Virus record (IMG/VR): IMGVR_UViG_3300028048_003164
Coordinates: 32,001-96,000 of that record
Strand: one strand, 5' to 3'
Length of the DNA stretch: 64,000 bases
Source: a virus
Taxonomy: Duplodnaviria > Caudoviricetes
A program made the translations under genes and the position numbers. The notes below the pieces were generated by a model. That model was not told where the DNA came from and searched no databases. It worked only from the letters and a program-made list of their open reading frames with translations. Shown in pieces: positions 1 to 64,000 of the stretch; within the stretch, counting starts at the first letter, position 1, and each line of letters opens with the position of its first letter.

Positions 1-38
1 GCACCGTAGAGGAGGATGATGACTTTGAGCAGGATGAT

Positions 39-2747
39 GTGCTTGAAGATGACATTGTCAAAGAGGGCGACCTTTGGAAACTCGGAAGGCATATGCTGCT
101 ATGTGGCGACTCTACGAAGCAGGAATGCGTAAGCAGGCTATTCCCCAATGGGGAGCAGGCAGACCTTTGGCTTACCGATCCGCCTTATAATGTAGCCTAC
201 GGGTATGAGGAAAGTGGAAAGCAGCGCGCTGACGGTCTTGTTGTCCTTAACGACAAGATGAGCAACGATAATTTTGAGCTTTTCCTGACCGATGCCTTTA
301 CCGAGGCAAAGGCGAACCTTAAGGCTGGCGGCACATACTACATTTTCCATTCCGACTCCTACTCTTTCTACTTTAGGAAGGCTCTTATCAATATCGGTGA
401 CATGGACTTGCGGCAGAACCTTATCTGGAACAAGAACAGCCTTGTCCTTGGAAGGCAGGACTATCACTGGAAACATGAGCCATGTCAGCCAGCAGGTACG
501 CTTGTACAGACGATAGAAGGTATCAAGCCAATAGAGACCCTAACAAATAGAGACAGGGTTATTTCTTATGATTCGCTTAGTGGTCAGGTCGTCGGATATA
601 GAAACGGGGGTTATGCTATAGAAACGGCAAGCAGACACTACAATGGGCTGTTGTATTCCATTTCTGTAGGAGAACATACCACAAAAGCGACAGACAACCA
701 TGATTTCAGCATACGTTTCAATGGCAATTGCAAGAAAGCGTATTGCACTTATCTTATGCGTCGTGGTGATTGGTGGCGCGTTGGGCATACAAGAGCTTAC
801 GATGCACGTCAGTTTGGGTTAAAAAGCCGACTTTCACAAGAGAAGGCGGAGGAAGCTTGGCTTATTGAAATGTACGACAATAGGCTTGATGCCCAAGTAG
901 GTGAGCAAATCTTGGCGGTTAAATATGGTATACCTTATACCCATTGGGAGGTTGAGAGATGGATGACTGTCACGGAAAATGTACGGAATGAAAAGCAGAT
1001 AGCGGATATTTATGATGCGTTGGACTTGGAATTGTTAAGAGAAAATGCGTATCGTTTACTGCATGACTTTGGACGTTCGGAGCGTTTCCCGCTAATAACC
1101 AAACTGACTGTTGGACAGCGTTTCAGCACAAGGGTGACGGCTAAAATCAACGCTTGTAACCTTATCCCTGAACTGATGCAGGTGCCTATACCTACTGGCA
1201 ACGGGAAGGATAACCCAAATTTTACTTGGGAGGTTATAGAAAAGGTTGATTATAAGCCATTTGAAGGCATGGTATATTCCCTTGCCGTGGAGAAACATCA
1301 TCATTATATCGCAGACGGAATAATTACGCACAATTGCTTGTACGGTTGGAAGGACGGGGCAGCACACAACTGGTACTCCGACCGTAAACAATCGACCGTG
1401 ATAGATTGGGACAGGCCGACGAAATCGGTACTTCACCCTTGTCTTGACCCAACAACGCTCGTTATGACTATAGCGGGGTACAAGCCTATAGGCGAGGTTC
1501 AGAAGGGAGAGAAGGTTCTTGCAGGAGACGGTCGTTTCCATGACGTAGAATTTGTTTCCCGACATCCATACAACGAGCCGATATATAATATAAGGGCTGA
1601 AGGCTCAAATATCTATGACCGCGCAACTCATAACCATCCCTACCTCATTGCTCGCCGCAAAAAAGACGGGACATTTGATGTCGGCTTTATAAATGCTGAC
1701 AAACTGAAAAATGGTGACTATCTCATGACACCGCAAGTGGCTCATGGCTCGGAATCGCCCGTTACCGAGCTTGATGCATGGTGCTATGGTTTATGGCTTG
1801 CACAGGGAAGCATTCAGAAAGCAGGACATGGAGAAAACGAGTACCCTGTATTCTCTATCGATTCAAGAAAGAACGAATTAGAGGAAAAACTTTTCCTATG
1901 GGGTGGAGAAAAAGCCAAGACATATCCAAATGGTAGTGGAAATGGCATAAAAGTTATGGTCTTTGACAACGACAAGGCAAAGGATTGTGTAAAACTTTGC
2001 GGAAAGCATGCGGAGCACAAGACTGTATCCGAAGAGGTGTTCACTTGGAGTGAGGGATTACGTCGAGCTTTCTTTGAAGGGTATATGGCAGGTGACGGAT
2101 GTGTTATAAGCACCCGAGGATATCGCCATTCAAAAAGTGTCTCCATCGCCCTTGCATCACAAATCCGCTACATTGCGGAATCGTTAGGCTACCGCACGTC
2201 TTTCTATAAACGAGATCCGAAGGAAGGGGCTGGTATTGGTGATAGAAAATTCAAAACGATGCGCATATGCTATAGTACCGATTACAGGAAAGCAGAGGGA
2301 AATAAAATATTAGAGCCTTTTGAATATGAAGGTGTGAAGTATATACTGCGTCGTGTTGTCGATATAAAGACAGAGCCTTACGATGCTGATGTTGTGAACC
2401 TCTCCGTTGAGGGTAACCATACATTCCAAACGGTGAATGGTTGTACCCACAACACGATGAAACCCGTCGGCCTTTTCGGTTATCTTATGAAGAACTCTTC
2501 CAAGAAGGGCGATGTCGTCTATGACGGGTTCGGCGGAAGCGGAACGACGCTTATTGCCGCCGAGCAGCTTGGACGCAGCGCACGCGTTTGTGAGCTTTCA
2601 CCCCATTACGTGAAGGTTATAATTTTCCGCTACATTAAGCTGCGCGGCAATTATGCCGATGTATTCAGAATCAATCCAGACGGCACGCAGACGAATATCA
2701 TGGAAATCTTTACGAAAGAGGAACTTGACAATTTGTGTAATACATAA
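39..2747 (+). CDS. N6/N4 DNA methyltransferase (ParB-MTase type) interrupted by two inteins; probably 5'-truncated by the window
   Basis: LWKLGRHMLLCGDST, catalytic DPPY, HP|TMKP and SAM-binding VYDGFGGSGTTLIAAE motifs. The frame is open back to base 3. About 280 aa of extein remain in this ORF after removing both inteins. Confidence 0.93.
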   Translation: MLEDDIVKEGDLWKLGRHMLLCGDSTKQECVSRLFPNGEQADLWLTDPPYNVAYGYEESGKQRADGLVVLNDKMSNDNFELFLTDAFTEAKANLKAGGTYYIFHSDSYSFYFRKALINIGDMDLRQNLIWNKNSLVLGRQDYHWKHEPCQPAGTLVQTIEGIKPIETLTNRDRVISYDSLSGQVVGYRNGGYAIETASRHYNGLLYSISVGEHTTKATDNHDFSIRFNGNCKKAYCTYLMRRGDWWRVGHTRAYDARQFGLKSRLSQEKAEEAWLIEMYDNRLDAQVGEQILAVKYGIPYTHWEVERWMTVTENVRNEKQIADIYDALDLELLRENAYRLLHDFGRSERFPLITKLTVGQRFSTRVTAKINACNLIPELMQVPIPTGNGKDNPNFTWEVIEKVDYKPFEGMVYSLAVEKHHHYIADGIITHNCLYGWKDGAAHNWYSDRKQSTVIDWDRPTKSVLHPCLDPTTLVMTIAGYKPIGEVQKGEKVLAGDGRFHDVEFVSRHPYNEPIYNIRAEGSNIYDRATHNHPYLIARRKKDGTFDVGFINADKLKNGDYLMTPQVAHGSESPVTELDAWCYGLWLAQGSIQKAGHGENEYPVFSIDSRKNELEEKLFLWGGEKAKTYPNGSGNGIKVMVFDNDKAKDCVKLCGKHAEHKTVSEEVFTWSEGLRRAFFEGYMAGDGCVISTRGYRHSKSVSIALASQIRYIAESLGYRTSFYKRDPKEGAGIGDRKFKTMRICYSTDYRKAEGNKILEPFEYEGVKYILRRVVDIKTEPYDADVVNLSVEGNHTFQTVNGCTHNTMKPVGLFGYLMKNSSKKGDVVYDGFGGSGTTLIAAEQLGRSARVCELSPHYVKVIIFRYIKLRGNYADVFRINPDGTQTNIMEIFTKEELDNLCNT
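483..1334 (+). mobile_element. Intein 1 (284 aa) in the MTase, with an atypical central domain (possibly GIY-YIG-like)
   Basis: Starts KHEP|CQPAGTLV, block B ATDNH, ends VYSLAVEKHHHYIADGIITHN|C. Splicing restores KHEPCLYGWK. Confidence 0.9.
1440..2453 (+). mobile_element. Intein 2 (338 aa) in the MTase with a LAGLIDADG homing endonuclease
   Basis: Starts LHP|CLDPTTLV, block B ATHNH, LAGLIDADG-like helices YGLWLAQGS and FFEGYMAGDG, ends VVNLSVEGNHTFQTVNGCTHN|T. Splicing restores HPTMKP. Confidence 0.92.
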
Positions 2748-2778
2748 ATAAGAGATAAAAAACGGAATTTTTTAATAT

Positions 2779-3276
2779 ATGAGTATGGACGAAGAGTTAA
2801 AACTAAACAAGAAAGGCGACCGGAGAGGAATGACCGAAGGTTCCAAGAAGGGGCAGGAGCATATCAAGCCCCGCTGGAAGCCCGGTGAGTCCGGAAACCC
2901 GAAAGGCAGGCCGAAAAGCCGTGTGAAGGAGCTGATGGAAGGTCTTCTGACAGTAAAGCAGGTCAAGGAGAATACGATGCTTGATGACAGTGAGATTCAA
3001 GCTATCGAGCTGATGGTTCTTTCCCTTGATACGACCGCCTTACAGGCAATTGCAAAGAGTGAGAAGACACCAGTCTATATGCGTACCCTTGCGATGGCTG
3101 CAATGTGGGATATGAAGAATGGGAAAACGGGAACGATGAACCTTCTTCGTGACCGTCAGTTCGGTGCGGTTAAGAAGCAGGTGGACGTTACCACCAACGG
3201 AGAGAGCATGGCTCCGCAGTCAATGACCCCTGACGAGGCGAAAGAATGGCTGAAACGAATCGAAGAAAGCTGCTGA
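2779..3276 (+). CDS. terS: Probable terminase small subunit (DUF5681-like N-terminus)
   Basis: WKPGESGNPKGRPK motif and C-terminal VDVTTNGE; lies between the MTase and terL. Confidence 0.7.
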   Translation: MSMDEELKLNKKGDRRGMTEGSKKGQEHIKPRWKPGESGNPKGRPKSRVKELMEGLLTVKQVKENTMLDDSEIQAIELMVLSLDTTALQAIAKSEKTPVYMRTLAMAAMWDMKNGKTGTMNLLRDRQFGAVKKQVDVTTNGESMAPQSMTPDEAKEWLKRIEESC

Positions 3277-3277
3277 T

Positions 3278-3619
3278 ATGGGTAAAGAAAGATATATCCG
3301 TATTGGAGCTATCCCAAAAGATGAGAAATCGAAAGTATGGCGAGGCGGTGTTCAAGTCGGAGAGGAAATAGGTGTGTCATGCTATGATGCTCTGTTTTCG
3401 CACGGCAAATGGAATATTGTCATACCGTCACCAATTAACGAATCGAAGGTGTCAACTCTTTACGGGCTGTTGTCGCAGCTTGGATTGCTTTACAAGGTGG
3501 ATGACCCACAAAGAGCATACCTCGTTGAGGGAGACTATGTAGGAAATGGAGCGGACGGTGAGCCGCTTCTGAGAAACGTAAGGATTGTAGAGGATATAAC
3601 AGATGATTTGGCTGTATGA
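3278..3619 (+). CDS. Hypothetical phage protein
   Basis: 113-aa ORF tightly packed in the operon. Confidence 0.65.
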   Translation: MGKERYIRIGAIPKDEKSKVWRGGVQVGEEIGVSCYDALFSHGKWNIVIPSPINESKVSTLYGLLSQLGLLYKVDDPQRAYLVEGDYVGNGADGEPLLRNVRIVEDITDDLAV

Positions 3620-3996
3620 AAAAACTAAAGTTTGCCGTTCCACTCTATGACATCAATATTACCCTTGTTCAAGTAGAGTCGCCAGATGATGCGGACGATG
3701 TAAAAGCCTGCTGTGAGGAAATAGAACTGCTCCCAGAAGATGCGGAGGCGACATTGGAGTTCGTAAAGCAGGACAAGTGCGATGGCGGCGATACGTGGCG
3801 GAATTTTGATAAAGGGCAAATGTTAGTAATCTTTTATCGGATGACGAACGGAAGAATAAAGAGGAATCGTTACGGGCACGAGAAACGGCACGTGGAGGAC
3901 AGGATACTCCAATGGTGCGGAGTGAACGACATAGAGTCTGCTGCGTATCTCGCAGGATTCCTTTCCGAGCAGTTCGATGATTTCTATTTCAAATGA
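3616..3996 (+). CDS. Small HExxH metallopeptidase-like protein
   Basis: HEKRH followed by ESAAYLAGFL; ATGA overlaps with neighbours. Confidence 0.6.
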   Translation: MKKLKFAVPLYDINITLVQVESPDDADDVKACCEEIELLPEDAEATLEFVKQDKCDGGDTWRNFDKGQMLVIFYRMTNGRIKRNRYGHEKRHVEDRILQWCGVNDIESAAYLAGFLSEQFDDFYFK

Positions 3997-4388
3997 AAAA
4001 GGGGAAAATATACGAGTTTGACCCTATTCTCTATCCTCGTCTGTTGTGGATAGTCAAAGGTTCGGGGGATTTCGTCAGGGAACACTTTCGCAAGAAGGGA
4101 GGTGACGAACTGACGGAAGACGACGTGGATATGCGCTATGTCGATTCGTGGGTATGCAAGTGCGAGCGGAAATCCGACAACAGGCTCGGTATCGTTTTCT
4201 TTTTTGACACAGGGTTAGAGGCTAAACAGCTTGTTCACGAATGCTATCACGCCCTTACGGCATTTGTCAGCGAGATTAACGCCGACCTCCCAGACTATGA
4301 CAGTGACGGGATGGAGGAGTTTGCGGCATACTTGATAGAGTGGATTTTCGATTGCTGTTGGAAGGTAAAGCAAGGTAAGGTGAAATGA
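3993..4388 (+). CDS. Small HExxH metallopeptidase-like protein (paralogue of the previous gene)
   Basis: HECYH followed by EFAAYLIEWI. Confidence 0.6.
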   Translation: MKKGKIYEFDPILYPRLLWIVKGSGDFVREHFRKKGGDELTEDDVDMRYVDSWVCKCERKSDNRLGIVFFFDTGLEAKQLVHECYHALTAFVSEINADLPDYDSDGMEEFAAYLIEWIFDCCWKVKQGKVK

Positions 4389-6766
4389 CAGACACGGACA
4401 TTTTGAGGGCTTGGACGCTGAAGAGTTCCCTTAACTTCACAAGGTACTTCTTCAAGCAGAACAACGACATGAAGTTCATCATAGGCAGGCACCACAAGCT
4501 TATCTGTGATGCCCTTGATGATGTCCTTAACGGAAAATGCAACAAACTTATTATTAATTTGTCGCCGAGATATGGAAAAACGGAACTTGCAGTAAAGAAC
4601 TTCATTGCTATGGGGTTAGCCGTCAATCCTTCTGCCAAATTCATCCACCTCTCTTATTCTGCCAACCTTGCACAAGACAACTCTATTGCCGTAAAAAATA
4701 TAGTTCAAAACGAAGAATATCAACGGCTCTATCCTACCCGTATCACCTACGGAAAGAATATGAAATCTCAGTGGGAAACCGACCAAGGAGGTGGCTTGTA
4801 CGCCACATCTACGCTCGGTCAGATTACTGGTTTCGGTGCAGGTCTTGTCGAAAGGGAAGGTGAACCGTATCGTTTTGGTGGCGCAATCATTATCGATGAC
4901 CCTATCAAGCCGGAGGATGCCCTTTCCGATGTTGTCCGTGAGCGTGTGAACCGACGTTTTGAAACAACAATCAGAAACCGCGTCAATTCCCGTAACACAC
5001 CCATTATCATTATCATGCAGCGTTTGCATGAGCATGACCTCTGCGGCTATTTGCAGGAAATAGAACCCGACGAGTGGCGGGTGATATCACTGCCAGTTAT
5101 ACAGATAAACGAGAACGGAGAGCGTGAAGCACTGTGGCCATACAAGCATACGTTGGAGGAACTTGATAAAATAAATGCAGCGAACTCCTTTGTTTTTGAG
5201 ACGCAATATCAGCAGAACCCAACGCCGATGGAAGGTCTGATGTACGAACACCCGTTCAAGACATATTCAAAACTTCCGCCCGTAAAGCTTGGAACGATGT
5301 GTAACTGCACGGACTCTGCGGACACAGGTGCCGACTATCTCTGCTCAATCACCTATCTATCAATGAAGGATGGTTACTATGTTACAGATGTAATATTCAC
5401 GAAGAAAAGCATGGAACATACCGAGCCGTGGATGGCGCAGATGCTGGCTAAATGGGATGTTCGATACTGCGTCATTGAATCCAACAATGGTGGCAGGGCA
5501 TTTGCCAGGAACGTGGAGAGACTATCCCGTGAGTATGGCAATGGAAAGACTACGTTCATAACATTCACGCAAACGAAAAACAAACAGGTTCGCATCTTCA
5601 CAAGAAGCCAAGAAGTGAACAATCTGCTTATCTTCCCCGAGGATTGGGAGCGCAGGTGGCCAGAGTTTGCCCATATGATGAAATCGTACAGAAGAGAAGG
5701 ACATAATGCGCATGATGATGCTTGTTTTACGGCAGGAACTCCCGTGGCAACTATATGGGGAAATAAGCCTATTGAAAAGTTAAAGGTAGGCGATTATGTT
5801 TTAACCCCATTCGGAGTAAAGAGAGTCCTTGCATGTGGAAAGACGGGACATAAGCCTACGGTTTCGCGTTTTGGTTTGCAAGTGACTGAAAACCATAGAT
5901 TTTTTAGCTTAAATAGCTTTAAGCCAGTGATGGAATGTGAAGAAAATTCGTTATCTTTGCTTGGAATAAAAGAGCAATTGTTATGGAGATTCAGGAAACT
6001 ATTACTTTCAACGGAGTCGAATACCGTCTTGTGGGGTCGGGAAGGTATTATCTCAGCCAGTCAAAGACTAACGAGGGACGAAAAGGCGCAAAAAGCCTTC
6101 ATGTCGCAATTTGGGAGTTTTATAACCAACAAGAAGTTCCTAAAGGCTATTGCATTCATCATAAAGACCATAATACTTTTAATAACGACATCAGTAACTT
6201 GGAGTGTTTACCGATTAAGCAACACTTGTCGGAGCATAGCAAGAAGAATTGGCAATACGCTGAATATCGGAAAAAAATGGCAGATACCCAACAGAAACGT
6301 TGTGAGGCCGCATCAGAGTGGCACAGAAGCAAAGAAGGAAGGGAATGGCATAGAAAACACGCACATTGCGAGCGAAAACTGCGAGTCAGCATTTGTAGGT
6401 TCTGCGGAAAAGGTTTCCTGTCAAACAAAATCGACGCATGGTTTTGCAGCGAAAAATGCGGTGAGAACTACCGAAGAAACTATGAACTCAAATATACGGC
6501 TGTCTGTCAAGAGTGCGGCAAGGTATTTCAGTACGGAAAAGGATCAGCTGGACAACCAGATAGAAAGTTCTGTAGCCGTTCTTGTCACATCGCGAACAAC
6601 AACAGAAAACGCAAGAGACGTGTATAATATCACGGTAGAGGATGTCGGTTGTTATTATGCCAATGGAATTCTTGTGTCGAATTGTGATTGTGCTACTATG
6701 GTCATTGAAAGGGGAAGCCTTATCAGCGGCGCAAGCGATGAACAGATACTTTCGGATTTCTTATAG
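4385..6766 (+). CDS. terL: Terminase large subunit with intein
   Basis: Walker A LSPRYGKT, Walker B IIIDDP, MQRLHEHDL, YQQNP, nuclease motifs DSADTGADY, IESNNGG and HDDA|CD. Confidence 0.95.
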   Translation: MTDTDILRAWTLKSSLNFTRYFFKQNNDMKFIIGRHHKLICDALDDVLNGKCNKLIINLSPRYGKTELAVKNFIAMGLAVNPSAKFIHLSYSANLAQDNSIAVKNIVQNEEYQRLYPTRITYGKNMKSQWETDQGGGLYATSTLGQITGFGAGLVEREGEPYRFGGAIIIDDPIKPEDALSDVVRERVNRRFETTIRNRVNSRNTPIIIIMQRLHEHDLCGYLQEIEPDEWRVISLPVIQINENGEREALWPYKHTLEELDKINAANSFVFETQYQQNPTPMEGLMYEHPFKTYSKLPPVKLGTMCNCTDSADTGADYLCSITYLSMKDGYYVTDVIFTKKSMEHTEPWMAQMLAKWDVRYCVIESNNGGRAFARNVERLSREYGNGKTTFITFTQTKNKQVRIFTRSQEVNNLLIFPEDWERRWPEFAHMMKSYRREGHNAHDDACFTAGTPVATIWGNKPIEKLKVGDYVLTPFGVKRVLACGKTGHKPTVSRFGLQVTENHRFFSLNSFKPVMECEENSLSLLGIKEQLLWRFRKLLLSTESNTVLWGREGIISASQRLTRDEKAQKAFMSQFGSFITNKKFLKAIAFIIKTIILLITTSVTWSVYRLSNTCRSIARRIGNTLNIGKKWQIPNRNVVRPHQSGTEAKKEGNGIENTHIASENCESAFVGSAEKVSCQTKSTHGFAAKNAVRTTEETMNSNIRLSVKSAARYFSTEKDQLDNQIESSVAVLVTSRTTTENARDVYNITVEDVGCYYANGILVSNCDCATMVIERGSLISGASDEQILSDFL
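5952..5959 (+). promoter_or_regulatory. Candidate internal Bacteroidetes -7 promoter box for the nested HNH gene
   Basis: TATCTTTG matches TAnnTTTG and ends 23 nt before ATG 5983. No clear -33 box. Confidence 0.55.
5983..6627 (+). CDS. HNH homing endonuclease with C-terminal zinc-finger repeats, nested in the intein in another frame
   Basis: LHVAIWE...IHHKDHNTFNNDISNLECL...H (HNH_3-type) plus two CxxCGKxF...FCSxxC repeats. Frame offset 2 relative to terL. Confidence 0.9.
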   Translation: MEIQETITFNGVEYRLVGSGRYYLSQSKTNEGRKGAKSLHVAIWEFYNQQEVPKGYCIHHKDHNTFNNDISNLECLPIKQHLSEHSKKNWQYAEYRKKMADTQQKRCEAASEWHRSKEGREWHRKHAHCERKLRVSICRFCGKGFLSNKIDAWFCSEKCGENYRRNYELKYTAVCQECGKVFQYGKGSAGQPDRKFCSRSCHIANNNRKRKRRV

Positions 6767-6829
6767 GAATGACGAGGAATGATAAGATACTTTAGCATAT
6801 TTTTCTGCCGTTTTTTCGTACTTTATTCG

Positions 6830-6837
6830 TATCTTTG
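6830..6837 (+). promoter_or_regulatory. -7 promoter box for the luxS-containing operon
   Basis: TATCTTTG 17 nt upstream of ATG 6855. Confidence 0.6.
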
Positions 6838-6854
6838 TCGAAAAAAGAGAAAAT

Positions 6855-7115
6855 ATGGGATTTCATAGAGTATCAGCAACGAGAAACATGCGCACACCTC
6901 ATGCGCACCTCGATAGGAAGGATAATGGGGATATATATGCCGTTTACAAGTTGGGCTTCACCAAGAATGCATCACGCTTTGAGTATTGTTTCATAGGAGG
7001 GGAGTCAGGAACGTTGACTTTTGACGGGAATGTAATAGAGGCGCATCCGAAGTTCAAGAATATCGATGCATTTGAGGGATGGTGCAGAAAGTATTTAGCA
7101 GAACATGATTTATAA
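6855..7115 (+). CDS. Hypothetical protein
   Basis: First ORF after the promoter, with an A-rich leader. Confidence 0.6.
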   Translation: MGFHRVSATRNMRTPHAHLDRKDNGDIYAVYKLGFTKNASRFEYCFIGGESGTLTFDGNVIEAHPKFKNIDAFEGWCRKYLAEHDL

Positions 7116-7118
7116 GAT

Positions 7119-7313
7119 ATGAGAGTATTTTTTCAAGACCCAGACACGGAATATGTGATTTTCCATACGGAGGACAGTCCCGTAATACCGAACGTTGGAG
7201 AGGAAGTTCGGTTGGAAATGAATTGGTATAAAGTCGTGGAACGCACGTTCTATTACAAGCATCTAACCAATATGGATGATAATAGCTGCACTGTCTGGGT
7301 TAAACCTTTATAA
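7119..7313 (+). CDS. Hypothetical protein
   Basis: Operonic spacing. Confidence 0.55.
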   Translation: MRVFFQDPDTEYVIFHTEDSPVIPNVGEEVRLEMNWYKVVERTFYYKHLTNMDDNSCTVWVKPL

Positions 7314-7322
7314 TAATAAGCA

Positions 7323-7646
7323 ATGGCTACAGATGAATTAAAACAAGAATTGACTTCCCTAAACAAAAATGACCTTCTTTATTTGATAGAGGGTCTTATG
7401 GAAGATGGTGTGATAGACATCACGGATATTACACTATGTCACACAAGGGCACTTGAAAGCAAACTTGCTGCAAAGGACAAGGTTATCTTTGAGGCAGATA
7501 AGTGTATCTTTGAAAGCGTATTTACCGATTCTATAGGCAAACCTGCTGATAATGCAGCCCTGATGCGTAAGTTGGAATGGATGGAAAAGACGGGAATGCA
7601 TAATATGGACGGAATAATGGAATATCTAAAATCAACAAACAAATAA
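7323..7646 (+). CDS. Hypothetical protein
   Basis: TAATG overlap with luxS. Confidence 0.6.
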   Translation: MATDELKQELTSLNKNDLLYLIEGLMEDGVIDITDITLCHTRALESKLAAKDKVIFEADKCIFESVFTDSIGKPADNAALMRKLEWMEKTGMHNMDGIMEYLKSTNK

Positions 7647-8140
7647 TGGAAGCGATAGCAAGTTTTACGATTGACCACACAAAGTTAAAGCCTGGGATTT
7701 ACGTTTCCCGTGATGACAAGGACTTTACGACCTTTGACCTGCGCTTCACAGAACCGAACAAAGAGCCTGCCATTGAGCCAGCCGCCATGCACAGCATTGA
7801 GCACCTAATGGCTACGTGGTTCCGTAACAGCGAGGTGAAGGATGACGTGGTTTATGTAGGCCCGATGGGATGTTTGACGGGAATGTATATCATTATGCGT
7901 AAAGGGTATGACGTTTATAAGATGGCCATTCTGACTTTGAGGTGTCTGCGGTGGATAAGTGAACAGACGGAAGTACCTGCCACAACGCCAGAGACGTGCG
8001 GCAATTACCTTCTTCACGATTTGGAATCGTGCAAGTGGGAGTGTAGTAGGTATTTCGTCCGCCTTCTTAATGATTTCCATTGCGAGTACACCAAGTTGCA
8101 CGTCACGCTTGATGATGGAAAGGAGTTTGCAGATGCTTAA
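7646..8140 (+). CDS. luxS: S-ribosylhomocysteine lyase (AI-2 synthase)
   Basis: SFTIDH, TTFDLRFTEPN, metal-binding HSIEH, catalytic GPMGCLTG and CGNY all present. Confidence 0.96.
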   Translation: MEAIASFTIDHTKLKPGIYVSRDDKDFTTFDLRFTEPNKEPAIEPAAMHSIEHLMATWFRNSEVKDDVVYVGPMGCLTGMYIIMRKGYDVYKMAILTLRCLRWISEQTEVPATTPETCGNYLLHDLESCKWECSRYFVRLLNDFHCEYTKLHVTLDDGKEFADA

Positions 8141-8151
8141 AATAAAAGGCA

Positions 8152-8901
8152 ATGAAGATTCAATACGCATCAGACCTACATTTGGAGTTCCGTGCCAACC
8201 GAGAGTGGCTGCGTGAGAATCCGTTGGAAGTGGCAGGAGACATCCTTCTGCTTGCTGGAGATGTTATGCACATAGAGGATTGTGCTTGGTTCTGGGACTG
8301 GGCAGGAAAGAATTACAAACATGTGCTTGCCGTGCCAGGAAACCATGAGTTCTATGGTAGTAACCTTGCAGACTATGCTGAAAGTTTCGTTAAGCCAATA
8401 TACTCTAACGTTGCATACTATCAGAATAAAGTTGTTCGGATAGAAGATACGGATTTCATATTCTCCACGCTATGGTCTGACATTGCACCAGAACATGAAC
8501 TTTCTGTAAAATGTGGCTTGAATGATTTCCGAATGATAGAGTTTGGAGATTATAGACTGACTCCGCATGTGTATAGGCACGAGCATGAGTTCTGCGTTAG
8601 AATGATAAAGGAAATGGTCGAGGCATCTACCGCCAAGCATATCGTTGTTGTCACCCACCACTCACCGTCTCTGCTGACGATAGCAACGGAACACCATACA
8701 AGCCCGCTACGTTCAGCCTTTGCCACAGACCTACACTATCTAATGGAGGACGGAAGGATTGACTATTGGGTCTACGGACACTCGCATACGAACATCAACT
8801 GCAAGGTGTTCAATACGGAGGTGATATGCAATCAGCTCGGTTATGTGGAACACAATGGGCAGATGGCAGGTTTTAGGTTAGATAAATATTTCGAGATATA
8901 A
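8152..8901 (+). CDS. Calcineurin-like metallophosphoesterase
   Basis: SDLHLE, LAGD, VPGNHE, VTHH and YGHSH motifs. Confidence 0.92.
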   Translation: MKIQYASDLHLEFRANREWLRENPLEVAGDILLLAGDVMHIEDCAWFWDWAGKNYKHVLAVPGNHEFYGSNLADYAESFVKPIYSNVAYYQNKVVRIEDTDFIFSTLWSDIAPEHELSVKCGLNDFRMIEFGDYRLTPHVYRHEHEFCVRMIKEMVEASTAKHIVVVTHHSPSLLTIATEHHTSPLRSAFATDLHYLMEDGRIDYWVYGHSHTNINCKVFNTEVICNQLGYVEHNGQMAGFRLDKYFEI

Positions 8902-8905
8902 AAAT

Positions 8906-9283
8906 ATGAATAAAATCGAGGAGATACGTTTGCGAAGTTGTGTGTGTGAGCAGGTGACGGAATGGGCAGGATATTTCAATGTGAGCGAAGATCAGATATG
9001 GGATGCTCTCCGTGACTTTGCGGAATACATGGTTGCCCTGCGTGTTTCTGAAATTGCGAATACAGATAAGGTGAGCGTGGGTGATAGTTTGTGGCACGAT
9101 GGCAGCGAGAAACCGCAGACGGGAAGGATAATGTTTGAAAGCACAGACGGAGGCTTGCGCTTTGCGGACTACGACCGTGAGATAGATAGATTTGACAGCG
9201 ACGATGAGTGCTATTATTCCGGCAAGTGGGAACATTGCCACATCAAGCGTTGGATATACGAAAAAGATATATTAAGCTTATGA
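8906..9283 (+). CDS. Hypothetical protein
   Basis: Operonic ORF with a DUF551-like C-terminus (WHDGSEKP...RWIY). Confidence 0.55.
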   Translation: MNKIEEIRLRSCVCEQVTEWAGYFNVSEDQIWDALRDFAEYMVALRVSEIANTDKVSVGDSLWHDGSEKPQTGRIMFESTDGGLRFADYDREIDRFDSDDECYYSGKWEHCHIKRWIYEKDILSL

Positions 9284-9471
9284 AGATTTACATAGTTTAC
9301 GACACAGACCAGGATGCAGGGACGACCGTCTACCATATTGCATCGTCAAGAGAGAAGGCGGAAGAATGGAAAAAACGTCATGCTGAGCGTTTCTATAGGT
9401 ATGGCAATTTATATATGTTTCCCGACATAGAAGAGGTGGAGGTTGACCAAGAGGAGGAGCTTTGTATATGA
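9280..9471 (+). CDS. Small hypothetical phage protein
   Basis: MKIYIVY...SSREKAEE...IEEVEVD pattern; start placed at ATG 9280. Confidence 0.6.
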   Translation: MKIYIVYDTDQDAGTTVYHIASSREKAEEWKKRHAERFYRYGNLYMFPDIEEVEVDQEEELCI

Positions 9472-9770
9472 AACAGATTGAGAAAGTCCCGTTTAACAGT
9501 GACGTGGTAAACGATAATGACCACGTGTTTTTCCCGTTATATGAGCATGAGGTGTTTGCACTTGCAAGTTTTCCGATCTTTGACAACGAGCCATTGCAAG
9601 ACACTATAAAAGAGGCAGTAAGGACGTTAAACAACGCATATATCTTCCCCACAGTTGTATTCATTCCACTTCTTCGGTATTCGGAAAACATATCTTCTGC
9701 ATGTAATGATTGCGATTTGCAAATGCTTGTGATGACACCCGATGGTTTAAAGGATAGAGTAAAAATTTAA
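9462..9770 (+). CDS. Hypothetical protein
   Basis: Operonic ORF. Confidence 0.5.
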   Translation: MYMKQIEKVPFNSDVVNDNDHVFFPLYEHEVFALASFPIFDNEPLQDTIKEAVRTLNNAYIFPTVVFIPLLRYSENISSACNDCDLQMLVMTPDGLKDRVKI

Positions 9771-9783
9771 GAAGCAAATTATT

Positions 9784-10251
9784 ATGAGCCTACAGCAAGA
9801 AATACAATCGATTTTGAAGTCCTCGTTATCCTACGAGGAAAAGGGCAAGAAATTAGCCAAGTTGGTAACCAGGCAAGAGCTAAACGCCCTGCTCCCCAAA
9901 CCGCAGGAGGTCGTGGCATTGAAAGAGCCGTTGAAGCCGAAGACGAAGGGGATGAAGACTCTGCATCTCTCCATCCACAAGGTGTACTTCGATGCCATCA
10001 TTACCGGGGCAAAGCCCATCGAGTACAGGGATTGGACTAATCCGTATTATCAGAACAAGTGCTCCTATGAGGAGGACGGCAAGCGGTATCTCACGCCGTT
10101 CGATGCCATCGTCATCCATGTAGGTCGCGGCAAGGGTGCCTTGACGGCGACCGTTGCCCTGAAGGACATCACCTGCGACGGCACATATCTTATGTTCTGG
10201 GTCGGCAAGGTGTTGTGGAGCAACTCTCCGCTTTGGAGGGGTGATAAATAG
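9784..10251 (+). CDS. ASCH/PUA-like domain protein with an N-terminal helical extension
   Basis: TLHLSIHKVYFDAIITGAKPIEYR matches the ASCH GxKxxExR signature. Confidence 0.75.
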   Translation: MSLQQEIQSILKSSLSYEEKGKKLAKLVTRQELNALLPKPQEVVALKEPLKPKTKGMKTLHLSIHKVYFDAIITGAKPIEYRDWTNPYYQNKCSYEEDGKRYLTPFDAIVIHVGRGKGALTATVALKDITCDGTYLMFWVGKVLWSNSPLWRGDK

Positions 10252-10461
10252 GCGTTTTTTTTGCGGTTTGTTTTGCCCGTGTCGCTTTGATAGGGACTGG
10301 GTGGATAAGGTGTACGGATAAAGAAAAAACGAGGTGTTAAAAGCCCCGTTTTTTGTTTTTAGAAAAGGGACGGTATACGTTTCTCAACGTCCCGTCCCGA
10401 ACCCTTAGAAAAACGTGGTGAGTATGACTACCACGTGGGGTGCCTAAAGGACACCCTTTTC

Positions 10462-11013
10462 TCAACCTGCGTACGTCCACCTATTCTGGATGAAGGCGGT
10501 GTATGGCAGGTGGTATAGGTTGCTGTAGTAACAGCCATTGTATTCAATGAACCGTCCGAAGGTCTTAATCTGCCCGTTCTGCATGAAGGCGAACTTGGAC
10601 GAGTCTATGATGTTATGAGCGATGGTCTGCAGCTCTTTCGAGTAGAGACCGTACGTGCGGATAGCCGGGGCGAGGTATTTCTTGAAAGCCGTCTCGCTGT
10701 CCGTCTTGCCCTTGTAGGGTGTGATGGCGAGGATGCCGTTGTGCATGAACCACGTATTTGATTTCTCGTCATAGAACGGGTGGCAATTGGCAAGGGACAC
10801 CTTGCCGTGGGTAGCCCACCGGAAATGGATGATGCAGTTCTCGTTCTTCGGGACTTTCTTTAGCCTTGCGTAGAAATCCTCAAAATCGAGGCTCTTGTAG
10901 TGGTCACTTTCGCTGACGAATCCGCATCCGTCGTGGTTACGCTGAAACGCTGCCCTCAGCTCTTTCTTGGTGGGGAGGGCATGACCCGCTGGGGAAATTA
11001 TTATTACACACAT
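10462..11013 (-). CDS. Class II (Ntn) glutamine amidotransferase
   Basis: N-terminal MC, NHDGCG, HFRWATHG, NCHPF, HNG and TDSE. Confidence 0.9.
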   Translation of the reverse strand: MCVIIISPAGHALPTKKELRAAFQRNHDGCGFVSESDHYKSLDFEDFYARLKKVPKNENCIIHFRWATHGKVSLANCHPFYDEKSNTWFMHNGILAITPYKGKTDSETAFKKYLAPAIRTYGLYSKELQTIAHNIIDSSKFAFMQNGQIKTFGRFIEYNGCYYSNLYHLPYTAFIQNRWTYAG

Positions 11014-11154
11014 AACGTTTATCCTTTCTATTTTATTTTAATTTAATCGTTAAACAAATCTAAATACATATCCTTTGTAGGATTTAATTTTGCCGTTTTT
11101 AGCCCCACCGTTGCGCTCTTTGCGCTCGGGTGTGGTAGTAGTGCTTCTCCGGGG

Positions 11155-12057
11155 TTATCGTGCGGCACGAGCCTCGAATTCGGCTCTGCGGCTGCAGAAG
11201 TAGGCCTTCTCGGTATCGCTCAAGAAGGGGATGTCCTCGATGCGGTTGATGTCGGCGTTAAGGCGGGTAGTCTTGCTGAACTCTACGAGCTTGCCCAAGA
11301 ACTTAACCCAGTGGCTTATCTTGGTGTAGTTCGCCGTGCCTTGGTGCTGCCTGAACTCGATAGTCTTGTGGGCGGCGTAAGCCTCGGCGTTCACCCTGTG
11401 GTAGCGTGAGCCAAGTGCCCTGCGCATCTGCTCTCTTGTGGTGGCGTGAAGAACACCGTATTCATGGTTTCGGAGGCTGTTGCACCATCTTGCGTATTCG
11501 CCTCTTCTGCTCGGGGCAAGAAAGCTCTCGATGGCGGTCTCCATCCTCATGTAGTTGACGAAGACGTTGCAGTACTCAATGTCTGTAAGGCTTGCAGCCC
11601 CGATGTGGACGTGGAGTCCGCATGAGGAGTTGGTCGTAGCGCCAATCTCCCGAAGGCTCTTGCAGCAAGCCTTAAGGCTCTCGAAGCCGTGGTCGTTGCC
11701 GTTCAAGGCGGGGGTGACGCACTCGGCGGGGTTGTGCCCGCTGATACTCGAGTCGGTGGTCAGCTTGAATTGGGGGATGTCCCTGTGGTTGTAGTATACC
11801 TGATCCATCACCTCGAGTCCGTTGCGGCGTGCTGCTGCGAAGAACTCGGTGTATCGGCATCCTACGCATTCAATTTCTACCCCGAAGGTGTAGGAGAATG
11901 GTAGTGGGCGTGGGGCAGGCATGTAACTCCTCACAAGGCACATTGCCTCGAAAGGAGTAACACCTAACTTTACGATGGCCTCCTGCTTCTTGGGGCGGCT
12001 CATCCGGCTGTTCAAAACTTCTTTAACCTGCTCACTTAAGGTCTTCTGTGTTCTCAT
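11155..12057 (-). CDS. Putative amidoligase (COOH-NH2 ligase, glutamine-synthetase-like fold)
   Basis: TFGVEIE, DSSI, ECVTP, CGLHVHIG, RYHRVN and TIEFRQH. Start placed at ATG 12057, after the conserved leader. Confidence 0.88.
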   Translation of the reverse strand: MRTQKTLSEQVKEVLNSRMSRPKKQEAIVKLGVTPFEAMCLVRSYMPAPRPLPFSYTFGVEIECVGCRYTEFFAAARRNGLEVMDQVYYNHRDIPQFKLTTDSSISGHNPAECVTPALNGNDHGFESLKACCKSLREIGATTNSSCGLHVHIGAASLTDIEYCNVFVNYMRMETAIESFLAPSRRGEYARWCNSLRNHEYGVLHATTREQMRRALGSRYHRVNAEAYAAHKTIEFRQHQGTANYTKISHWVKFLGKLVEFSKTTRLNADINRIEDIPFLSDTEKAYFCSRRAEFEARAAR

Positions 12058-12119
12058 ACTCTTGCTGCGCCGTGTTATGGCCTTGCGCTCTTGGCCTCTA
12101 AGGGTTCGATGCAAAGGTA
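12055..12119 (-). promoter_or_regulatory. Promoter plus conserved leader, copy B
   Basis: Minus strand: TACCTTTG...AACCCTTAGA...GCAAGAGTATG. Confidence 0.7.
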
Positions 12120-12249
12120 ATCACAAACGGTTGAAAAACAATCGTTTACGGCAAAACTTTAGATTCGTTTAGCATAAAATGCGAGAGTTTTAGATGGTGT
12201 TAGCATTTAAGCTTTGGCGGTTATCTTTCGTTAGCTTTTTACCACCACA

Positions 12250-12525
12250 TTACCTATTATCATGTAAAGTGAAGCGGATGCTCTTTTTATCGAGAAGCTT
12301 ATCATCCTCAAATTCGCCCATATTGGCATAGATCTCCACCGTTCCATCCTTCGTGAAGCGTCCGTGCGAGTCCTTCCATACTGTCACCTCAAGGATATGC
12401 TTGTTCTCGGCAGTGATGAACCACTCAGCATAGTTTTCGTCATCGTAATTGCGGTCAGGCTTGTCGGTGTCAAGGGAGAGGAAATACTCCCTCCCCTTGG
12501 ATTTGAAAGTCGCTGTCAGTATCAT
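12250..12525 (-). CDS. Hypothetical protein
   Basis: ATGA overlap with the upstream DUF932 gene. Confidence 0.6.
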   Translation of the reverse strand: MILTATFKSKGREYFLSLDTDKPDRNYDDENYAEWFITAENKHILEVTVWKDSHGRFTKDGTVEIYANMGEFEDDKLLDKKSIRFTLHDNR

Positions 12526-13622
12526 ACGCTACCCTCCACTGCCATACAAGCATCAAGCACCTTCTTAGAGGTGTAACCGTGCAAAATCGAGTCAAATTTC
12601 ACCTCATCGTTTCGCCAAGTTGCGTTGTTTTGATAATACGATGTGATGCCGTTCACCACCCACAATCCAGTTCCTCGCTCGCCATATTCCTGTCCTATAC
12701 CGTTCTCCACCGCCATCTTCATAGCTTCGAAGGTGTTCTTGGACTGGGTGGGGATATCCTCGTGTTCCATCGTGCCGAACTTACGGTACGTTTCCATCGA
12801 TTTCTCGGAAAGCACTACCTCTGCCAGGATACGGTCGAGGTCTTGCTCCGCAATCTTAATGTTGCGCAGGTGGTCGAACCGCTGCTCAAGGGATTTCTTG
12901 TAAACCTTCATGAGGTTGAGTGCTTTGAATGCAAACTCCGTGTTCTCCTTGGAGGTGAGGTCAAGCCTCTGCATGATGTTCGACGAGTGACGGAGGGAAA
13001 GACAGCCGTGATTATGGTTGAGAGCCAAGTTGAGTGTATTCTGGCAGCACACTCTCACGGGGGCACACATGCACTTCACCGCCCCCGTTCCGTCGTGGCT
13101 TGTTGTGAAGACCATGTACATTTCCACCCTATCGTCTCCCTTGTTGTCGAGGATGATGTCTTCGGGGAACTTCGCCGTTATGAACACTCGCTCGCCTTTG
13201 CCGAGAACCCCTGCGCATTCAATGACGGGTACGTGGTCACCCACCTGCCCTGTACAGAGGGTGTCAATAAACGTGAAGGCATCGAGATTCTGCACGATGC
13301 CGTAGCCATCACCGACCACCCCTAAAGGCTTCATCGTGTCCATTCGGACTGTCACTTTCTTGTTTGGAACGATGGCATCAAGCACCTCGTCCTGAAAATA
13401 CATCATGCTATAGTTGTCGTCTGAAAGATGGTCTGATAAGTCAGGGGTCAGTGCCACCAAAGGGAACATCTTTACTTCATAGTCTGCGTGGGAAGCCTCC
13501 AGTGCCTCCTTGACGGTCATTGGACGGTCAAAAACCTGTCCCAATTCGTGCCATGCACGCTCCTTGCGCCCGTTTTCGGCAAAGGACGCTACGCCGTTGT
13601 TGATTTCAATGTTGTGACTCAT
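12522..13622 (-). CDS. DUF932 / phage-plasmid conserved protein
   Basis: MSHNIE, AWHELG, LGVVGDGYGIVQN, TSHDGTG, PVRVCCQNTL and GLWVVNGIT. Confidence 0.85.
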   Translation of the reverse strand: MSHNIEINNGVASFAENGRKERAWHELGQVFDRPMTVKEALEASHADYEVKMFPLVALTPDLSDHLSDDNYSMMYFQDEVLDAIVPNKKVTVRMDTMKPLGVVGDGYGIVQNLDAFTFIDTLCTGQVGDHVPVIECAGVLGKGERVFITAKFPEDIILDNKGDDRVEMYMVFTTSHDGTGAVKCMCAPVRVCCQNTLNLALNHNHGCLSLRHSSNIMQRLDLTSKENTEFAFKALNLMKVYKKSLEQRFDHLRNIKIAEQDLDRILAEVVLSEKSMETYRKFGTMEHEDIPTQSKNTFEAMKMAVENGIGQEYGERGTGLWVVNGITSYYQNNATWRNDEVKFDSILHGYTSKKVLDACMAVEGSV

Positions 13623-13706
13623 TTTTTTGTATTAAGTTTATTAGCATATTGTTTATTTTTCGATGTATGAAAATAACAGTTTTTTTATTCACATGGGGAT
13701 TTGGAG

Positions 13707-14024
13707 TTACTTTATTTCCATCAATATCTTTGAATAATGTTGTGTGCCATAATTATTGCATATTACTTCATATTTGTTCTTGTTAATCTGAAAGAAATTA
13801 AAAGCCTTGGTTACGACTTCTTCAAGGGAATCACCGCTAAATATTTCGGGATAGGTCACCTCTGCTGCACATAGTCCGAATTCGTCATTAAGGATGTATT
13901 CTATAAAGAAAACACCGTCAGTGTTGTTCATCGTAAATTCGTAAGTGCCTTGATAGCGTCCCTCCTTTTTCATTACGGCGATGGGAAGTGAATTCAACAT
14001 CTGCCAAAAATCCTTGTGTGCCAT
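13707..14024 (-). CDS. Hypothetical protein
   Basis: 105-aa ORF in the leftward arm. Confidence 0.55.
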   Translation of the reverse strand: MAHKDFWQMLNSLPIAVMKKEGRYQGTYEFTMNNTDGVFFIEYILNDEFGLCAAEVTYPEIFSGDSLEEVVTKAFNFFQINKNKYEVICNNYGTQHYSKILMEIK

Positions 14025-14205
14025 AATTGTTTATTTTATAATTGTTAAGCTTTGCCCATAGAATCAATATCCAACTCTTGCGGGTTAAAACCCACATCGA
14101 AAGAATATCCATTGCGTTTAAGATATAATGCTACCTCTTCCATTATTCTTTCCTTAATACCCTTTTGGGGGTTGTCAATCCTTATGTGTAATGTAAACTT
14201 CATTT

Positions 14206-14730
14206 TTATTGCTTTTCGTCGTGAATGTTGCCTATAACTTCAATGCCGAGTTTCGACTCGTCTATAATGTTGCCGTCAGCGTCACCCCATCCATCCTCCT
14301 CGGAAACGTCAAGGTCTTTGCGTAGTTCTTCCAAATTTTCAAGACCGCAAAATGCCAAGGGAGAATAATCGTCGCAAGTGAACATACCGCATTCATAGGA
14401 AACGACTCCATTAATTTCCTTTAGGATAGACTCGTATATCCGGTTAAACGGGTCGCAGTCAGGATTGATGCAGCGGGGAAATATGCAGTAATACCTCACA
14501 ATGTCACCTTCGTATATCTTCTTGCCGTTCTTATCGAACAAACCTGTGAACTGCCCGATGGTGTCAGGTTCTACCCATGTTGGCCTATCTGTTTCTTGAC
14601 AGATATGATGTCCGTCCTCAACCATGTCAGTTTCGCTTACTATATGGTAGTTCCCTTCGATTTTCAACAAACTACCGAAAACCCACTCACCATTATGTGA
14701 GTGTTTGCCACGGAACTCTATTTCTCGCAT
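14206..14730 (-). CDS. YopX family protein
   Basis: MREIEFRGK, TIGQFTGLFDKNGKKIYEGDIV and EVIGNIHD. Confidence 0.9.
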   Translation of the reverse strand: MREIEFRGKHSHNGEWVFGSLLKIEGNYHIVSETDMVEDGHHICQETDRPTWVEPDTIGQFTGLFDKNGKKIYEGDIVRYYCIFPRCINPDCDPFNRIYESILKEINGVVSYECGMFTCDDYSPLAFCGLENLEELRKDLDVSEEDGWGDADGNIIDESKLGIEVIGNIHDEKQ

Positions 14731-14909
14731 ACTCCTACTTCCTTAAATCGTTGACAATTCTTCTGTTCAATGTGCGAAGTGCTTCTAATACCTTTCTGCT
14801 CTCACTTTCGTATTCTGAGCCCTCAAGTCGCATGTTTGCGAAGGAAAGTTCTCGCCCTGCCTTTAGGATTTCTTGCTGGGCATACTTAATCTGTTCTCTT
14901 GGAATCATG

Positions 14910-16947
14910 TCAATCTTCTATTTTAATTCTTACATACCAACCATACGAGTTAAAATCCACCTCGCAGGTCTTGCCTTTCTCACGTACTAATGCGGCCACC
15001 TCTTGTGCAAGGTTGTGTGTGCCGCAACTAATGAACTCCCACGTGTCGTTGCCTTCGGCACGATAACTTTTGAAAGTCCATCCGTTTTTAGTTTTTACCT
15101 GTATCATACTTTTTATTCTACAATGTAATGGGGATTACTTTCGGGCAAAAAGCCAGATTTGATAACTTGTTTGCCTAAGTCGTATATAAGCTTGTCTATT
15201 CGTACCATATCCAGTTCGTCGAGGCATTCTTTCCAAAGCCAACACTCGGTTTCCGTCAGAGCAAACTTGGTGTTCTTGATTATCCATTTTATATAGTATG
15301 GATGTTTCACTACAAGCCAGTATATATACTTGTCCTTATATTTGCCAAATGGCATTTTTCTGCCAAAAAGCAAATCATCGGAACATATTGTCCCGTCGTC
15401 AATTTTCTTTTGCAATAAATCCTTATCTGACATAATCTGTTCCCTCGGGATCATAGCTGCTATCCCAATGAAAGCCTTACGGCCAAGTCTGATAGGTTAT
15501 TAACTTGGAAATGCTCCTTGAGCTCGTTCACTACGGAAACGTTCTGCATTCTGAGGAGCTGCTCAATGGTCGATGGGTTGCCGCCTCGGTATAGCTCCAT
15601 CGAGTTTCTTGCACGTTCTGTCATAATTATATATTTTTTAAACGTTGTGGAATAACCTTCTTGTAGTTGCACTCATCGCAGCAGACACCGTCACGTAAGG
15701 GTGCAGCGTTGTGCGGGTGTCCCTCGACGCGCTTGCCGCAGATGCAGCAGTAGTACACCTCGTGGATTTCGTAGCTCTCCACGTCGGGATTGTCAAGACC
15801 GAAGAACCCTCTCAGGAATCTCTCGGCATCCTCTCCAACTTCTCCGACATAGGAAGGATGGAGCACTGATCCATCCTTCTCCCTTACCGTCATTTCAAAG
15901 TGTCTTTGCATCTTCCTTCGTCGTTATAAAGGTCATCAGTTCTGCCTCCGTATGAAAGCATTTGTTCTCGTCATAGCCGTTGGCGTTGTAGGATTCACTG
16001 TCATAGAGTCGTACGTTTACCGTGTCACCTACCGTGAAGGCATTTATACGATTTACCTCAAACTCCCTTACCTTGAGAGAAGTGGTGTCAATGGTGAAGA
16101 CCTTGTCACCGATGTTGAATTTTGTCTTGATTAACATGATAGAATTATTTTATGGTTAAACTTTATTATTCTCGTAAGCTATAATAGTTCATAAAGTCGC
16201 TTGTTAACGTCGAAGAATCCAGGTTCGAAATCGTTCTCGAACTTTCCGTCCTTTCGGAATATCATCATGTGCTTCGATCTGCGCTTGCTATTGTGTGAAT
16301 AGATGATGACGTTATCTGTAAACTCCTTAAACGCCTCGTCGGATTCTTCTGCCTTACGCTTGGCAAGAACCTGCAAGGCTCTCACCTCCGACTCGGTAAT
16401 GTATACAAATCTGCCGTACACCTCCGCTGCCACCTTTTGATGGTAGCGCATCTTGGCAAGAATGCCCGAGCGCACCTCATGCCGTATCTCGCTGAACTTA
16501 TCGTAGTTGATGCGCCGTTCAAATGCTTTCTCTTCGAGCTGCTGTTTGTATGCTGTCGTTGCTCTCATAGCGGGTAATATAAAAATACGTAAATTGCGCA
16601 AATAAACGCCGCTGTGGCGCATATAATATTGAGGATGGCTGAATGGTTGTCTGCCCACCTTGCAAGCCGACGTGCGGCTTTTAATTCGGCTTTGTAAAGC
16701 TTGTTCATAATCTTAATCATAGGTTGTTTTTTCTTTTACACTCTTCGTAGAAAGCCGCAAGGCACTGCTTGTCGGTCTTGTAGTAGCTGCGGTGAATATC
16801 GTCACCGAGGTCGTCCCAGGCAAGTGAGTTATGGCTTTGGCATGAATACTCTCTGCCCCGAAAGCTTATGGTCACCTTATAGCAGCCCTGCTGCATCCTG
16901 CGGATGGTAACCTTTTCTCTAAGTTCTTTCTCCGTCATTTCTTTCAT
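14910..16947 (-). other. Run of small hypothetical genes (14910-15107, 15113-15454, 15627-15911, 15895-16137, ~16179-16568, 16717-16947)
   Basis: Co-oriented, closely spaced ORFs. 15113-15454 carries an MPFGKYK...YIKW motif (DUF3820/ExoX-C-like). Confidence 0.6.
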
Positions 16948-16985
16948 TGGTGGTGGCAGGGTGGTTAGCCCTGCCGTGACCTTGT

Positions 16986-17321
16986 TTATCGTGCAATGCT
17001 CAGAAGGTTAGCCTTCTTGAAGCACCTGAACTCACCCTTCTCGGTGTCGAAGTAAACCTGCACCGTGGGGTTCTGGCGGCGGCTGCTCTCGCCCGATGTG
17101 GGAGGCAGCATGTCGGCTCTCAGCGTGCCGTAAGCTTCTCGTGTGCTACCATCAACCTTCTGGAAGTAGAACCTTACTATACGCTGTGTCATTGCGCAGC
17201 GCAGCTTGTAGTTGCGCCATGCCATCTGCAGAGCCTCGCTCATGCTCATACCGTTCTGCTTAACGAAAATCCAAGCCTGCGTCATAATCTCGCTCATTTG
17301 CTGCTTGAAAGTGGTATTCAT
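16986..17321 (-). CDS. DUF2693/WYL-like SH3 beta-barrel protein
   Basis: VRFYFQKVDGSTREAYGTL...VYFDTEKGEFRCFK; start at ATG 17321. Confidence 0.8.
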   Translation of the reverse strand: MNTTFKQQMSEIMTQAWIFVKQNGMSMSEALQMAWRNYKLRCAMTQRIVRFYFQKVDGSTREAYGTLRADMLPPTSGESSRRQNPTVQVYFDTEKGEFRCFKKANLLSIAR

Positions 17322-17418
17322 ACTCTTGCCCATCCTATAACCCTGGGGTGGCCGGTTCTAAGGGTTCTGGCTTATTGCCGATACAAAAGTACGAAAAACG
17401 TATTTAATAACCAAGTAT
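17319..17418 (-). promoter_or_regulatory. Promoter, palindromic box and conserved leader, copy C
   Basis: Minus strand: ATACTTGGTTATTAAATAC-N8-TACTTTTG...AACCCTTAGA...GCAAGAGTATG. Confidence 0.7.
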
Positions 17419-17477
17419 ATTATCAATCTTTAGCATAAAACGGCGACAATTATCTTTTCTTATCAAGATTGTTCTTT

Positions 17478-20400
17478 CTAATCCATACTAAGCGTCAAAG
17501 CAAGCTTAATGGGCTCATCATCCCACCTCAAGGTGGGCAAGGTGAACCCTTCCGCTTCCATATATATCACGGTCTCGGTGGCAAAGCCGAGGTGGTTGCC
17601 TGTCCATATGCCGAAGTTCCCGTTTCTTACAGGTTTGGAGGTGAAGATTCTCCCTTGCCCTGTCTTACTCACGGCATACCAAAGACTTAATACCTTTTCC
17701 ATATTCTTTTATTTGAAATGAAAATCTATAGTTCCAACTTTCGTTTCTATGCACAGATAATCATCATGACTCATTGCCTTCGCAAGTTCCTCGTGGAACG
17801 CAGCGAACTGCTTTATCTGTTGTTTCCACGGAGTCCCGTTTATTTCAATCCGAGGAACTCCGTCCATTCCTACTATTCTCGCCATTCTATTTCTTCTTTT
17901 ATTCCGCAGATACTTAATGCATTCTGTAGTTCGTGCAAGTAGTCCAACGCTATCTTAGCGTTAGTGTACACATTCCTTATGCCGACAAGGCATCTGTGTG
18001 TGGAGTTTGGAAGATTGCTTATATCCGGCACGATGGTCACGACGAAGTCCTTGCATTTGTTCCATAACAGTTGCCTTGCTATAAATGGTTCAAAACCGAT
18101 CTTTTCAAGAACATCTACCGTTAAGGGTATGCCTTCGCATTCCGATATTTTGAAATCGTCCACCTCTTTGACACCGTCATTATTATACGCTAACGCCAAG
18201 TGTCTATCATTAATTTCCACGACAGTGCATATCCTGTCTTCCTTCCAAACCGTTCCTTCGTTGTTCCAACCATGGTCGTGACAAAGGACGTAGTTACCGG
18301 CCATTAATTCTTTATTTGTTAACTCTACCATATTCTTCATCCGTTAATACCAACCAATTGTTATCTTTCAACTCGCAAAGCCAGCGACCCGATGGTACAT
18401 AGTACACATCTTCACCGTCGATGTCATGCACACCGTATGCAAGTTCATACACTGGCTCATTCTCTATCTTCCTCACCCCGACAACGCAGGGCAAGTTAAA
18501 TATCCCCATCGTGATCCTCTGTGGAATCTGATATGTCCTTATAAACTTCTTCATTTTTGTTCTCCTTTGCAAAGTAAGCTACAATGCCGATGATGGCAAG
18601 TGCCTCCACCATCATGCCTATTAATATTCCTATAATTAGTGTCCCTATCATACCTTTATCCTTTCGATTACTGGCTTTTCATCCACCTTCACCCAAATGG
18701 TGTAGGTGTAAGTTTCACTTTCTGTTTTCATTTCTGAAGTGTCGAATTTGGTCATTTTATCTTGACGTTAATTCATTTACATATTGTTTCACTCTCTCAT
18801 CCATCTTGATTCCGTGGGCTTCAAAATTACGCAGTATGTACAATGACGCATCAGCACGCTCGTCGTATATCCCTAATCTGAGAGAGGATTCAATCAAAGA
18901 ACAAAACATCACTAATGAGAGGTAATTATGTATTTCGGCAGGCACGGCACTATCGTAACCGCCATTAGTGCAACATATAGGACATGTAACGATGTTTCCG
19001 CAACACTTTTCATGTTCCGTTATGGCAGGTGCGATAGCAACATATATTGGAAATCCATATAAACCTTTGCTAACCCAAAACGAATGAGGAGGTGCTGGTA
19101 ATATTTCACATTCCCTTTCGATTTTATTTATTACTATTCTCATTTCTCTACTAATATTTTCACACTATCCAAACTTTGACTCAGTTGGTAGTTAACCATG
19201 CAGGTGTGGTGGTACATAGCCCTGCTTTGAGCCATTACGACAAACATCGTTACGAACACCGCAACAAGCACGAGAGCGAAGAACCAGTGATGCTTGATTC
19301 CATGAAGTGTATCATGGAGCAATCTGTTTAAGGTTACTCCCCATGAGCGCAGAAAAATCACCATCCCTTTCAACATGGTTATTAATGCTAATTTGTAGTG
19401 AGTTTTATTCATAATATAGTGTTATTAAAATAAGTTATGCCAAACACCTTTGTTATATATCAAGGATTGCCATTTATTACAAATTGACTGCCTAAATGCA
19501 CCTCTTACAACACCACAATTACTAACGATTTTCATATCCCAATCATCTGGAATTGCATGTTGTAGTTTCATTTCATCCAATAACTCATCGTAGTGTTTAT
19601 CAACGAAAGAATCTATATCTTTCATAGCTTGTACACACCTTTCTTTAAGTTCATCTAATTCTTTCATAATCTACGTTCTTAAAAAATTGTTCAACCTTTA
19701 TTTTTGTTCCATCCCACCAACCTCTAAGTTCAGCGATGGCACATTCTTTATCTTTGTAAGGGTCGGTTTCATAATATTCTTCGCCTATAGATATGCTGCA
19801 TTTCCACAGTCCATGCCATTGGAATATATCAGCATCCACTTTTGATGGGAACGATGTTATTTTTCTTTTGTCCATAATCCTAATTCTAATTGATTCTTAT
19901 CTTTTTTCATTATTTTCTTCCGCTTCGGCCAATGCTCTTGTCTGTATGGGCAGTCAAGCCTTTGTGTTGCATCATAGGTGCGTAGGCTCACTGGCTCGTT
20001 ACCATACCCTAACCATTGCTCGCCTATTTCGTCCCATATCTTGCAGCGTGATTTTGTGTACTCCGAAATGTGAGATACGTTGTTCACTTTCAGCCTTGCC
20101 GACTTCACGCATCTGTCGCAGTTCCTGTCTATCCACATCGCAGCCTCACTGCCGCTTGAAAAGCATGGTATTGATGTTTTCATTTTTCTACCTCCTTTCC
20201 ATATTTGCTTTTAAAGCGATAACACGCAGGTAAATATTCACTCACTATCGGTGCTTGCCCTTCCTTTCCCGGGTGGACGCACCTCGCATTTGCCAATATA
20301 TCGTATGTCATGTAATAACACTCCTTACAGATGTGGTCTTTATTGTTCTTCATCCTCAAACTTTAAATTAGAGTTATCAATTATCTCCGTTGCTATCGCT

Positions 20401-23400
20401 TCGAGGTACGCATCTGCCACCTCTGCTGCATTTTCCTTAGTTGCTTGTTTCAAACGTGGAAACCATTCAGCCTTGATCTCGTCTTCTGCTTTAAAGACCG
20501 CACTGGCAATATCCTTCCAACGTTCGATAAGTTCTTTCCTATTACTCATTTCTCGTTATATTTATTAATGGTTCACTACCCACCCTCATAGGGGTGTCGC
20601 TATCTACTGTTATGTGTGATTTCTCTCCTTCTGGCTTATCGAGCCAGAGCTGATGTCTTAGGCATTGATGTATATCCCATAGGATGTCAGCCGTGTCGTC
20701 GTAGTGAATGCCGTACAGTGCATTGCTTTCGAGTCCCCAGAAACGTTTTTTTATTTCCTTACTCATTCGTTCCGCATCGTGACGCATGGCATACCATCCA
20801 CCGTTCCATTCCTTATCCATGCCGTGACCGCCTACCGCCTCCTTGCAGCGTTTCTCCCACGCCTCTTCCATAAGCTCCTGATACGTCCAATCCTGCCCTT
20901 GTATCAGTCGTGCCATGCGGTCGCAGGTATAGGAAAGCAGCTTTACTTGCCGTTCCGTAAGTTGTACAGTGTATGTTTTCATCCTTCCAAAGGTTCAAAT
21001 AGTTTCAATAGATCCGTTAATATATCAGTCTTACCGTTATAATAGACAGACGAAACATCATAACCAAGCATTATAAAAGAAAAAGTGCCATATTCATCAG
21101 CTTTTTTGTCATAATGTTTTCTTAGTCTCTCCAGAGTCTTCTTAGGTATGATAATAGAGTCACCCTTAATCATGTATTCATCTTTTCTAAGTGTCATTCT
21201 TCACATCCTCCTTTGATTACTGCAGCATAATCTATCACACAAGAGCTACCTCCAACCGCCTTTATATTTCTTGGTTCATCCCCAACAAATAGCTTATATA
21301 AGGCTATAGCGTCTTCTATAGTGGGTGCTACATATAGCTTACCATCTATGTCCCATACTTTTGTTATTGTCCATCCATTCATTCTTCACCTCCTTTATCA
21401 TTTTCTTCATACGTTCTTGACAATACTTGCAGTTACCTTTATGGGTAATATTGGTATAATTGATAGGGGAGCCGGATATAATATATTCACAGCTATCAAG
21501 AGTTTTCGTTGTATATAATGAACCATTTTCATATTTGCACCCCACCATCATAATGGCAGTGAGTGCTAATAATATCAGTTTCTTCATTGCTTTTTGCTTC
21601 GTCTATTACTGTATCTAGGATTGTCTTTAATATATTTTCTAACCCTCACAGGACGATTTGCTTTAAAATAACCACAGGCTTCCTCGTTCTCTTCAACTTG
21701 CAGTATTTCATCATCCACTCTAAAAGGATTAATGCCATCCAAACACTCCTTGTTCATACCAATACTTGCGCAATCCCCTATAGAATGTGGTTTGCCCTCC
21801 TTAACATAGCGCATAAAATAGCCACATTCTCCACATGTCTTATGATTATTCTTCATATCTCATCTTCTTTAAATGGCAGTGGTGCATCTAACCAAATCTT
21901 TACATCAGGGATAGACCATCCTACCTCGCCATTCCTTTCGAGGTAATATCTATTGCCATCAAATTGTTTCCAATCACCCATTGGCATTGTATGAGCAATG
22001 GCTACCTTTGGATATTGTCTTTCTGTTTTGGTAAAGACTACAACCTCTCTGTCTATCTCTGGTAAAAAATCGCCATCAGCGGGGTGCCATAGGTGTGCAT
22101 CAGCCCATAGAGCGCCTTGTACAAAGGCTATAAATTCCCTATTACGTGATTTACCTTTGATTAAATGAGCCACCTGTTCTATCTGTTCTCTTCTTGTCAT
22201 AACTTCCTAATTTGTACAATTACTGCTTGACCTGCATTATAGTCGCCATAAAGTAAATTCTCTCCAAGCCATCTTTGATTTTTGCCATCAACGTTTATGG
22301 TATCGTAAAGAGTTTCTCCTTGCCCAGCCAGCCATTCTGCACCTGCTTTAAAAGCACGTTCCACATAGTCTATATCTGTTTTATCTTCCCACCCATCATC
22401 GCTATATTCAAGATAATTAGCAGGGTTATCGGTGTACTTATCTACTGCTTCATTAACATCAGATAGGAGTGATGGAATACTGTTAAATGCTACTTCAATA
22501 GCATTGTTAAAGTCTTCTTCCGAATAGCCATTGCCTCTACAGGCAAGAATTCTTTTTGCTTCTTCTCTTGTCATAATCATTTCCTCCATACACATACAGG
22601 GCAGTCCTTACTATCCTTAGTGCAATAGTAGCACTCATTGACAGTGTTTGCCCTTATGTCTTCTAAGTTTCTATTAAGTTTCATCCTCCATTGCTTTACG
22701 GAACTTTCTAACTTTACTTTTATACCACTTGATTTCCTCTGGTGTCATTGATGGGTATGATAGTTCATCTTCCCACCACTTGCAAGCCTTGTCAATCAAC
22801 TTTTCCCTTGTATTTTCACTGCCTGCAAAATAAGCATGGTCTTCTGCGTTTTTGATTATTTCATCAACTTCTTTTACTTCAAGGGTGTCGAGAAAATCTC
22901 TTACTTTCCCTAATATTTCATACTCAAATGTAGCATAGGCTCTATCGCTACCTGTCAAGGGAATAGTAAGGATACCTTTCTTAATCTTATCACGCCAATC
23001 CTCCAGCTCCGCCACTACAGCGGCTTTGTCTATCAGTTTCATAATTACTCTTGTTTAGGTTCATCAATATACGTCCAATAAAGAACATCTTCCCAGTTTA
23101 TTCTACCTTCCCATCCTGTGTTTGAGTAATAGCAGCATATATCATATAGCCATATACCGTCTTCCATATTTTTGTTTCTGCAAGCGGTAAGAACTTCTTT
23201 GCCACTTTCAGGAAACTTTATTTTTGTACTAATCCATTCCATATTCATTCCTCCATATACTTTTTGAAATCTTCGTATTTGTATTTTACCTCACTATAAT
23301 AAGGTCTAATTTCCTTACTAATCCATTCAAGTGCCTTCTCAATAAAAGCATCAGTGCGAGTGTATTCAACACTTTCGTTGTTTGCTGGTCTATGTAACCA

Positions 23401-23694
23401 AGGACGCAAAAACTCTCTACCACCTATATCGGGGTGGATATAAATCTTCTCTGGTGCGTTTGCTTTCATAACTTATTCTCCTTTCATATATTCTCTAAAA
23501 TCTTCAACATCATCATCGTTAAAAAACAAAATGTTGTACTGGAGCCACTCAATAGCCTTCTCAATAAAGGTATCAGTGCAGGTGTACTCAATGTTAGTAA
23601 AACCCTCAGATGGTAGTGCATCCCAGCCATCACGCAATTCACCTAATAAATTTTTTGTTAAATAAATATTCTCTGGTGCTTCATTTGCTTTCAT
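17478..23694 (-). other. Dense array of about 20 small accessory genes (e.g. 17873-18340, 18757-19143, 19651-19875, 20542-20982, 21584-21856, 21853-22200, 22674-23042, 23045-23248 DUF551-like, 23245-23469, 23473-23694)
   Basis: Co-oriented ORFs with overlapping start/stop codons; several are paralogous to each other. Confidence 0.7.
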
Positions 23695-25133
23695 AACTTA
23701 TATATTTTTGACATTTGTTCGTAAAGCTCATTTAATTTTGACGCTGGATAGCCGTTTGTATGGTAATGATTGATAGCGTCGTGCAAGCATTCTATCTGTT
23801 CTTCACTTGGCTTCCAAGTGTATCTGTCTTTGAGGGATTTGAGCCAATCAACATCTTTAAGTAGTATATCATTGTCTGCGACATTAAGATTTTCAAGGCA
23901 AGCCACAATTCGATTTATCTTGACTTCATCCTCTTCACTCCAAGACGATTTCATCTCAGATAGAGTATCAGCTCTACCCTTCTCATACTCTGTTCTGAGT
24001 AACTCTTTCATTTCTTCGTCAGTAGGTTTATCATATAGTGCTTCCTTTGCTTCAGCTGATACCATTCTTTGAGAGATTTTCTTTAACTCATGCGTTTCTT
24101 CTGACCACTCATATCCAGCTTCTTTCATCTTTAAAAAGAGAGTATCACGCTGCTCTTTGGTTGCTGGATGATATATACAATTAGCAGTATCTCCCCATCC
24201 ACTGCTTTTAGTAAATCCTACACCACCAATTCCACAATATCCAAATATGGTTAATGGATTTGATACATCTGTTTTTATATTAGACGGTTTTGTTTCTTTA
24301 AATATGAATGGACTTTCTCCCATATAATTTTTATTGATAAGTGTATCACTATCCTTTGCATCTTGGATAGTCCAAAGATGTGCGATTTTATCTACAGTTC
24401 CATATTCTAATGATGTACTTAAACCATTTTGGTCAATCAATTCGTAGCCACATCCATTATAGTTGACCTTATAGCATTTGTTTTGCCATACTATCCAATC
24501 ACCGACCTTGAATTTTGGTTCAATGTTGTCAACAGGTTTCTGCTCATCCATTGTAGCCATAGGAACTTCTTCACCGTTCATAATCTTGATACTCTCCCTT
24601 ACGATTTTCGCATCAGTATGATAGCCTTCGTTATCGAGTGCCACTGCAAGTTTTTCAGTGTATGCCTTCGCTCTGTCAGACACTTCTATCATTTCAAGAA
24701 GTCTTGGAAGAGCCTTGAAGGTAAACTCTTTTTCAGATGTTTCCTTCCCTTGCTTTTCAAGCCAAGACTTTCTTTCCAATTCTACTCCCTTATCATACCA
24801 AGCATGGCACATGTTGATAATAGCTTCCTCAGAATATTTATCCAAAGCTGATGTCAGAGCACCACAATCTGTTCTATTCCAAACATATTCAAAGTCTGTT
24901 GATTCATATTCTTTTTGCTTTTCAAGCCAATTAATCATGTTATTCTGATTTTGCTTGTCAAGAACTTCTGATGATTGTCTGACAAGTTTAATTATTGCTT
25001 TCCTTATCTTCTCATCCTCTGATTCACAGAGTTCAGGGATAATGGTATCAAGTGCTGTTCTTACTGAAAACAGTGCAGACTTATCGTGAAAGTCTTTTAA
25101 TATTTTCATTGCTTCTTTCTTTTCCATAATCAC
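23691..25133 (-). CDS. Mosaic multi-domain hypothetical phage protein
   Basis: ESEDEKIRKAII, PKFKVGDWIV, HLWTIQDAK, PATKEQRDTLF, WSEEDE and WKPSEEQ segments typical of Prevotella-phage mosaic proteins. Confidence 0.75.
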   Translation of the reverse strand: MIMEKKEAMKILKDFHDKSALFSVRTALDTIIPELCESEDEKIRKAIIKLVRQSSEVLDKQNQNNMINWLEKQKEYESTDFEYVWNRTDCGALTSALDKYSEEAIINMCHAWYDKGVELERKSWLEKQGKETSEKEFTFKALPRLLEMIEVSDRAKAYTEKLAVALDNEGYHTDAKIVRESIKIMNGEEVPMATMDEQKPVDNIEPKFKVGDWIVWQNKCYKVNYNGCGYELIDQNGLSTSLEYGTVDKIAHLWTIQDAKDSDTLINKNYMGESPFIFKETKPSNIKTDVSNPLTIFGYCGIGGVGFTKSSGWGDTANCIYHPATKEQRDTLFLKMKEAGYEWSEETHELKKISQRMVSAEAKEALYDKPTDEEMKELLRTEYEKGRADTLSEMKSSWSEEDEVKINRIVACLENLNVADNDILLKDVDWLKSLKDRYTWKPSEEQIECLHDAINHYHTNGYPASKLNELYEQMSKIYKL

Positions 25134-25495
25134 AAAAGTTTATCTTTATGTAACTCAATAATCATATTATAACATGCATCAATAGGATTATCAAACCAGT
25201 CTCCTACATATCCATCACCTATATATGCTTTTACCCTATAGTCATAAGTATCATCGGACCAAATCTCCTTTTCTATGTCTATACGAGGTAAAACATCAAT
25301 TAATGCAGAAAGACTCCAAGCAGGATAAAACTTAACATTACCGCTACCATCCTTAACTAAATCCCAATCATCTATAGGAAGTAATCTTATTGTATCATCA
25401 ACAAATACATTCCATCCCATATCAGCGGTATCAATATCAATCCCAAGCTCTATGAGTTTCTTGGATTGCTCTATGCCTGTACAAATCTTATTCAT
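25130..25495 (-). CDS. Hypothetical phage protein
   Basis: CTGIEQSKKLIELG...TADM...PAWSLSALIDVLP. Confidence 0.7.
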   Translation of the reverse strand: MNKICTGIEQSKKLIELGIDIDTADMGWNVFVDDTIRLLPIDDWDLVKDGSGNVKFYPAWSLSALIDVLPRIDIEKEIWSDDTYDYRVKAYIGDGYVGDWFDNPIDACYNMIIELHKDKLL

Positions 25496-25723
25496 AAATC
25501 TTCAAAATTCAAACTTATACCAAGATACATTGGAAAGAGAATACCTCCAAGTATTAAACAACCACTAAATACACCAAATATATTTTTCCCTTTAGATTTT
25601 GCTATACGATAAACTGCTCCAAAGCAAAATAATGCTGCAAAAATCCAATAAAATATTAGTAAATATATCATAATTATTTCTTTTTATTATTTCTTTTTGA
25701 GTCTTCTGAACTTTATCAGTAGT

Positions 25724-25821
25724 AGGTGGATTAGGAGTCGAACCCTTGTTTCAATAATCGCGATATTACCTGTTCTGAAAATTCAGTTAAGCCGCCACCG
25801 TGGCGAGCTGCCGATCCACCC
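25724..25821 (-). ncRNA. tRNA-like element (degenerate; some tRNA-Sec-like features)
   Basis: Minus strand GGGTGGAT...ATCCACCT acceptor-like stem, GGTTCGACTCC T-loop and internal hairpins. The anticodon arm is not canonical. Confidence 0.35.
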
Positions 25822-25905
25822 GTAATGCCCACCGCCGTGGGCTGTGATTTAAAATGCGTTTTTTAGACATATAGTTTCACAACTATGTTTTTCATTCAAG
25901 CGATA

Positions 25906-26017
25906 CAAAGGTACGAATAAAGTATTTATTTTCAAAGTAATATATGCTAAAAATGCTTAATAGCGGCAACAAAATACGCATATATTGCATATCTTTTGAA
26001 TTAAAATATTACTTTTG
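25906..26017. promoter_or_regulatory. Divergent promoter pair separating the leftward and rightward arms
   Basis: TACCTTTG on - (25906-25913) and TACTTTTG on + (26010-26017). Confidence 0.7.
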
Positions 26018-26149
26018 CAATGTGTTCAAGGGCACTACATTGACACTAAAAATGAATTTTTACTTTAATATATAAAGTAGAGGAAACCGAGAAAGAAGTA
26101 GTGCTCTTTCGAGGTTTCCTATTTTTATTAAATATCAAAAAGTAAGCAA

Positions 26150-26641
26150 ATGAAAACGAAGATCAAGGTGACAAGGGAAGTGGATTTGCGATACCTCAAA
26201 GTTGATGCAGGAGTACGTTATTGGGAAGATTCTGACATAGACGGAACACCAGACTTGGATATGTGCGAATGCAAAGGCAATGCCGTTCCACGTATGCCGT
26301 TTGCCGTCAAGGTGAAAGACAAGCCTGAGTCAAATATCTACTCTGACCACTGGCGTTGGCAACCGACTATCGACGTAGAGAGGGGTTGTATTGTTGACTG
26401 GCCGAAGGGAACGACGGCACGAGTTCACTACAAGGTCTTCGACGATGGCGTTTACAATCTCCTTGATCCGTTGGAGAACATCATTGTCTCGGTCGAGAGT
26501 TTCGTTCCCGACTGCATCGGTGAGTATGGTGATTACATCGTCATGAACATCGATGAAGACGGAAACATCGAGGGCTTCAACTTTACCGCTGACGACGTGG
26601 ATGAAATCATCAAAAGCGACTTCGATTACGAGGAGGACTGA
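26150..26641 (+). CDS. Conserved hypothetical phage protein
   Basis: VDAGVRYWED...YGDYIVMNIDEDG. Confidence 0.75.
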   Translation: MKTKIKVTREVDLRYLKVDAGVRYWEDSDIDGTPDLDMCECKGNAVPRMPFAVKVKDKPESNIYSDHWRWQPTIDVERGCIVDWPKGTTARVHYKVFDDGVYNLLDPLENIIVSVESFVPDCIGEYGDYIVMNIDEDGNIEGFNFTADDVDEIIKSDFDYEED

Positions 26642-26643
26642 CA

Positions 26644-26973
26644 ATGAGTTTGTATCATCATCATTTCAAGAAGAGCGATAGTTGGATGTGGATTAACTGG
26701 GTACGTCATGACGGATTTGGAAAACTCCCACATCTTTCTGTCCGTAAGGTAAAACACGACCTTTACTTTTACTTTGACTTCACTTGGTGGAAATTGAATT
26801 GTTACAGGGTAAAGGGTCTTAACAAACCAAAATATAAACCAGAACTTCCGCGAATGGAAGAATATGCAGATTTGAATAATTATCTAAAAGCCGTAAGTAA
26901 GTACTACGAACTATGTGAAGCTGCGGGGTATGTCGAAGCCCTTAATGCCCAACTAATGAAGAAGGAGGACTGA
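26644..26973 (+). CDS. Hypothetical protein
   Basis: Operonic ORF. Confidence 0.55.
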   Translation: MSLYHHHFKKSDSWMWINWVRHDGFGKLPHLSVRKVKHDLYFYFDFTWWKLNCYRVKGLNKPKYKPELPRMEEYADLNNYLKAVSKYYELCEAAGYVEALNAQLMKKED

Positions 26974-26976
26974 CGT

Positions 26977-27303
26977 ATGTTTGACTTGGAGAAACTAAAG
27001 GACAATAACGCTATCTTTTGGATATTCCGTTTCCCGGAGTATCGCAAGGTGGCGGCAGAGTGTGGATGGGCAATAGCCATTCACGGTTCTGCCGTCCACG
27101 ACCTTGACCTAATGGCAATGCCATGGGTGGAGAATCATACAACCGCCGACGAGCTTGCGCAGCGGCTGAATGAGTGTGAGCGGCCTGAGTACCGACGACC
27201 TTATGAGAAATCGAAACCGGGCGATAAACCGAACGGAAGGATTGTTTATACCATCTTTGCAGGTGGAACATATATAGACATGAATGTAATCAATAAGGAT
27301 TGA
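26977..27303 (+). CDS. Minimal nucleotidyltransferase-like protein
   Basis: IHGSAVHDLDL matches the hGS...DxD pol-beta-superfamily motif; a third Asp is present in YIDM. Confidence 0.6.
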   Translation: MFDLEKLKDNNAIFWIFRFPEYRKVAAECGWAIAIHGSAVHDLDLMAMPWVENHTTADELAQRLNECERPEYRRPYEKSKPGDKPNGRIVYTIFAGGTYIDMNVINKD

Positions 27304-27385
27304 CCAGTGGGATTGATACGAATTTGGCCTGTGATGAACTTGCAAGGAAGAAAATGATGAGGATATAGAAATAAAAAAGAGAAAA

Positions 27386-27742
27386 ATGAAACCTTACGAG
27401 AACAACAATATGGGTATTCCTATAAAGAAATGCTGCGCCTCTTGTGAGCATAAGCGCTTCGACAATAAAAATAGGATATGCCTTTTGGGAGAGGGAATGG
27501 TTCCTCCGTCATATGTATGCAAGAGATGGAGGATGAGTTCAAACCTTTTGAATGTAGGCAAGGGAGATGGAAGGATAAAGAAACGTGAGTATCTTATGTA
27601 TGCCCTAAACAGGCTGATGGAGGAAGACGTGAGTGCGGAAGATGCGGCGACGGCAAAGCGAATGTATAGGAAGGCTACGTTGGGTGAGATAAGAAGTGAA
27701 TTCATGGATAGACAAGAAACAATATTCGATACCATAGAATGA
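27386..27742 (+). CDS. Cys-rich hypothetical protein
   Basis: CCASCEH...C...C. Confidence 0.6.
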   Translation: MKPYENNNMGIPIKKCCASCEHKRFDNKNRICLLGEGMVPPSYVCKRWRMSSNLLNVGKGDGRIKKREYLMYALNRLMEEDVSAEDAATAKRMYRKATLGEIRSEFMDRQETIFDTIE

Positions 27743-28443
27743 AACTGGAATATTTCGATAAGATAGATGACGTGTCACCGCTTTCCGTTTTCTTTAATAA
27801 GACGATGGATAAGCTTGCAGCATTGAGGAAACTTTGTGCCCCCGTATCTTTCCTGCGTAATGAAGAAATAGCAGATTTTCAGGATAAGGCCTTCTGTAAT
27901 CTATGCAGATATGAGTATTGGATGCATCAGGTAGTAGGAAGGCTTTACCGATGGAAGATAGACACTGAGGAGTACTTCTCCGAGGACTTTGACAGTTCGG
28001 TCTTGCAAAGAATAAAGGACTCAGTATTAGGGGAAGGAGACATAGTGGCCGAGACGTTGCCGTATGACATATGGTCTCTCTGTAAGGATATCCTTTCGCA
28101 GGCACGAATCGGAGTGTTAGACAGCTTGAGGGTAGTCTACGGATGTGATGTGAAGACGTATAGGATGTCGGAGGAAGGCACTCCTATTCCCATGACAAGG
28201 GAGGATATAGAACTGATAGACGTTGAGCGGCAGGTAGAGGCGGAGGATGATACGAAACGTCTTATGGCAATTGCAGGCGGGATCACTGCCGTCGTGCAGA
28301 CAATTCATTCTCTCGGGGACAAGGACTTCAAGGAGGAAGATATAATGATAATGATACATAGAATGGCGGAATCTTTGCTAATGATGGATTTTAAGAGGGC
28401 GGAGACCGTGTTAAAGGATTGGAGGGAAACTCATGCGGTATAG
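27739..28443 (+). CDS. Hypothetical protein
   Basis: 234-aa ORF with ATGA overlap. Confidence 0.65.
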   Translation: MKLEYFDKIDDVSPLSVFFNKTMDKLAALRKLCAPVSFLRNEEIADFQDKAFCNLCRYEYWMHQVVGRLYRWKIDTEEYFSEDFDSSVLQRIKDSVLGEGDIVAETLPYDIWSLCKDILSQARIGVLDSLRVVYGCDVKTYRMSEEGTPIPMTREDIELIDVERQVEAEDDTKRLMAIAGGITAVVQTIHSLGDKDFKEEDIMIMIHRMAESLLMMDFKRAETVLKDWRETHAV

Positions 28444-28590
28444 GGTAGGTGCATTTGAAGGAGGCGTCTTTAAGAGATGGGCTGGCTATCCTTACAATGA
28501 AAGGAAGGATGCCGAGGAATACTGCGCAGGATGCACGCAGACTTGCTCAGGGCTGACGGGATTGCAGTATAAAGTTCTTGAGGTGGATGA

Positions 28591-29004
28591 ATGAGAAAAA
28601 TATATACGACGGAAAATATACGATTGGATGGAGTGGAGGTTCTCGGCATTGAAAGCCTTGCACCTGCGGCAAGAAAATGGGTCACCGAGACACGCAGAAC
28701 CTTGCTCCGCAGGGTGACGCTGCCTGAGAAGGTGACTGCGAGGATGCTTGCTCAGTTCGATGATAAGCCCGTACGACAGGCATATTTCAAGATAAGGGGA
28801 AGGTCTTATTTCCTTGATTTCTTCTTCCCGGAGAGAATGATTGCCGTGGAAATCGACGGTTCCGTACATAGGCTCAAGAAGGATCACGACAGACGGCGGG
28901 ATGCGGATTTCCGCAGCATAGGGGTAAGGACGATACGGATAAAGAACAGTGACGTGATGTGCGGGAAACTTTACGAGAAACTTTTTAAAGGCATTTACAG
29001 ATAA
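28591..29004 (+). CDS. DUF559/Vsr-like PD-(D/E)xK endonuclease
   Basis: YFLDFF...IAVEIDGSVH...DRRRD...GVRTIRI. Confidence 0.85.
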   Translation: MRKIYTTENIRLDGVEVLGIESLAPAARKWVTETRRTLLRRVTLPEKVTARMLAQFDDKPVRQAYFKIRGRSYFLDFFFPERMIAVEIDGSVHRLKKDHDRRRDADFRSIGVRTIRIKNSDVMCGKLYEKLFKGIYR

Positions 29005-29032
29005 TTATTAACAAATATATAATTTAGAGAAT

Positions 29033-32000
29033 ATGAACTACAATGATTTTAAACGCGCCCGGAAATTCGGGAAAGATGAGGGGAATAAGGCTCTTATCGG
29101 AAAGATAGGGGAGTGTGAGGATATGCTCGGTGTCCTTGACTGGCTGAAGAATAATGAGAATAAGGATGAGGAGGGGAAACCGAGGTATAAGGCCACCGTT
29201 ACCGTTAATATTCATGGTCGCGGTGAGGATGATTCCAACGAGAAGGGAGTGCGTTCCCTCTCCTATGACACCAACTTTGATTTCGTAGAGAAGAAAGTAC
29301 GGGGTGAGTATGACCGCTTAGTGAAGGAGTTTGAGGAAAGGACGAAAGACTGAATACCATGGATATTATTATCAGCATACTTGACAAGCATTTGAAGACG
29401 GCTGCGGCTACGTTGCTTCTGTTGTCGGAAGAGACAGCGGTTGAAAAAATGCAAGAGGCCGTGGAAAAATTAAAGGGCGAAATGGTAAGATTAAGGACAG
29501 AGGATTTAGGGGAAGGCGCAGAAAAACTGAGTATAGCCCTCGCAATGCAAGTCCTTGAACATTATATTAATAAGGGGGAAAAGGCATAGTATCTTCAAAC
29601 TACCATAAGAAAGTTTGCAACTGCCTGCTATTCAGGCAAATTGTTAAAAGAAGCCATAGTTAGATAACAAAACAAAATATATTTTGTTATAAAACATATT
29701 ATTTGTACTTTTGTATCGTATGCAAACCCAAATGGGTAGAGTATGATAATAAAGGTGCAGATGGCTATCGTTAGCCATCTTTTCAAAGAATACTTAACCA
29801 TAAAAAGAATATGAAAGAAATGGAAGAGATGCAAGTATGTAAATGCTGTGGCAAGGAGCTACCCCTAAGTATGTATCGCAGTTCCCGGCTCGGGAGGTTT
29901 AAAACATGTAAGGAGTGTACGAGGAAACATCAGATCAATGCAAAGCTTGACAAGAAGATTGCAAAGCTGAAGGAGAAGGATGCCACCGATGCCCGTTTCC
30001 TGCGTTTAAAGGATTTTACCCCACGTGAACTTATGGCCGAGTTGAAACGTCGTGGCTTCAAGTTTACGATGGAGTACGTTGAGACACATGTGATAAATTC
30101 AAAGGACATTGAGATATGAGCAAGAAGGAAATGTTAGAATCGGTGATTGCTGATTATAAGGCTCACCGTGATAAGGTAAGGGAGATACATATTCTCTACA
30201 GAAACGGCACGAAGGCAGGCATCGGCAACAATGAGGTTATCCGGAAGGTCATGGACACCCTAATTGAAGAGGCTGAGAGCCAGCTTCTTGAGCTTAAGTA
30301 TGGTAAATGGTATGGTAAATGCCCCAACTTTGTGCCCAAGCCCGATGTAAAGCAAGGCAAGAATGGGTGGAGGAAGTTTCCCGATGAGAAGCCGGCGGCG
30401 GCAGGTGAGTATCTTGTACGTGGTATCGGTGGCCTTGATAACAAGTTACACCATTGGGTGTGCTTGTGGGTAGGTGATTTCGATGACAAAACCATCGCAC
30501 ATCGTTTCTTCTACGGAGGCAACGAGTTCCGTGAGTGTGAGGTATTTGAGTGGGTCGATGTAAACGAATTATAATAACAACCTTTAAAAAGAGAGGTATG
30601 AGCTTATACAATATTTTAAACGGGGTAAATCCCGCTACGTTTTTGATTCTGCCGATGCTTGGCAGACACCCTGATGAATATCCGAGGTTCCGTGATTGCT
30701 TTGTTGGCGAGGACAGACAGATTATTGTCCTTACAAGGGTCGGTGGCGGTAACCGCAACTGTGGATTTGGTGAGGAAACACTTTATAAAGACCCGAACTT
30801 TGTAAAGACTTACGATGATGAGTTTGACGACACATACGGTTACTATGTGTTCAGTGTCCCAGAGGAATGGAAAGACGACTTTGATAAAATTATCAAAGGA
30901 GAGAAACCGTCTGCGGGGTATCTTGACCAAATGTGCAAGGTGTACCCGAAGCTTGAAGAGAAGTTCCGTGAACAGTTTACGTTATGACAAAAAAGGAGAT
31001 TAGGGAGAAACTTTGCGCCTTATGCTTGTATGCACCCTACGGAGTGAAGGTAAAGCACGACTTGCAGGAGTTCCCTTGTGAGTTGCAATCCGTTGACCTA
31101 TATCGCAGTTCGGTAGAATGTGTTCCCATCGGTGAGAAAGCCTTCCTTGGCACGCAGCATTTCCACGTGGAGTTCGTGAAGCCTGTGCTGCGGACAATGG
31201 AGAGCATAACCGAGGAAGAAAAGGAAGAGCTTTCATTTATTGCCTCTGATAGTGATTTCAAGTGGTGGCAGTATTGGAAGGGTGGTTTTGACGGTCATTT
31301 TGGTGAGGGTGACGGACGAGTGGAACTTGATGACATGGCAAGAGTTATCAAGTGGCTGTGTGAAAAAAAGTTTGATTTTATGAACCTCATCCAACGTGGG
31401 ATGGCAGTAAACGAACAAGATATATTTTGAATTATGACAGAAAAAGACAAAGAATTGTTAGAGCAAGCCTACGAGACCACCTACAGGAGCACGTTCCGCA
31501 GGCTTATCATGGAGGCCGACACCGAGGAGTGCCGCGAAGCAATCCATCAGATTATGTGTGATAGAGAAATGGAAATGGAGGACTGATACATGGCAAAGGC
31601 AAAGGATTTGTTGAAATCGCTGTACGTGTTCCGAAAAGGTAATGCGTATCAGCCGATTGTAAAGCAGATAACCCAAGGGGAGATAAACCCGAGGGCAACG
31701 TATATTCAGACCTTCGATAGAATGGTTTTCAACCTTGTCGTTCCCGATGTGGTGTTCATCACGACGGCAGACGAAACATGTTATCTTTATAAAGTTGACT
31801 AATATGGAATTACAAGTAGGCGAGTATTTTATTCCCGATGATTGCACGGCAAAGTTTGTCGGTAGGACATTGGTAGTGTACAAGCGAAAGAGCAAAAAGC
31901 TTGCTCCGAACGAATACCGATGCAAGGACTGCAAGCATAGGGTCAAAGGGCGAACCTTCATACGACAGTACTATGATTCAATGGTATGCGAACTGAAACC

Positions 32001-34489
32001 GAAGGATGAAAATGGCTTGTTCTATTGCGCCCCTCTATATGGGAAACCGTGTGAGAAATTCGAAAAGAAGTGACAATATGAAAGAAAGAAGCGATTGAAA
32101 TTATGGGTTGTGATATACATTTAAGAGTGGAACGGAGAAGGAGGAAAAAATCTTATCCTAATGAAAGAAATGAATGGTACAATGTCGGTTTCTTGGGTGA
32201 GTTCCGTTGCCGTATATACGGAATGTTTGCACGCATGGCAAATGTGAGAGCATATGGTGATAATTATAAAGTTCAGTTTGAACCACGTGGACTTCCAAAT
32301 GACATAATAGATTGGGCTACTCGTAACAGTTTCTATTTGTACGTAACAGACGATAAAGCGGCAGCAGACTGGGGAGAGCGTTACTGCTTAAAGGAAATGG
32401 CTGAAAAATGGGTAGAATTAGGTTGCTCAAAATGGGTAGACGAAGACCACAGAACGGTAACAGACCCAGACCTTCATTCTCATTCATGGCTTACCACACA
32501 GGAGTTAAGGCAGTGTTTTGATGATTGCTTCAAGCAGGAGGACGGAACGATGAAACCTTATGCTGACTATGTAGAGTGGCTTGGGCTTGTCTCCCTTTGT
32601 GAGGGCATTGAATCGACAGGAGAGTACGAGTGCCGTGTGGTGTTTGCGTTTGACAACTAAAATAAGAAGTATGACAAAGTATATTGTAAGAAGATCAAGT
32701 ACATGGGATTACGAACAACCTGTAGAAGAGGCTGTTCCATGCGAAATCCATAAATATGAAAGTATAGCTGCAAGTGCATCAGAAAGTGTAAAAGAGAGGT
32801 TTCGTTATTTACTTGACGTAGAAAGGGAAGATGAAAAAGGATTATGCGGTTATTATAAGAAACCGACGAAGGCCTGGATGTGCGATATTCCCGACTTGCA
32901 TAAGTTCGTCGAGAAGTACGGAAAAATTATCTTATTTAAGCCGTCTAACAAAGAAGGTCTTTGGGAGGTGGAGATTTATGATGATTATAGGGAGTAATAT
33001 TTTAGAATGTATAAAAAAGATGAAAGAGATAAGAATACCAGGAGGTACAAACCTTGACGAAACAATTGAGTGGCTGAAGAAAGAATCCGAGAACGGAGGC
33101 GAACCGTGCTTTGGCATGTTCAATGGAAAGGAAATTTATTCCACAGACAGCGTTGATGAAGCCTATATGAAAGTTCTTGGTAAGACAAAGGCTGAATTTG
33201 AAGAAGGGCAACGAAAGTGGAGAGAAGAGTATGAACGTGCTGAGCGCGAGCATCGGGCAAGAATACCGCAACTGACCGAGCATAACCGAAACGAAGCGCG
33301 TGGTCTTGTATTGGATAGCGAGTTGGAGTATTGGGATGAGATTGTTCCTATTCGTCTCGGCGACCTTTATCATGGCATGGAGTTGCAGCAGGTCTTGGAT
33401 TGCTGTAAGATAATGCGTGACGAGTCGCTTGTGTACGCAGCACGTCTGGAGAAGGCTTACGATGCTTTCATGTCGGCTGGTCACAGTGGAATGTCCGCAA
33501 ATCTTACAATGGCTATGCTTGCTCGTTTCTGCCCTCATGGGATGGAGCTTGCGGATGCTTGCAGAGAGTTTAGGTTTGAAAGGAGTAAGAAGTGAAATAT
33601 GAAGGCAAGAGACAAGAAAACAGGAGAAATCGTAGAGATTGAGCGATACGGTGCTGACGGCAGCTATACCATGTTCCGAAATAGCGAAGGCGAATTGATG
33701 AACCTGCCCGTCAACTTCTATGACAACTACGTAGAAATAGAAGAAACGGAAGTTTCTATCGACTGGGAGCAGCGACGCTATGAGATAGCAAAAGAGATGA
33801 TACCACAGGTGTTTCATGAACTGACGCTGGCTATACAAGCTGGAGAAGGTATAGTAGGCAAGACTAAGATGGAGGCCACGGCAGAATGTGCCGTGTGGTA
33901 CGCTGACGCACTGATAGCAGAACTAAAGAAAACACTTAAAGACAAGGAGGAATAAATCATGAACGAACAAGAAGTAATCACCCTTCACGACCTGATAAAG
34001 TGGGTGCAAGACTGGATGCACACTTGCGGGATAAACCATGTTAATCCAAAAGATGTGCCATTCTATATCGAGAACAATAACCGCAGGTATCGTCCTTTTT
34101 CCGGCAATCTCTGTTTCGGGAATAAAGGTGTATCGGTGGCAGTTGAGTTTTTCGACAGTGACATTGTGCGTTTCGACCCGAAGGATAAACGTCCTGAAGG
34201 CGGCGGCGAGTATTGGAAGAGCCGTGGGGCAAGCCAGTATGATGTCAGTGGATTTGTGGAGTCGAAACCAGCAGGTGAGCGTCTGCTGCGCATGGTGAAG
34301 TACATCCTCGAAACAGACGAACCGAAGACGTTCCTCGACTACCGCGAGTTCGAGCCAAACTGGATACAGTTCAAGTTCTCTGCCGAGGAATTTGATGTGG
34401 AGAAACTCGACCAGATGGCTACGGTCAATAACAACATCATCACCGAGCAGATTGTGCGTCAATGTGTAAAATCAAGAGCGGAGGAATGA
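29033..34489 (+). other. Array of accessory hypothetical genes (29033-29353, 29359-29589, 29811-30119, 30116-30574, 30598-30987, 30984-31430, 31590-31802, 31804-32073, 32103-32660, 32671-32997, 33020-33595, 33599-33955, 33959-34489)
   Basis: Co-oriented, tightly packed ORFs. 29811 has CxxC...CxxC; 32103 is an MGCDIH-type conserved phage protein. Confidence 0.7.
29679..29713 (+). promoter_or_regulatory. Promoter with palindromic box
   Basis: ATATTTTGTTATAAAACAT-N8-TACTTTTG. Confidence 0.6.
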
Positions 34490-34884
34490 CTATGCAACCG
34501 CAGAAAATAAAAATCATATATCAGCCACTAAAGGCTAAGTGGTACAGAATGATAGAGGCTGGTATCAAGCCCGAGGAATATCGGGAAGCAACTCCTTATT
34601 GGTGTAAGCGTTTTCTCGGCGTTAATGGTCTTGCCTTAGCGTACAGGCTTGGCACAAGGGACGTAAACAAGGCTGGCTACACCCACGTGCAGTTCTCCCT
34701 CGGCTACCCGAAGAAAGACGACGAGAGCAGACGAATAACCTTTGAGCTGAAAGGTGTCTTTTACCGCACTGGGAACGAGGCGTGGGGCGCGGAGAAAGGA
34801 AAGAAATATCTTGTCGAGGTGCTGGGTAGACGCACATCGCTCGACGGAACAAAACTATGGAAAGAAAAACTAACGCAGGTTTGA
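34462..34884 (+). CDS. ASCH domain protein (true start probably near 34486-34492)
   Basis: LKAKWYRMIEAGIKPEEYRE...VQFSLGY...WGAE. Confidence 0.75.
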   Translation: MCKIKSGGMTMQPQKIKIIYQPLKAKWYRMIEAGIKPEEYREATPYWCKRFLGVNGLALAYRLGTRDVNKAGYTHVQFSLGYPKKDDESRRITFELKGVFYRTGNEAWGAEKGKKYLVEVLGRRTSLDGTKLWKEKLTQV

Positions 34885-34919
34885 GTCCTGCATAATATAA
34901 ACAAAAAAAATAAATAATT

Positions 34920-35528
34920 ATGTTTGAAAACATTCAGAACTCCTTTAATGGTATGTTTGGTAAGATAGCATCAGGCATGTGCCGTCTTACTATGAATGGC
35001 AGCATCGCTGTCAAGTGCTCTAACGGCTACAAGTCCTATAATATAAAGAAAGGGACTTTAACCAATGTTACTAATTTCTGCTTCAACGTAGGTGATGAGA
35101 TGTTTTTTGTTATTCCAACAAATAAGGTTGAGGTTGGCGACATTATCCTTGTAGGTGGAAAGCCAAAGTGCGTCACAGAGGCTAACAAGAAGATTATCAC
35201 GGTTATAGATTATGAAAACGCAGAGGTTCGACAGGTTGTGCCAGAGCGACACGTTTTCATGGGCAGCACATACTTCTATGGGAAAATCGTTTCCATGTTT
35301 GGTAATGCCTTTAAAGGCGGCAGGGGGCTTGGAAATATGATGAAGATGATGATGTTCTCTCAAATGATGGGAGGTGGCAACAATAGCACGAACAATAACG
35401 GATTTGGTCAGATGATGGCAATGTCTATGTTTATGGGCGGCAAGGAAAATCCGTTTGACGGTATGTTTGACTTTGACTTTAGTGAGAGCGATAACGAAGA
35501 GGAAACAGAAACAAGCGAGGAGGATTAA
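34920..35528 (+). CDS. Conserved hypothetical protein with a Met/Gly-rich C-terminus, upstream of the vWA gene
   Basis: MMKMMMFSQMMGGG...MMAMSMFMGG. Confidence 0.75.
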   Translation: MFENIQNSFNGMFGKIASGMCRLTMNGSIAVKCSNGYKSYNIKKGTLTNVTNFCFNVGDEMFFVIPTNKVEVGDIILVGGKPKCVTEANKKIITVIDYENAEVRQVVPERHVFMGSTYFYGKIVSMFGNAFKGGRGLGNMMKMMMFSQMMGGGNNSTNNNGFGQMMAMSMFMGGKENPFDGMFDFDFSESDNEEETETSEED

Positions 35529-35635
35529 ACGATGGGAGCAATAGGTAAGGTCGTATTTTCTGAGTACGCAAAGGAAAACGTTCAGAATCAGACAAACAAA
35601 GTAACAAACAATGAAAACAAAAAGGAGGAGAAGTA

Positions 35636-36499
35636 ATGGGAAGCGGAACAGTATCACATAGTTCAATGCGTACCTACGCAACCAGTCTTGGTCGCAGTTA
35701 TGATTCTTCAACGGGACGTGTTAAAGGACAGGAGTTTGTTGCAAGAAACATAGATCCTTCACTTGACCCAAGAAACTTTAAGGTAAGGGAATGTGTCAAT
35801 AGCGAAGAGCACCCTAATACCATTCCTGTAATCCTTGGTCTTGACGTTACTGGTTCGATGGGTGAGGCTTGTAGCGAGACTGCGGCAGCTCTGGGCACCA
35901 TTATTTTTAACCTTTACAAGAAGTTTAAGGACATAGAGTTCTGTATGATGGGCATAGGTGATTTGGCTTACGACCGTGCACCAATTCAAATGAGTCAGTT
36001 TGAGAGCGACATCCGCATAGTAGAGTCGTTAGACAAAGTCTATATGGAGCATGGTGGCGGTGGAAATCGCTACGAGAGTTACACGGCTGCTTGGTACATG
36101 GGATTGAAGCGAACGAAACTTGACTGCTATGACAAACAGCATCGGAAAGGTATCATCATCACTATGGGTGACGAGCCGCTGAATCCCTATCTTCCGGTGG
36201 ACAAATTGAACCAAGCTATCGGTGGTACCGAACAGACCGACATCGAGACGCACCAGCTCTATCAGGAGGCAACCGAAAAGTTCGACATCTTCCACATCGC
36301 CGTGGATAGTCCGCAAGACAGCTACAAGTTTTATCAGAATGACATAGCCAGCAGCTTTGGATCTGTTCTTGGTCTGCGCTATAAGGTAGCTTCAATCAAC
36401 AACCTTGCTGCAGTGATAGAAACGTGTATAAACGAAAGTTTGGAGGGCGTAGCACAGCAGCCAGAAAGCAAACTGAATAATGGTTTAATAAGTTGGTAG
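35636..36499 (+). CDS. von Willebrand factor A domain protein
   Basis: MIDAS LGLDVTGSM, GGGNRYESY and TMGDE. Confidence 0.85.
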   Translation: MGSGTVSHSSMRTYATSLGRSYDSSTGRVKGQEFVARNIDPSLDPRNFKVRECVNSEEHPNTIPVILGLDVTGSMGEACSETAAALGTIIFNLYKKFKDIEFCMMGIGDLAYDRAPIQMSQFESDIRIVESLDKVYMEHGGGGNRYESYTAAWYMGLKRTKLDCYDKQHRKGIIITMGDEPLNPYLPVDKLNQAIGGTEQTDIETHQLYQEATEKFDIFHIAVDSPQDSYKFYQNDIASSFGSVLGLRYKVASINNLAAVIETCINESLEGVAQQPESKLNNGLISW

Positions 36500-36505
36500 A
36501 GGCCT

Positions 36506-37570
36506 ATGAATGCAAGAATAGTAATTGGAGCAAATTATGGAGATGAGGGAAAGGGTACGGTCGTTGCCCACCTTACAAAAACTGGCACAAATGTGCTGAA
36601 TGTCTTGACGAATGGAGGCTCACAGCGTGGGCACTCCATTCTCACCAAGGACGGTTCAATGACGTTTCAGCACTTTGGAAGCGGCACTTGTTATGGTGCG
36701 GACAACTACTATTCAGCATGGTATATCCTAAACCCTATGCAGTTCGTTAAGGAATACTGCGAATTGATAGTAAAACCGATACATATCTACCGTGATCCAA
36801 GATGCAGATGGAGCACGCCTTATGACGCTATGGCTAATCTTATAGACGAAGAAGCAAGAGGGAGACACGCATCATGTGGAATGGGTATATGGATGACAAT
36901 TAAACGCTACGGAAGCATGCCTATCATGCTGTTTGATGACTTTGTTAAAAATGAAGATAGACAATATGCGTATCTCGAAAGCGTGAAGTCTTACTACGAG
37001 AATTTCATGGAAATACCGACAAAATGGAAGGATACATGGGATTCAGACATACTGAAGGTACATTTCATCCGAGATTGTCAGATTATGCACTCACTTACAA
37101 AGCCCGCAGACGTTGTGACAATGAATAGCTACGACAATATTGTTTTCGAGAATGGCCAAGGACTTCTCCTTTGCGACACAGGCAAAGATACGGAAGACAC
37201 TACTCCATCCAATACGGGTATTTCCTATGCGCTTTCAATGGCAAGGCAAATGGGAATAGAGGATATAACCGCACACTATGTGACACGTCCGTATCTTACA
37301 AGACATGGAGACGGGCATATCAGCAATGAGATAAGTAGGTATGCTCTTTCTTCCGACATACTGGATGACAGGACAAACCATTACAATGAGCATCAAGGAA
37401 TGTTCCGCTATGGAGAACTTGATATAACAGAACTTCACAATAGGATTACTGACGATGCAAAGGGCGTTAACTATGTCCTTGATGTGACGCATTGCGATGA
37501 AATGGATAGGGTTAAAGAATTTAAAAAAGAATTTGCTAAAGTAAATACTTACGACAGTCCGTTAATTTAA
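36506..37570 (+). CDS. Adenylosuccinate synthetase-like protein (divergent PurA fold)
   Basis: GANYGDEGKG, NGGSQRGH, HFGSG, SCGMGI, FENGQGLLL, TPSNTG, YLTRHGDG and QGMFRYG. Confidence 0.85.
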   Translation: MNARIVIGANYGDEGKGTVVAHLTKTGTNVLNVLTNGGSQRGHSILTKDGSMTFQHFGSGTCYGADNYYSAWYILNPMQFVKEYCELIVKPIHIYRDPRCRWSTPYDAMANLIDEEARGRHASCGMGIWMTIKRYGSMPIMLFDDFVKNEDRQYAYLESVKSYYENFMEIPTKWKDTWDSDILKVHFIRDCQIMHSLTKPADVVTMNSYDNIVFENGQGLLLCDTGKDTEDTTPSNTGISYALSMARQMGIEDITAHYVTRPYLTRHGDGHISNEISRYALSSDILDDRTNHYNEHQGMFRYGELDITELHNRITDDAKGVNYVLDVTHCDEMDRVKEFKKEFAKVNTYDSPLI

Positions 37571-37583
37571 AATAATAGGAACT

Positions 37584-39463
37584 ATGAAGTATATTGATTC
37601 AGAGAAAATAACAGCAAAGATTGATGGAATCATTGAAACGCTGAAAAGAAGTTGCAACCCAGACCCGCTTGGCACGACAGAGGAGTGTATGGTCGCTGCC
37701 GAGCTTGAGGCACTGGGGTTGGTAAAGTCCATCATTGACGAGATGAAGCAGGAAGAACCGACACCGCCAGGCATTGAAGAGGAATGCAAGAGAAAAGGTT
37801 GGCTTGACTACGGTTTGATGATGAGCGAGATTGGATTGTACCGATACAATGCGATACACCGCATCAAGGCACACAAGGAAGAGTTCGACCCTAACACCAT
37901 TCCCAACCTCTATCACGTTGCAGAATATTATAAGGCTGTTGGCGAGGAGGTGGTCTGCTGCTGCTTGCAAGCATACTGCAAGGATTTTATCTTTACGCAG
38001 GAAGAAGTGAAGGAGATTATCAAGAAGGAGGATTGGCAATGAAAGAAAGCGATTTCAAGGAATTGTGGAAAGACAATAAGACGTATGAGCATGTCCCTCT
38101 GCCTAAGAGTGTCTTGAAGATTCTAAAGAGGCAGTACAATGGGTATGTGCTTCATGCTTTTATCTATCACGACGCGAGAAAGTGGACTGACGGCAAAGAC
38201 CACAAGTCTATGGTTCTTGGCTTTGATAAGATAATCAGTGCAAACTATGTAGTCCGAGGACCAGGAGTGTGCTGTGGAATGGATCATTGCGTCCACGATT
38301 GGGATGACCTTGCAAGAGAAATAGCATTTGATTATCCTGAAAATGCAAAAGAATAAAGGAGGACAAGTGATGGAAAGAAAAGTGTTAAAGGCAAGCACAG
38401 AGGAAACCCGTGAATGCGTAACAAGGATGCTGCGCAAAAAGGTAAAGACAATGCGTAGCGAGGAGGACGGGATTTATGTCGAAGGTTTTCTTCCATTTAG
38501 CCTGATGGAAGATGTCGTCGAACTTCTTAGGACGGCAAAAAAGTTTCAGCGCATAACAGGTGTGGCGAGAATACAAGTCAAAGACCTCTCTCATATGACG
38601 GAGGAAGAAGCTATCGCATACATAGACTCGCTTGGAGCATTTGGCTACAGTACGTCGGAACTAAGGAATCAGTATAAACGAACAAAGACCATAATTATAT
38701 GAACAAAATAGCAAAAAAGACAGGTATATATTGTTCTCCTTGTGTAACTTTTGCCGTAGCGAGAAACGAACAAAGTGGCAGGTGGGTAGGCTCTATTTCT
38801 ATAGGTGAGATGTATTACGAGACTGACCCCTATAAAGACAAAGACGGAGCGGTTTCAGAATTGCTTGGGTGTCTTGAAGCGTTGAAAAAAAATATAGAAG
38901 AAAAAATAAACGAATTAAAATGATTTATGGAAACAATTCAAGAAGGGAAGGCATACTACTTTTACGATGACAGGGCAACGGATAGCGTATGTAAGGCTCA
39001 TGTGCTGCACATCCTCCCTCATCCGGAAAGCAACAATAATAAGTTAATCGTATATCGCTGGTACGGAAAGCACAGACGACGTTGGTGGTATGGGGTGACA
39101 ACTCTTGCCATACAAGAAATATGGGATGAATACTGCCAAAAATTTTGTAGGTTAGATAAGGAACGGAGGGATAAGGCAAGGGCTAAGAAGTGTGGAAAAT
39201 GTGGCTATTTTATGCGCTACATCAACTATAAAGGACAGCCCAGTCATTTAGGCGATTGTGCCAATATCCAAATGAACAAAGAGTGCTACGATGGCATTAA
39301 TCCTTTCAACGATGAAGACGAACAGCTATTGCAAGTTGAAGAAAACGAGACAGCTTGCAATGGATTTAAGGAAAATATGACAAAACGAGTTATGGATTAT
39401 ATCAATGAACATCCATCATTATATGTGCAAGCTACGCATTTTAAGCCAAAGAAGAGCAGGTAA
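37584..39463 (+). other. Accessory hypothetical genes (37584-38042, 38033-38356, ~38369-38702, 38699-38923, 38927-39463)
   Basis: Co-oriented ORFs; two have paralogues in the leftward arm. Confidence 0.65.
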
Positions 39464-39478
39464 AAGGGAGGAGTATTT

Positions 39479-40120
39479 ATGACAGATAATTTTAAAATGT
39501 ATAGGGAGTTCATTAATTTGCGAGGCGGACTTCCTGAGACAAACGAGAAAGGTAATCTTGACAAGTATTACGTAATCGAACTGATACGCCGAGGAAAGGA
39601 TAATCCAGATATGGCAGCAGCAAACTATCATTTCCGGAATTACTATATCTACTCATGGCTTGACCTTGACAAATATGAAAAAGAAATAAAAGATGTTTGT
39701 ACGCTGCTTAAGATGCGTGCTTATTGTTCCGTGAACTACAAACTGATGTCACAGGTTGCTCTTGATACGCAAGCGGAGTCAGCACGGAGGATTGCAGCAC
39801 ATGACTATAAGAAATTCTACAACATCTTTGAATCATGCTCTGGAAAGTATGTGAAAAGAGGTGATTCCTTATGGGTGGTTGACGTTGACGGTGATGTGTC
39901 AGAAACATATCTGTCTCAATTAATGGAATATATAAACTCGATGGAATCAGGACATGAAAGAAATGTAGAATTCGTAATGTGTACAAGGAACGGAATCCAT
40001 ATTATTTGCAACCCATTCAATCTGCAGCAGTTCAATATCGGATTTAAGAGTAAATTCAAAGAAATGGAAGTTCCAGATGTGAAGAAGAATCATTTGACAT
40101 TGTTATACGAGAATTTATGA
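39479..40120 (+). CDS. Hypothetical protein, possibly AEP/primase-polymerase-like
   Basis: WVVDVD (DxD) and TRNGIH motifs. Confidence 0.5.
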   Translation: MTDNFKMYREFINLRGGLPETNEKGNLDKYYVIELIRRGKDNPDMAAANYHFRNYYIYSWLDLDKYEKEIKDVCTLLKMRAYCSVNYKLMSQVALDTQAESARRIAAHDYKKFYNIFESCSGKYVKRGDSLWVVDVDGDVSETYLSQLMEYINSMESGHERNVEFVMCTRNGIHIICNPFNLQQFNIGFKSKFKEMEVPDVKKNHLTLLYENL

Positions 40121-40542
40121 TAGAAGGAATAATATCCAATGTACGTACGGAGGCTGAGTCGGAGGTGGAACGTGTCTTCAAGCATGTTCTTGTAGAGTTG
40201 TACATGAAAGGCTTTATGAGAGGTCTTGAATGTGCGGAAGACAAGGATGCAGCGTTGCGGCGTTTGACAGAGGAGGCAGAGGCCTTTGAAGGCGGAGCAG
40301 TGCGTAAGGAAAGACCACTTGTAAGGCTGAAACCTGATGCAATTCTCAAGAGGAGATTGAATAAGTCGGATTTCAATACGAAAGTGTGGCGAACTTTAAA
40401 TGAACTCAACTGCGAGACTTTGGGGGATATTTTACAGATAAGTGAGAAGTTCTATCTTAGCAGACGAGGCTTTGGAATGGGTAGTCTTAATGTCCTGAGA
40501 AAATATGTTAAGCAGTTCGGCTATAAGCTAAAAGATAATTGA
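40117..40542 (+). CDS. Protein with an RNA polymerase alpha-CTD-like domain
   Basis: FNTKVWRTLNELNCETLGDILQISEKFYLSRRGFGMGSLNVL resembles the alpha-CTD pattern LSVR..N.L....I.T.GDL.....L....NFG.KSL.EI. Confidence 0.65.
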   Translation: MIEGIISNVRTEAESEVERVFKHVLVELYMKGFMRGLECAEDKDAALRRLTEEAEAFEGGAVRKERPLVRLKPDAILKRRLNKSDFNTKVWRTLNELNCETLGDILQISEKFYLSRRGFGMGSLNVLRKYVKQFGYKLKDN

Positions 40543-40562
40543 CCAAATATTAATCCAAATAA

Positions 40563-42611
40563 ATGATAAAATCTATGGTGGAAAAAATCTTAAAAGAAAC
40601 CTACGTCAATCCAAAAGTGGAACTGACACAGAATGATTACAATCGCCTTGTCCAGATGGCAACGATGAAAGCCAAGAAGATTGAGGAAAAGGCCAGGGAG
40701 ATATACGACAAAGAAGGTGTCGTGAAGATTGAGTTTGATGGGCGTTTTGTCTCAAACCGTTATGGTGAAAGAAACACTGAGCATTACAAGTTTGATGTAT
40801 ATTGCCCGTCATATCAAGTCACGCCAACTGGTGAATTTGAGAAGACACTGTTCTCTATCCCAGAGAAAATGCGTCAGCGAATTGCCACGAAAGTAAAGCG
40901 CTATGTGGAAGAGGTATTCATAGAGCATTTCGGCGAACACTTGTACAAGTTGAATAACATTAAGAGACTGGAGGAAAAGACAGAACGTGAGTGGAAACGG
41001 TTCCTCGTATGGACTGTCACAGGGTGGCTTCTTGCAATCCTGATGTTCGCAGTGATTTTGTTTAAGTAAGAAAAAACGAATTACAATTATGACTATCGAC
41101 GAATTGATACAGGAGTTTCCTGAGTGTGAGAGAATCAAGCGCGAGGACATCGCGGAGTGTATAACTAAAGCCATGGCGGAGGAAAAGTTTTATCAAGAAG
41201 CTGCTGACAAAATATGGAAAAAGGCACATGAGTTGTATCCGCATTACGAGGGGAGATACGATGAGAACAATGCTGAACAGAATGCCTATAGGTCGTTCTT
41301 CGTTTATAACTATGCCACAGGTAGTCTTTCCAGATTTGACGAGTGGAGGAAAACCTTCGAGACGGAGTTCATCGTCCAGCACGGATATGTACACACCTTC
41401 GAGGAATCCTGCCAGATGGCTGCCGACGAGTGGACGAGGATGATTTTTGGTAACCATATTCAGAATAACGGTGACCGTTCTGAGAACGGCTGTATAGCAA
41501 TGATGCTTGGAACGCTTGTCAAGGATAAGGCAAGCAGCGGCATTGGTGATGATACCGTAGAGAAGTTCCGCAAGCTCTGCAAGGAATACTACCTTGGTGG
41601 GTGTATCTATGAGGATGAAAAGTATGGAAAGATGAAAATAGAGCCCTACAGCGACTATGGTCCCAACGATGCATTAGGCAGTTTGCTTGAGCAGGCAGGT
41701 GTGCCACATGACCGAATCGGTAGCATTACCCCGTGGAAGACGGGCATCTATATCAACAAGCGCGATAACTCCGTCTGCGTGAGAGGTTATCAGACTGAAA
41801 GGTATTTATAATATGAAAAAGCAAAAAAAGGAATAAATTATGACAGACGAACAATACAAAAGAGCCGTTCAGATACATGAGCGCCTGAATGAACTCCAAA
41901 AGGTAAAGAAGGAAATCGAAGGCACCAGAGATCACCGTTTATGGTATGCCGAAAATGGCAACAGCGACTGGCGACTGACTACAGAGTGGGTCATGCGCTA
42001 CATCAGCGAACTGCTCGACAAGCACGACACCATGATTCGTGCAGAGATAGAAGAAGAAATCAGTAACCTGCTAAATGAAATAGAAACGTTATGAAAAAAC
42101 TTTTATTAATAACATTGGTTTTTTTTGTGACTGGTTGCGAATACAAATACAAGAAACCTGAGGTAAAATACGGTGCTTCAGAGGTCTTTATTGTTAACGT
42201 GAAAGGTCATGACTATGTAATCTTTGACGGGACTTACAAAGGCGGAATAGTCCATGCCGAGAGTTGTTCATGCAAATCAAATAAGGAAAAAGTAAAATGA
42301 TAGACATAACAAGAAATGCAGTATGGACCGAGGATTGTAGCGGAAAGATGGACTTGGACTTCCCGTTTGTCAGTTGCGATACAAGATATTGGCCGGATAA
42401 TACGTGTAAGTGTCATATTCGTCTTTGCAGCGGTGTGTACTTAGAAAAGGAGCATGAATTGTATGAGCCACATGACTCTGTAACCATTATTGAAAGCGAT
42501 TATTTAAGTGGGGACAGCAAGGAAGAGTGCCAAATGAAGGCTCGCAAATGGTATAACGACCATGCTGTTCAGGCACTCGCATCGGTGATGTTGAAACTAA
42601 CAAAAGATTAA
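40563..42611 (+). other. Accessory hypothetical genes (40563-41069 with a C-terminal TM helix, 41089-41811, 41840-42094, 42091-42300 lipoprotein-like, 42297-42611)
   Basis: Co-oriented ORFs; 42091 has a lipobox-like VTGC. Confidence 0.65.
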
Positions 42612-42612
42612 G

Positions 42613-43383
42613 ATGGTAACAAAAGTAGTTATCCGTGACAACACTAAAAGCCCCATCCGCTATATTGCGGACTTGAAGGCTTTTAAGAACGGGAAGGAGT
42701 ATGATGTCACGCCTGGAGTAAATATTATCGTTGGCGAGAATGGAAGCGGTAAGACAACGCTGATGGAGCTAATCAAAAAATATCTTATCGTGGACTATAC
42801 AGAGTGCTTCCGTGGCGAATACAATTGCAACATCAATGCCCTCTTCAAGACATTTAACAATGATGCTATACTTGACGGTGTGGATGTGTATGCCGACTAC
42901 ACCAAGAATACGTTCCGTCTCTCTCATGCAGACGAGAAAGCACAGAACGAGGCGTTGAAGACCTTTGAGGAGTTCGGCTCTTTTTTCGACCAAAAGCAGT
43001 CTTCAACGGGCGAGGGTGTCCTTGTAGCCATCAACTATCTGTTCGGCTACATCTTCGGGAAGAAAGCAAAGTTGGCCTTTGACTATAATCAGTTCAAGGA
43101 TGTCTATCCGCTGTATGTGGACTACGTGGAGAGACATCGGGTGGAATGCGCAGACGAGTGGACTATCATGATGGACGAGCCAGACAGGAATCTCTCGCTT
43201 GACAATATCGAGCATATAAAGGGAATCCTTTCGTTCCACAAACCGCATACGCAGATAATTGCCGTGGTGCATAACCCACTGCTCATTTATGCGCTATCGA
43301 AGATGGAACACATCCATTTTATCGAACTGACAAAGGAATATGTGGAAAAAGTAAAGAAACAAGTGAAAACAATTGTGGAATGA
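42613..43383 (+). CDS. ABC/AAA-family ATPase
   Basis: Walker A GENGSGKT, signature-like SSTGE, Walker B IMMDEPD and H-loop VVHNP. Confidence 0.85.
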   Translation: MVTKVVIRDNTKSPIRYIADLKAFKNGKEYDVTPGVNIIVGENGSGKTTLMELIKKYLIVDYTECFRGEYNCNINALFKTFNNDAILDGVDVYADYTKNTFRLSHADEKAQNEALKTFEEFGSFFDQKQSSTGEGVLVAINYLFGYIFGKKAKLAFDYNQFKDVYPLYVDYVERHRVECADEWTIMMDEPDRNLSLDNIEHIKGILSFHKPHTQIIAVVHNPLLIYALSKMEHIHFIELTKEYVEKVKKQVKTIVE

Positions 43384-43512
43384 AAGGAATACGGATCAAG
43401 GACGAAACCGGTTGCTGCGGATGTCTGTTCGTTGTTGTGTTATTTTGGCTGACGCTTATTGTAACGGTCGGTGGAATGAAATTGTTTATATATGTATTAA
43501 ATTTGTAACGAA

Positions 43513-43848
43513 ATGACAGATAAGGAAATAAGAGTGGAACTTGCGAAGGCTGCTATTATGAGCGGCTCTTCCATTGAGACTGTAAAGATGATGTACGAGT
43601 GGGTGCGGAACGATGCCAAGCCCTCATCGCAGGATATCGACAGCGTGAAGGTGTCGGAGTTGGAAAAGTACCTAGGCATGTCCGCGGTGCGTTTCCGCAA
43701 CCGATGTATGGAGAACGACATCCATACCGTGGGGCAGCTTGTCCGTATCGGGAGCGGAGGTTTCCGTGCCTTGCGTCTTGTCGGGGGCGGTCTTGTGGGA
43801 AAGCTTGGTGAGGTGCTTGCAGAGAAGTACGGGGTGGAAGGATGGTAG
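43513..43848 (+). CDS. Second alpha-CTD-like protein
   Basis: AVRFRNRCMENDIHTVGQLVRIG...RLVGGGLVGKL. Confidence 0.55.
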   Translation: MTDKEIRVELAKAAIMSGSSIETVKMMYEWVRNDAKPSSQDIDSVKVSELEKYLGMSAVRFRNRCMENDIHTVGQLVRIGSGGFRALRLVGGGLVGKLGEVLAEKYGVEGW

Positions 43849-43883
43849 GTAGCTAAGCAAAGCTATCTAAAGCTAAGTAAGTC

Positions 43884-43991
43884 TAAATAACTTGCATTTT
43901 CGTGGTCTTCTGCTTATCTTTGCGGTACCTTCAATAATGAAGGCAACCCTTAGAAGTTGGGCGCGACACGGATAAAGCGTAAAAGAGTATG
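43884..43991 (+). promoter_or_regulatory. Promoter plus conserved leader, copy D
   Basis: TAAATAACTTGCA...TATCTTTG(43915)...hairpin...AACCCTTAGA(43945)...AAGAGTATG. Confidence 0.7.
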
Positions 43992-46026
43992 GCAAAAATC
44001 AGATTTAAGGAGGACGGAGAATGGCGTGAGGTGGAGCTGCCGAAGCATACGTGCGTACATTTCATCGATGAGTATAACAATGACTTTGAATTACGCCCCG
44101 ACCGTTTCGGTGGCATGGACGTAATTGCCAATGATGGCAAGATATCCATAGAGCCGTGCATGTCTAATAACATTACGATAAAAACTGTATAACACCGCCT
44201 CTAACGGCCTTTTGCCTCTAAGGTGGGCAATCATACCACCTAAGTGATAAAAAGGCAACATGGGGGCTAAAAACGAAAGAATATGGATTACATTAGTGAA
44301 GCAGAGGCATTGTCCGAAATTTACGATGGTTTTGAAGGTGGTTTTGAACCATACTCAAAAAGTGACCGTCGTGACTATGTAGATGCGAAGTCAAGGACGT
44401 TCAAAAAGTCTGACATTGGCAAGTGGGTAGTAACACAAAAGCCAAGACGTAAGAAAGGTGTCGTGAGCACCTTGTATCTTGTAGACCGAAACTTGACTAA
44501 GCGTTTCTGGTGGTCTCCCGACTCATCCTATGCAATGGTTTTTGAGAAAGAGAGTGCCGCAAGAATACAAGCTGCAAAATATCGGTTTAACAAAGCAAGT
44601 GTAAAGCAGATTACTTCAAGCATGGCAGACAAGAAATGGTTTTCGCTATGTTATGAATAACCAACAAAAAGAAAGAATATGGCAAAAGACGACAGAATAA
44701 AGGTCTCGTTCTCTGTGTCACTAACAAAGACATATACTCTTGACGAGATAGTGGATTTTCGCGAGAACAATTGTCTTGTGTCTGATGATATAAAGACAAC
44801 GCTTGAGCAGATGATTATAATAGATACAATCACCAAAATAAACGATGGTGGTGGTTGTTTCACGATAAAAGGTTAAGGCCATGAATAATAAAGCACAAAA
44901 CAGCATTAAGGTCGGCACAATCTGTACGCTGACAAAGAATGACTCGTTTATATTCCGTTTGACGGGTACTAACGAGCTAGGCTACCCGATGTCGGATTGT
45001 ATCGTCTACAAGCGTTATTACGAAAAGCCAAGCGTTCAGGTCGGCAAGGCGGTCGTGGTGGCATATACTACATTGTTTGAGCCAGCCGCAAAAGAGCATG
45101 TAGAATTGTTTAACGAACTTACAAAAAGGATGTAATATGGCAAAGAAAAAGAAAGTACGTCTTTGCAGTCAGTGTATTTACCTATCAAAAGATGGTGACG
45201 ACTGGTTTTGCGGTTGTGGCAATGGTTTTGTAGAACCTTACCAAATAGCATGTAAAGAAGACTTTGAAAGTGTGTAGTTATGAAAGAACAAGCTTATCTA
45301 AGTAGCATGAACGCTTTGTGTGAGCAGTTAAACGCCCTTATTCCCGTAAAGAACGAAGCGGATAGGGATAAGCTGAATGCGCTGATAGCAGATATGTGCA
45401 ACAGCCATTCTGAATATCCGCATTACGAATTGTATTGGGATAGGGACGTGTACATTAAGAGCGGCTGCAACGAGGGCAAGATACGCGAGGCCGTCTTGCA
45501 TGGTGATTTCCTTCAGTTTGAACCTAACGAGGATTTTGAAGAGCACCCTGGGGTCGTGGTAAGATTTAAGGATTGGGTATTTCCTCCAACCGATTAACTA
45601 TAAAGTGTTAAATTTATGAAGAATGAATATTTAGAGAAGCCTTTAGAAGTAGGCACCGTTCTTAAAGAAACGTGGTACGATAGTCTAACTGGCAAGGAAA
45701 ATGATTACTACTACATAGTTGGTGAATATTTTATATATAACTCTGATTATGACAATCCACAAATCCGTCCTCACAAGTTTTCTTTCAACGAACATATAAC
45801 AATTGCTTCCGAAGAGGAAAAGAAGCAGTTCTTTGACGTTCTTAAGAAAGAACACCTTATTTGGGACGAAATATCGGGTAAAGTAAGACGTGAATATGAA
45901 AAGATACGTCTAAGCGTTGAACTGAAAGTAAAACCAGGAACGGATGTAAATGAATTAATTGAAAAACTTAATTCTGAACTGGAGAAACCTTATAAAGTTT
46001 ATTCTATGAGTTTTGAAGATTTTTAA
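43989..46026 (+). other. Small accessory genes (43989-44192, 44283-44660, 44679-44876, 44881-45135, 45280-45597, 45616-46026)
   Basis: Co-oriented ORFs with A-rich leaders. Confidence 0.6.
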
Positions 46027-46031
46027 AATAT

Positions 46032-46289
46032 ATGGCAGACTGGATAAAAACTAACGGTGAAAGAATAGAAGTTCAGCCGAAGAACGGCACGGACTTTTCA
46101 TTAAACGAGCTGCAAGGCTTTGTCGGAGGGTACATAGAGATAGTTCGCATGGATGATGAGCATTTTATGGTGGTCAACGAGGAGGGTAAAGTATACGGTC
46201 TTCCTATCAACATGACGGCATCGATGCTTATCATGCGTGACACCATTGTCGGTGATGTGTTGGTGTGCAAAACAAATGAAATAAAATGA
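46032..46289 (+). CDS. DUF3846 domain protein
   Basis: LNELQGFVGGYIEIV...VNEEGK...N..AS...IVGDVLV. Confidence 0.85.
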   Translation: MADWIKTNGERIEVQPKNGTDFSLNELQGFVGGYIEIVRMDDEHFMVVNEEGKVYGLPINMTASMLIMRDTIVGDVLVCKTNEIK

Positions 46290-46295
46290 CATGCC

Positions 46296-46505
46296 ATGGC
46301 AAGGACAAAGTTCAACAAGAACGGAACGGTTACAATTATAGGACTGACGCAGGGAGAATGGTATATGTTGCAGGAGTGTCTGTCGCGCTGCCAAGACGTC
46401 ATGTCGTGGGATGAGGATGCGGGATATGCGGAAGACGGGGATAATTTCCTTTGGCGCATAGATGACCGAAAGGAGTATGAGACGCTGAAGAATATGAGGA
46501 TTTGA
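46296..46505 (+). CDS. Hypothetical protein whose stop codon is supplied by the IS right end
   Basis: Ends NMRI-TGA; the TGA is part of the IS end TTGA. Confidence 0.6.
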   Translation: MARTKFNKNGTVTIIGLTQGEWYMLQECLSRCQDVMSWDEDAGYAEDGDNFLWRIDDRKEYETLKNMRI

Positions 46506-47765
46506 CATACTCTCACGCATGAATACGTGAGATTCTTGGATGCAGGCGCACATGCGCCCTCCTTGAGGAAGGTGTCTTACTGGTGCTCTCCAATTCGGCA
46601 ATGCCCTGCCGAAGAATATTCTGGGCAGCGAGAAGATCACGGTCATGGACTGCGCCACACTCAGGGCAAGTCCAATGTCTATCCTTCAATTGAAGCTGCT
46701 TGTTGACATACCCGCACGTACACGTCTTTGATGACGGGTAGAAGCGGTCTATCTTGTGAACCACCACACCGTACTTCACGGCAACGTACTCCAACTTCTG
46801 AACGAAATCCGCATGGGCGAGGTCGTGCATCTTCCTGCCCCAGCGTCTGTTCATTCCTTCAAGGTTCAAGTCCTCGATGAAGATGCGGTCGTACTTTCGG
46901 CATAGCTCGTGGGCGAGTTTCCATTGGAAATCGCTGCGCTTGTTACAGATGTCGTTCATAAGACGGTCTAAATCCTTTCGTTTGCGCTCTCGGTTGTTAC
47001 TACCCTTCTTGCACTTGCTGAGATTGCGGCTTCTCCTGCGTAACTCGACAAGGCTTTCCTTCATAAACTGAGGATTGTCGTAGGCTGTGCCGTCGGACAA
47101 GGTTAGGTACTTTTTCAAGCCGAAGTCAATGCCAACGGATGCACCTTTGAGTGTCTTTCCGTAGGATTGCGGCTCTGCGTCGGTAACTATCAGTATGAAG
47201 TACTCGCCCAAGCGGTTACGTTTTAATACTACTCTCTTTACTTTTCCTTCATATTCACGGGATTTTGAAAATTTGTATGACTTATGTATCTTGTTAATCG
47301 CTATCTCGTTTCCGAATAGGCAAAAGCCGCATTGCTTATAGACAATGCTTGCAAAGTCCTTTGCCTTACGGAATTTCGGAGGTCTAATAGCCAAATGCTC
47401 AAAGAAACGCTTGTAAGCCATATCAAGACGCTCTAATATCTCCTGAACGGTCTGCGCACCAAGAAGATTTCGTTTGACACGCTTTGCTTGGTGATGCTGC
47501 ATCACTCCCAACGGGATATACTTTTTGAACAGCCTGTAGTATCTCTTCTGTAAAGCAAGCGCATGATTCCATACAAAGCAAGCCTCTCGGAGCATCCTGT
47601 CGATGTGCTTCGTCTTGTCCGTCCGATATAACTTGTATTTGTATGTAATCATACTGCAAAGATACAACAACTATTTGAATATTAAATACTTTTCTGTGCT
47701 AATTAAAGATAAAAACTGCGCTTTCATCCCCAACCTGAAGGACAGGGTATTCCCGCTTGTAAATC
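46502..47765 (-). mobile_element. IS200/IS605-family (IS1341-like) element, TnpB only
   Basis: Right end: CTCACG/CGTGAG hairpin followed by TCAA. Left end follows a TTTAT target motif (47766-47770) and has a subterminal hairpin. No tnpA. Confidence 0.85.
46513..47670 (-). CDS. tnpB: RNA-guided endonuclease TnpB (true start probably ATG 47652)
   Basis: TYKYKLY N-terminus, RuvC residues GIDFG, IEDL and DRD, and a CxCG...CPECG zinc finger. Confidence 0.95.
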   Translation of the reverse strand: MLYLCSMITYKYKLYRTDKTKHIDRMLREACFVWNHALALQKRYYRLFKKYIPLGVMQHHQAKRVKRNLLGAQTVQEILERLDMAYKRFFEHLAIRPPKFRKAKDFASIVYKQCGFCLFGNEIAINKIHKSYKFSKSREYEGKVKRVVLKRNRLGEYFILIVTDAEPQSYGKTLKGASVGIDFGLKKYLTLSDGTAYDNPQFMKESLVELRRRSRNLSKCKKGSNNRERKRKDLDRLMNDICNKRSDFQWKLAHELCRKYDRIFIEDLNLEGMNRRWGRKMHDLAHADFVQKLEYVAVKYGVVVHKIDRFYPSSKTCTCGYVNKQLQLKDRHWTCPECGAVHDRDLLAAQNILRQGIAELESTSKTPSSRRAHVRLHPRISRIHA

Positions 47766-47768
47766 ATA

Positions 47769-47806
47769 AAAAAGAGGCCATCACTTATGTGATGACCTTT
47801 CCTTTG
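47769..47806. terminator. Probable bidirectional terminator between convergent units
   Basis: AGGCCATCAC-TTAT-GTGATGACCT flanked by A and T tracts. Confidence 0.55.
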
Positions 47807-47991
47807 AAGTGTTGGCAGCTCTTCTGGCTAAGAAGGACGCATTTTGATTGTTTCCAGTATGGGCATGTCCCCATGGTCGGCATACCCTTGACGCTAAGAG
47901 TGTGAAACAAGGTTACCTCCGTGCAATAGGCACATTCGCGGCAGGTGTGAGATTCCTCAGTTATCTGCGCTTTCCTTTTCTTCGCCGCCAT
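47785..47991 (-). CDS. Small Cys-rich protein downstream of the portal
   Basis: CRECAYC...CPY...CQHF. Confidence 0.6.
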   Translation of the reverse strand: MAAKKRKAQITEESHTCRECAYCTEVTLFHTLSVKGMPTMGTCPYWKQSKCVLLSQKSCQHFKGKVIT

Positions 47992-48301
47992 AGATAAAAA
48001 CTGTTCCCGTCACGTCTGCGACAAGGTTCGTCTTCTTCACGTCATAATCAATAATGCCTTTTTTGACGAAGGCACGTCCGATAGCACCTGCAACCTGCCA
48101 TTTCGCTTCCTCGACAAGCAGCCGCAGCCCCTCCCTGTGTGATTTGACTTCTGGGTGTTCCTTCCTGAAACTGCGCACGTCATTCTTGGCGATGTGTATG
48201 CAAAGGCCAAGTTCTCTTGCGGTAGGAATGTCCTCAAAGACAACGGAACGGTCTATGCGTCTTGCAAGTTTGAGGAGGAATCGTGAGATTTTCTTTTTCA
48301 T
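47957..48301 (-). CDS. Hypothetical protein
   Basis: ATGA overlap with the portal gene. Confidence 0.6.
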   Translation of the reverse strand: MKKKISRFLLKLARRIDRSVVFEDIPTARELGLCIHIAKNDVRSFRKEHPEVKSHREGLRLLVEEAKWQVAGAIGRAFVKKGIIDYDVKKTNLVADVTGTVFIYGGEEKESADN

Positions 48302-49737
48302 ATGTTTTCTTTATTGTTTGTTGTTTCCGTTTGCGGTGCGATCTCCGTTGCGGCGGTTGGTTCGCTCATTGCCTGCTGCGCAGCCTGCATGGCCATAATC
48401 TGTGCGAAGGTGGCTTGCGGGTCTTCCGAGAGCCCTGCGTTCTCGATGGCCTCGAGAGGTGATACGAGCGGAGTGTCCCCTCCTGCGAGTCTCCATTTCT
48501 GGATATTCTGCATCTCGTCTTCCTGTATGAATGGTGTGATGATATTCTCGATAAGGATGGATTCGATGTCTTCTTCCTTGAAACCGACGTTGAGCTTCTT
48601 CAAGAAAGCCTTTATAATGCTGTTCTCCCTCTCGAGGAATTCAATCCAAGCACCACTTTCGTCGCCAATTTTGAGGTGAGCGTCCGTAAGGAGCGTCTTC
48701 CTCGCATCGTACCCTATGTTGCCGAGGCGTGACATCGTGGAGAAGGATATGTCGGGCATCTGTGCCTGCATGAAGAACATGTTGAGGAGGGTGCTGATGT
48801 AGTATTCGAGTGCTTGGTTGCTCTGCGCCCATGAAACGTAGGAGACGTCGCCACCTTCCGTAACACGGTAGATACGTCTTGTTTCTCCCTTCGCCTCTTC
48901 GCCGACGATGGTGCCCGCCACTTTGAGTATCGGGGCGCTGTTGTAGGCGAGGATGTCGGAATGGCGTGAAAGGGCGTACTCTATCTCCTCACGAATGTCT
49001 GTCAGTCCTTCCCATACGGGACTGTAGCGGTAGATGTAGATGCCTGGGATTTTGCCTATGCTTATCTCCTCACCTTCCGTGACCGCCTCCCACTCCGTGC
49101 TCTCGCTTTTCTTCCAGATGTAATGTTTGTCGGCTGTGAAGGTCTCGAAGAAGGTCGTTATGGAGTCCTTCACCTTCCTTGTGTATTCGAAGGACATGGC
49201 GTACATCTCGCCTTTTTCGTCAATGAGCGGCCAAAGCTGCACGCCCGTCATCGGGGAGAAGGTCTTGCACTTAAGCTTGTAGTTGCACGGGAAACCGTAG
49301 AGGTGGTGTCTTTCCTTCTTCGTGTACCATATCGTAAGCGCCTCGCAGCTTGCGTAATAGGCAAGCCCACGCTTTTTGTTCTCCGAGTCGATGTGCGCCA
49401 CCTGGTATATGCGCTCGATGGCCTTTACTATATTCTTTTTCTCGTCCGTGTCGTCACCCACGTAGTTCCTCTTTACGGGAATGGCGAAGGTGAACTCGTT
49501 CATACGTTTCGTAAGAAGCCTTTCAAGCCCGATGGCAAGCCTTGCCGCCTTATCCTTCGTACCGTCGGAGTGAATCTTGTCTTTCCGACCCTGCATGTCG
49601 TGGACAATCTTATGTTCGGACGGCTCATAGTCCTGACGCAGCTTCGCCCAAAAATGCGGAGGTGTCGTCCTTTCCTTGAGAGAGGCAATAATGTCCGTTA
49701 TATTATCACCGCTGAGGATTTCTTTTATATCTATCAT
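48298..49737 (-). CDS. Phage portal protein (SPP1-like)
   Basis: 479 aa with YEPSEHKI, KIPGIY, SRHSDILAYNSAPIL, YVSW and QMPDISF segments typical of Bacteroidetes-phage SPP1-type portals. Confidence 0.85.
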   Translation of the reverse strand: MIDIKEILSGDNITDIIASLKERTTPPHFWAKLRQDYEPSEHKIVHDMQGRKDKIHSDGTKDKAARLAIGLERLLTKRMNEFTFAIPVKRNYVGDDTDEKKNIVKAIERIYQVAHIDSENKKRGLAYYASCEALTIWYTKKERHHLYGFPCNYKLKCKTFSPMTGVQLWPLIDEKGEMYAMSFEYTRKVKDSITTFFETFTADKHYIWKKSESTEWEAVTEGEEISIGKIPGIYIYRYSPVWEGLTDIREEIEYALSRHSDILAYNSAPILKVAGTIVGEEAKGETRRIYRVTEGGDVSYVSWAQSNQALEYYISTLLNMFFMQAQMPDISFSTMSRLGNIGYDARKTLLTDAHLKIGDESGAWIEFLERENSIIKAFLKKLNVGFKEEDIESILIENIITPFIQEDEMQNIQKWRLAGGDTPLVSPLEAIENAGLSEDPQATFAQIMAMQAAQQAMSEPTAATEIAPQTETTNNKENI

Positions 49738-49765
49738 GATTCCTTAGAATTGCGCAACTTTTGCG

Positions 49766-49844
49766 CAAAAGTATTAAAAAAGTGTTTATTAACCAAATAT
49801 TTTATTCATTTATTTGCATAATATTTTTTTTATTCGTACCTTTG
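49766..49844. promoter_or_regulatory. Divergent portal / metK promoters
   Basis: TACTTTTG on - (49766-49773), palindromic box 49782-49800, TACCTTTG on + (49837-49844). Confidence 0.7.
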
Positions 49845-49866
49845 TATCATTAACAAAATTTTTCAG

Positions 49867-51087
49867 ATGAAAAAGAGATATTATTTTACGAGTGAGAGCG
49901 TCTCCGAGGGGCATCCAGACAAGGTGGCTGACCAGATATCGGATGCGGTGCTTGATGCGTTCCTCAAGGAGGATGAACGGTCTCATGTGGCAGTGGAGAC
50001 CCTTGTGACGACAGGGCAGGTAGTGGTTGCAGGTGAGGTGCGCAGCAAGGGGTACGTGGATATTCCGAGCGTTGTACGGGAGACAATCGCATCGATAGGA
50101 TATACGAATCCTCTCTACGGCTTCGATGCCAACTCCTGCGGAATACTTACGGCAATACATGAGCAGTCACCCGACATCAATCAGGGTGTCATCCGTGAGG
50201 AAGAGAAGATGCAGGGTGCGGGCGATCAGGGTATCGTTTTTGGCTATGCATCGGATGAGACCGAAACTTATATGCCAGTTGCCCACTATATAGCTACGCT
50301 TATAGTTAAGAGTTTGGCTGAAATCCGTAAGGAAGGCAAACTTATGCCATACTTACGCCCGGATGCTAAATCACAGGTGACCGTGGAGTATTCCGAGTTT
50401 GACGAGCCTTTACGTATTGATACTATCGTGGTTAGCACACAGCATGATGAGTTCGCCTCGGAAAAGGCTATGCAGGAGCAGATTCGCTATGACGTAATCA
50501 ATACCCTTGTCCCGTATGTTAAGACGAAGATAAAGGATGAGCGTATATTGAGATTGTTTAATAACGACATAAGATACCATGTCAATCCCACGGGAAAGTT
50601 CGTCTTGGGCGGACCAGCAGGTGATACGGGTTTGACGGGAAGAAAGATTATTGTCGACACCTATGGCGGCATGGCTCGTCATGGCGGCGGCGCATTCTCG
50701 GGGAAAGACCCGTCCAAGGTAGACCGCAGCGCAGCCTATGCAGCTCGCTATGTTGCAAAGAACCTTGTGGCAAACGGAATCTGTTCAAAGTGCGAGGTTC
50801 AGATTGGCTATGCCATAGGTGTAGCCGAGCCAGTTAGCGTTTATGTGGAAGACTTCGGTACATATAACGGTGGCGTAGGTGTTCTCGGTGATTTCGTGAA
50901 GGAGCACTTTGACCTTTCACCATACGGAATAGACAAGATGCTCGGAGGATTGAGAAAGCCCATCTATCTGCCGACCGCTGCCTACGGACACTTCGGACGC
51001 AATTCATACGAGAAGGACGGACTGACTTTCTTCCCTTGGGAGAAGGTAATGGCGAAGGAAGAACTTTTGGGAAGAAAGAAATATTAA
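49867..51087 (+). CDS. metK: S-adenosylmethionine synthetase
   Basis: [56 protein letters not shown] and YGHFGR. Confidence 0.98.
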
Positions 51088-51093
51088 CCTACA

Positions 51094-51163
51094 CGGGGAT
51101 GGTGCGTGTCAGTCCGCTAACGGTACAATCCGCAAGACGCAAGTGAAACTCTTGTCATCCTCG
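51094..51163 (+). ncRNA. 70-nt tRNA-shaped element immediately after metK
   Basis: CGGGGATG/CATCCTCG closing stem, GCAAG-TGAAACT-CTTGT T-arm-like hairpin and two short internal stems. Confidence 0.35.
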
Positions 51164-51176
51164 TTATTTTTGAATA

Positions 51177-51443
51177 ATGAAGAACCTATTTTGGGAAATT
51201 GCCGCAAGGCTTGGTTTTTGGATTCCGTGTAACAAGTACATGCCGCCACGGAAGTATTGGGATTGGGTACTTATAGGATACCATGAAAAGGGATTGTCTT
51301 ATTATTATATTCCGACCGTAGCGGAGTATTCTGCCACAAGGAAAATATGGATTGAGAACAATGAAAGCCCGGAAGAATATCTTAATGAAACCTGCGTTGT
51401 AACTCATTGGCATAAATTGCCACGGAAATTAAAAGTAAAATAA
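51177..51443 (+). CDS. DUF551-like protein
   Basis: WIPCNKYMPP...VL...VTHWHKLP. Confidence 0.65.
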   Translation: MKNLFWEIAARLGFWIPCNKYMPPRKYWDWVLIGYHEKGLSYYYIPTVAEYSATRKIWIENNESPEEYLNETCVVTHWHKLPRKLKVK

Positions 51444-51444
51444 T

Positions 51445-51756
51445 ATGTTCAGTAAACCGATAACAAACGAAGAGGAAAGATTTATAAAGAAGAATGCGGA
51501 GTCTATGTCTATCTCGGAAATAGCCACATCCCTCGGGAGGAGCTACTATACCATTCAGAGGTATATGAGTATTCTCGGGCTGAAGACGGGATTCCACAAG
51601 TGGACGAAGCAGGAGGACGAGCTTTTGAGGGAACTTTGGGAACAATATCCTGCAGGCTATATCTGCCGCCGTCTCGGGGTGGATGAGAACTGTGTCTACA
51701 ACAGGGTGAGACGGCTGAAACTGAAAAAGAAACGTATCGTCAAGAAGAAGGAATGA
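51445..51756 (+). CDS. Tandem HTH/Myb-like DNA-binding protein
   Basis: EIATSLGRSYYTI and WTKQEDELL...ICRRLG...VYNRVRRL. Confidence 0.7.
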   Translation: MFSKPITNEEERFIKKNAESMSISEIATSLGRSYYTIQRYMSILGLKTGFHKWTKQEDELLRELWEQYPAGYICRRLGVDENCVYNRVRRLKLKKKRIVKKKE

Positions 51757-52409
51757 AGAAGGTAGGTATAATTGTTGCCATGCAGAAGGAGTGGGATGCC
51801 CTCTTTGCAGGAACGGAGAAAGTAGGCATGGCTTTCGCCAAGGAGCGCACACGGAGGAACATACCCTATGTGGCGATGATAAGCGGCATCGGGAAGGTGA
51901 ACGCTGCCGTGACGGCATACAGGCTGTGGAAGGAATACGACTGCAACCGCATCATTTCTTTCGGCTGCGCTGGAGGCGTGATCCATGACGTTCATATCGG
52001 GGAAGTCATCGTGGGCGATGAGTATATGTACTATGATGTAAACTGCGGAAGCCCTAATGCAGTGGGGCAGGTGCAGGGGCACCCAGAGACATATCCGTCA
52101 TGCTATGCTGAATGGAGATTCTTGGATGGAATGAGGCATGGGCTGATTGCCTCCGGCGATACCTTCGTGGAGTCGGATCTGATGGCCTCTTCCATCATGC
52201 AGTCGCTGTATCCCGAGCATTACCCCGTAGCCTTGGATATGGAAAGCGCAGCCATAGCGCAGGTCTGTGAGGAGAGGGGTGTCGGTTTTACATCCGTGAG
52301 GGTAATATCGGACAATCCCTTGCTTGGAGAGAGGACGTATGATGCTTTTTGGAAAAGGAAGGACGAGAGGCTTGGCCAGCTGATGCGCAGTTTCGTAAAC
52401 ATGGATTAA
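51753..52409 (+). CDS. mtnN: 5'-methylthioadenosine/S-adenosylhomocysteine nucleosidase (Pfs)
   Basis: GIIVAMQKE, SGIGKVNAA, GCAGG, IASGDTFV, DMESAAIAQV and VRVISD. Confidence 0.95.
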   Translation: MKKVGIIVAMQKEWDALFAGTEKVGMAFAKERTRRNIPYVAMISGIGKVNAAVTAYRLWKEYDCNRIISFGCAGGVIHDVHIGEVIVGDEYMYYDVNCGSPNAVGQVQGHPETYPSCYAEWRFLDGMRHGLIASGDTFVESDLMASSIMQSLYPEHYPVALDMESAAIAQVCEERGVGFTSVRVISDNPLLGERTYDAFWKRKDERLGQLMRSFVNMD

Positions 52410-52444
52410 GGAAATCTTTTGTCATACTAAATATATCTTGATGT

Positions 52445-52484
52445 TAGGCGGCGATGGCATGGATATGCTAAAGTCGCCTATTTT
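52445..52484 (+). terminator. Terminator after pfs
   Basis: TAGGCGGC...GTCGCCTA followed by TTTT. Confidence 0.5.
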
Positions 52485-52498
52485 CAGCTAAACTAAGA

Positions 52499-52606
52499 TA
52501 AATAACTTGCACGTTTCTGGTTAATCGTTTATCTTCGCACTACCCTTACAAAAGGGCAACCCTTAGAACCGCAGCCGACGGGATAGAAACAGGCAAGAAG
52601 AGTATG
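52499..52606 (+). promoter_or_regulatory. Promoter plus conserved leader, copy E
   Basis: TAAATAACTTGCA...TATCTTCG...CCCTT/AAGGG hairpin...AACCCTTAGA(52558)...AAGAGTATG. Confidence 0.7.
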
Positions 52607-53008
52607 AAGACTACAGCAAACAACACGAACGACGTTAAGCAGATGATGATGGATGCTATCAGCAAGGCAGAAAACACTATCAACGTATGCAACAAGCAAA
52701 TCGAGTACCTGACACATCCCGAAATCTACGGCTGCTGCCTGAGCAAGTGCAACAGTATCGTGATTAACAAGAAGCGCATGATGACCGTCACCACCGACGA
52801 GAATCACATGACCACCTACGAGTTCTCACCCCTCTACCCCACTTACTTCTCGCCTGAAGCCGCCGACAGCATTATCAGTCACGATATATACAAGGACATC
52901 AACGGCAATCGCATCCCGCTCGAAAGAATCGGCAAACTGGAGTACTATAGGCTTCTGAAGGCACAGTCAGAGAAGAATATTAAGGTTCTCAAAAGCATAG
53001 CAGCATAA
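52604..53008 (+). CDS. Hypothetical protein
   Basis: Follows the conserved leader. Confidence 0.7.
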   Translation: MKTTANNTNDVKQMMMDAISKAENTINVCNKQIEYLTHPEIYGCCLSKCNSIVINKKRMMTVTTDENHMTTYEFSPLYPTYFSPEAADSIISHDIYKDINGNRIPLERIGKLEYYRLLKAQSEKNIKVLKSIAA

Positions 53009-53010
53009 GA

Positions 53011-53238
53011 ATGAATGTATATATATTAAAGCCGAAAGGCAAGTATAATCACGGCATGGCATTGGTGGCAGCACCCACCTTTGCCTACGCCAAGAGTGAG
53101 TATATATCAGGTGGCTCTTACGGAGTAATGTATAATTACGGAGAGTTTGAATTTGATGAAAACCACTCAGAACCGATAGAAGGTCTTGAGTAGCACGGAG
53201 GGCAATGCGTGATAGAAGATAGCATTTACATAGAATAA
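53011..53238 (+). pseudogene. Small gene probably carrying a premature TAG at 53191
   Basis: Reading past the TAG gives HGGQCVIEDSIYIE-TAA, which fills the gap to the next gene. Confidence 0.4.
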
Positions 53239-53248
53239 AAAAGAAGTT

Positions 53249-53470
53249 ATGTTGAAAACGGCGAAATTCGGGGATAAGTTTAAGACCCGTGACGGCAGTA
53301 TTGCCATATTGGTAAAAAGACGTGATTTAGCAAGAAAACGCGTTTATGAGTGTATGGTGGGTAAAAGTCTTAATCCGAATATGGCAGACGCAATAATGTG
53401 GCCATATAACGAGGATGACACAGCGCAAGAAGGTTTTACGCATTTTGATTTGATAGAAGAATTTAAATAA
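53249..53470 (+). CDS. Hypothetical protein
   Basis: FGDKFKTRDG...DLIEE pattern. Confidence 0.6.
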   Translation: MLKTAKFGDKFKTRDGSIAILVKRRDLARKRVYECMVGKSLNPNMADAIMWPYNEDDTAQEGFTHFDLIEEFK

Positions 53471-53570
53471 GCCGCTGTGTTCGCTTTCTATGAGCACAGC
53501 GGGTAACTATGCCACCTTTATTATAATAAGGCGGCACAAGCCGTAAAAACGGCAAAATCTAAGGGTTTCT

Positions 53571-53600
53571 AAGGAGAGTTTTACGACTCTCCTTTTTTTT
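53571..53600 (+). terminator. Intrinsic terminator
   Basis: AAGGAGAGT-TTTACG-ACTCTCCTT followed by a T run. Confidence 0.75.
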
Positions 53601-53606
53601 ATTCGT

Positions 53607-53664
53607 ACCTTTGCACCATTTTTTTTAATGTATTTGTTAACAAAATACTTTTTTGATACATTTG
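53607..53664 (+). promoter_or_regulatory. Head-operon promoter(s) with palindromic box
   Basis: TACCTTTG near 53606, then GTATTT-GTTAACA-AAATAC-N8-TACATTTG (53630-53664). Confidence 0.6.
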
Positions 53665-53700
53665 CATCGAGTTATCAAAAATTTAACAAATATAAGAATT

Positions 53701-54552
53701 ATGAACAAGAAAACCAAGTTGGTACTGGAACTGTTGAAGACCAAGGCTTCGTCCCTGGGTTTCAACAGAGAGGAATTGGAGGGTGCTGCAAAGACGATTG
53801 CAGACAACCTTGGAGTAGATGACGATGCGACGGATGAGGTGATGAACGCAGCCGCAGAAAAGGCGGTGGCGGTCTATATGCCGATACTTGAGCTGAGTCA
53901 GAAGAATGCTAACCGTATCATCACCAAGAACAAGGAGGAGCGTGAAAAGGCCGAGGCCGAGGCAAAACGCAAGGCTGAAGAAGAGGCAGCGAAGAAAGCC
54001 GCCGAGGAAGCAGAGGCAAAGCGTAAAGCCGAAGAGGAGGCAGCAGCCAAGAAAGCCGAGGAGGCAGCACGTAAGGCGGCAGAAGAGGCTGGATTCCAAA
54101 GACTCCTTGATTCCGATTGGGCAAAGGGCTTGAAAGCGGAGAACGAGAACCTCGCCAAGCAGCTGAAGGAACAGACAAATGCTTACAAGAAACAGCAGGA
54201 GGAGTTCAAGAAACAGCTTGAAGAGTTTAATGCTTTCCGTAATGAGTTCAATACCATGAAGGCAGACCGTCTGAAGGCGACCAGAGAGAACCGTCTCGAG
54301 GAACTCTTAAAGGATGCAGGTGTGTATGGAGAGCGCATAAAGAAGAACTATGCCAGAATGTCGTTTGATTCCGACGAGGACTTTGAGGAGTTTCTCGGTG
54401 GCATCCAGGAGGATATAAAGGCGTTCAATCAAGAGCGTGCCGACAAGGGACTTGATACGTTTAGCGTGCCAGGAACTGGCGGAGCTAATCAAGAAACCAA
54501 GAAAGAGCCGATGTCAGATGCAGAGATAGAGGCTCTTGCAGCAATTATGTAA
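53701..54552 (+). CDS. Probable capsid scaffolding protein
   Basis: Coiled-coil with EAEAKRKAEEEAA repeats; first gene of the head operon. Confidence 0.7.
   Translation: MNKKTKLVLELLKTKASSLGFNREELEGAAKTIADNLGVDDDATDEVMNAAAEKAVAVYMPILELSQKNANRIITKNKEEREKAEAEAKRKAEEEAAKKAAEEAEAKRKAEEEAAAKKAEEAARKAAEEAGFQRLLDSDWAKGLKAENENLAKQLKEQTNAYKKQQEEFKKQLEEFNAFRNEFNTMKADRLKATRENRLEELLKDAGVYGERIKKNYARMSFDSDEDFEEFLGGIQEDIKAFNQERADKGLDTFSVPGTGGANQETKKEPMSDAEIEALAAIM
53950..54090 (+). repeat. Coding tandem repeat (AEAKRKAEEEAAKKA)n
   Basis: About three imperfect repeat units. Confidence 0.7.
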
Positions 54553-54569
54553 AACTAAAACAAAAGAAA

Positions 54570-54956
54570 ATGGCAAACACAAACACAGAGTTTACCTTCG
54601 GAAATGATCCTATCGTCATCCGTAAGGAACTTGACGACATCAAAGGTGGAGTCGTTCTCGATGTTACTGGTTACACCGAAGAGTTCGTCTATGCAGGTCA
54701 TCCTGTTATCCGTGACGTGGCAACAGGTCTGACTTTTAAGCCGTTCCCCGTGGCAAATGGTGCTCTTGGCACACTGCCGGAAGGCTATGAGTATTGTGGT
54801 GTCGTTATTCGTACCAAACCGACCGCAGAGCCGTTCGTATCAGTTCTGACCATCGGTGAGGTGAACGAAAAGGCACTCAAATTCCCTCTCACAGCGGCTA
54901 TCAAGACCGCTTTCAAGGCCGCTGTCCCGACTATTCGCTGGGAGCATGACGTATAA
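54570..54956 (+). CDS. Probable head decoration/cement protein
   Basis: 128-aa beta-rich ORF between scaffold and capsid. Confidence 0.65.
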   Translation: MANTNTEFTFGNDPIVIRKELDDIKGGVVLDVTGYTEEFVYAGHPVIRDVATGLTFKPFPVANGALGTLPEGYEYCGVVIRTKPTAEPFVSVLTIGEVNEKALKFPLTAAIKTAFKAAVPTIRWEHDV

Positions 54957-55007
54957 GCCCGAAAAAAGGTAAAAAGATTGTTTAACGGATAACAAGAAAA
55001 ATAGAAA

Positions 55008-56318
55008 ATGTTACAGTCACTATTTTATAAGTATTTGGAGCGTTTCTTTCCGAGACTCCAGCGTCTCATTGAGACGGTAAACAAAAAGCGTGGAAACTCT
55101 CTTACATATCTGCACAAGCAACATTTGAATGAAGAGTACAGCCCCGACAACAAGTGGGAAAGCACCATCAGTGACACCACCTACGTGGCTGCTGACTTTG
55201 TTTCAATGGACAGCGCACTTCCCATCAAGCAGCGTGACACTATCCAGACCGCCAACGGCAAGCTTCCGAAGATTGGTATCAGCCGCGTTCTTCGCGAGTC
55301 TGACATCAATACTCTGAACACAATGGAGGCACAGGGCGGCAATGCGCAGCTCATCTCCCGTAAGCTTGCCAATGACCCCGTGGCATGCGCACAGGGTCTC
55401 GACGAGCGTAATGAGTACAACTTCCTGTCTGGATTCTCAAACGGTTACGTAGCCATTAAGGATGATGACAACCCCAACGCGCTCATGCGTATCAACTTTA
55501 ACTACCTCGACAGGAATACATTCTCATCTTCGAATCCCGGCTCTCCCGAACTTGAGGATATCTTGAACGTAATCGAGAAAGCAGAGGAAAATGGTACAAC
55601 CATCCGTTACATTTGGATTTCTAAGCAAACGTACGATGAGTTGCGTCATTCCGAAGCTGCTCGAGAGTTGGCCGCAAATTACGAGCGTCGTATTGTCGGC
55701 AATGGTATCACATTGCCTGTTCCGACTCCTACGCTGTTTGATGAAGCGTTCTCCGACGAGACAAATGGTGTAAGCTTCGTTAAGGTTAACCGTTCTGTCA
55801 TCATCGAGGAGAATGGCATTCGCAAGAACGTGAAGCCTTGGAACGACAACCGTATTATCTTCGTAGAGGACGATATTGTTGGCACGCTTGTCTACGGTCG
55901 TCTTGCAGAGACCACAAATCCCGTTGAGAACGTGCTTTATCAGCTTGTTGACAACTACAAGCTTATTGCACGCTTCCGTGAAACCAATCCTCTGCGTGAG
56001 ACAACCACGGGTCAGGCCATTGTTGCTCCTATCATCGAGAATATCGACCAGATTTACGTCCTCGACATCAGCCAAGGTCAGGCAGTGGACGAGACTGCTG
56101 AGGCAGCAGACACCAATGATACCTTCGTAACCGTCTGGGGAAACAAGTACAATAAGGCTGCTTTCATTACCGCCTACAACGCACTCGAAGGTGAGAAGAC
56201 TCCGAGAACCTTGAAGGAAGGTGCTACCGACGTCAACATCATCAAGGCTGTGAACAAGCTCAGCGTTGAGCAGGTAGAGAAGCTGCAGGATGCCTTGACA
56301 CCCGTGACCAACGGTTAA
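55008..56318 (+). CDS. Major capsid protein
   Basis: VAADFVSMDSALPIKQRD...GKLPKIG; size and position fit; about 80-aa C-terminal extension. Confidence 0.85.
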   Translation: MLQSLFYKYLERFFPRLQRLIETVNKKRGNSLTYLHKQHLNEEYSPDNKWESTISDTTYVAADFVSMDSALPIKQRDTIQTANGKLPKIGISRVLRESDINTLNTMEAQGGNAQLISRKLANDPVACAQGLDERNEYNFLSGFSNGYVAIKDDDNPNALMRINFNYLDRNTFSSSNPGSPELEDILNVIEKAEENGTTIRYIWISKQTYDELRHSEAARELAANYERRIVGNGITLPVPTPTLFDEAFSDETNGVSFVKVNRSVIIEENGIRKNVKPWNDNRIIFVEDDIVGTLVYGRLAETTNPVENVLYQLVDNYKLIARFRETNPLRETTTGQAIVAPIIENIDQIYVLDISQGQAVDETAEAADTNDTFVTVWGNKYNKAAFITAYNALEGEKTPRTLKEGATDVNIIKAVNKLSVEQVEKLQDALTPVTNG

Positions 56319-56384
56319 TTCAAGCGAGACATCATCAAGGACGACATGAAGCGATTCCTAACCACGAAGAAATAAAGGAGCTAA

Positions 56385-56699
56385 ATGACTATACTTGAAG
56401 CTATAAAGGCTCGCGTCAACTACCCCATGACAGACGTACAAGCCATGGAAAAGATTGTCGGCAGGGGGTTAGACCCCGCCGGCGCTTTTGACGCATCCGT
56501 TGCATCGGAGCAGGCGTTTCAGCTTGCCTATGCCGATACGCTGCGCTTCGTTATCACCATGGTCAACCTCTCGCAAGGTGGCTCGATAACGGCACAGAAC
56601 ATGGCTGGGATACGTGAGACGGCTAACGCTATCTACAAGAAGTATGGTGAGACGCTCATCGGAGATACGGCAAATCCGACGGTGTATATAATGAGTTAA
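56385..56699 (+). CDS. Head-tail adaptor
   Basis: Position after the capsid; MTILEAIK...NLSQGG...ANAIYKKYG. Confidence 0.65.
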   Translation: MTILEAIKARVNYPMTDVQAMEKIVGRGLDPAGAFDASVASEQAFQLAYADTLRFVITMVNLSQGGSITAQNMAGIRETANAIYKKYGETLIGDTANPTVYIMS

Positions 56700-56702
56700 G
56701 CC

Positions 56703-57035
56703 ATGCAGATATTCCCCAACGGCATACTTAGGTGGTTCGGCAGTGTTACGGCAGACCTTGACGAGTACGGAATGCCTGTAGCCGCCGACACAAGCAGTTC
56801 CATGGAGTGCCGATGCACCATAACGACGGCATCGGAGAAAAGGAACGCCACCTATGACGGAGGGGCAGTAAAGCTGGCAACCTATACCGTGACATGTAAT
56901 ATGGAGGACGTAGGGGAGGGTTTCAGCCCGCACACGGTTCATCTAGTGCATGATATAAAGGGTGACCTAGGAATGTTTCAAGTGCAACGAATAGAATACT
57001 ACACGATAACTCAGACCATTGAGCTGTGGGTATGA
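56703..57035 (+). CDS. Head closure protein
   Basis: LDEYGMPV...C motif and synteny. Confidence 0.6.
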   Translation: MQIFPNGILRWFGSVTADLDEYGMPVAADTSSSMECRCTITTASEKRNATYDGGAVKLATYTVTCNMEDVGEGFSPHTVHLVHDIKGDLGMFQVQRIEYYTITQTIELWV

Positions 57036-57442
57036 TAAGGTGCTTGACAGACATCGACAAGGTTGTAGCCAACGTGAAAATGGAGGCGGAGAAGTTAATG
57101 ATATCCGCATTCAAGAGGGCGGGGGCACTTGCCGTAGAAAAAATCAAACAGACCAAGACATACAAGGACGTGACGTTCAAGCTGACATCATCCATCGGGT
57201 ATGGAGTAGTATGGAATGGTCAGTTGATTGAAGAGGGAGGCTTCGGAAACGGGGAAGGCGGAGAGAAAGGCAGAACGTTTCTGCACTCGCTCGTCAGCGG
57301 AGTACCGTACGGACTGATTATAGTGGCTGGCATGGATTATGCGCTCTATGTCGAACGTAAGGGGTATGTCGTCCTTGACGGTGGGACGCTTGATATAGGA
57401 AAGGATATTAAAGATTATCTTGAAAAGCAGAAGATTCAATGA
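57026..57442 (+). CDS. HK97 gp10-like neck/tail component
   Basis: YKDVTFKLTSSIGY...VAGMDYALYVE. Confidence 0.75.
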   Translation: MGMIRCLTDIDKVVANVKMEAEKLMISAFKRAGALAVEKIKQTKTYKDVTFKLTSSIGYGVVWNGQLIEEGGFGNGEGGEKGRTFLHSLVSGVPYGLIIVAGMDYALYVERKGYVVLDGGTLDIGKDIKDYLEKQKIQ

Positions 57443-57852
57443 CGAACGGAGAATTGGAAGTCCTTATGAGGACACGTGTCATGGAGGCTCAGCCTCCGAT
57501 ATCTGGCGGCGTGTACTTTAAGGATATGCGTCCGCGGCAGAACGACAACGACGCTTTCCTCGAGGATTGCGAGGTAATGGTTCTGACGGGCTCTGGGAAT
57601 GAACATGTCACGGGGACGTGCGTGGTCAACATCTACGTCCCTGACACTCTGACCGCAAGCGGGCTCTATCTGCGGAACAAACGCCGCACGGACGAGCTCG
57701 AGGCGTGGCTGAAAGACTTACCGCAGTATTTGAGGGACGGATACGTCTACTTTCAGCGTGAAGGATTGCCAGTTACGATAAGGGAGGAGAGTACTCATGA
57801 ACACTTCGTATCATTGAAGATGAAATTTAAAGTTATAGAAAACAACTATTAA
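57439..57852 (+). CDS. Tail terminator-like protein
   Basis: Synteny; VNIYVPD motif. Confidence 0.6.
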   Translation: MTNGELEVLMRTRVMEAQPPISGGVYFKDMRPRQNDNDAFLEDCEVMVLTGSGNEHVTGTCVVNIYVPDTLTASGLYLRNKRRTDELEAWLKDLPQYLRDGYVYFQREGLPVTIREESTHEHFVSLKMKFKVIENNY

Positions 57853-57865
57853 AGAAAAAAAGACT

Positions 57866-58327
57866 ATGATTATAGCTTGGGGTATTCCAACCATTACAGT
57901 TAAGAATCTTGCCACCGGTAGTACACCTATCACTTTCCACACTCCAGTAGAGGACTCTACTCAGCTCTCCACGGAAAAGGGTGAGAAGATGGAAGCTACC
58001 ATTGAAGGTGGCGAGGCAGAGGCCGTGAAATACAAGCGCGGCAAGTATACATTAGAGTTCCAAATCCGTTTGGGTGACAGCCATAACAAATGGCAGATTG
58101 ACGGTGTGGACGGTGTTGTAGACGGTGAGTGGGAGGTGACGCTCGAGCCAGAGGACTTCTCTTCAGGAGCACCTGGTTTCAAGATTCCAAAGTCTGTATG
58201 TTCCTATGAGGACAGCTACTCTTCCGACAACGGTATCATCCGTACCTATCAGTTCGAGTCGCTGAAGCCGGAGACAGGAAAGCAGATTCAGTGGACTGGC
58301 TCCGCATCTGTCAACGCAAGCGTTTAA
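57866..58327 (+). CDS. Tail tube protein
   Basis: IAWG...TPVEDSTQL...EATIEGGE; followed by a terminator. Confidence 0.65.
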   Translation: MIIAWGIPTITVKNLATGSTPITFHTPVEDSTQLSTEKGEKMEATIEGGEAEAVKYKRGKYTLEFQIRLGDSHNKWQIDGVDGVVDGEWEVTLEPEDFSSGAPGFKIPKSVCSYEDSYSSDNGIIRTYQFESLKPETGKQIQWTGSASVNASV

Positions 58328-58345
58328 TAAAACGCCATATCCTAC

Positions 58346-58380
58346 AAGAGCCCTCTCCAAGCGAAGGGGGCTCTTTCCTT
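58346..58380 (+). terminator. Terminator after the tail tube gene
   Basis: AAGAGCCCTCT/AGGGGGCTCTT stem followed by a T-rich tail. Confidence 0.65.
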
Positions 58381-58415
58381 TGAAGGAAGAATAATAATCC
58401 CCGAATATTAATAAT

Positions 58416-59102
58416 ATGAACATACTAACCGTCCATTACAATACCCCTATACTTGTAGATGTCCTTGTCCGCAGCGTAAGGAAATATACGGACTGTCCCG
58501 TCTATGTCTTCGACAATTCCGATGAGGAGCCGTTCACAAAAAAAACAGAAGGCGTGGAGGTTATAGACAATACAAAAGGACAGGTGTTCGATTTCGACGC
58601 CCTACTGAGACAGTATCCTGACCGTAAGGCAGGTCTTTTTTCCTCCTTCGGGAGTGCCATGCACACGAAAAGCGTAGATGCATGTTTCGACATACTGACT
58701 GACGGTTTCATCCTTATGGATTCCGATATCTTGATAAAAAAGGATTTTACGTGGATATGGGACGAGAGCTGCGTGTGGTCGGGTGAAATGAAGGATGACG
58801 GCCCGAAAGGTGCTTATGTCACGCGCCTACTGCCTTTCCTCTGCTATATCAACGTGCCGATGTGCAAAAGACACGGAGTACGTTACTTTAACGGTGAATG
58901 GATGTGGAATCTCTCGACGAAGAAACCTAACACCCTATATGACACGGGGGCGTGGTTTCTGCGTGACACACTCGACAAAGGACTTCCTCATAAGGATTTT
59001 CATGTGGATGAATACATTGAGCACTTTAGCCATGGCAGCCATGAGTTCCTTAACATAGACCTTTTCGACTGGATAATGGAGCACAAGGAATTGTGGAAAT
59101 GA
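58416..59102 (+). CDS. GT-A fold glycosyltransferase-like protein
   Basis: TVHYNTP, VYVFDNSD, FILMDSD (DxD), YDTG and HFSHGS. Confidence 0.65.
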   Translation: MNILTVHYNTPILVDVLVRSVRKYTDCPVYVFDNSDEEPFTKKTEGVEVIDNTKGQVFDFDALLRQYPDRKAGLFSSFGSAMHTKSVDACFDILTDGFILMDSDILIKKDFTWIWDESCVWSGEMKDDGPKGAYVTRLLPFLCYINVPMCKRHGVRYFNGEWMWNLSTKKPNTLYDTGAWFLRDTLDKGLPHKDFHVDEYIEHFSHGSHEFLNIDLFDWIMEHKELWK

Positions 59103-59106
59103 AGGC

Positions 59107-59817
59107 ATGGAAGAGTTGGACTATGAGATACAGGATGCCATTCTTGAACGTCCCCATGTGTTCAGAATCGATGGCGAGACGTTCTACCTCTATCCCTTGA
59201 CACTCGGAAAGATTCATCTCATGCAGAGGATATCCGAGTCGTTGGGATTGGAAAGGAAGAACCTCGAGAAGAACGCCATGCTTGAGATGCTGCGTGTCGT
59301 GGAGAAGAACAAGCCTGCCTGCTGCGACCTTCTCGCCTACCTTACGGCAAGGAACGACTATTACTCCGTCTTCGACTATGACGCTTTTGACAGGAGAAAA
59401 ACAGTGTTCATGGAGCAGGAAGACAGCGAAATAGCAATGCTCGTCATGAAGGCGTTGTCATCGGACAGGACGGAACGCTTTATCACTCACCTCGGCATTG
59501 ACACCGAGCAGAAAGATATGCAGAAGGTGGCAAAGGTGAAATCCGCCTCGGACAAGAACAGCTACACCTTCGGCGGAGTCTCTGTATTCGGTTCGCTGCT
59601 TGACGTTGCTATGGAACGGTACAAGATGACGAAGAGACAGGTCGTCTGGGAAATAGACTACACCTCGCTAAGGCTTCTTCTCGCAGACCGTGTCAACTCA
59701 TTGTATGTGACGGATGAGGAGAGGAAGAAAATCCACATATCAAGGGACAGGAAGAAGGTGGACGGTGATAACAGACAGGCGATAATGGAGGCGATAAGGT
59801 CTCATGATTGGGAATAA
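59107..59817 (+). CDS. Probable tail assembly chaperone
   Basis: FYLYPLTLGK...FGGVSVFGSLLD...VWEIDY; synteny. Confidence 0.6.
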   Translation: MEELDYEIQDAILERPHVFRIDGETFYLYPLTLGKIHLMQRISESLGLERKNLEKNAMLEMLRVVEKNKPACCDLLAYLTARNDYYSVFDYDAFDRRKTVFMEQEDSEIAMLVMKALSSDRTERFITHLGIDTEQKDMQKVAKVKSASDKNSYTFGGVSVFGSLLDVAMERYKMTKRQVVWEIDYTSLRLLLADRVNSLYVTDEERKKIHISRDRKKVDGDNRQAIMEAIRSHDWE

Positions 59818-59928
59818 AAGGGAACCCCGTCTTTAATAAAAGGCACCACCGATTTATTAGAGCGCAAGGCTGCAATGACGGGGTTCACACCTCTCTTTCA
59901 TAGTTGTTTTGAGGTCAATGCAAAGTTA
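59815..59928 (-). ncRNA. Candidate small RNA (or 14-aa peptide gene) transcribed leftward
   Basis: TAACTTTG on - (59921-59928), GAACCCCGTC/GACGGGGTTC stem and T-rich tail. Confidence 0.35.
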
Positions 59929-59951
59929 AATAAAACCTTAAAACACGTCTT

Positions 59952-60194
59952 ATGAAAGTTATAGAATTGTTAAAAATTGACCAGTTAGTGTTAAACATAC
60001 TGCATGAAAATTGCATCAGTGTGGGTGATGTGAGGTATATCTGTCTCTATGATGATTTTATGGGCATCATAGGTCACGGCGGAAAGATAACCTATGCCGT
60101 ATCTGTCTTGTCGGAGAAGTACGGAATAAGCGAGCGGAAGGTCTATTACCTTCTGAAAAAGTTCTCAAAGGACTGCAATGTCTGTGCAGTCTGA
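59952..60194 (+). CDS. Small Mor/HTH-like regulator
   Basis: YAVSVLSEKYGISERKVYYLLKKF. Confidence 0.7.
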   Translation: MKVIELLKIDQLVLNILHENCISVGDVRYICLYDDFMGIIGHGGKITYAVSVLSEKYGISERKVYYLLKKFSKDCNVCAV

Positions 60195-60239
60195 AAATAC
60201 GAAAATCCTTTTTTTTGATATATTTCTTGCCTATCTTTG
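60171..60239 (+). promoter_or_regulatory. Inverted repeat plus promoter of the downstream module
   Basis: GACTGCA-N7-TGCAGTC (60171-60191); TATCTTTG at about 60232. Confidence 0.55.
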
Positions 60240-60296
60240 TCCTTGTCGATGCGCAAAGACAAGGAACTAATGTATTAACATCACAAAAACTAAACT

Positions 60297-61301
60297 ATGG
60301 CTTCAGAAATTTATCAAATTCCGGAAAGCAATTCTGGAAATGCAGGATTCGGAAACATTCCGTTCTCTATCCCCGTGGGTGGTTTCGGTGGCGGAGGCAT
60401 CTTCGGAGGTAATGGTTTCGGCAATGACATCGGAGGCCTTATCACGCTCGCCATCGTGGCTTCTATCTTCGGATGGAACAACGGCGGAGGGTTCGGATTT
60501 GGCGGTAACGGTGGTGGCAATGGTGCGGCAGGTTTCCTCTCTAACCAAATCAGCAATGACACGGGCAGGGAGCTTATCATGCAGGCTATTACCAACCAGG
60601 GTGAGGTTTCCCGCACGGCAACACAGACGCTGAGTACCATGCTCGGGCAGGATTTCAATTTAGTAAACGCTTCGATTCAGGGTATTCAGAATGCTTTGAA
60701 TACCATCAGTGCAAATCAGGGTATGAATGCCCTGCAGGTCATTAACGCAATCCAGAATGGAAACGCAAGCCTTGGCGCTCAGTTCCAGCAGTGCTGCTGC
60801 CAGAATCAGTTGGCTATGTGCCAACAGACTAATGCGCTCCAGCAGGGCTTGAACGCAAACGCTGTCGCAGCACAGCAGGGCTTCGCAGGCGTACAGCAGT
60901 CCATTGCCTCAAAGGCGGCTTCCGACCAGTTGGCTCTATGTCAGCAAACATACGGCCTTACCGATACTATGAACCGGAACTTCCTCGCCCTCGATAACAA
61001 GATAGACGCTCTTGAATCGAACCGTAAGGATAGGGAAATCACCGCCCTCACGGCAGAGAACGCCCAACTGAAATCGCAGAACTTCACCGCTGGCGTCGTT
61101 CAGCAGGCTGTCGCTCCACTAAATGCACAGCTCGCAGGTCTTGCAAAGGAGGTCGATGACATCAAATGCAAACTCCCAGAGACAGTGAATGTACAGTGGC
61201 CGAATTTGGTGGCAGTAAATGCTAGTCCGTATGTAAGTGGTGGGTTCTATCCAAACGGATATGGCTATAATGGCTTTGGCAATGGTAACTTGGTATTCTA
61301 A
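60297..61301 (+). CDS. Gly/Asn-rich membrane-anchored coiled-coil protein with a CCC motif
   Basis: Gly-rich N-terminus, TM-like LITLAIVASIFGW, QQCCCQNQ and a Gln/Ala-rich coiled coil. Confidence 0.8.
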   Translation: MASEIYQIPESNSGNAGFGNIPFSIPVGGFGGGGIFGGNGFGNDIGGLITLAIVASIFGWNNGGGFGFGGNGGGNGAAGFLSNQISNDTGRELIMQAITNQGEVSRTATQTLSTMLGQDFNLVNASIQGIQNALNTISANQGMNALQVINAIQNGNASLGAQFQQCCCQNQLAMCQQTNALQQGLNANAVAAQQGFAGVQQSIASKAASDQLALCQQTYGLTDTMNRNFLALDNKIDALESNRKDREITALTAENAQLKSQNFTAGVVQQAVAPLNAQLAGLAKEVDDIKCKLPETVNVQWPNLVAVNASPYVSGGFYPNGYGYNGFGNGNLVF

Positions 61302-61325
61302 TTAAGGGTATAGGAGGTTAAAAGT

Positions 61326-61667
61326 ATGGGTTGTAATTGTAATTGCAATATAACGACTAATGCAGGAGGAATCCCGTACATTAGCAATACCAACGTGACA
61401 GTAGGTACAGAGACTGTTGATATCGCACTTGGCTTTCGTCGTATTCAGCCAATAGGTTATTTCACCGTACATATGGAGAATGCCATTCCTGCTGATGCAA
61501 CGACAACGCTTCCAGTGACACTGACGATGAATGGAGTGACACGTAACCTCACCATGCCCAACGGTACGGCGGTGACTGTGGCAGATATACTTGCCACAAA
61601 TGTTTTCCTCGTTTTTAACGACAGATTCAATAGTACTTTAGCATTGATGTCACGGACAATCGTGTGA
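61326..61667 (+). CDS. Beta-rich hypothetical protein
   Basis: MGCNCNC start, Thr/Val-rich. Confidence 0.7.
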   Translation: MGCNCNCNITTNAGGIPYISNTNVTVGTETVDIALGFRRIQPIGYFTVHMENAIPADATTTLPVTLTMNGVTRNLTMPNGTAVTVADILATNVFLVFNDRFNSTLALMSRTIV

Positions 61668-61699
61668 ACCAAACAAATAACTTACAAAAGTAAAGAATC

Positions 61700-62227
61700 A
61701 TGGATTTCAATTCACTTGGGCAGGGTAGCCCGTTCTATATCCTCACTAAGCACGAGGGTCAGAAACCTACTCTCGAGGTAGGAACGATAAAGGAGAAAGT
61801 TCTCCAACAGCCGCAGTATCAGTTTCAGGCTGTTCCGACAGCTATGAACGGCATGGGTGTGCAACAGCAACTGGTAAGGATGGTCGTGACCATCGGCGGA
61901 AGTGACCGCGTTGTTCCCGACATACCGGGAAACGTTGAGATAGCCGCCAAGGGTGATATCACCTATTCAGGAAGTCCGCAGGCAATGATGCAGGCGGTGG
62001 ATGCCATGATGCAAACATCAAAGGCAGAACTAGAAAGGGAAGGCTACAACAAGATGGTACTTGGGGAAGGCGAGAGGTTCATGGAAACGCTTAATCCACG
62101 CTATGCCGAGGAGAAACAGCGTGACCGTACCATCAAGTCCCTCGAGGAACGTCAGGCGGCTACGGACAGCAAGCTTGACACAATAATCAGCAAACTGAAT
62201 GAGCTTTTTACACCGTCCAAGAAATAG
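61700..62227 (+). CDS. Hypothetical coiled-coil protein
   Basis: FNSLGQGSPFYIL...LNPRYAEEKQRD. Confidence 0.75.
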   Translation: MDFNSLGQGSPFYILTKHEGQKPTLEVGTIKEKVLQQPQYQFQAVPTAMNGMGVQQQLVRMVVTIGGSDRVVPDIPGNVEIAAKGDITYSGSPQAMMQAVDAMMQTSKAELEREGYNKMVLGEGERFMETLNPRYAEEKQRDRTIKSLEERQAATDSKLDTIISKLNELFTPSKK

Positions 62228-62251
62228 AAACCACAAATAACTTCAAAGACA

Positions 62252-62458
62252 ATGATTATCATTAAGGACAGCAACGAAGAGAGCAAAAGCGAGATGCGTC
62301 ACTATATGCGTTCTCGCATGCGCAGCAGCAGCCGCAATCGCGGTGGATACCGTACTAGCACCACATCATACAAGGATGAGGACAGCTGGAAGGAAGGCTA
62401 TGAGAAAGGCTACAAGGATGCCTGTAAGGACATGGAAAACGGCGAGTTAGACGACTAA
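62252..62458 (+). CDS. Small charged protein
   Basis: MIIIKD, Arg/Ser-rich segment, EGYEKGYKDA. Confidence 0.65.
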   Translation: MIIIKDSNEESKSEMRHYMRSRMRSSSRNRGGYRTSTTSYKDEDSWKEGYEKGYKDACKDMENGELDD

Positions 62459-62520
62459 GACCGTAGTGTTAACAAGAGTAAGGGAGTTTATTGCTCCCTA
62501 CTCTTCAAAAAAAAGACATT

Positions 62521-62937
62521 ATGAAAACATCATTAATGAACTTTTGCATTCCCGAAGACCTCGAACAGTATATGGCCTATTATGGGATGCATTTCAACAG
62601 GAAACTTTGCGATTTTGCCATCAGTAGGATGCGGAAGAAAGACAAGGTATCTGGGAAGATGGTAAAGGTAGTTCCCATGACAGTGAGCGAGTTGAAATCC
62701 GTCTTGGAGGAAAACAAGGTGGAGATAGACGATTCCTGCATCTATGACGCTATGTATCTTGCGGCAATGGTGAAGGCAGATTATTGGGGCAGCAGCATAG
62801 AGGATGATGAACACCTTACTAAATACATAAAAGATGTCCTTGGTGACGAGGACGGCTATGACGGACTTGTATTTTGCCGATACATCGGTGACTGTAATGC
62901 TACGGGAACGGTCATACAGTGGGACTTGATGCTTTAA
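62521..62937 (+). CDS. Conserved hypothetical protein
   Basis: YGMHFNRKLCDFA...MVKADYWGSSI...DEDGYDG. Confidence 0.75.
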   Translation: MKTSLMNFCIPEDLEQYMAYYGMHFNRKLCDFAISRMRKKDKVSGKMVKVVPMTVSELKSVLEENKVEIDDSCIYDAMYLAAMVKADYWGSSIEDDEHLTKYIKDVLGDEDGYDGLVFCRYIGDCNATGTVIQWDLML

Positions 62938-62941
62938 GCTT

Positions 62942-63331
62942 ATGAAAGCCGATTATATAGACATAAAAGGTTATTGGGGAATAATCCTCTGCCACGACCT
63001 TCGCAGGCTTGACGAGTATGAGATGCGTCAGGCTATGATAGCTTTCGGAATGCGAGGTGATAAGATTGACGAGGTGATAGATGTCCTGCTTTTCCAGAAG
63101 AATAGTGGAATGTGCGTAAGCCGTGATGACATCTGCATGAGTCTTGTGTTCGTAGGGAATGCTACGGGAGGCGATCAGTGGTGGGATACGACGGCGCACG
63201 AGGTACTCTATCATGCCATGGTTGCCATATGTGACTATTACGAAGTTCCGTACGGCAGTGAGGACGGGGCATGGCTTACGGGCTACCTTATGAGAAAAGC
63301 TGTGCAACTGTTAGGAGAGCCATGCCTATGA
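62942..63331 (+). CDS. HExxxH metallopeptidase-like protein
   Basis: AHEVLYH...EDGAWLTGYL. Confidence 0.6.
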   Translation: MKADYIDIKGYWGIILCHDLRRLDEYEMRQAMIAFGMRGDKIDEVIDVLLFQKNSGMCVSRDDICMSLVFVGNATGGDQWWDTTAHEVLYHAMVAICDYYEVPYGSEDGAWLTGYLMRKAVQLLGEPCL

Positions 63332-63546
63332 GTACGATGCTTGAAATGGGAAAAGACGGTGTCAACATACTATGCCTGTATGACATGACACGCTACGACA
63401 TCCGCTATCTTAATGCATGGCTCTTTGCCTTGGGGTTGAACGATACGGAAAGAAAAAGGAAATGCAGTATGCTGTTTGAGGACGGTGAGTTGCTTTTCAG
63501 CAACTTAAAGCATCACTTAACGATACACTGCAGGGTAAGGGCATAG
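63328..63546 (+). CDS. Hypothetical protein resembling the N-terminal half of the previous gene
   Basis: ILCLYDMTRYD...LFALG versus ILCHDLRRLD...MIAFG. Confidence 0.45.
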   Translation: MSTMLEMGKDGVNILCLYDMTRYDIRYLNAWLFALGLNDTERKRKCSMLFEDGELLFSNLKHHLTIHCRVRA

Positions 63547-63568
63547 CGACTCTCTTTCCCCATCCTTT

Positions 63569-64000
63569 TTACGATTCACTGTCGATGGGCGAGTAGCGCT
63601 CCATATAGATGTCTATCAGCGGTCGACCGTTGTAGAGCCAGTAGGGAGTGGGCTGAACGCCGTAGGAAAGCCCCTTTATTTTGCTTGTGGCGGCTGTAAG
63701 GGACATCAGTTCGCCATTGTACGCAACCTTCCTTTCCGAGGCGACAGTGGCGAAGATATGGGGGTCGTCCCTCCAAAAAAGATGCTCCCCTCCCTTTATT
63801 CCCAAAGCGAGAAAGTTGAACGGCTCTCTTCTCTTTGGTGACTCTGCCTTTTCTTTCTCAAGGGCGACACGCTCCTGTGGGTCAAGTCCTTTGTTGAGTT
63901 CCATATTTATTTCATCCGTGATGTTCTCCAACTGGAACATGGAGAGTATCGGTATCACCCTGTCTGCATCCATGCGGAAGAACTCCCTTTTGGGGTTTAC
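63569..64000 (-). CDS. C-terminal part of a T5orf172/GIY-YIG protein with a DUF4357/RAMA-like domain (5'-truncated)
   Basis: Frame is open to the window end: VNPKREFFRM...SLTAAT...QPTPYWLYNG. Confidence 0.7.
   Translation of the reverse strand, partial: VNPKREFFRMDADRVIPILSMFQLENITDEINMELNKGLDPQERVALEKEKAESPKRREPFNFLALGIKGGEHLFWRDDPHIFATVASERKVAYNGELMSLTAATSKIKGLSYGVQPTPYWLYNGRPLIDIYMERYSPIDSES

Follow-up and report, generated by a model that had tools for sequence, protein, structure and literature searches.

What would a phage gain from carrying, on one genome, genes for methionine adenosyltransferase (MetK), a DNA methyltransferase, an MTA/SAH nucleosidase (Pfs) and S-ribosylhomocysteine lyase (LuxS)? 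The question is raised by IMG/VR record IMGVR_UViG_3300028048_003164 (119.6 kb; here G000), of which the window, i.e., the whole stretch of 64,000 nucleotides that was analysed, covers positions 32,001-96,000. G000 has a circularly permuted, collinear sister record, G001. The reading we favor, at a probability of roughly 60%, is that these are genuine phage auxiliary metabolic genes (AMGs) whose role is to supply SAM and to clear SAH and S-ribosylhomocysteine during infection, with the AI-2 precursor arising as a by-product. The activity of the enzymes, the timing of their expression and the product on which selection acts are predictions drawn from the sequences. Coordinates of the features are collected in Table 1.

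Table 1. Features of the window that bear on the four genes and their surroundings
Feature	Window position	Strand	Evidence or remarks
ParB-like + N6/N4 DNA methyltransferase	1..2747 (record 31541-34747)	+	PF01555 in two pieces; 1068 aa
Intein 1 in methyltransferase, ~residues 314-598, ends ...THN/C	480..1334	+	Hint_2 and intein C-terminal splicing region matches; alignment
Intein 2 with LAGLIDADG endonuclease, residues 634-971, ...VLHP/C...THN/T	1440..2453	+	Intein_splicing, LAGLIDADG_3 and intein N-terminal matches
TerL, large terminase subunit with its own Hint/intein insert	4385..6766	+	phrog_30251 at 7e-127; Hint_2; T7-terminase RNaseH-like domain
Promoter-like core TTATTCGTATCTTTG, with TAnnTTTG box, ahead of luxS-containing unit 6855-9283	6823..6837	+	Exact motif match
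luxS, S-ribosylhomocysteine lyase, 164 aa	7646..8140	+	PF02664, NF002604, catalytic residues
Metallophosphoesterase, directly downstream of luxS	8152..8901	+	PF00149 at 5e-15; phrog_1649 at 2e-42
Portal protein, divergent from metK	48298..49737	-	PF05133 at 1.3e-26; phrog_64
Promoter-like core TTATTCGTACCTTTG, its end separated by 22 nt from the metK ATG	49830..49844	+	
metK, methionine adenosyltransferase, 406 aa	49867..51087	+	TIGR01034, phrog_1569, signature motifs
Small ORFs of 88 aa and 103 aa in the metK-pfs interval	51177..51756	+	
pfs/mtnN, MTA/SAH nucleosidase, 218 aa	51753..52409	+	Clade apart from host Pfs
Head module: promoter core 53599-53613, phrog_5824 protein 53653-54552, 128-aa protein, major capsid 55008-56318	53599..56318	+	

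The four enzymes

An earlier note on this DNA had claimed four genes with intact catalytic motifs, and the claim is borne out by profile matches and conserved residues and, for luxS, metK and pfs, by purifying selection. LuxS matches both its profiles over its full length and scores above their cut-offs (PF02664, 153.1 bits against 27, 6.2e-45; NF002604, 181.6 bits against 158), and its HSIEH at residues 49-53, its GPMGC with Cys76 and its CGN with Cys118 align with those of solved LuxS structures, HSIEH and the two cysteines being invariant in the LuxS alignment. We take the His-x-x-Glu-His and the C-terminal Cys to be metal ligands and the GPMGC Cys to be catalytic, and the protein is predicted to turn S-ribosylhomocysteine into homocysteine and DPD. 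MetK reaches 523.2 bits against TIGR01034 (cut-off 309.4), contains all three of PF00438, PF02772 and PF02773, and carries GHPDK, GAGDQG and GGGAFSGKD, presumably the signature motifs of the family. Pfs passes the threshold of one profile (TIGR01704, 79.6 bits, cut-off 73.8) and falls below that of another (NF004079, 118.5, cut-off 169), while its best solved relatives, at 8e-19, are all MTA/SAH nucleosidases. Residues E13, E164 (in DMES) and R183/D187 (in RVISD) align with those enzymes and vary little or not at all among 25 aligned sequences, and a Cys replaces the Ser of the GSAGG usual in solved enzymes; we assume that the N-terminal Glu, the Met-Glu pair and the Arg and Asp of R-x-x-S-D are catalytic. 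The dN/dS values are 0.09 and 0.11 for luxS (against G001 and the relative G003, respectively), 0.26 and 0.13 for metK (in the same order) and 0.12 for pfs (against G001), as compared with 0.03-0.07 for portal and capsid against G001.

The luxS, metK and pfs frames run exactly as first described; the methylase frame does not, since its start lies 459 bp before the window and the reported 39-2747 begins at an internal GTG. It retains DPPY at residue 213 and FGGSGT at residue 997 without damage, and its PF01555 domain is interrupted by two inteins and would become contiguous only once both were spliced out. Intein 1 is also present in the aligned G001 and G003 orthologues, from which intein 2 is precisely missing, leaving a clean alignment gap; the open frame is 1070 aa in G000 as against 732 aa in G001. 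The ParB-methyltransferase is conserved across G000, G001 and G003. There is another N6/N4 methylase gene, a small one, but it is disrupted, in G000 by an in-frame TAG and in G001 by a frameshift. The ParB-methyltransferase is the sole intact-looking methylase of this phage, one that is predicted to require two splicing events.

Genomic setting

The G000 phage is a temperate phage of rumen Prevotellaceae (Prevotella), with an integrase gene at the start of the record. Of 209 crude ORFs, 183 match G001 in collinear order, and bases 1 and 119,513 of G000 map to positions 6112 and 8408 of G001, so that the two ends are joined in G001 by ~2.3 kb and the genome comes to ~122-124 kb when closed in this way. 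The claim that the genes are embedded among phage genes holds: luxS is enclosed by TerL on one side and further phage ORFs on the other, and the stretch from portal to capsid holds metK and pfs. The packaging genes that they had been said to flank are confirmed as regards TerL and portal, as is the major capsid gene. No terS was identified; four short frames precede TerL, and their matches, where they have any, are to PHROGs without an assigned function. The luxS start overlaps the stop of an ORF at 7323-7646. The 103-aa ORF that precedes pfs has a D5-like regulator/HNH PHROG as its match and shares 4 nt with the start of pfs. With up to 3 mismatches allowed, the promoter-like core has 17 matches where 4.1 would be expected, and the cores are conserved in G001. 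The core ahead of metK and of the luxS unit also heads replication-gene and head-gene units and is uninformative on timing; the late expression proposed earlier is unsupported.

It is scarcely credible that the methyl-cycle genes are host sequence brought into a provirus call by misassembly or faulty trimming, or functionless passengers in decay. IMG/VR does label G000 a 'provirus', with a CheckV completeness of 75%, and the phage and host LuxS proteins share 76-79% identity; however, luxS, metK and pfs are each enclosed by phage genes and occupy identical positions in G001, their catalytic residues are preserved, and Pfs and MetK are distant from the host copies. A host-phage chimera was rejected on the collinearity of G001, which also joins the G000 ends, and on dN/dS values of 0.09-0.26. 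All three are host-type metabolic genes flanked by viral genes and, as dN/dS against G001 (and, for luxS and metK, G003) indicates, kept by selection in the virus, which is what is asked of a viral AMG.

Origins of luxS, metK and pfs

Of 566 genome loci, the best 80 encode a LuxS with 76-79% identity to that of the phage; nearly all of these are, to judge by the record titles, from Prevotella, Prevotellaceae or other Bacteroidales, and in the tree the G000 and G001 proteins are nested among them. The phage luxS was acquired from Prevotellaceae. MetK, encoded by 40 of 41 genomes of the host family, is 60-66% identical to the full-length matches among them. Host Pfs, found in all five host-like genomes, is only 35-42% identical to the phage protein, which belongs to a 40-row clade (SH-aLRT 99) within a 54-row clade (SH-aLRT 99) that includes the viral Pfs of another phage type, L134, and excludes host Prevotella Pfs. 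The order Pfs ... phrog_5824 - x - capsid is common to the G000 phage and L134-type phages, and Pfs has probably long been resident in phages. LuxS, MetK and Pfs have separate histories of acquisition, and their genes are now found at two loci.

Occurrence in other phages

Scans of IMG/VR found relatives of Pfs in 127 stretches and of LuxS in 160. Among the best 80 viral loci for each protein, 76 Pfs loci have LuxS no more than 10 kb away and 57 LuxS loci have Pfs inside that range, the median separation in the latter being 10 nt. Cassettes of metK, pfs and luxS occur on 8 other IMG/VR contigs, and luxS, metK, pfs and methylases are found together on records G001, G002, G054 and G056. Although pfs and luxS are usually neighbours in viral loci, the four genes do not make up one module: of eight LuxS-bearing relatives, two have Pfs and four a full MetK. 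No Pfs was found in G003, which is 85% complete. Nor is a necessary tie to methylation of phage DNA supported: G057 (89% complete), of the commonest pfs-luxS type, L134, has no above-threshold match to the three methylase families searched (PF01555, PF00145 and PF02086), and the same is true of G055, which carries the triple cassette and is only 55% complete.

The supposed novelty of the four-step set does not survive this survey either, since the families and their pairings have been published. In the portion of their preprint available to us, Kieft et al. 2021 (bioRxiv 10.1101/2021.01.05.425418) list metK, mtnN, luxS, dcm and ahcY as viral auxiliary genes, give 'luxS and mtnN' and 'metK and dcm' as pairs that co-occur on single genomes, and describe these AMGs, borne by uncultured IMG/VR viruses, as subject to purifying selection and as abundant in samples of gut type. 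The G000 gene set, drawn from the same families, is a good example of a kind already common in uncultured gut phages. As compared with what that portion describes, it has all four steps on one genome, at two loci 42 kb apart, its methylase is of the N6/N4 type with two inteins rather than dcm, and differing origins are established for its LuxS, MetK and Pfs.

Other phages with such cassettes are the L134 type and L204-L209, L230 and L231. Their Pfs and LuxS are intact and lie in phage modules, in the order Pfs-LuxS-phrog_5824-x-capsid in the L134 type and MetK-Pfs-LuxS-endolysin in L205. The G000 Pfs groups with the L134-type protein and has the same position relative to the head genes; however, the genes of those other cassettes are adjacent (median pfs-luxS distance 10 nt), whereas the G000 luxS lies 43 kb from pfs, near TerL, and encodes a Prevotellaceae-type protein only 42-44% identical to L134-type LuxS. 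A separated, host-type luxS suggests that the original LuxS partner of the G000 Pfs was relocated or replaced. The megaphage G002 (673 kb, with direct terminal repeats and a CheckV completeness of 100%), five-fold larger in genome than the G000 phage, likewise encodes all three proteins, with identities of 77% for LuxS, 59% for MetK and 35% for Pfs, each at a locus of its own. Differences are that its Pfs comes from another branch and that it has many methylase genes: five N6/N4, about eight C5 (from 11 matches, some of them pieces of one gene) and one D12-type.

Possible roles

That the enzymes catalyse consecutive steps, as the earlier note had it, stands: the steps are those of the Pfs/LuxS-type activated methyl cycle, which is in use by the Prevotellaceae hosts as well. 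The stated absence of methionine synthase extends to the whole 119.6-kb record, on which neither a MetE-type (PF01717) nor a MetH-type (PF02574) gene was found. In an infected cell or a lysogen, MetK from the phage would make more SAM from methionine and ATP, and SAM-dependent methylation, including that by the phage ParB-N6/N4 methyltransferase, would yield SAH, a product inhibitor of methyltransferases. Phage Pfs would cleave SAH irreversibly to adenine and S-ribosylhomocysteine, from which phage LuxS would form homocysteine, recyclable by host methionine synthase, and DPD, the AI-2 precursor and an unavoidable by-product of that step. The phage enzymes duplicate those of the host, and the effect would therefore be a higher flux rather than a new pathway. 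Several observations count against this reading: G057 and G055 have pfs-luxS and no above-threshold methylase, the G000 methylase depends on two splicing events, no Pfs was found in G003, and the G000 Pfs falls short of the NF004079 threshold and has a Cys in place of the GSAGG Ser. Removal of SAH needs Pfs alone, so the near-constant presence of LuxS points to some value in homocysteine or DPD. Value in the one and value in the other are not distinguished by the methyl-cycle reading.

Could homocysteine and adenine be the selected products in their own right? The genes would then salvage methionine/SAM into homocysteine (and, as Kieft et al. interpret it, on to cysteine or sulfide) and adenine for a replicating 122-kb genome. 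The salvage idea, which we think unlikely, is in keeping with the release of adenine by Pfs, with the presence of pfs-luxS in phages that have no detectable methylases, and with a short adenylosuccinate-synthetase-like (PurA-like) enzyme encoded at 36506-37570, but the PurA-like gene belongs to another operon, at a distance of 14 kb, and the adenine yield per SAH is tied stoichiometrically to methylation and SAM use, which means that salvage is not independent of the methyl cycle. In the same available portion of their preprint, Kieft et al. group metK, dcm, mtnN, ahcY and luxS as funnelling organosulfur to homocysteine and cysteine. An equally doubtful alternative is that Pfs and LuxS, fed by MetK, are kept for an excess output of DPD/AI-2 by cells that are infected or lysogenic, a signal that would report infection density or manipulate neighbours (for example through prophage induction, biofilm behaviour or the lysis-lysogeny choice). 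DPD synthesis requires exactly Pfs and LuxS, which viruses keep together far more often than either with MetK, and which the G000 lineage of temperate phages has retained despite their different origins and a separation of 43 kb. The pair may, however, simply be captured together, pfs and luxS being common neighbours in bacteria; the hosts already make both enzymes, so that any extra signal would be quantitative only; and neither an AI-2-linked regulator nor an LsrB/LuxP-type receptor (PF13407, the type searched) was identified, the latter on G000, G001, G002, G003 and G057. One study reportedly links AI-2 and prophages. An association of AI-2 with phage release is reported in the accessible part of PMC4338201, and a similar speculation has been published for the LuxS of a digester phage.

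Less probable still is the fuller scenario in which a temperate Prevotella phage lineage kept Pfs and LuxS through relocation or replacement for the sake of DPD/AI-2 itself, which would report phage load or induce neighbouring prophages; a surplus of AI-2 broadcast in this way would parallel arbitrium signalling, with a metabolite in place of the peptide. Phages with LuxR-type receptors or peptide systems have a demonstrated effect on the lysis decision, and those with LuxR-type receptors likewise tap bacterial autoinducer signalling, whereas the G000 phage has only the synthase-side enzyme pair, with no PF13407 receptor found. We regard as very unlikely a role of MetK, possibly with Pfs, in counter-defence, whereby high SAM would allow fast DNA methylation or offset a SAM-dependent host system. 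Of these genes, metK is the one most often found in phages; it has a PHROG of its own and was the most abundant AMG in a study of pig- and chicken-manure digesters; no defence or anti-defence gene, however, is tied to the luxS, metK and pfs loci. The level of SAM is a known battleground: type III CRISPR systems build SAM-AMP from SAM and ATP (PMC10600005 and PMC13294483, as partly available), and phage T3, whose SAM lyase lowers SAM, thereby overcomes type I R-M and BREX (bioRxiv 10.1101/2023.02.27.530186, as partly available). The known examples lower SAM rather than raise it, and the counter-defence idea is purely inferential. The T3 enzyme, as described in the available part of that preprint, is likewise phage-encoded and works on the SAM pool of the host for the benefit of the phage, but in the opposite direction, since T3 destroys SAM and inhibits MetK whereas the G000 phage encodes MetK together with SAH-clearing enzymes.

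The phage and its likely host

The methyl-cycle set described here is a well-preserved example from a class of phage auxiliary genes that was already known, and not a new category. The genes for SAM synthetase (MetK), MTA/SAH nucleosidase (Pfs), S-ribosylhomocysteine lyase (LuxS) and a ParB-like N6/N4 methylase belong to a record of 119,607 bp, G000, which carries the IMG/VR label "provirus" and a CheckV completeness of 75%. Domain or PHROG matches confirm TerL, portal and major capsid genes in the window; a tyrosine integrase lies at the start of the record, and helicases and long ORFs without names follow downstream of the head genes. A sister record, G001 (124,194 bp), is collinear with G000 in gene order and matches 183 of its 209 crude ORFs, mostly at 90-100% identity. 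The two are circular permutations of one another: base 1 of G000 maps to G001 6112 and base 119,513 to G001 8408, so that the ends of G000 lie ~2.3 kb apart in contiguous G001 sequence, and the ends of G001 map within G000 near 5-6.6 kb. All four genes are therefore inside the circular map of a temperate phage of ~122-124 kb, and a host-phage chimera, which the earlier note had recognized as fatal to its proposal, fails as an explanation since G001 joins both ends of G000. A megablast search of GenBank phages with window positions 46000-64000 found nothing. In genome sequences the phage LuxS matches 566 loci; it shares 76-79% identity with the best 80, nearly all of which carry record titles of rumen Prevotella, Prevotellaceae or other Bacteroidales, and these matches make rumen Prevotella/Prevotellaceae the likely host group.

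Integrity of the four genes

The earlier note had placed luxS, metK and pfs correctly, with exact ORF boundaries. LuxS matches PF02664 at 6.2e-45, and its 181.6 bits for the NCBIfam equivalog NF002604 exceed the cut-off of 158; in alignments with solved LuxS structures, its HSIEH, GPMGC and CGN motifs fall on the metal ligands and the catalytic cysteine. MetK passes TIGR01034 with 523 bits against 309 and has all three domains and the signature motifs. Pfs passes TIGR01704 narrowly (79.6 versus 73.8 bits) and scores below the cut-off of NF004079 (118.5 versus 169); its nearest solved relatives are all MTA/SAH nucleosidases, and it retains the Glu near the N-terminus, the Met-Glu pair and the Arg and Asp of RVISD, with the Ser of GSAGG replaced by Cys. 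The luxS start overlaps the preceding ORF in a unit that begins at 6855, and metK and pfs share a transcription unit with the order metK-88aa-103aa-pfs, in which the pfs start likewise overlaps the ORF before it. A 134-aa ORF after pfs (52604-53008) was considered as a LuxS remnant and ruled out, as it has neither a Pfam nor a PHROG match.

The methylase is a real gene, as had been claimed, whose ORF starts 459 bp before the window and whose 1068-aa product, a ParB-like/N6-N4 methyltransferase, is interrupted by two inteins. Intein 1 is common to all three aligned orthologues (this phage, G001 and the related phage G003), and intein 2, whose sequence includes a LAGLIDADG endonuclease, interrupts only the copy in this phage, with clean boundaries as compared to G001 and G003 (junctions ...VLHP/C and THN/TMKP). 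The DPPY and FGGSGT motifs are intact, and only with both inteins spliced out could the enzyme plausibly be active. Four inteins in all were seen in three genes of this phage, the others being one Hint insert in TerL and one intein in a ResIII/SNF2-type helicase. A second, small N6/N4 methylase gene (SPPY, FMGSGT) lies before the window; it has an in-frame TAG in G000 (GAG in G001) and a frameshift in G001, i.e., two different lesions within otherwise 98% identical DNA.

Coordinates of the methyl-cycle genes and of other features of the phage
Feature	Coordinates	Remark
luxS ORF	window 7646-8140	
metK ORF	window 49867-51087	
pfs ORF	window 51753-52409	
Methylase inteins	window 480-1334 and 1440-2453	
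TerL Hint insert	within window 4385-6766	
ResIII/SNF2-type helicase	record G000 10242-12506	intein with LAGLIDADG
Small N6/N4 methylase	record G000 9501-10130; G001 120312-120839	before window
Promoter-like core TTCGTAnCTTTG(T/C)A(T/C)C	record G000 3192, 17910, 22049, 38826, 57917, 81833, 85602	heads separate units
Adenylosuccinate-synthetase-like gene	window 36506-37570	354 aa
TnpB gene	window 46513-47670	minus strand
GATase-like, Amidoligase_2, DUF932 genes	window 10462-13622	minus strand

Separate origins of the genes

The closest relatives of the phage Pfs are ~40 unnamed protein clusters at 48-93% identity, on contigs of up to 162 kb, and we infer from the contig sizes, low cluster sizes, lack of names and the tree that these are phage-borne. 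In the tree they form a 40-row clade (SH-aLRT 99) nested in a 54-row clade (99) that includes the Pfs of L134, a common pfs-luxS phage type in IMG/VR; Pfs of host Prevotella and the named enzymes from Muribaculaceae fall outside the larger clade. Pfs is encoded by five of five host-like genomes, to which the phage protein is only 35-42% identical. The L134 type has the gene order Pfs-LuxS-phrog_5824-x-capsid, in which phrog_5824 is the protein family upstream of the major capsid gene, and the phage described here has Pfs ... phrog_5824-x-capsid. From the clade and this shared order, Pfs seems to have been carried with the head region for a long time, and it accompanies the head module in phage groups that are distant from each other.

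LuxS is, by its sequence, a host-type copy at a locus beside TerL, separate from pfs. The G000 and G001 proteins pair (SH-aLRT 99) on a long branch within a poorly resolved Prevotellaceae cluster, in which the LuxS proteins of G003 and of G002, a record of megaphage size, fall elsewhere; LuxS from several phage records of 150-410 kb is basal. The luxS genes of G000 and G001 (91094-91585 in the latter) have only 81% nucleotide identity, with dS 1.1, in surroundings that are 96-98% identical with dS of 0.05-0.18, and this divergence, far above that of the flanks, suggests allele replacement by recombination within a phage LuxS lineage. Of 41 genomes in the host family, 40 encode MetK, and the phage protein is only 60-66% identical to the full-length copies. 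Between G000 and G001, dN/dS is 0.09 for luxS (despite its high divergence), 0.26 for metK and 0.12 for pfs, which indicates that the genes are kept by selection. That the MetK-methylase-Pfs-LuxS set has three origins and lies at separate loci speaks for selection acting on the pathway rather than for capture in one event.

Occurrence in other viruses

Viral auxiliary genes compiled by Kieft et al. (bioRxiv 10.1101/2021.01.05.425418) include metK, dcm, mtnN, ahcY and luxS, under purifying selection, and the pairs named there for single genomes are 'metK and dcm' and 'luxS and mtnN'; phage LuxS also appears in a 2026 digester study, with the same AI-2 speculation. A search of IMG/VR with the single Pfs protein reached G001 only, and a 25-sequence Pfs alignment was needed for further relatives. 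With this query 127 stretches were confirmed, the best 80 of which had, within 10 kb, Pfs and LuxS (70 loci), MetK, Pfs and LuxS (6) or MetK and Pfs (4); the best 80 loci of a metagenome scan with the same alignment were all at most 42% identical and give no information on the closer clade of Pfs. LuxS relatives were confirmed on 160 stretches, and among the best 80 loci LuxS stood with Pfs in 53, with both other enzymes in 4, with MetK in 3 and alone in 20, at a median pfs-luxS distance of 10 nt. A contiguous metK-pfs-luxS cassette is present on at least eight distinct IMG/VR contigs, and in one such phage, L205, an endolysin gene follows directly after it. The earlier note had thought the complete four-step set unfamiliar, which is not so, given the published pairs, these cassettes and the full set, methylases included, in G001, G002, G054 and G056. 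In G002 (673,114 bp, with direct terminal repeats) LuxS, MetK and Pfs are at separate loci, and the methylase matches comprise five N6/N4, 11 C5 (some of them pieces of one gene) and one D12-type. Among GenBank phage records LuxS was found in only 12 of 50,697, the best matches being faecal 'Bacteriophage sp.' entries that lack annotation and in which LuxS adjoins Pfs, and PHROGs v4 has no family for LuxS or Pfs. These genes thus appear to be rare in the GenBank collection, where the best matches come from uncultured faecal phages; among uncultured phages of gut type they are common.

The set is not fixed among the phage's own relatives. Close LuxS relatives led to eight records, of which two have Pfs and six have a MetK match at E <=0.001, full-length in only four. 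G003 (123.6 kb), which matches 71 of the 209 G000 ORFs at 55-80% protein identity, carries LuxS, MetK and the methylase in a genome with no detectable Pfs, and its luxS neighbourhood differs from that of G000.

Possible roles

The biochemical logic of the set, as predicted from these protein families, appears sound. On the simplest reading, that of flux support, the phage MetK would provide more SAM, the intein-bearing ParB-methylase would be the phage's own consumer of it, SAH, a methyltransferase inhibitor, would be removed fast and irreversibly, and homocysteine would be returned to the methionine synthase of the host, with adenine and DPD, the AI-2 precursor, as by-products. No methionine synthase (PF01717, PF02574) was found on the whole G000 record, nor AhcY, an alternative route for SAH, on five records searched, this phage included; radical-SAM enzymes were considered as users of Pfs, and none is present on G000 or G001. 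LuxS, Pfs and MetK are all encoded by the host group too, and the phage would therefore add capacity to an existing Pfs/LuxS-type cycle rather than a new route. Clearance of SAH alone needs no LuxS, so that the persistence of pfs-luxS points to a value in homocysteine or DPD. In the L134-type pfs-luxS phages no above-threshold methylase was found among three families searched; this result and the persistence of the pair keep readings other than flux support in play. Signalling by the phage through AI-2, which the earlier note had proposed, is a less probable reading; the phage encodes no LsrB/LuxP-type binding protein.

Gut and rumen phages with their own SAM synthetase and SAH clearance may alter the methyl-group economy of dense anaerobic communities, and also sulfur amino-acid flow and AI-2 levels there. 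No experimental tests of viral MetK, Pfs or LuxS enzymes were found in the literature searched. The added value of the present case is modest and lies in a set built from separate origins and in a likely host group (rumen Prevotella/Segatella) that is culturable, so that deletion and AI-2-reporter experiments are conceivable.

Promoter-like sequences and expression

A 15-nt core, TTATTCGTAYCTTTG, precedes the luxS unit, the metK-pfs unit and the head unit; the window contains it four times without a mismatch, and 17 times if up to three mismatches are allowed, as compared to 4.1 expected. A slightly wider motif, conserved in G001, heads seven units on the whole G000 record, one of them before a replication-type AAA gene. 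At one of these sites (22049) the leader AACCCTTAGAA follows the core. A late promoter shared by the metK, luxS and head units was dropped as an explanation because of the replication-gene unit, and the late expression of the methyl-cycle genes that had been suggested loses the core as its timing signal for the same reason; the core looks like a general strong promoter of the phage and not a late one. Logan contigs from four RNA-library runs (three samples, two studies) were compared with window positions 47500-57500 and are 95-100% alike over the head module (~53.7-57.3 kb) and parts of 47.8-48.9 kb. At metK there are short pieces only (49906-49938 and 50620-50671), with unlike sequence on both sides, which are probably from the metK of other organisms, and pfs has almost no coverage. 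Contigs can show neither absence nor level, and RNA libraries may include DNA, so that these matches speak neither for nor against expression of the methyl-cycle genes. The head-module matches (53700-57300) indicate that the phage or its close kin recur in animal gut metatranscriptome libraries, with DNA carry-over possible.

Other genes in the window

An adenylosuccinate-synthetase-like protein, short at 354 aa, matches PF00709 at 1.4e-20. A PurZ/Z-genome role was considered for it and set aside, as only ordinary PurA structures were matched, weakly (3.6e-8); its tested neighbour ORFs have no Pfam match, HD- and MazG-types included. Beside the portal gene is a TnpB (IS605 OrfB/Cas12f-like) gene that has no counterpart in G001, though both flanking ORFs are present there. 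G003 has a copy at another place, with 77% identity, and the gene in this phage appears to have been inserted recently. Genes for a GATase-like protein, an Amidoligase_2 enzyme and a DUF932 protein stand in a row, a trio known from conjugative elements and phages.

What the first reader, a model, noticed from the sequence alone, without database searches (positions are those of the whole stretch)
5723..6682. Dual-coding terminase intein: HNH endonuclease overprinted in another frame with its own promoter
Seen: the intein frame stays open for 320 codons, but its middle has no recognisable domain. The same 645 nt, in the frame offset by 2, encode a clear HNH plus zinc-finger protein (5983-6627). 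A TAnnTTTG box (5952-5959) lies 23 nt before its ATG. Its TAA comes from the TAT-AAT codons of the intein block F (VYN). Established: canonical inteins carry the endonuclease in frame. I recall out-of-frame architectures being reported for some actinobacteriophage inteins, so the concept may not be wholly new; a Bacteroidetes-phage case with an internal promoter would extend it. Inference: a free-standing HNH gene colonised a mini-intein and uses it as a neutral shelter in the terminase active-site motif, with expression uncoupled from terL.
Basis: partly seen in the sequence, partly recalled or inferred. Interest (0 to 1): 0.86.

Follow-up and report, generated by a model that had tools for sequence, protein, structure and literature searches.

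The report
Terminase intein hiding an out-of-frame HNH gene
A self-splicing protein insert (intein) in this phage's DNA-packaging gene carries a complete, separately read HNH homing-endonuclease gene in a second reading frame, and the same two-frame design turns up in phages of several bacterial phyla.

Summary
terL (4385-6766) holds a 320-codon intein (5723-6682). A 214-codon HNH_3 ORF (5983-6627) lies inside it, 2 bases out of frame.

The design is widespread. It occurs in 6 GenBank phage records with Clostridium, Tetrasphaera, Acinetobacter and Rhodobacteraceae hosts. It also occurs in 80 of 80 IMG/VR loci examined (63 distinct clusters), always with the same frame offset.

In the overlap, selection acts on the HNH frame:
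- HNH frame: dN/dS 0.09-0.33.
- Intein frame: dN/dS 0.72-1.84, yet it has no stop codons.

Free-standing relatives of the HNH carry 4-14 stops in that frame. The intein's splicing residues and the HNH catalytic and zinc-binding residues are conserved. The HNH frame folds confidently (pLDDT 94; nearest structure I-HmuI). The middle of the intein frame does not.

A start codon sits at the aligned position. A Shine-Dalgarno motif precedes it in 26 of 59 lineages (5% in controls), so the HNH is probably translated on its own.

Splicing, cleavage and homing are inferred.

Inteins with out-of-frame endonucleases were described in a 2025 actinophage preprint, but with another nuclease type. I rate this a new, much broader variant of a known kind.

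The parts
4385..5722 (+). terL N-extein (ATPase and most of the nuclease domain), ending ...HNAHDDA
   Evidence: ORF. PHROG terminase large subunit families, E down to 7e-127. Intein-less alleles of 473-476 aa are up to 92% identical.
5723..6682 (+). Intein, 320 codons, in the terL frame. Cys1 is at 5723-5725, block B T-E-N-H at 5885-5896, terminal Asn at 6680-6682.
   Evidence: Pfam Hint_2, PT-HINT and Intein_splicing match at the two ends. C1, H58 and N320 are invariant and T55 nearly so in 49 relatives. In the AF2 model residues 1-90 and about 295-320 have pLDDT 95-98. The top Foldseek hits are inteins (gp41-1, probability 1.00, TM 0.50 by target length).
5983..6627 (+). Nested HNH endonuclease ORF, 214 aa, 2 bases out of frame with terL. 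The stop TAA is at 6625-6627, inside intein block F.
   Evidence: Pfam HNH_3, 43.9 bits. PHROG HNH endonuclease, 3.6e-25. AF2 mean pLDDT 94.4. I-HmuI is the only PDB sequence hit (E 1.5e-4) and the best structural match (Z 7.7, rmsd 2.9, 79 residues).
6157..6225 (+). HNH catalytic core in the HNH frame: H59 H60 ... N72 ... H81
   Evidence: H60 and H81 are invariant; H59, D62, N67, N68 and N72 are at least 90% conserved in 49 embedded copies.
6394..6585 (+). Two CxxC...CxxxC zinc ribbons of the HNH protein: C138/141/155/159 and C175/178/197/201
   Evidence: C138, C141 and C155 are invariant and C159 at least 90% conserved. The C-terminal ribbon resembles YacG (Z 3.9).
5983..6619 (+). 'Shadow' part of the intein frame: kept free of stops but without a recognisable domain. 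It includes a hydrophobic predicted helix at about 6140-6283.
   Evidence: Intein residues 98-134 and 204-283 have pLDDT under 50; the helix 140-187 has pLDDT 76-90. In the overlap the intein frame has dN/dS 0.72-1.84 and varies most at its codon position 2.
5952..5959 (+). TATCTTTG, a match to the Bacteroidetes-type -7 box TAnnTTTG, 23 nt before the HNH ATG. Candidate internal promoter element, unproven.
   Evidence: The same 8-mer stands 17 nt before the next gene, at 6830. It is conserved in the nearest relative L013 and has one mismatch in L014.
5969..5974 (+). AAAGAG, 8 nt before the ATG. It aligns with the AAGGAG Shine-Dalgarno of the Clostridium phage copy.
   Evidence: A 5-nt SD-like motif occurs in 26 of 59 lineages against 5.4% in controls.
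6683..6766 (+). terL C-extein, starting with the +1 Cys (CDCATMV...), plus the stop codon
   Evidence: The intein-less allele reads HDDGPDCATMV where the spliced product would read HDDACDCATMV. An intein-less contig joins 5688 to 6686.

Best explanation
This is a mobile intein inserted at the catalytic Asp/His motif of the terminase nuclease domain. The place where a canonical intein holds its in-frame endonuclease domain is filled by a complete HNH homing-endonuclease gene read in another frame.

Two proteins come from the same 645 nt. Ribosomes translating terL read through it as a stop-free, largely unstructured linker between the N- and C-terminal halves of the splicing (HINT) domain. The intein then splices out and restores TerL. 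Other ribosomes start at the internal ATG (5983) and make a 214-aa I-HmuI-like HNH nuclease with two zinc ribbons.

That nuclease most likely nicks or cuts intein-less terL alleles of co-infecting relatives. Repair then copies the intein and the nested gene into them (homing).

Shown here:
- the architecture and its conservation in many lineages;
- which frame is under selection in the overlap;
- conserved splicing and catalytic residues;
- conserved internal start signals;
- close intein-less alleles.

Inferred, not shown: splicing, nuclease activity and target, homing, and which mRNA the HNH is translated from.
For: Architecture repeated:
- The HNH homologue lies 2 bases out of frame inside terL in phiCDHM19, TJE1, Highwayman, LS06-2018-MD07 and MT838676, and in the broken terL of phiCD119.
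- In all 80 IMG/VR loci kept out of 241 relatives, an HNH-profile hit lies in that same frame. The intein frame has 0 stops and the third frame 5-36.
- These make 63 clusters at 97% nt identity out of 84 sequences.

Selection:
- Nucleotide diversity by intein-frame codon position is 0.48/0.42/0.69 in the N-splicing part and 0.36/0.30/0.65 in the C part. In the overlap it is 0.47/0.63/0.52, which read in the HNH frame is 0.50/0.47/0.64.
- In 10 pairs, dN/dS in the overlap is 0.09-0.33 for the HNH frame and 0.72-1.84 for the intein frame. In the N-splicing part it is 0.06-0.24 in the 9 pairs where dS could be computed.

Conserved residues.

Folds: HNH frame pLDDT 94.4. The intein frame folds only at its two ends. 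The hits are inteins and I-HmuI.

Separate initiation:
- 59 of 63 lineages have a start codon within -14 to +8 codons of the aligned start.
- 26 of those 59 have an SD-like motif, against 344 of 6363 control triplets (p 8e-18).

Mobility:
- Intein-less terL alleles are up to 92% identical.
- One contig bridges the insertion site without the intein.
- The exteins belong to very different terL families but share the same motif site.
- One terL carries two such inteins at two sites.
Against: - No experiment or expression data exists for this window. The RNA contigs laid covered only 6865-7400.
- The window's intein has Ser, not His, before the terminal Asn. Of 84 family members, 37 share SNC and 39 have HNC.
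- The shadow peptide holds a hydrophobic helix that might hinder folding.
- The 80 loci were chosen by a match in the intein frame, so their open intein frame is partly a selection effect. The HNH frame was not selected for.
- NG86 dN/dS is biased in overlapping frames; only its direction is safe.
- In 3 of 63 lineages (L020, L032, L042) the HNH frame has one premature stop, so the nested gene is not always kept.
- Foldseek's match to I-HmuI is weak (E 0.21).
Confidence: 0.8

Rival explanations
1. One reading: the nested HNH gene has its own internal promoter (TAnnTTTG box at 5952-5959). It is transcribed independently of terL, not merely translated from the terL mRNA. This adds to the best explanation rather than replacing it.
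For: - The box stands 23 nt before the ATG.
- The identical 8-mer precedes the next gene by 17 nt, and 30 of 60 boxes lie in the 16% of the window that is intergenic.
- The box is kept in the nearest relative, L013.
- At the homologous place the Clostridium phage copy has a perfect TATAAT 21 nt before its GTG.
- Hexamers matching TATAAT in 5 of 6 positions or better occur upstream of 18 of 59 starts, against 10% in controls. Perfect matches occur in 5 of 59 against 1%.
Against: - The other 30 of 60 boxes lie in coding sequence at roughly chance density, so one within 30 nt of a given ATG has a chance of about 0.01, and it was noticed after the fact.
- I see no TTTG about 20 nt upstream.
- L014 has a mismatch at the last G.
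- The -10-like enrichment is confounded: the same bases encode conserved intein residues (Asp-Ile-Leu/Ile, Leu-Ser-Leu).
- The sigma-70 scan finds nothing before 5983.
- There are no RNA data.
Confidence: 0.35
2. The HNH is not a selfish homing nuclease. It is a domesticated helper of the terminase, like the HNH proteins that cos-type phages need for packaging, and it is stored inside terL.
For: Free-standing relatives always lie next to terminase or portal genes (8 of 8 annotated records). In BP10 the gene sits directly upstream of terS, which is the usual place of packaging HNH genes (recalled from Kala et al. 2014, not read here).
Against: - The distribution is sporadic: terL alleles up to 92% identical lack the whole element.
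- Three lineages carry nonsense mutations in the HNH while terL stays open.
- The domain is HNH_3 with I-HmuI as nearest solved relative, which is a homing-type nuclease.
- The family crosses unrelated terL families.
Confidence: 0.07
3. In this window the HNH ORF is a silent relic. Only the intein frame is expressed, and the second frame is open by inheritance.
For: The gene caller behind the protein database did not call it: one search lists no 100% match. Some lineages do carry a broken HNH frame.
Against: - The ORF is intact, with ATG, all conserved catalytic and zinc residues, and a confident fold.
- Window against L013: dN/dS is 0.10 in the HNH frame at dS about 2.
Confidence: 0.04
4. The HNH domain is made by a programmed -1 ribosomal frameshift from the terL/intein frame, giving an N-extein-intein-HNH fusion rather than a separate protein.
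For: The HNH frame is the -1 frame of terL. It is open for 14 codons before the ATG.
Against: - In 45 of 63 lineages the open stretch before the aligned start is 0-11 codons; in 58 of 63 it is 26 or fewer.
- A start codon is conserved at the aligned position, with SD motifs.
- I see no X XXY YYZ slippery heptamer in 5941-5982 (by eye).
Confidence: 0.03
5. Assembly or sequencing error: compensating indels hide an ordinary in-frame HNH intein.
For: None found.
Against: The same frame relation holds in 85 independently assembled sequences, isolate phage genomes among them.
Confidence: 0.01

Closest known systems
Non-canonical actinobacteriophage inteins with the homing endonuclease in a separate frame (Gosselin, Arsenault & Gogarten, bioRxiv 10.1101/2025.01.02.630785; abstract, sections 8 and 15 and passages read)
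   Same: The endonuclease ORF lies between the splicing blocks, on the same strand, in 'frame 3'. The intein frame stays open without a recognisable fold. Some are in terL. The authors propose origin by invasion of an intein by a free-standing endonuclease gene.
   Different: Their out-of-frame nuclease is endonuclease VII-like; their HNH cases are in frame. Here it is HNH_3 / I-HmuI-like with two zinc ribbons. My HNH search of GenBank phages found no actinophage other than Tetrasphaera TJE1. Their survey is limited to PhagesDB. This family spans phages of at least four host phyla, with 241 or more IMG/VR loci. I could not see their supplementary tables.
ShiLan insertion: hidden out-of-frame HNH in a mycobacteriophage DNA methylase (Arsenault et al. 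2025, PMC11855218; abstract, section 4.3 and passages read)
   Same: An HNH gene is read in another frame inside a host gene that stays open. The HNH stop codon lies in the last bases of the insertion. Homing-like distribution.
   Different: ShiLan has no splicing domains and is not an intein. The authors found no RBS and invoke leaderless initiation. Here the insert is a bona fide intein, and many lineages keep an SD motif.
[quoted passage not shown] 2009, PMC2677866; abstract and passages read)
   Same: A free-standing endonuclease gene, with its own control elements, sits inside an intein coding region. One case is in a terminase. The model is the same for how inteins acquire endonucleases.
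   Different: There the host gene is broken into two ORFs and spliced in trans, and the nucleases are GIY-YIG or Vsr-like. Here the host frame is continuous and the nuclease is HNH.
I-HmuI, intron-encoded HNH nicking homing endonuclease of Bacillus phage SPO1 (PDB 1u3e)
   Same: It is the only PDB sequence hit of the family profile (E 1.5e-4) and the best structural match of the N-terminal 90 residues (Z 7.7).
   Different: 16% identity. I-HmuI sits in a group I intron and has a different C-terminal DNA-binding part; here there are two zinc ribbons. Activity was not tested.
Canonical in-frame HNH_3 intein, such as the cyanophage CL131 dCTP deaminase intein (PMC6293099, passages read)
   Same: Hint plus HNH_3 in one insertion. 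Splicing of that intein was shown experimentally.
   Different: There the HNH_3 is in frame with the intein and the host gene differs.

Membership tests
Intein (HINT splicing domain, class 1 type) | N-terminal Cys/Ser nucleophile and block B TxxH | tested here: met
   Cys1 at 5723 and T-E-N-H at 5885-5896. C1 and H58 are invariant and T55 at least 90% conserved in 49 relatives.
Intein (HINT splicing domain, class 1 type) | C-terminal Asn followed by Cys/Ser/Thr; penultimate His | tested here: inconclusive
   Asn320 and +1 Cys are present, and N320 is invariant. The penultimate residue is Ser in the window. Of 84 family members 37 have SNC and 39 HNC.
Intein (HINT splicing domain, class 1 type) | HINT fold | tested here: met
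   In the AF2 model both ends have pLDDT 95-98. All top Foldseek hits are inteins or Hedgehog-type domains (gp41-1 intein, probability 1.00, E 1.3e-3, TM 0.50 by target). Pfam Hint_2 scores 27.7 bits, just under its cut-off of 28.4.
Intein (HINT splicing domain, class 1 type) | In-frame insertion at a conserved site, with intein-less alleles | tested here: met
   P0010 and others (473-476 aa, up to 92% identical) lack it. A contig joins 5688 to 6686 without it.
Intein (HINT splicing domain, class 1 type) | Protein splicing activity | not testable with these tools
   Inferred from the fact that terL is essential and from the conserved residues.
HNH_3 / I-HmuI-like homing endonuclease | HNH (beta-beta-alpha-metal) motif residues and family profile match | tested here: met
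   Pfam HNH_3, 43.9 bits against a cut-off of 24.8. H60 and H81 are invariant and N72 at least 90% conserved. I-HmuI matches at E 1.5e-4 and Z 7.7.
HNH_3 / I-HmuI-like homing endonuclease | Sporadic, horizontally spread distribution | tested here: met
   Present in unrelated terL families and absent from close alleles.
HNH_3 / I-HmuI-like homing endonuclease | Site-specific cleavage of the element-free allele | not testable with these tools
Out-of-frame-endonuclease inteins (Gosselin et al. 2025) | Endonuclease ORF between the splicing blocks, same strand, other frame; intein frame open | tested here: met
Out-of-frame-endonuclease inteins (Gosselin et al. 2025) | Endonuclease VII-like nuclease | tested here: not met
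   The Pfam scan at E up to 1 lists HNH_3 and no Endonuclease_7 model.
Fractured gene / split intein with free-standing endonuclease gene (Dassa et al. 2009) | Host gene broken into two ORFs | tested here: not met
   terL is one ORF of 793 codons.
Packaging-associated HNH proteins of cos phages | Kept in all members of a phage lineage as a required partner of the terminase | tested here: not met
   Close terL alleles lack it. Three lineages have nonsense mutations. The requirement itself cannot be tested here.

The most novel reading that the evidence does not exclude
The family is an autonomous gene within an intein that spread across phages of several bacterial phyla. Inside the intein coding sequence, the nested HNH gene keeps expression signals suited to its host: a Shine-Dalgarno motif, a -10 box, or in Bacteroidetes-type phages a TAnnTTTG box. 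The intein's middle has become an obligate stop-free 'shadow' linker. [quoted passage not shown]
Probability: 0.4. Interest if true: 0.75.

Novelty: new variant of a known kind. Interest (0 to 1): 0.62.

Why it matters
How inteins acquired their homing endonucleases is an old question. The 'splicing first, endonuclease later' model lacks natural intermediates. This family supplies many of them:
- a bona fide intein whose endonuclease is still a separate gene, always in the same other frame;
- free-standing cousins parked beside the target gene;
- copies with a decaying endonuclease;
- a terL carrying two such inteins.

The family also includes cultured phages (phiCDHM19, TJE1 and the Acinetobacter phage Highwayman). 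Splicing, internal initiation, cleavage and homing can therefore be tested directly.

It matters for annotation too. Gene callers miss the nested gene. Databases hold the shadow frame as a protein family of unknown function (phrog_35162). terL genes of about 800 aa in gut and environmental phages are being read as single-product genes.

Tried and rejected
- RNA evidence. The look-up of sequencing runs gave only small-share holders. Laid on 4385-7400, the two metatranscriptome runs (one sample) had contigs only on 6865-7400. Nothing can be said about terL or HNH transcripts or a transcript start. Contigs cannot show starts in any case.
- Single-protein scans of IMG/VR with the HNH protein and with the intein frame found no relatives. 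Only the alignment query did.
- Foldseek of the HNH model against PDB gave no hit at E 0.001 or better; I-HmuI scored E 0.21. VIA-align and the profile search were clearer.
- The sigma-70 and terminator scan of 5600-6900 found nothing relevant to 5983.
- Comparing Acinetobacter phages BP10 (free-standing HNH) and Highwayman (embedded HNH) as a possible before/after pair: the HNH proteins are 51% identical but the terL proteins only 27%. They are not a close pair.
- Frameshift fusion, silent relic, packaging helper and assembly error are treated under rivals.
- The HNH protein search returned 141 relatives, mostly on short contigs. Without DNA context I could not label them embedded or free, so they were left out of the tree.
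- Left out of counts: L031 (cut by the contig end) and L052 (no block G found by my pattern) from the 63-cluster analyses. The pair L081/L082 (65.6% nt identity) was the one of 11 listed pairs not used. Only the best 80 of 241 IMG/VR relatives were available.
They may list intein types that bear on the novelty claim.
- Claims that something is not in print rest only.
Full report
**What is there.** The window comes from a provirus record of 119,607 bases. Its large terminase gene terL is one open frame, 4385-6766, 793 codons. The whole length matches a terminase PHROG (phrog_30251, E 7e-127, profile positions 43-788 of 799), so that family already contains the insert.

After ...HNAHDDA the protein continues with Cys (TGT, 5723). 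It runs for 320 codons to ...GILVSN (AAT, 6680-6682). It then resumes with Cys-Asp-Cys-Ala-Thr-Met-Val. Only the two ends match Hint and intein models.

Two bases out of frame, an ATG at 5983 opens a 214-codon ORF that ends with TAA at 6625-6627. This ORF matches Pfam HNH_3 above the curated cut-off (43.9 against 24.8 bits) and PHROG HNH endonuclease families (E 3.6e-25). The TAA is built from the TAT-AAT codons of the intein's V-Y-N. A TATCTTTG box lies 23 nt before the ATG.

**More than chance.**
- The HNH ORF has no stop in the terL frame and 18 in the third frame.
- Only 268 of 20,000 synonymous-codon shuffles keep the terL frame open.
- The natural control is stronger. Six free-standing relatives in GenBank phages have 4-14 stops in the corresponding frame. 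Six embedded copies, the window's among them, have none.

**The same design elsewhere.** A tblastn search with the HNH protein against GenBank phages found it under annotated terL genes of:
- Clostridium phage phiCDHM19, and phiCD119, where terL is deposited as three CDSs;
- Tetrasphaera phage TJE1;
- Acinetobacter phage Highwayman;
- Rhodobacteraceae phage LS06-2018-MD07;
- an unannotated human-faecal phage scaffold.

In each, the HNH frame is 2 bases out of frame with terL, and terL reads through. DNA of the phiCDHM19 copy is 71% identical to window 5692-6250.

An alignment of intein-frame sequences from metagenomic terL proteins then pulled 241 relatives out of IMG/VR. The best 80 were kept. 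All 80 have an HNH-profile hit in the same relative frame, no stop in the intein frame, and 5-36 stops in the third frame. The 84 usable sequences form 63 clusters at 97% nucleotide identity.

One caution applies. The 80 loci were ranked by their match in the intein frame, so an open intein frame is partly a selection effect. The HNH frame was not selected for.

**Which frame is under selection.** I took the 63 cluster representatives and measured nucleotide diversity by codon position.

| Region | Frame read | Position 1 | Position 2 | Position 3 |
|---|---|---|---|---|
| N-terminal splicing part | intein | 0.48 | 0.42 | 0.69 |
| C-terminal splicing part | intein | 0.36 | 0.30 | 0.65 |
| Overlap | intein | 0.47 | 0.63 | 0.52 |
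| Overlap | HNH | 0.50 | 0.47 | 0.64 |

The splicing parts show the usual third-position peak. In the overlap the peak moves to intein-frame position 2, which is HNH-frame position 3.

I then ran Nei-Gojobori estimates on 10 of the 11 pairs that are at least 65% identical.

| Region and frame | dN/dS |
|---|---|
| Overlap, HNH frame | 0.09-0.33 |
| Overlap, intein frame | 0.72-1.84 |
| N-splicing part, intein frame | 0.06-0.24 (9 pairs; dS saturated in one) |

For the window against L013 the values are 0.10, 1.53 and 0.16. Such estimates are biased in overlapping genes, but the direction is unambiguous.

**Conserved residues and folds.**
- In 49 embedded HNH proteins, H40, H60, L73, H81, C138, C141 and C155 are invariant. 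H59, D62, N67, N68, N72 and C159 are nearly so. These are the HNH motif and a zinc ribbon.
- In the intein frame, C1, H58 and N320 are invariant and T55 nearly so.
- AlphaFold2 folds the HNH frame with mean pLDDT 94.4.
- The family profile hits only I-HmuI in the PDB (E 1.5e-4). VIA-align gives I-HmuI Z 7.7 (rmsd 2.9, 79 residues), I-PpoI Z 5.8, and YacG Z 3.9 for the last zinc ribbon. Foldseek alone was weak.
- The intein frame folds only at its ends (residues 1-90 and about 295-320, pLDDT 95-98), and these match solved inteins.
- Intein residues 98-134 and 204-283 are below pLDDT 50. A hydrophobic helix at 140-187 is the shadow of the HNH core.

**How the nested gene is probably expressed.**
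- In 59 of 63 lineages a start codon lies within -14 to +8 codons of the position aligned with the window's ATG.
- The HNH frame is open for only 0-11 codons before that position in 45 of 63 lineages, and for 26 or fewer in 58 of 63.
- A 5-nt Shine-Dalgarno-like motif lies 4-17 nt upstream in 26 of 59 lineages. Among all ATG/GTG/TTG triplets in the same terL genes it occurs in 344 of 6363 (p 8e-18).
- Examples: AAAGGAG, 8 nt, GTG in phiCDHM19, and GGAGGG, 7 nt, ATG in LS06.
- The window has AAAGAG at the aligned place, in an A-rich stretch. That fits a Bacteroidetes-type host that makes little use of SD pairing (recalled knowledge).

These points argue for separate initiation and against a frameshift fusion.

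**Whether the gene also has its own promoter is open.** In favour:
- TAnnTTTG boxes are enriched in the intergenic 16% of the window (30 of 60).
- The identical 8-mer precedes the next gene.
- L013 keeps the box.
- phiCDHM19 has TATAAT at the homologous place.
- -10-like hexamers are enriched upstream of the starts (18 of 59 against 10%).

Against: - Thirty boxes lie in coding sequence at about chance density.
- I find no upstream TTTG.
- L014 has a mismatch.
- The enriched bases also encode conserved intein residues.
- The RNA contigs did not cover the region.

**Mobility.**
- The terL family of the window includes alleles of 473-476 aa, up to 92% identical, without the insert. They read HDDGPDCATMV where the spliced product would read HDDACDCATMV.
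- A contig from a sheep-gut run joins 5688 to 6686 with 37 other letters that encode the intein-less version.
- Across the 63 lineages the exteins belong to very different terminase families. The insert always follows the nuclease Asp/His motif and precedes C-D... or C-x-D-A-L-R-Y.
- One terL (L060/L061) has two such inteins at two sites, each with a nested out-of-frame HNH.
- In three lineages the HNH frame has a single premature stop about 20-26 codons in, while terL stays open. That is expected for a decaying homing gene.
- The HNH stop falls inside intein block F or G in nearly all lineages. In 28 of 63 it lies 55 nt before the intein end, at the Y/F-N/D/S junction seen in the window; 20 of these have the window's exact TAA at Y-N.

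**Free-standing relatives.** In 8 of 8 annotated phage records the free-standing homologue lies beside terminase or portal genes. On a quick maximum-likelihood tree of 63 embedded and 9 free copies, the free ones fall in two places: BP10 next to Highwayman (SH-aLRT 96), and eight others with L051 (91). At least two switches are needed. The tree is unrooted, so capture and escape cannot be told apart.

**Comparison with what is known.**
- A 2025 preprint on actinobacteriophage inteins reports endonucleases in a separate frame: antisense LAGLIDADG, antisense Vsr-like, and endonuclease VII-like in 'frame 3'. It proposes invasion of inteins by free-standing endonuclease genes. Its HNH cases are in frame.
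- A 2025 paper describes an out-of-frame HNH in a methylase insertion that is not an intein.
- Dassa et al. [quoted passage not shown]
- An in-frame HNH_3 intein that splices is known in cyanophage CL131.
- My five literature searches found no description of an out-of-frame HNH_3 gene in an intein, nor of an intein in the Clostridium phage terminases. Supplements were closed.

I therefore rate this a new and far more widespread variant of a recently described kind, not a new kind.

**Verdict.** Interest 0.62.

Noticed in passing
L060 317-3334 (also L061): One terL ORF of 1006 codons holds two inteins. One follows ...ALYEQ and one follows ...DRMDA. Each has an HNH-profile ORF 2 bases out of frame (E 4.8e-19 and 2.8e-37).
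   Followed up: partly
Proteins P0002, P0004, P0011 (relatives of window 4385-6766): Close terL alleles (82-95% identical) carry a second intein at the P-loop (PRYGK|C...HN|TE). It is a mini-intein in P0002 and P0011 and LAGLIDADG-bearing in P0004. The window's allele lacks it.
   Followed up: no
L020, L032, L042: The nested HNH frame has one premature stop about 20-26 codons after a normal start while the intein/terL frame stays open. These look like decaying endonuclease genes.
   Followed up: partly
L002 (phiCD119) 201-2595; phrog_35162: The phiCD119 terL is deposited as three CDSs (ter1, ter2, ORF3). ORF3 (232 aa) is the shadow frame plus the C-extein. A PHROG of 'unknown function' with a 232-position profile matches the same part of the window's terL (E 3.3e-18).
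   Followed up: partly
window 6140-6283: The intein frame over the HNH core encodes a conserved hydrophobic stretch, ...FIIKT..LLITT..WSVY..., predicted as a long helix (pLDDT 76-90). I do not know whether this membrane-like segment affects the precursor or the excised intein.
   Followed up: no
window 6830-6837: The 8-mer TATCTTTG, identical to the one before the HNH ORF, lies 17 nt before the ORF that starts at 6855, in the gap after terL. It is a likely real promoter box. RNA contigs of one bovine-gut sample cover 6865-7400 at 100% identity.
   Followed up: partly
Own record G000:C1:6019-6249 (outside the window): A second, weak match to the HNH profile (E 1.4e-4) lies inside an open frame of 307 aa elsewhere in the same provirus record.
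   Followed up: no
Protein P0127 (relative of window 5983-6627): One source names a 58%-identical homologue 'endogenous inhibitor of DNA gyrase (YacG/DUF329)'. The likely reason is the C-terminal zinc ribbon, which does resemble YacG (Z 3.9). It looks like a misleading name.
   Followed up: no
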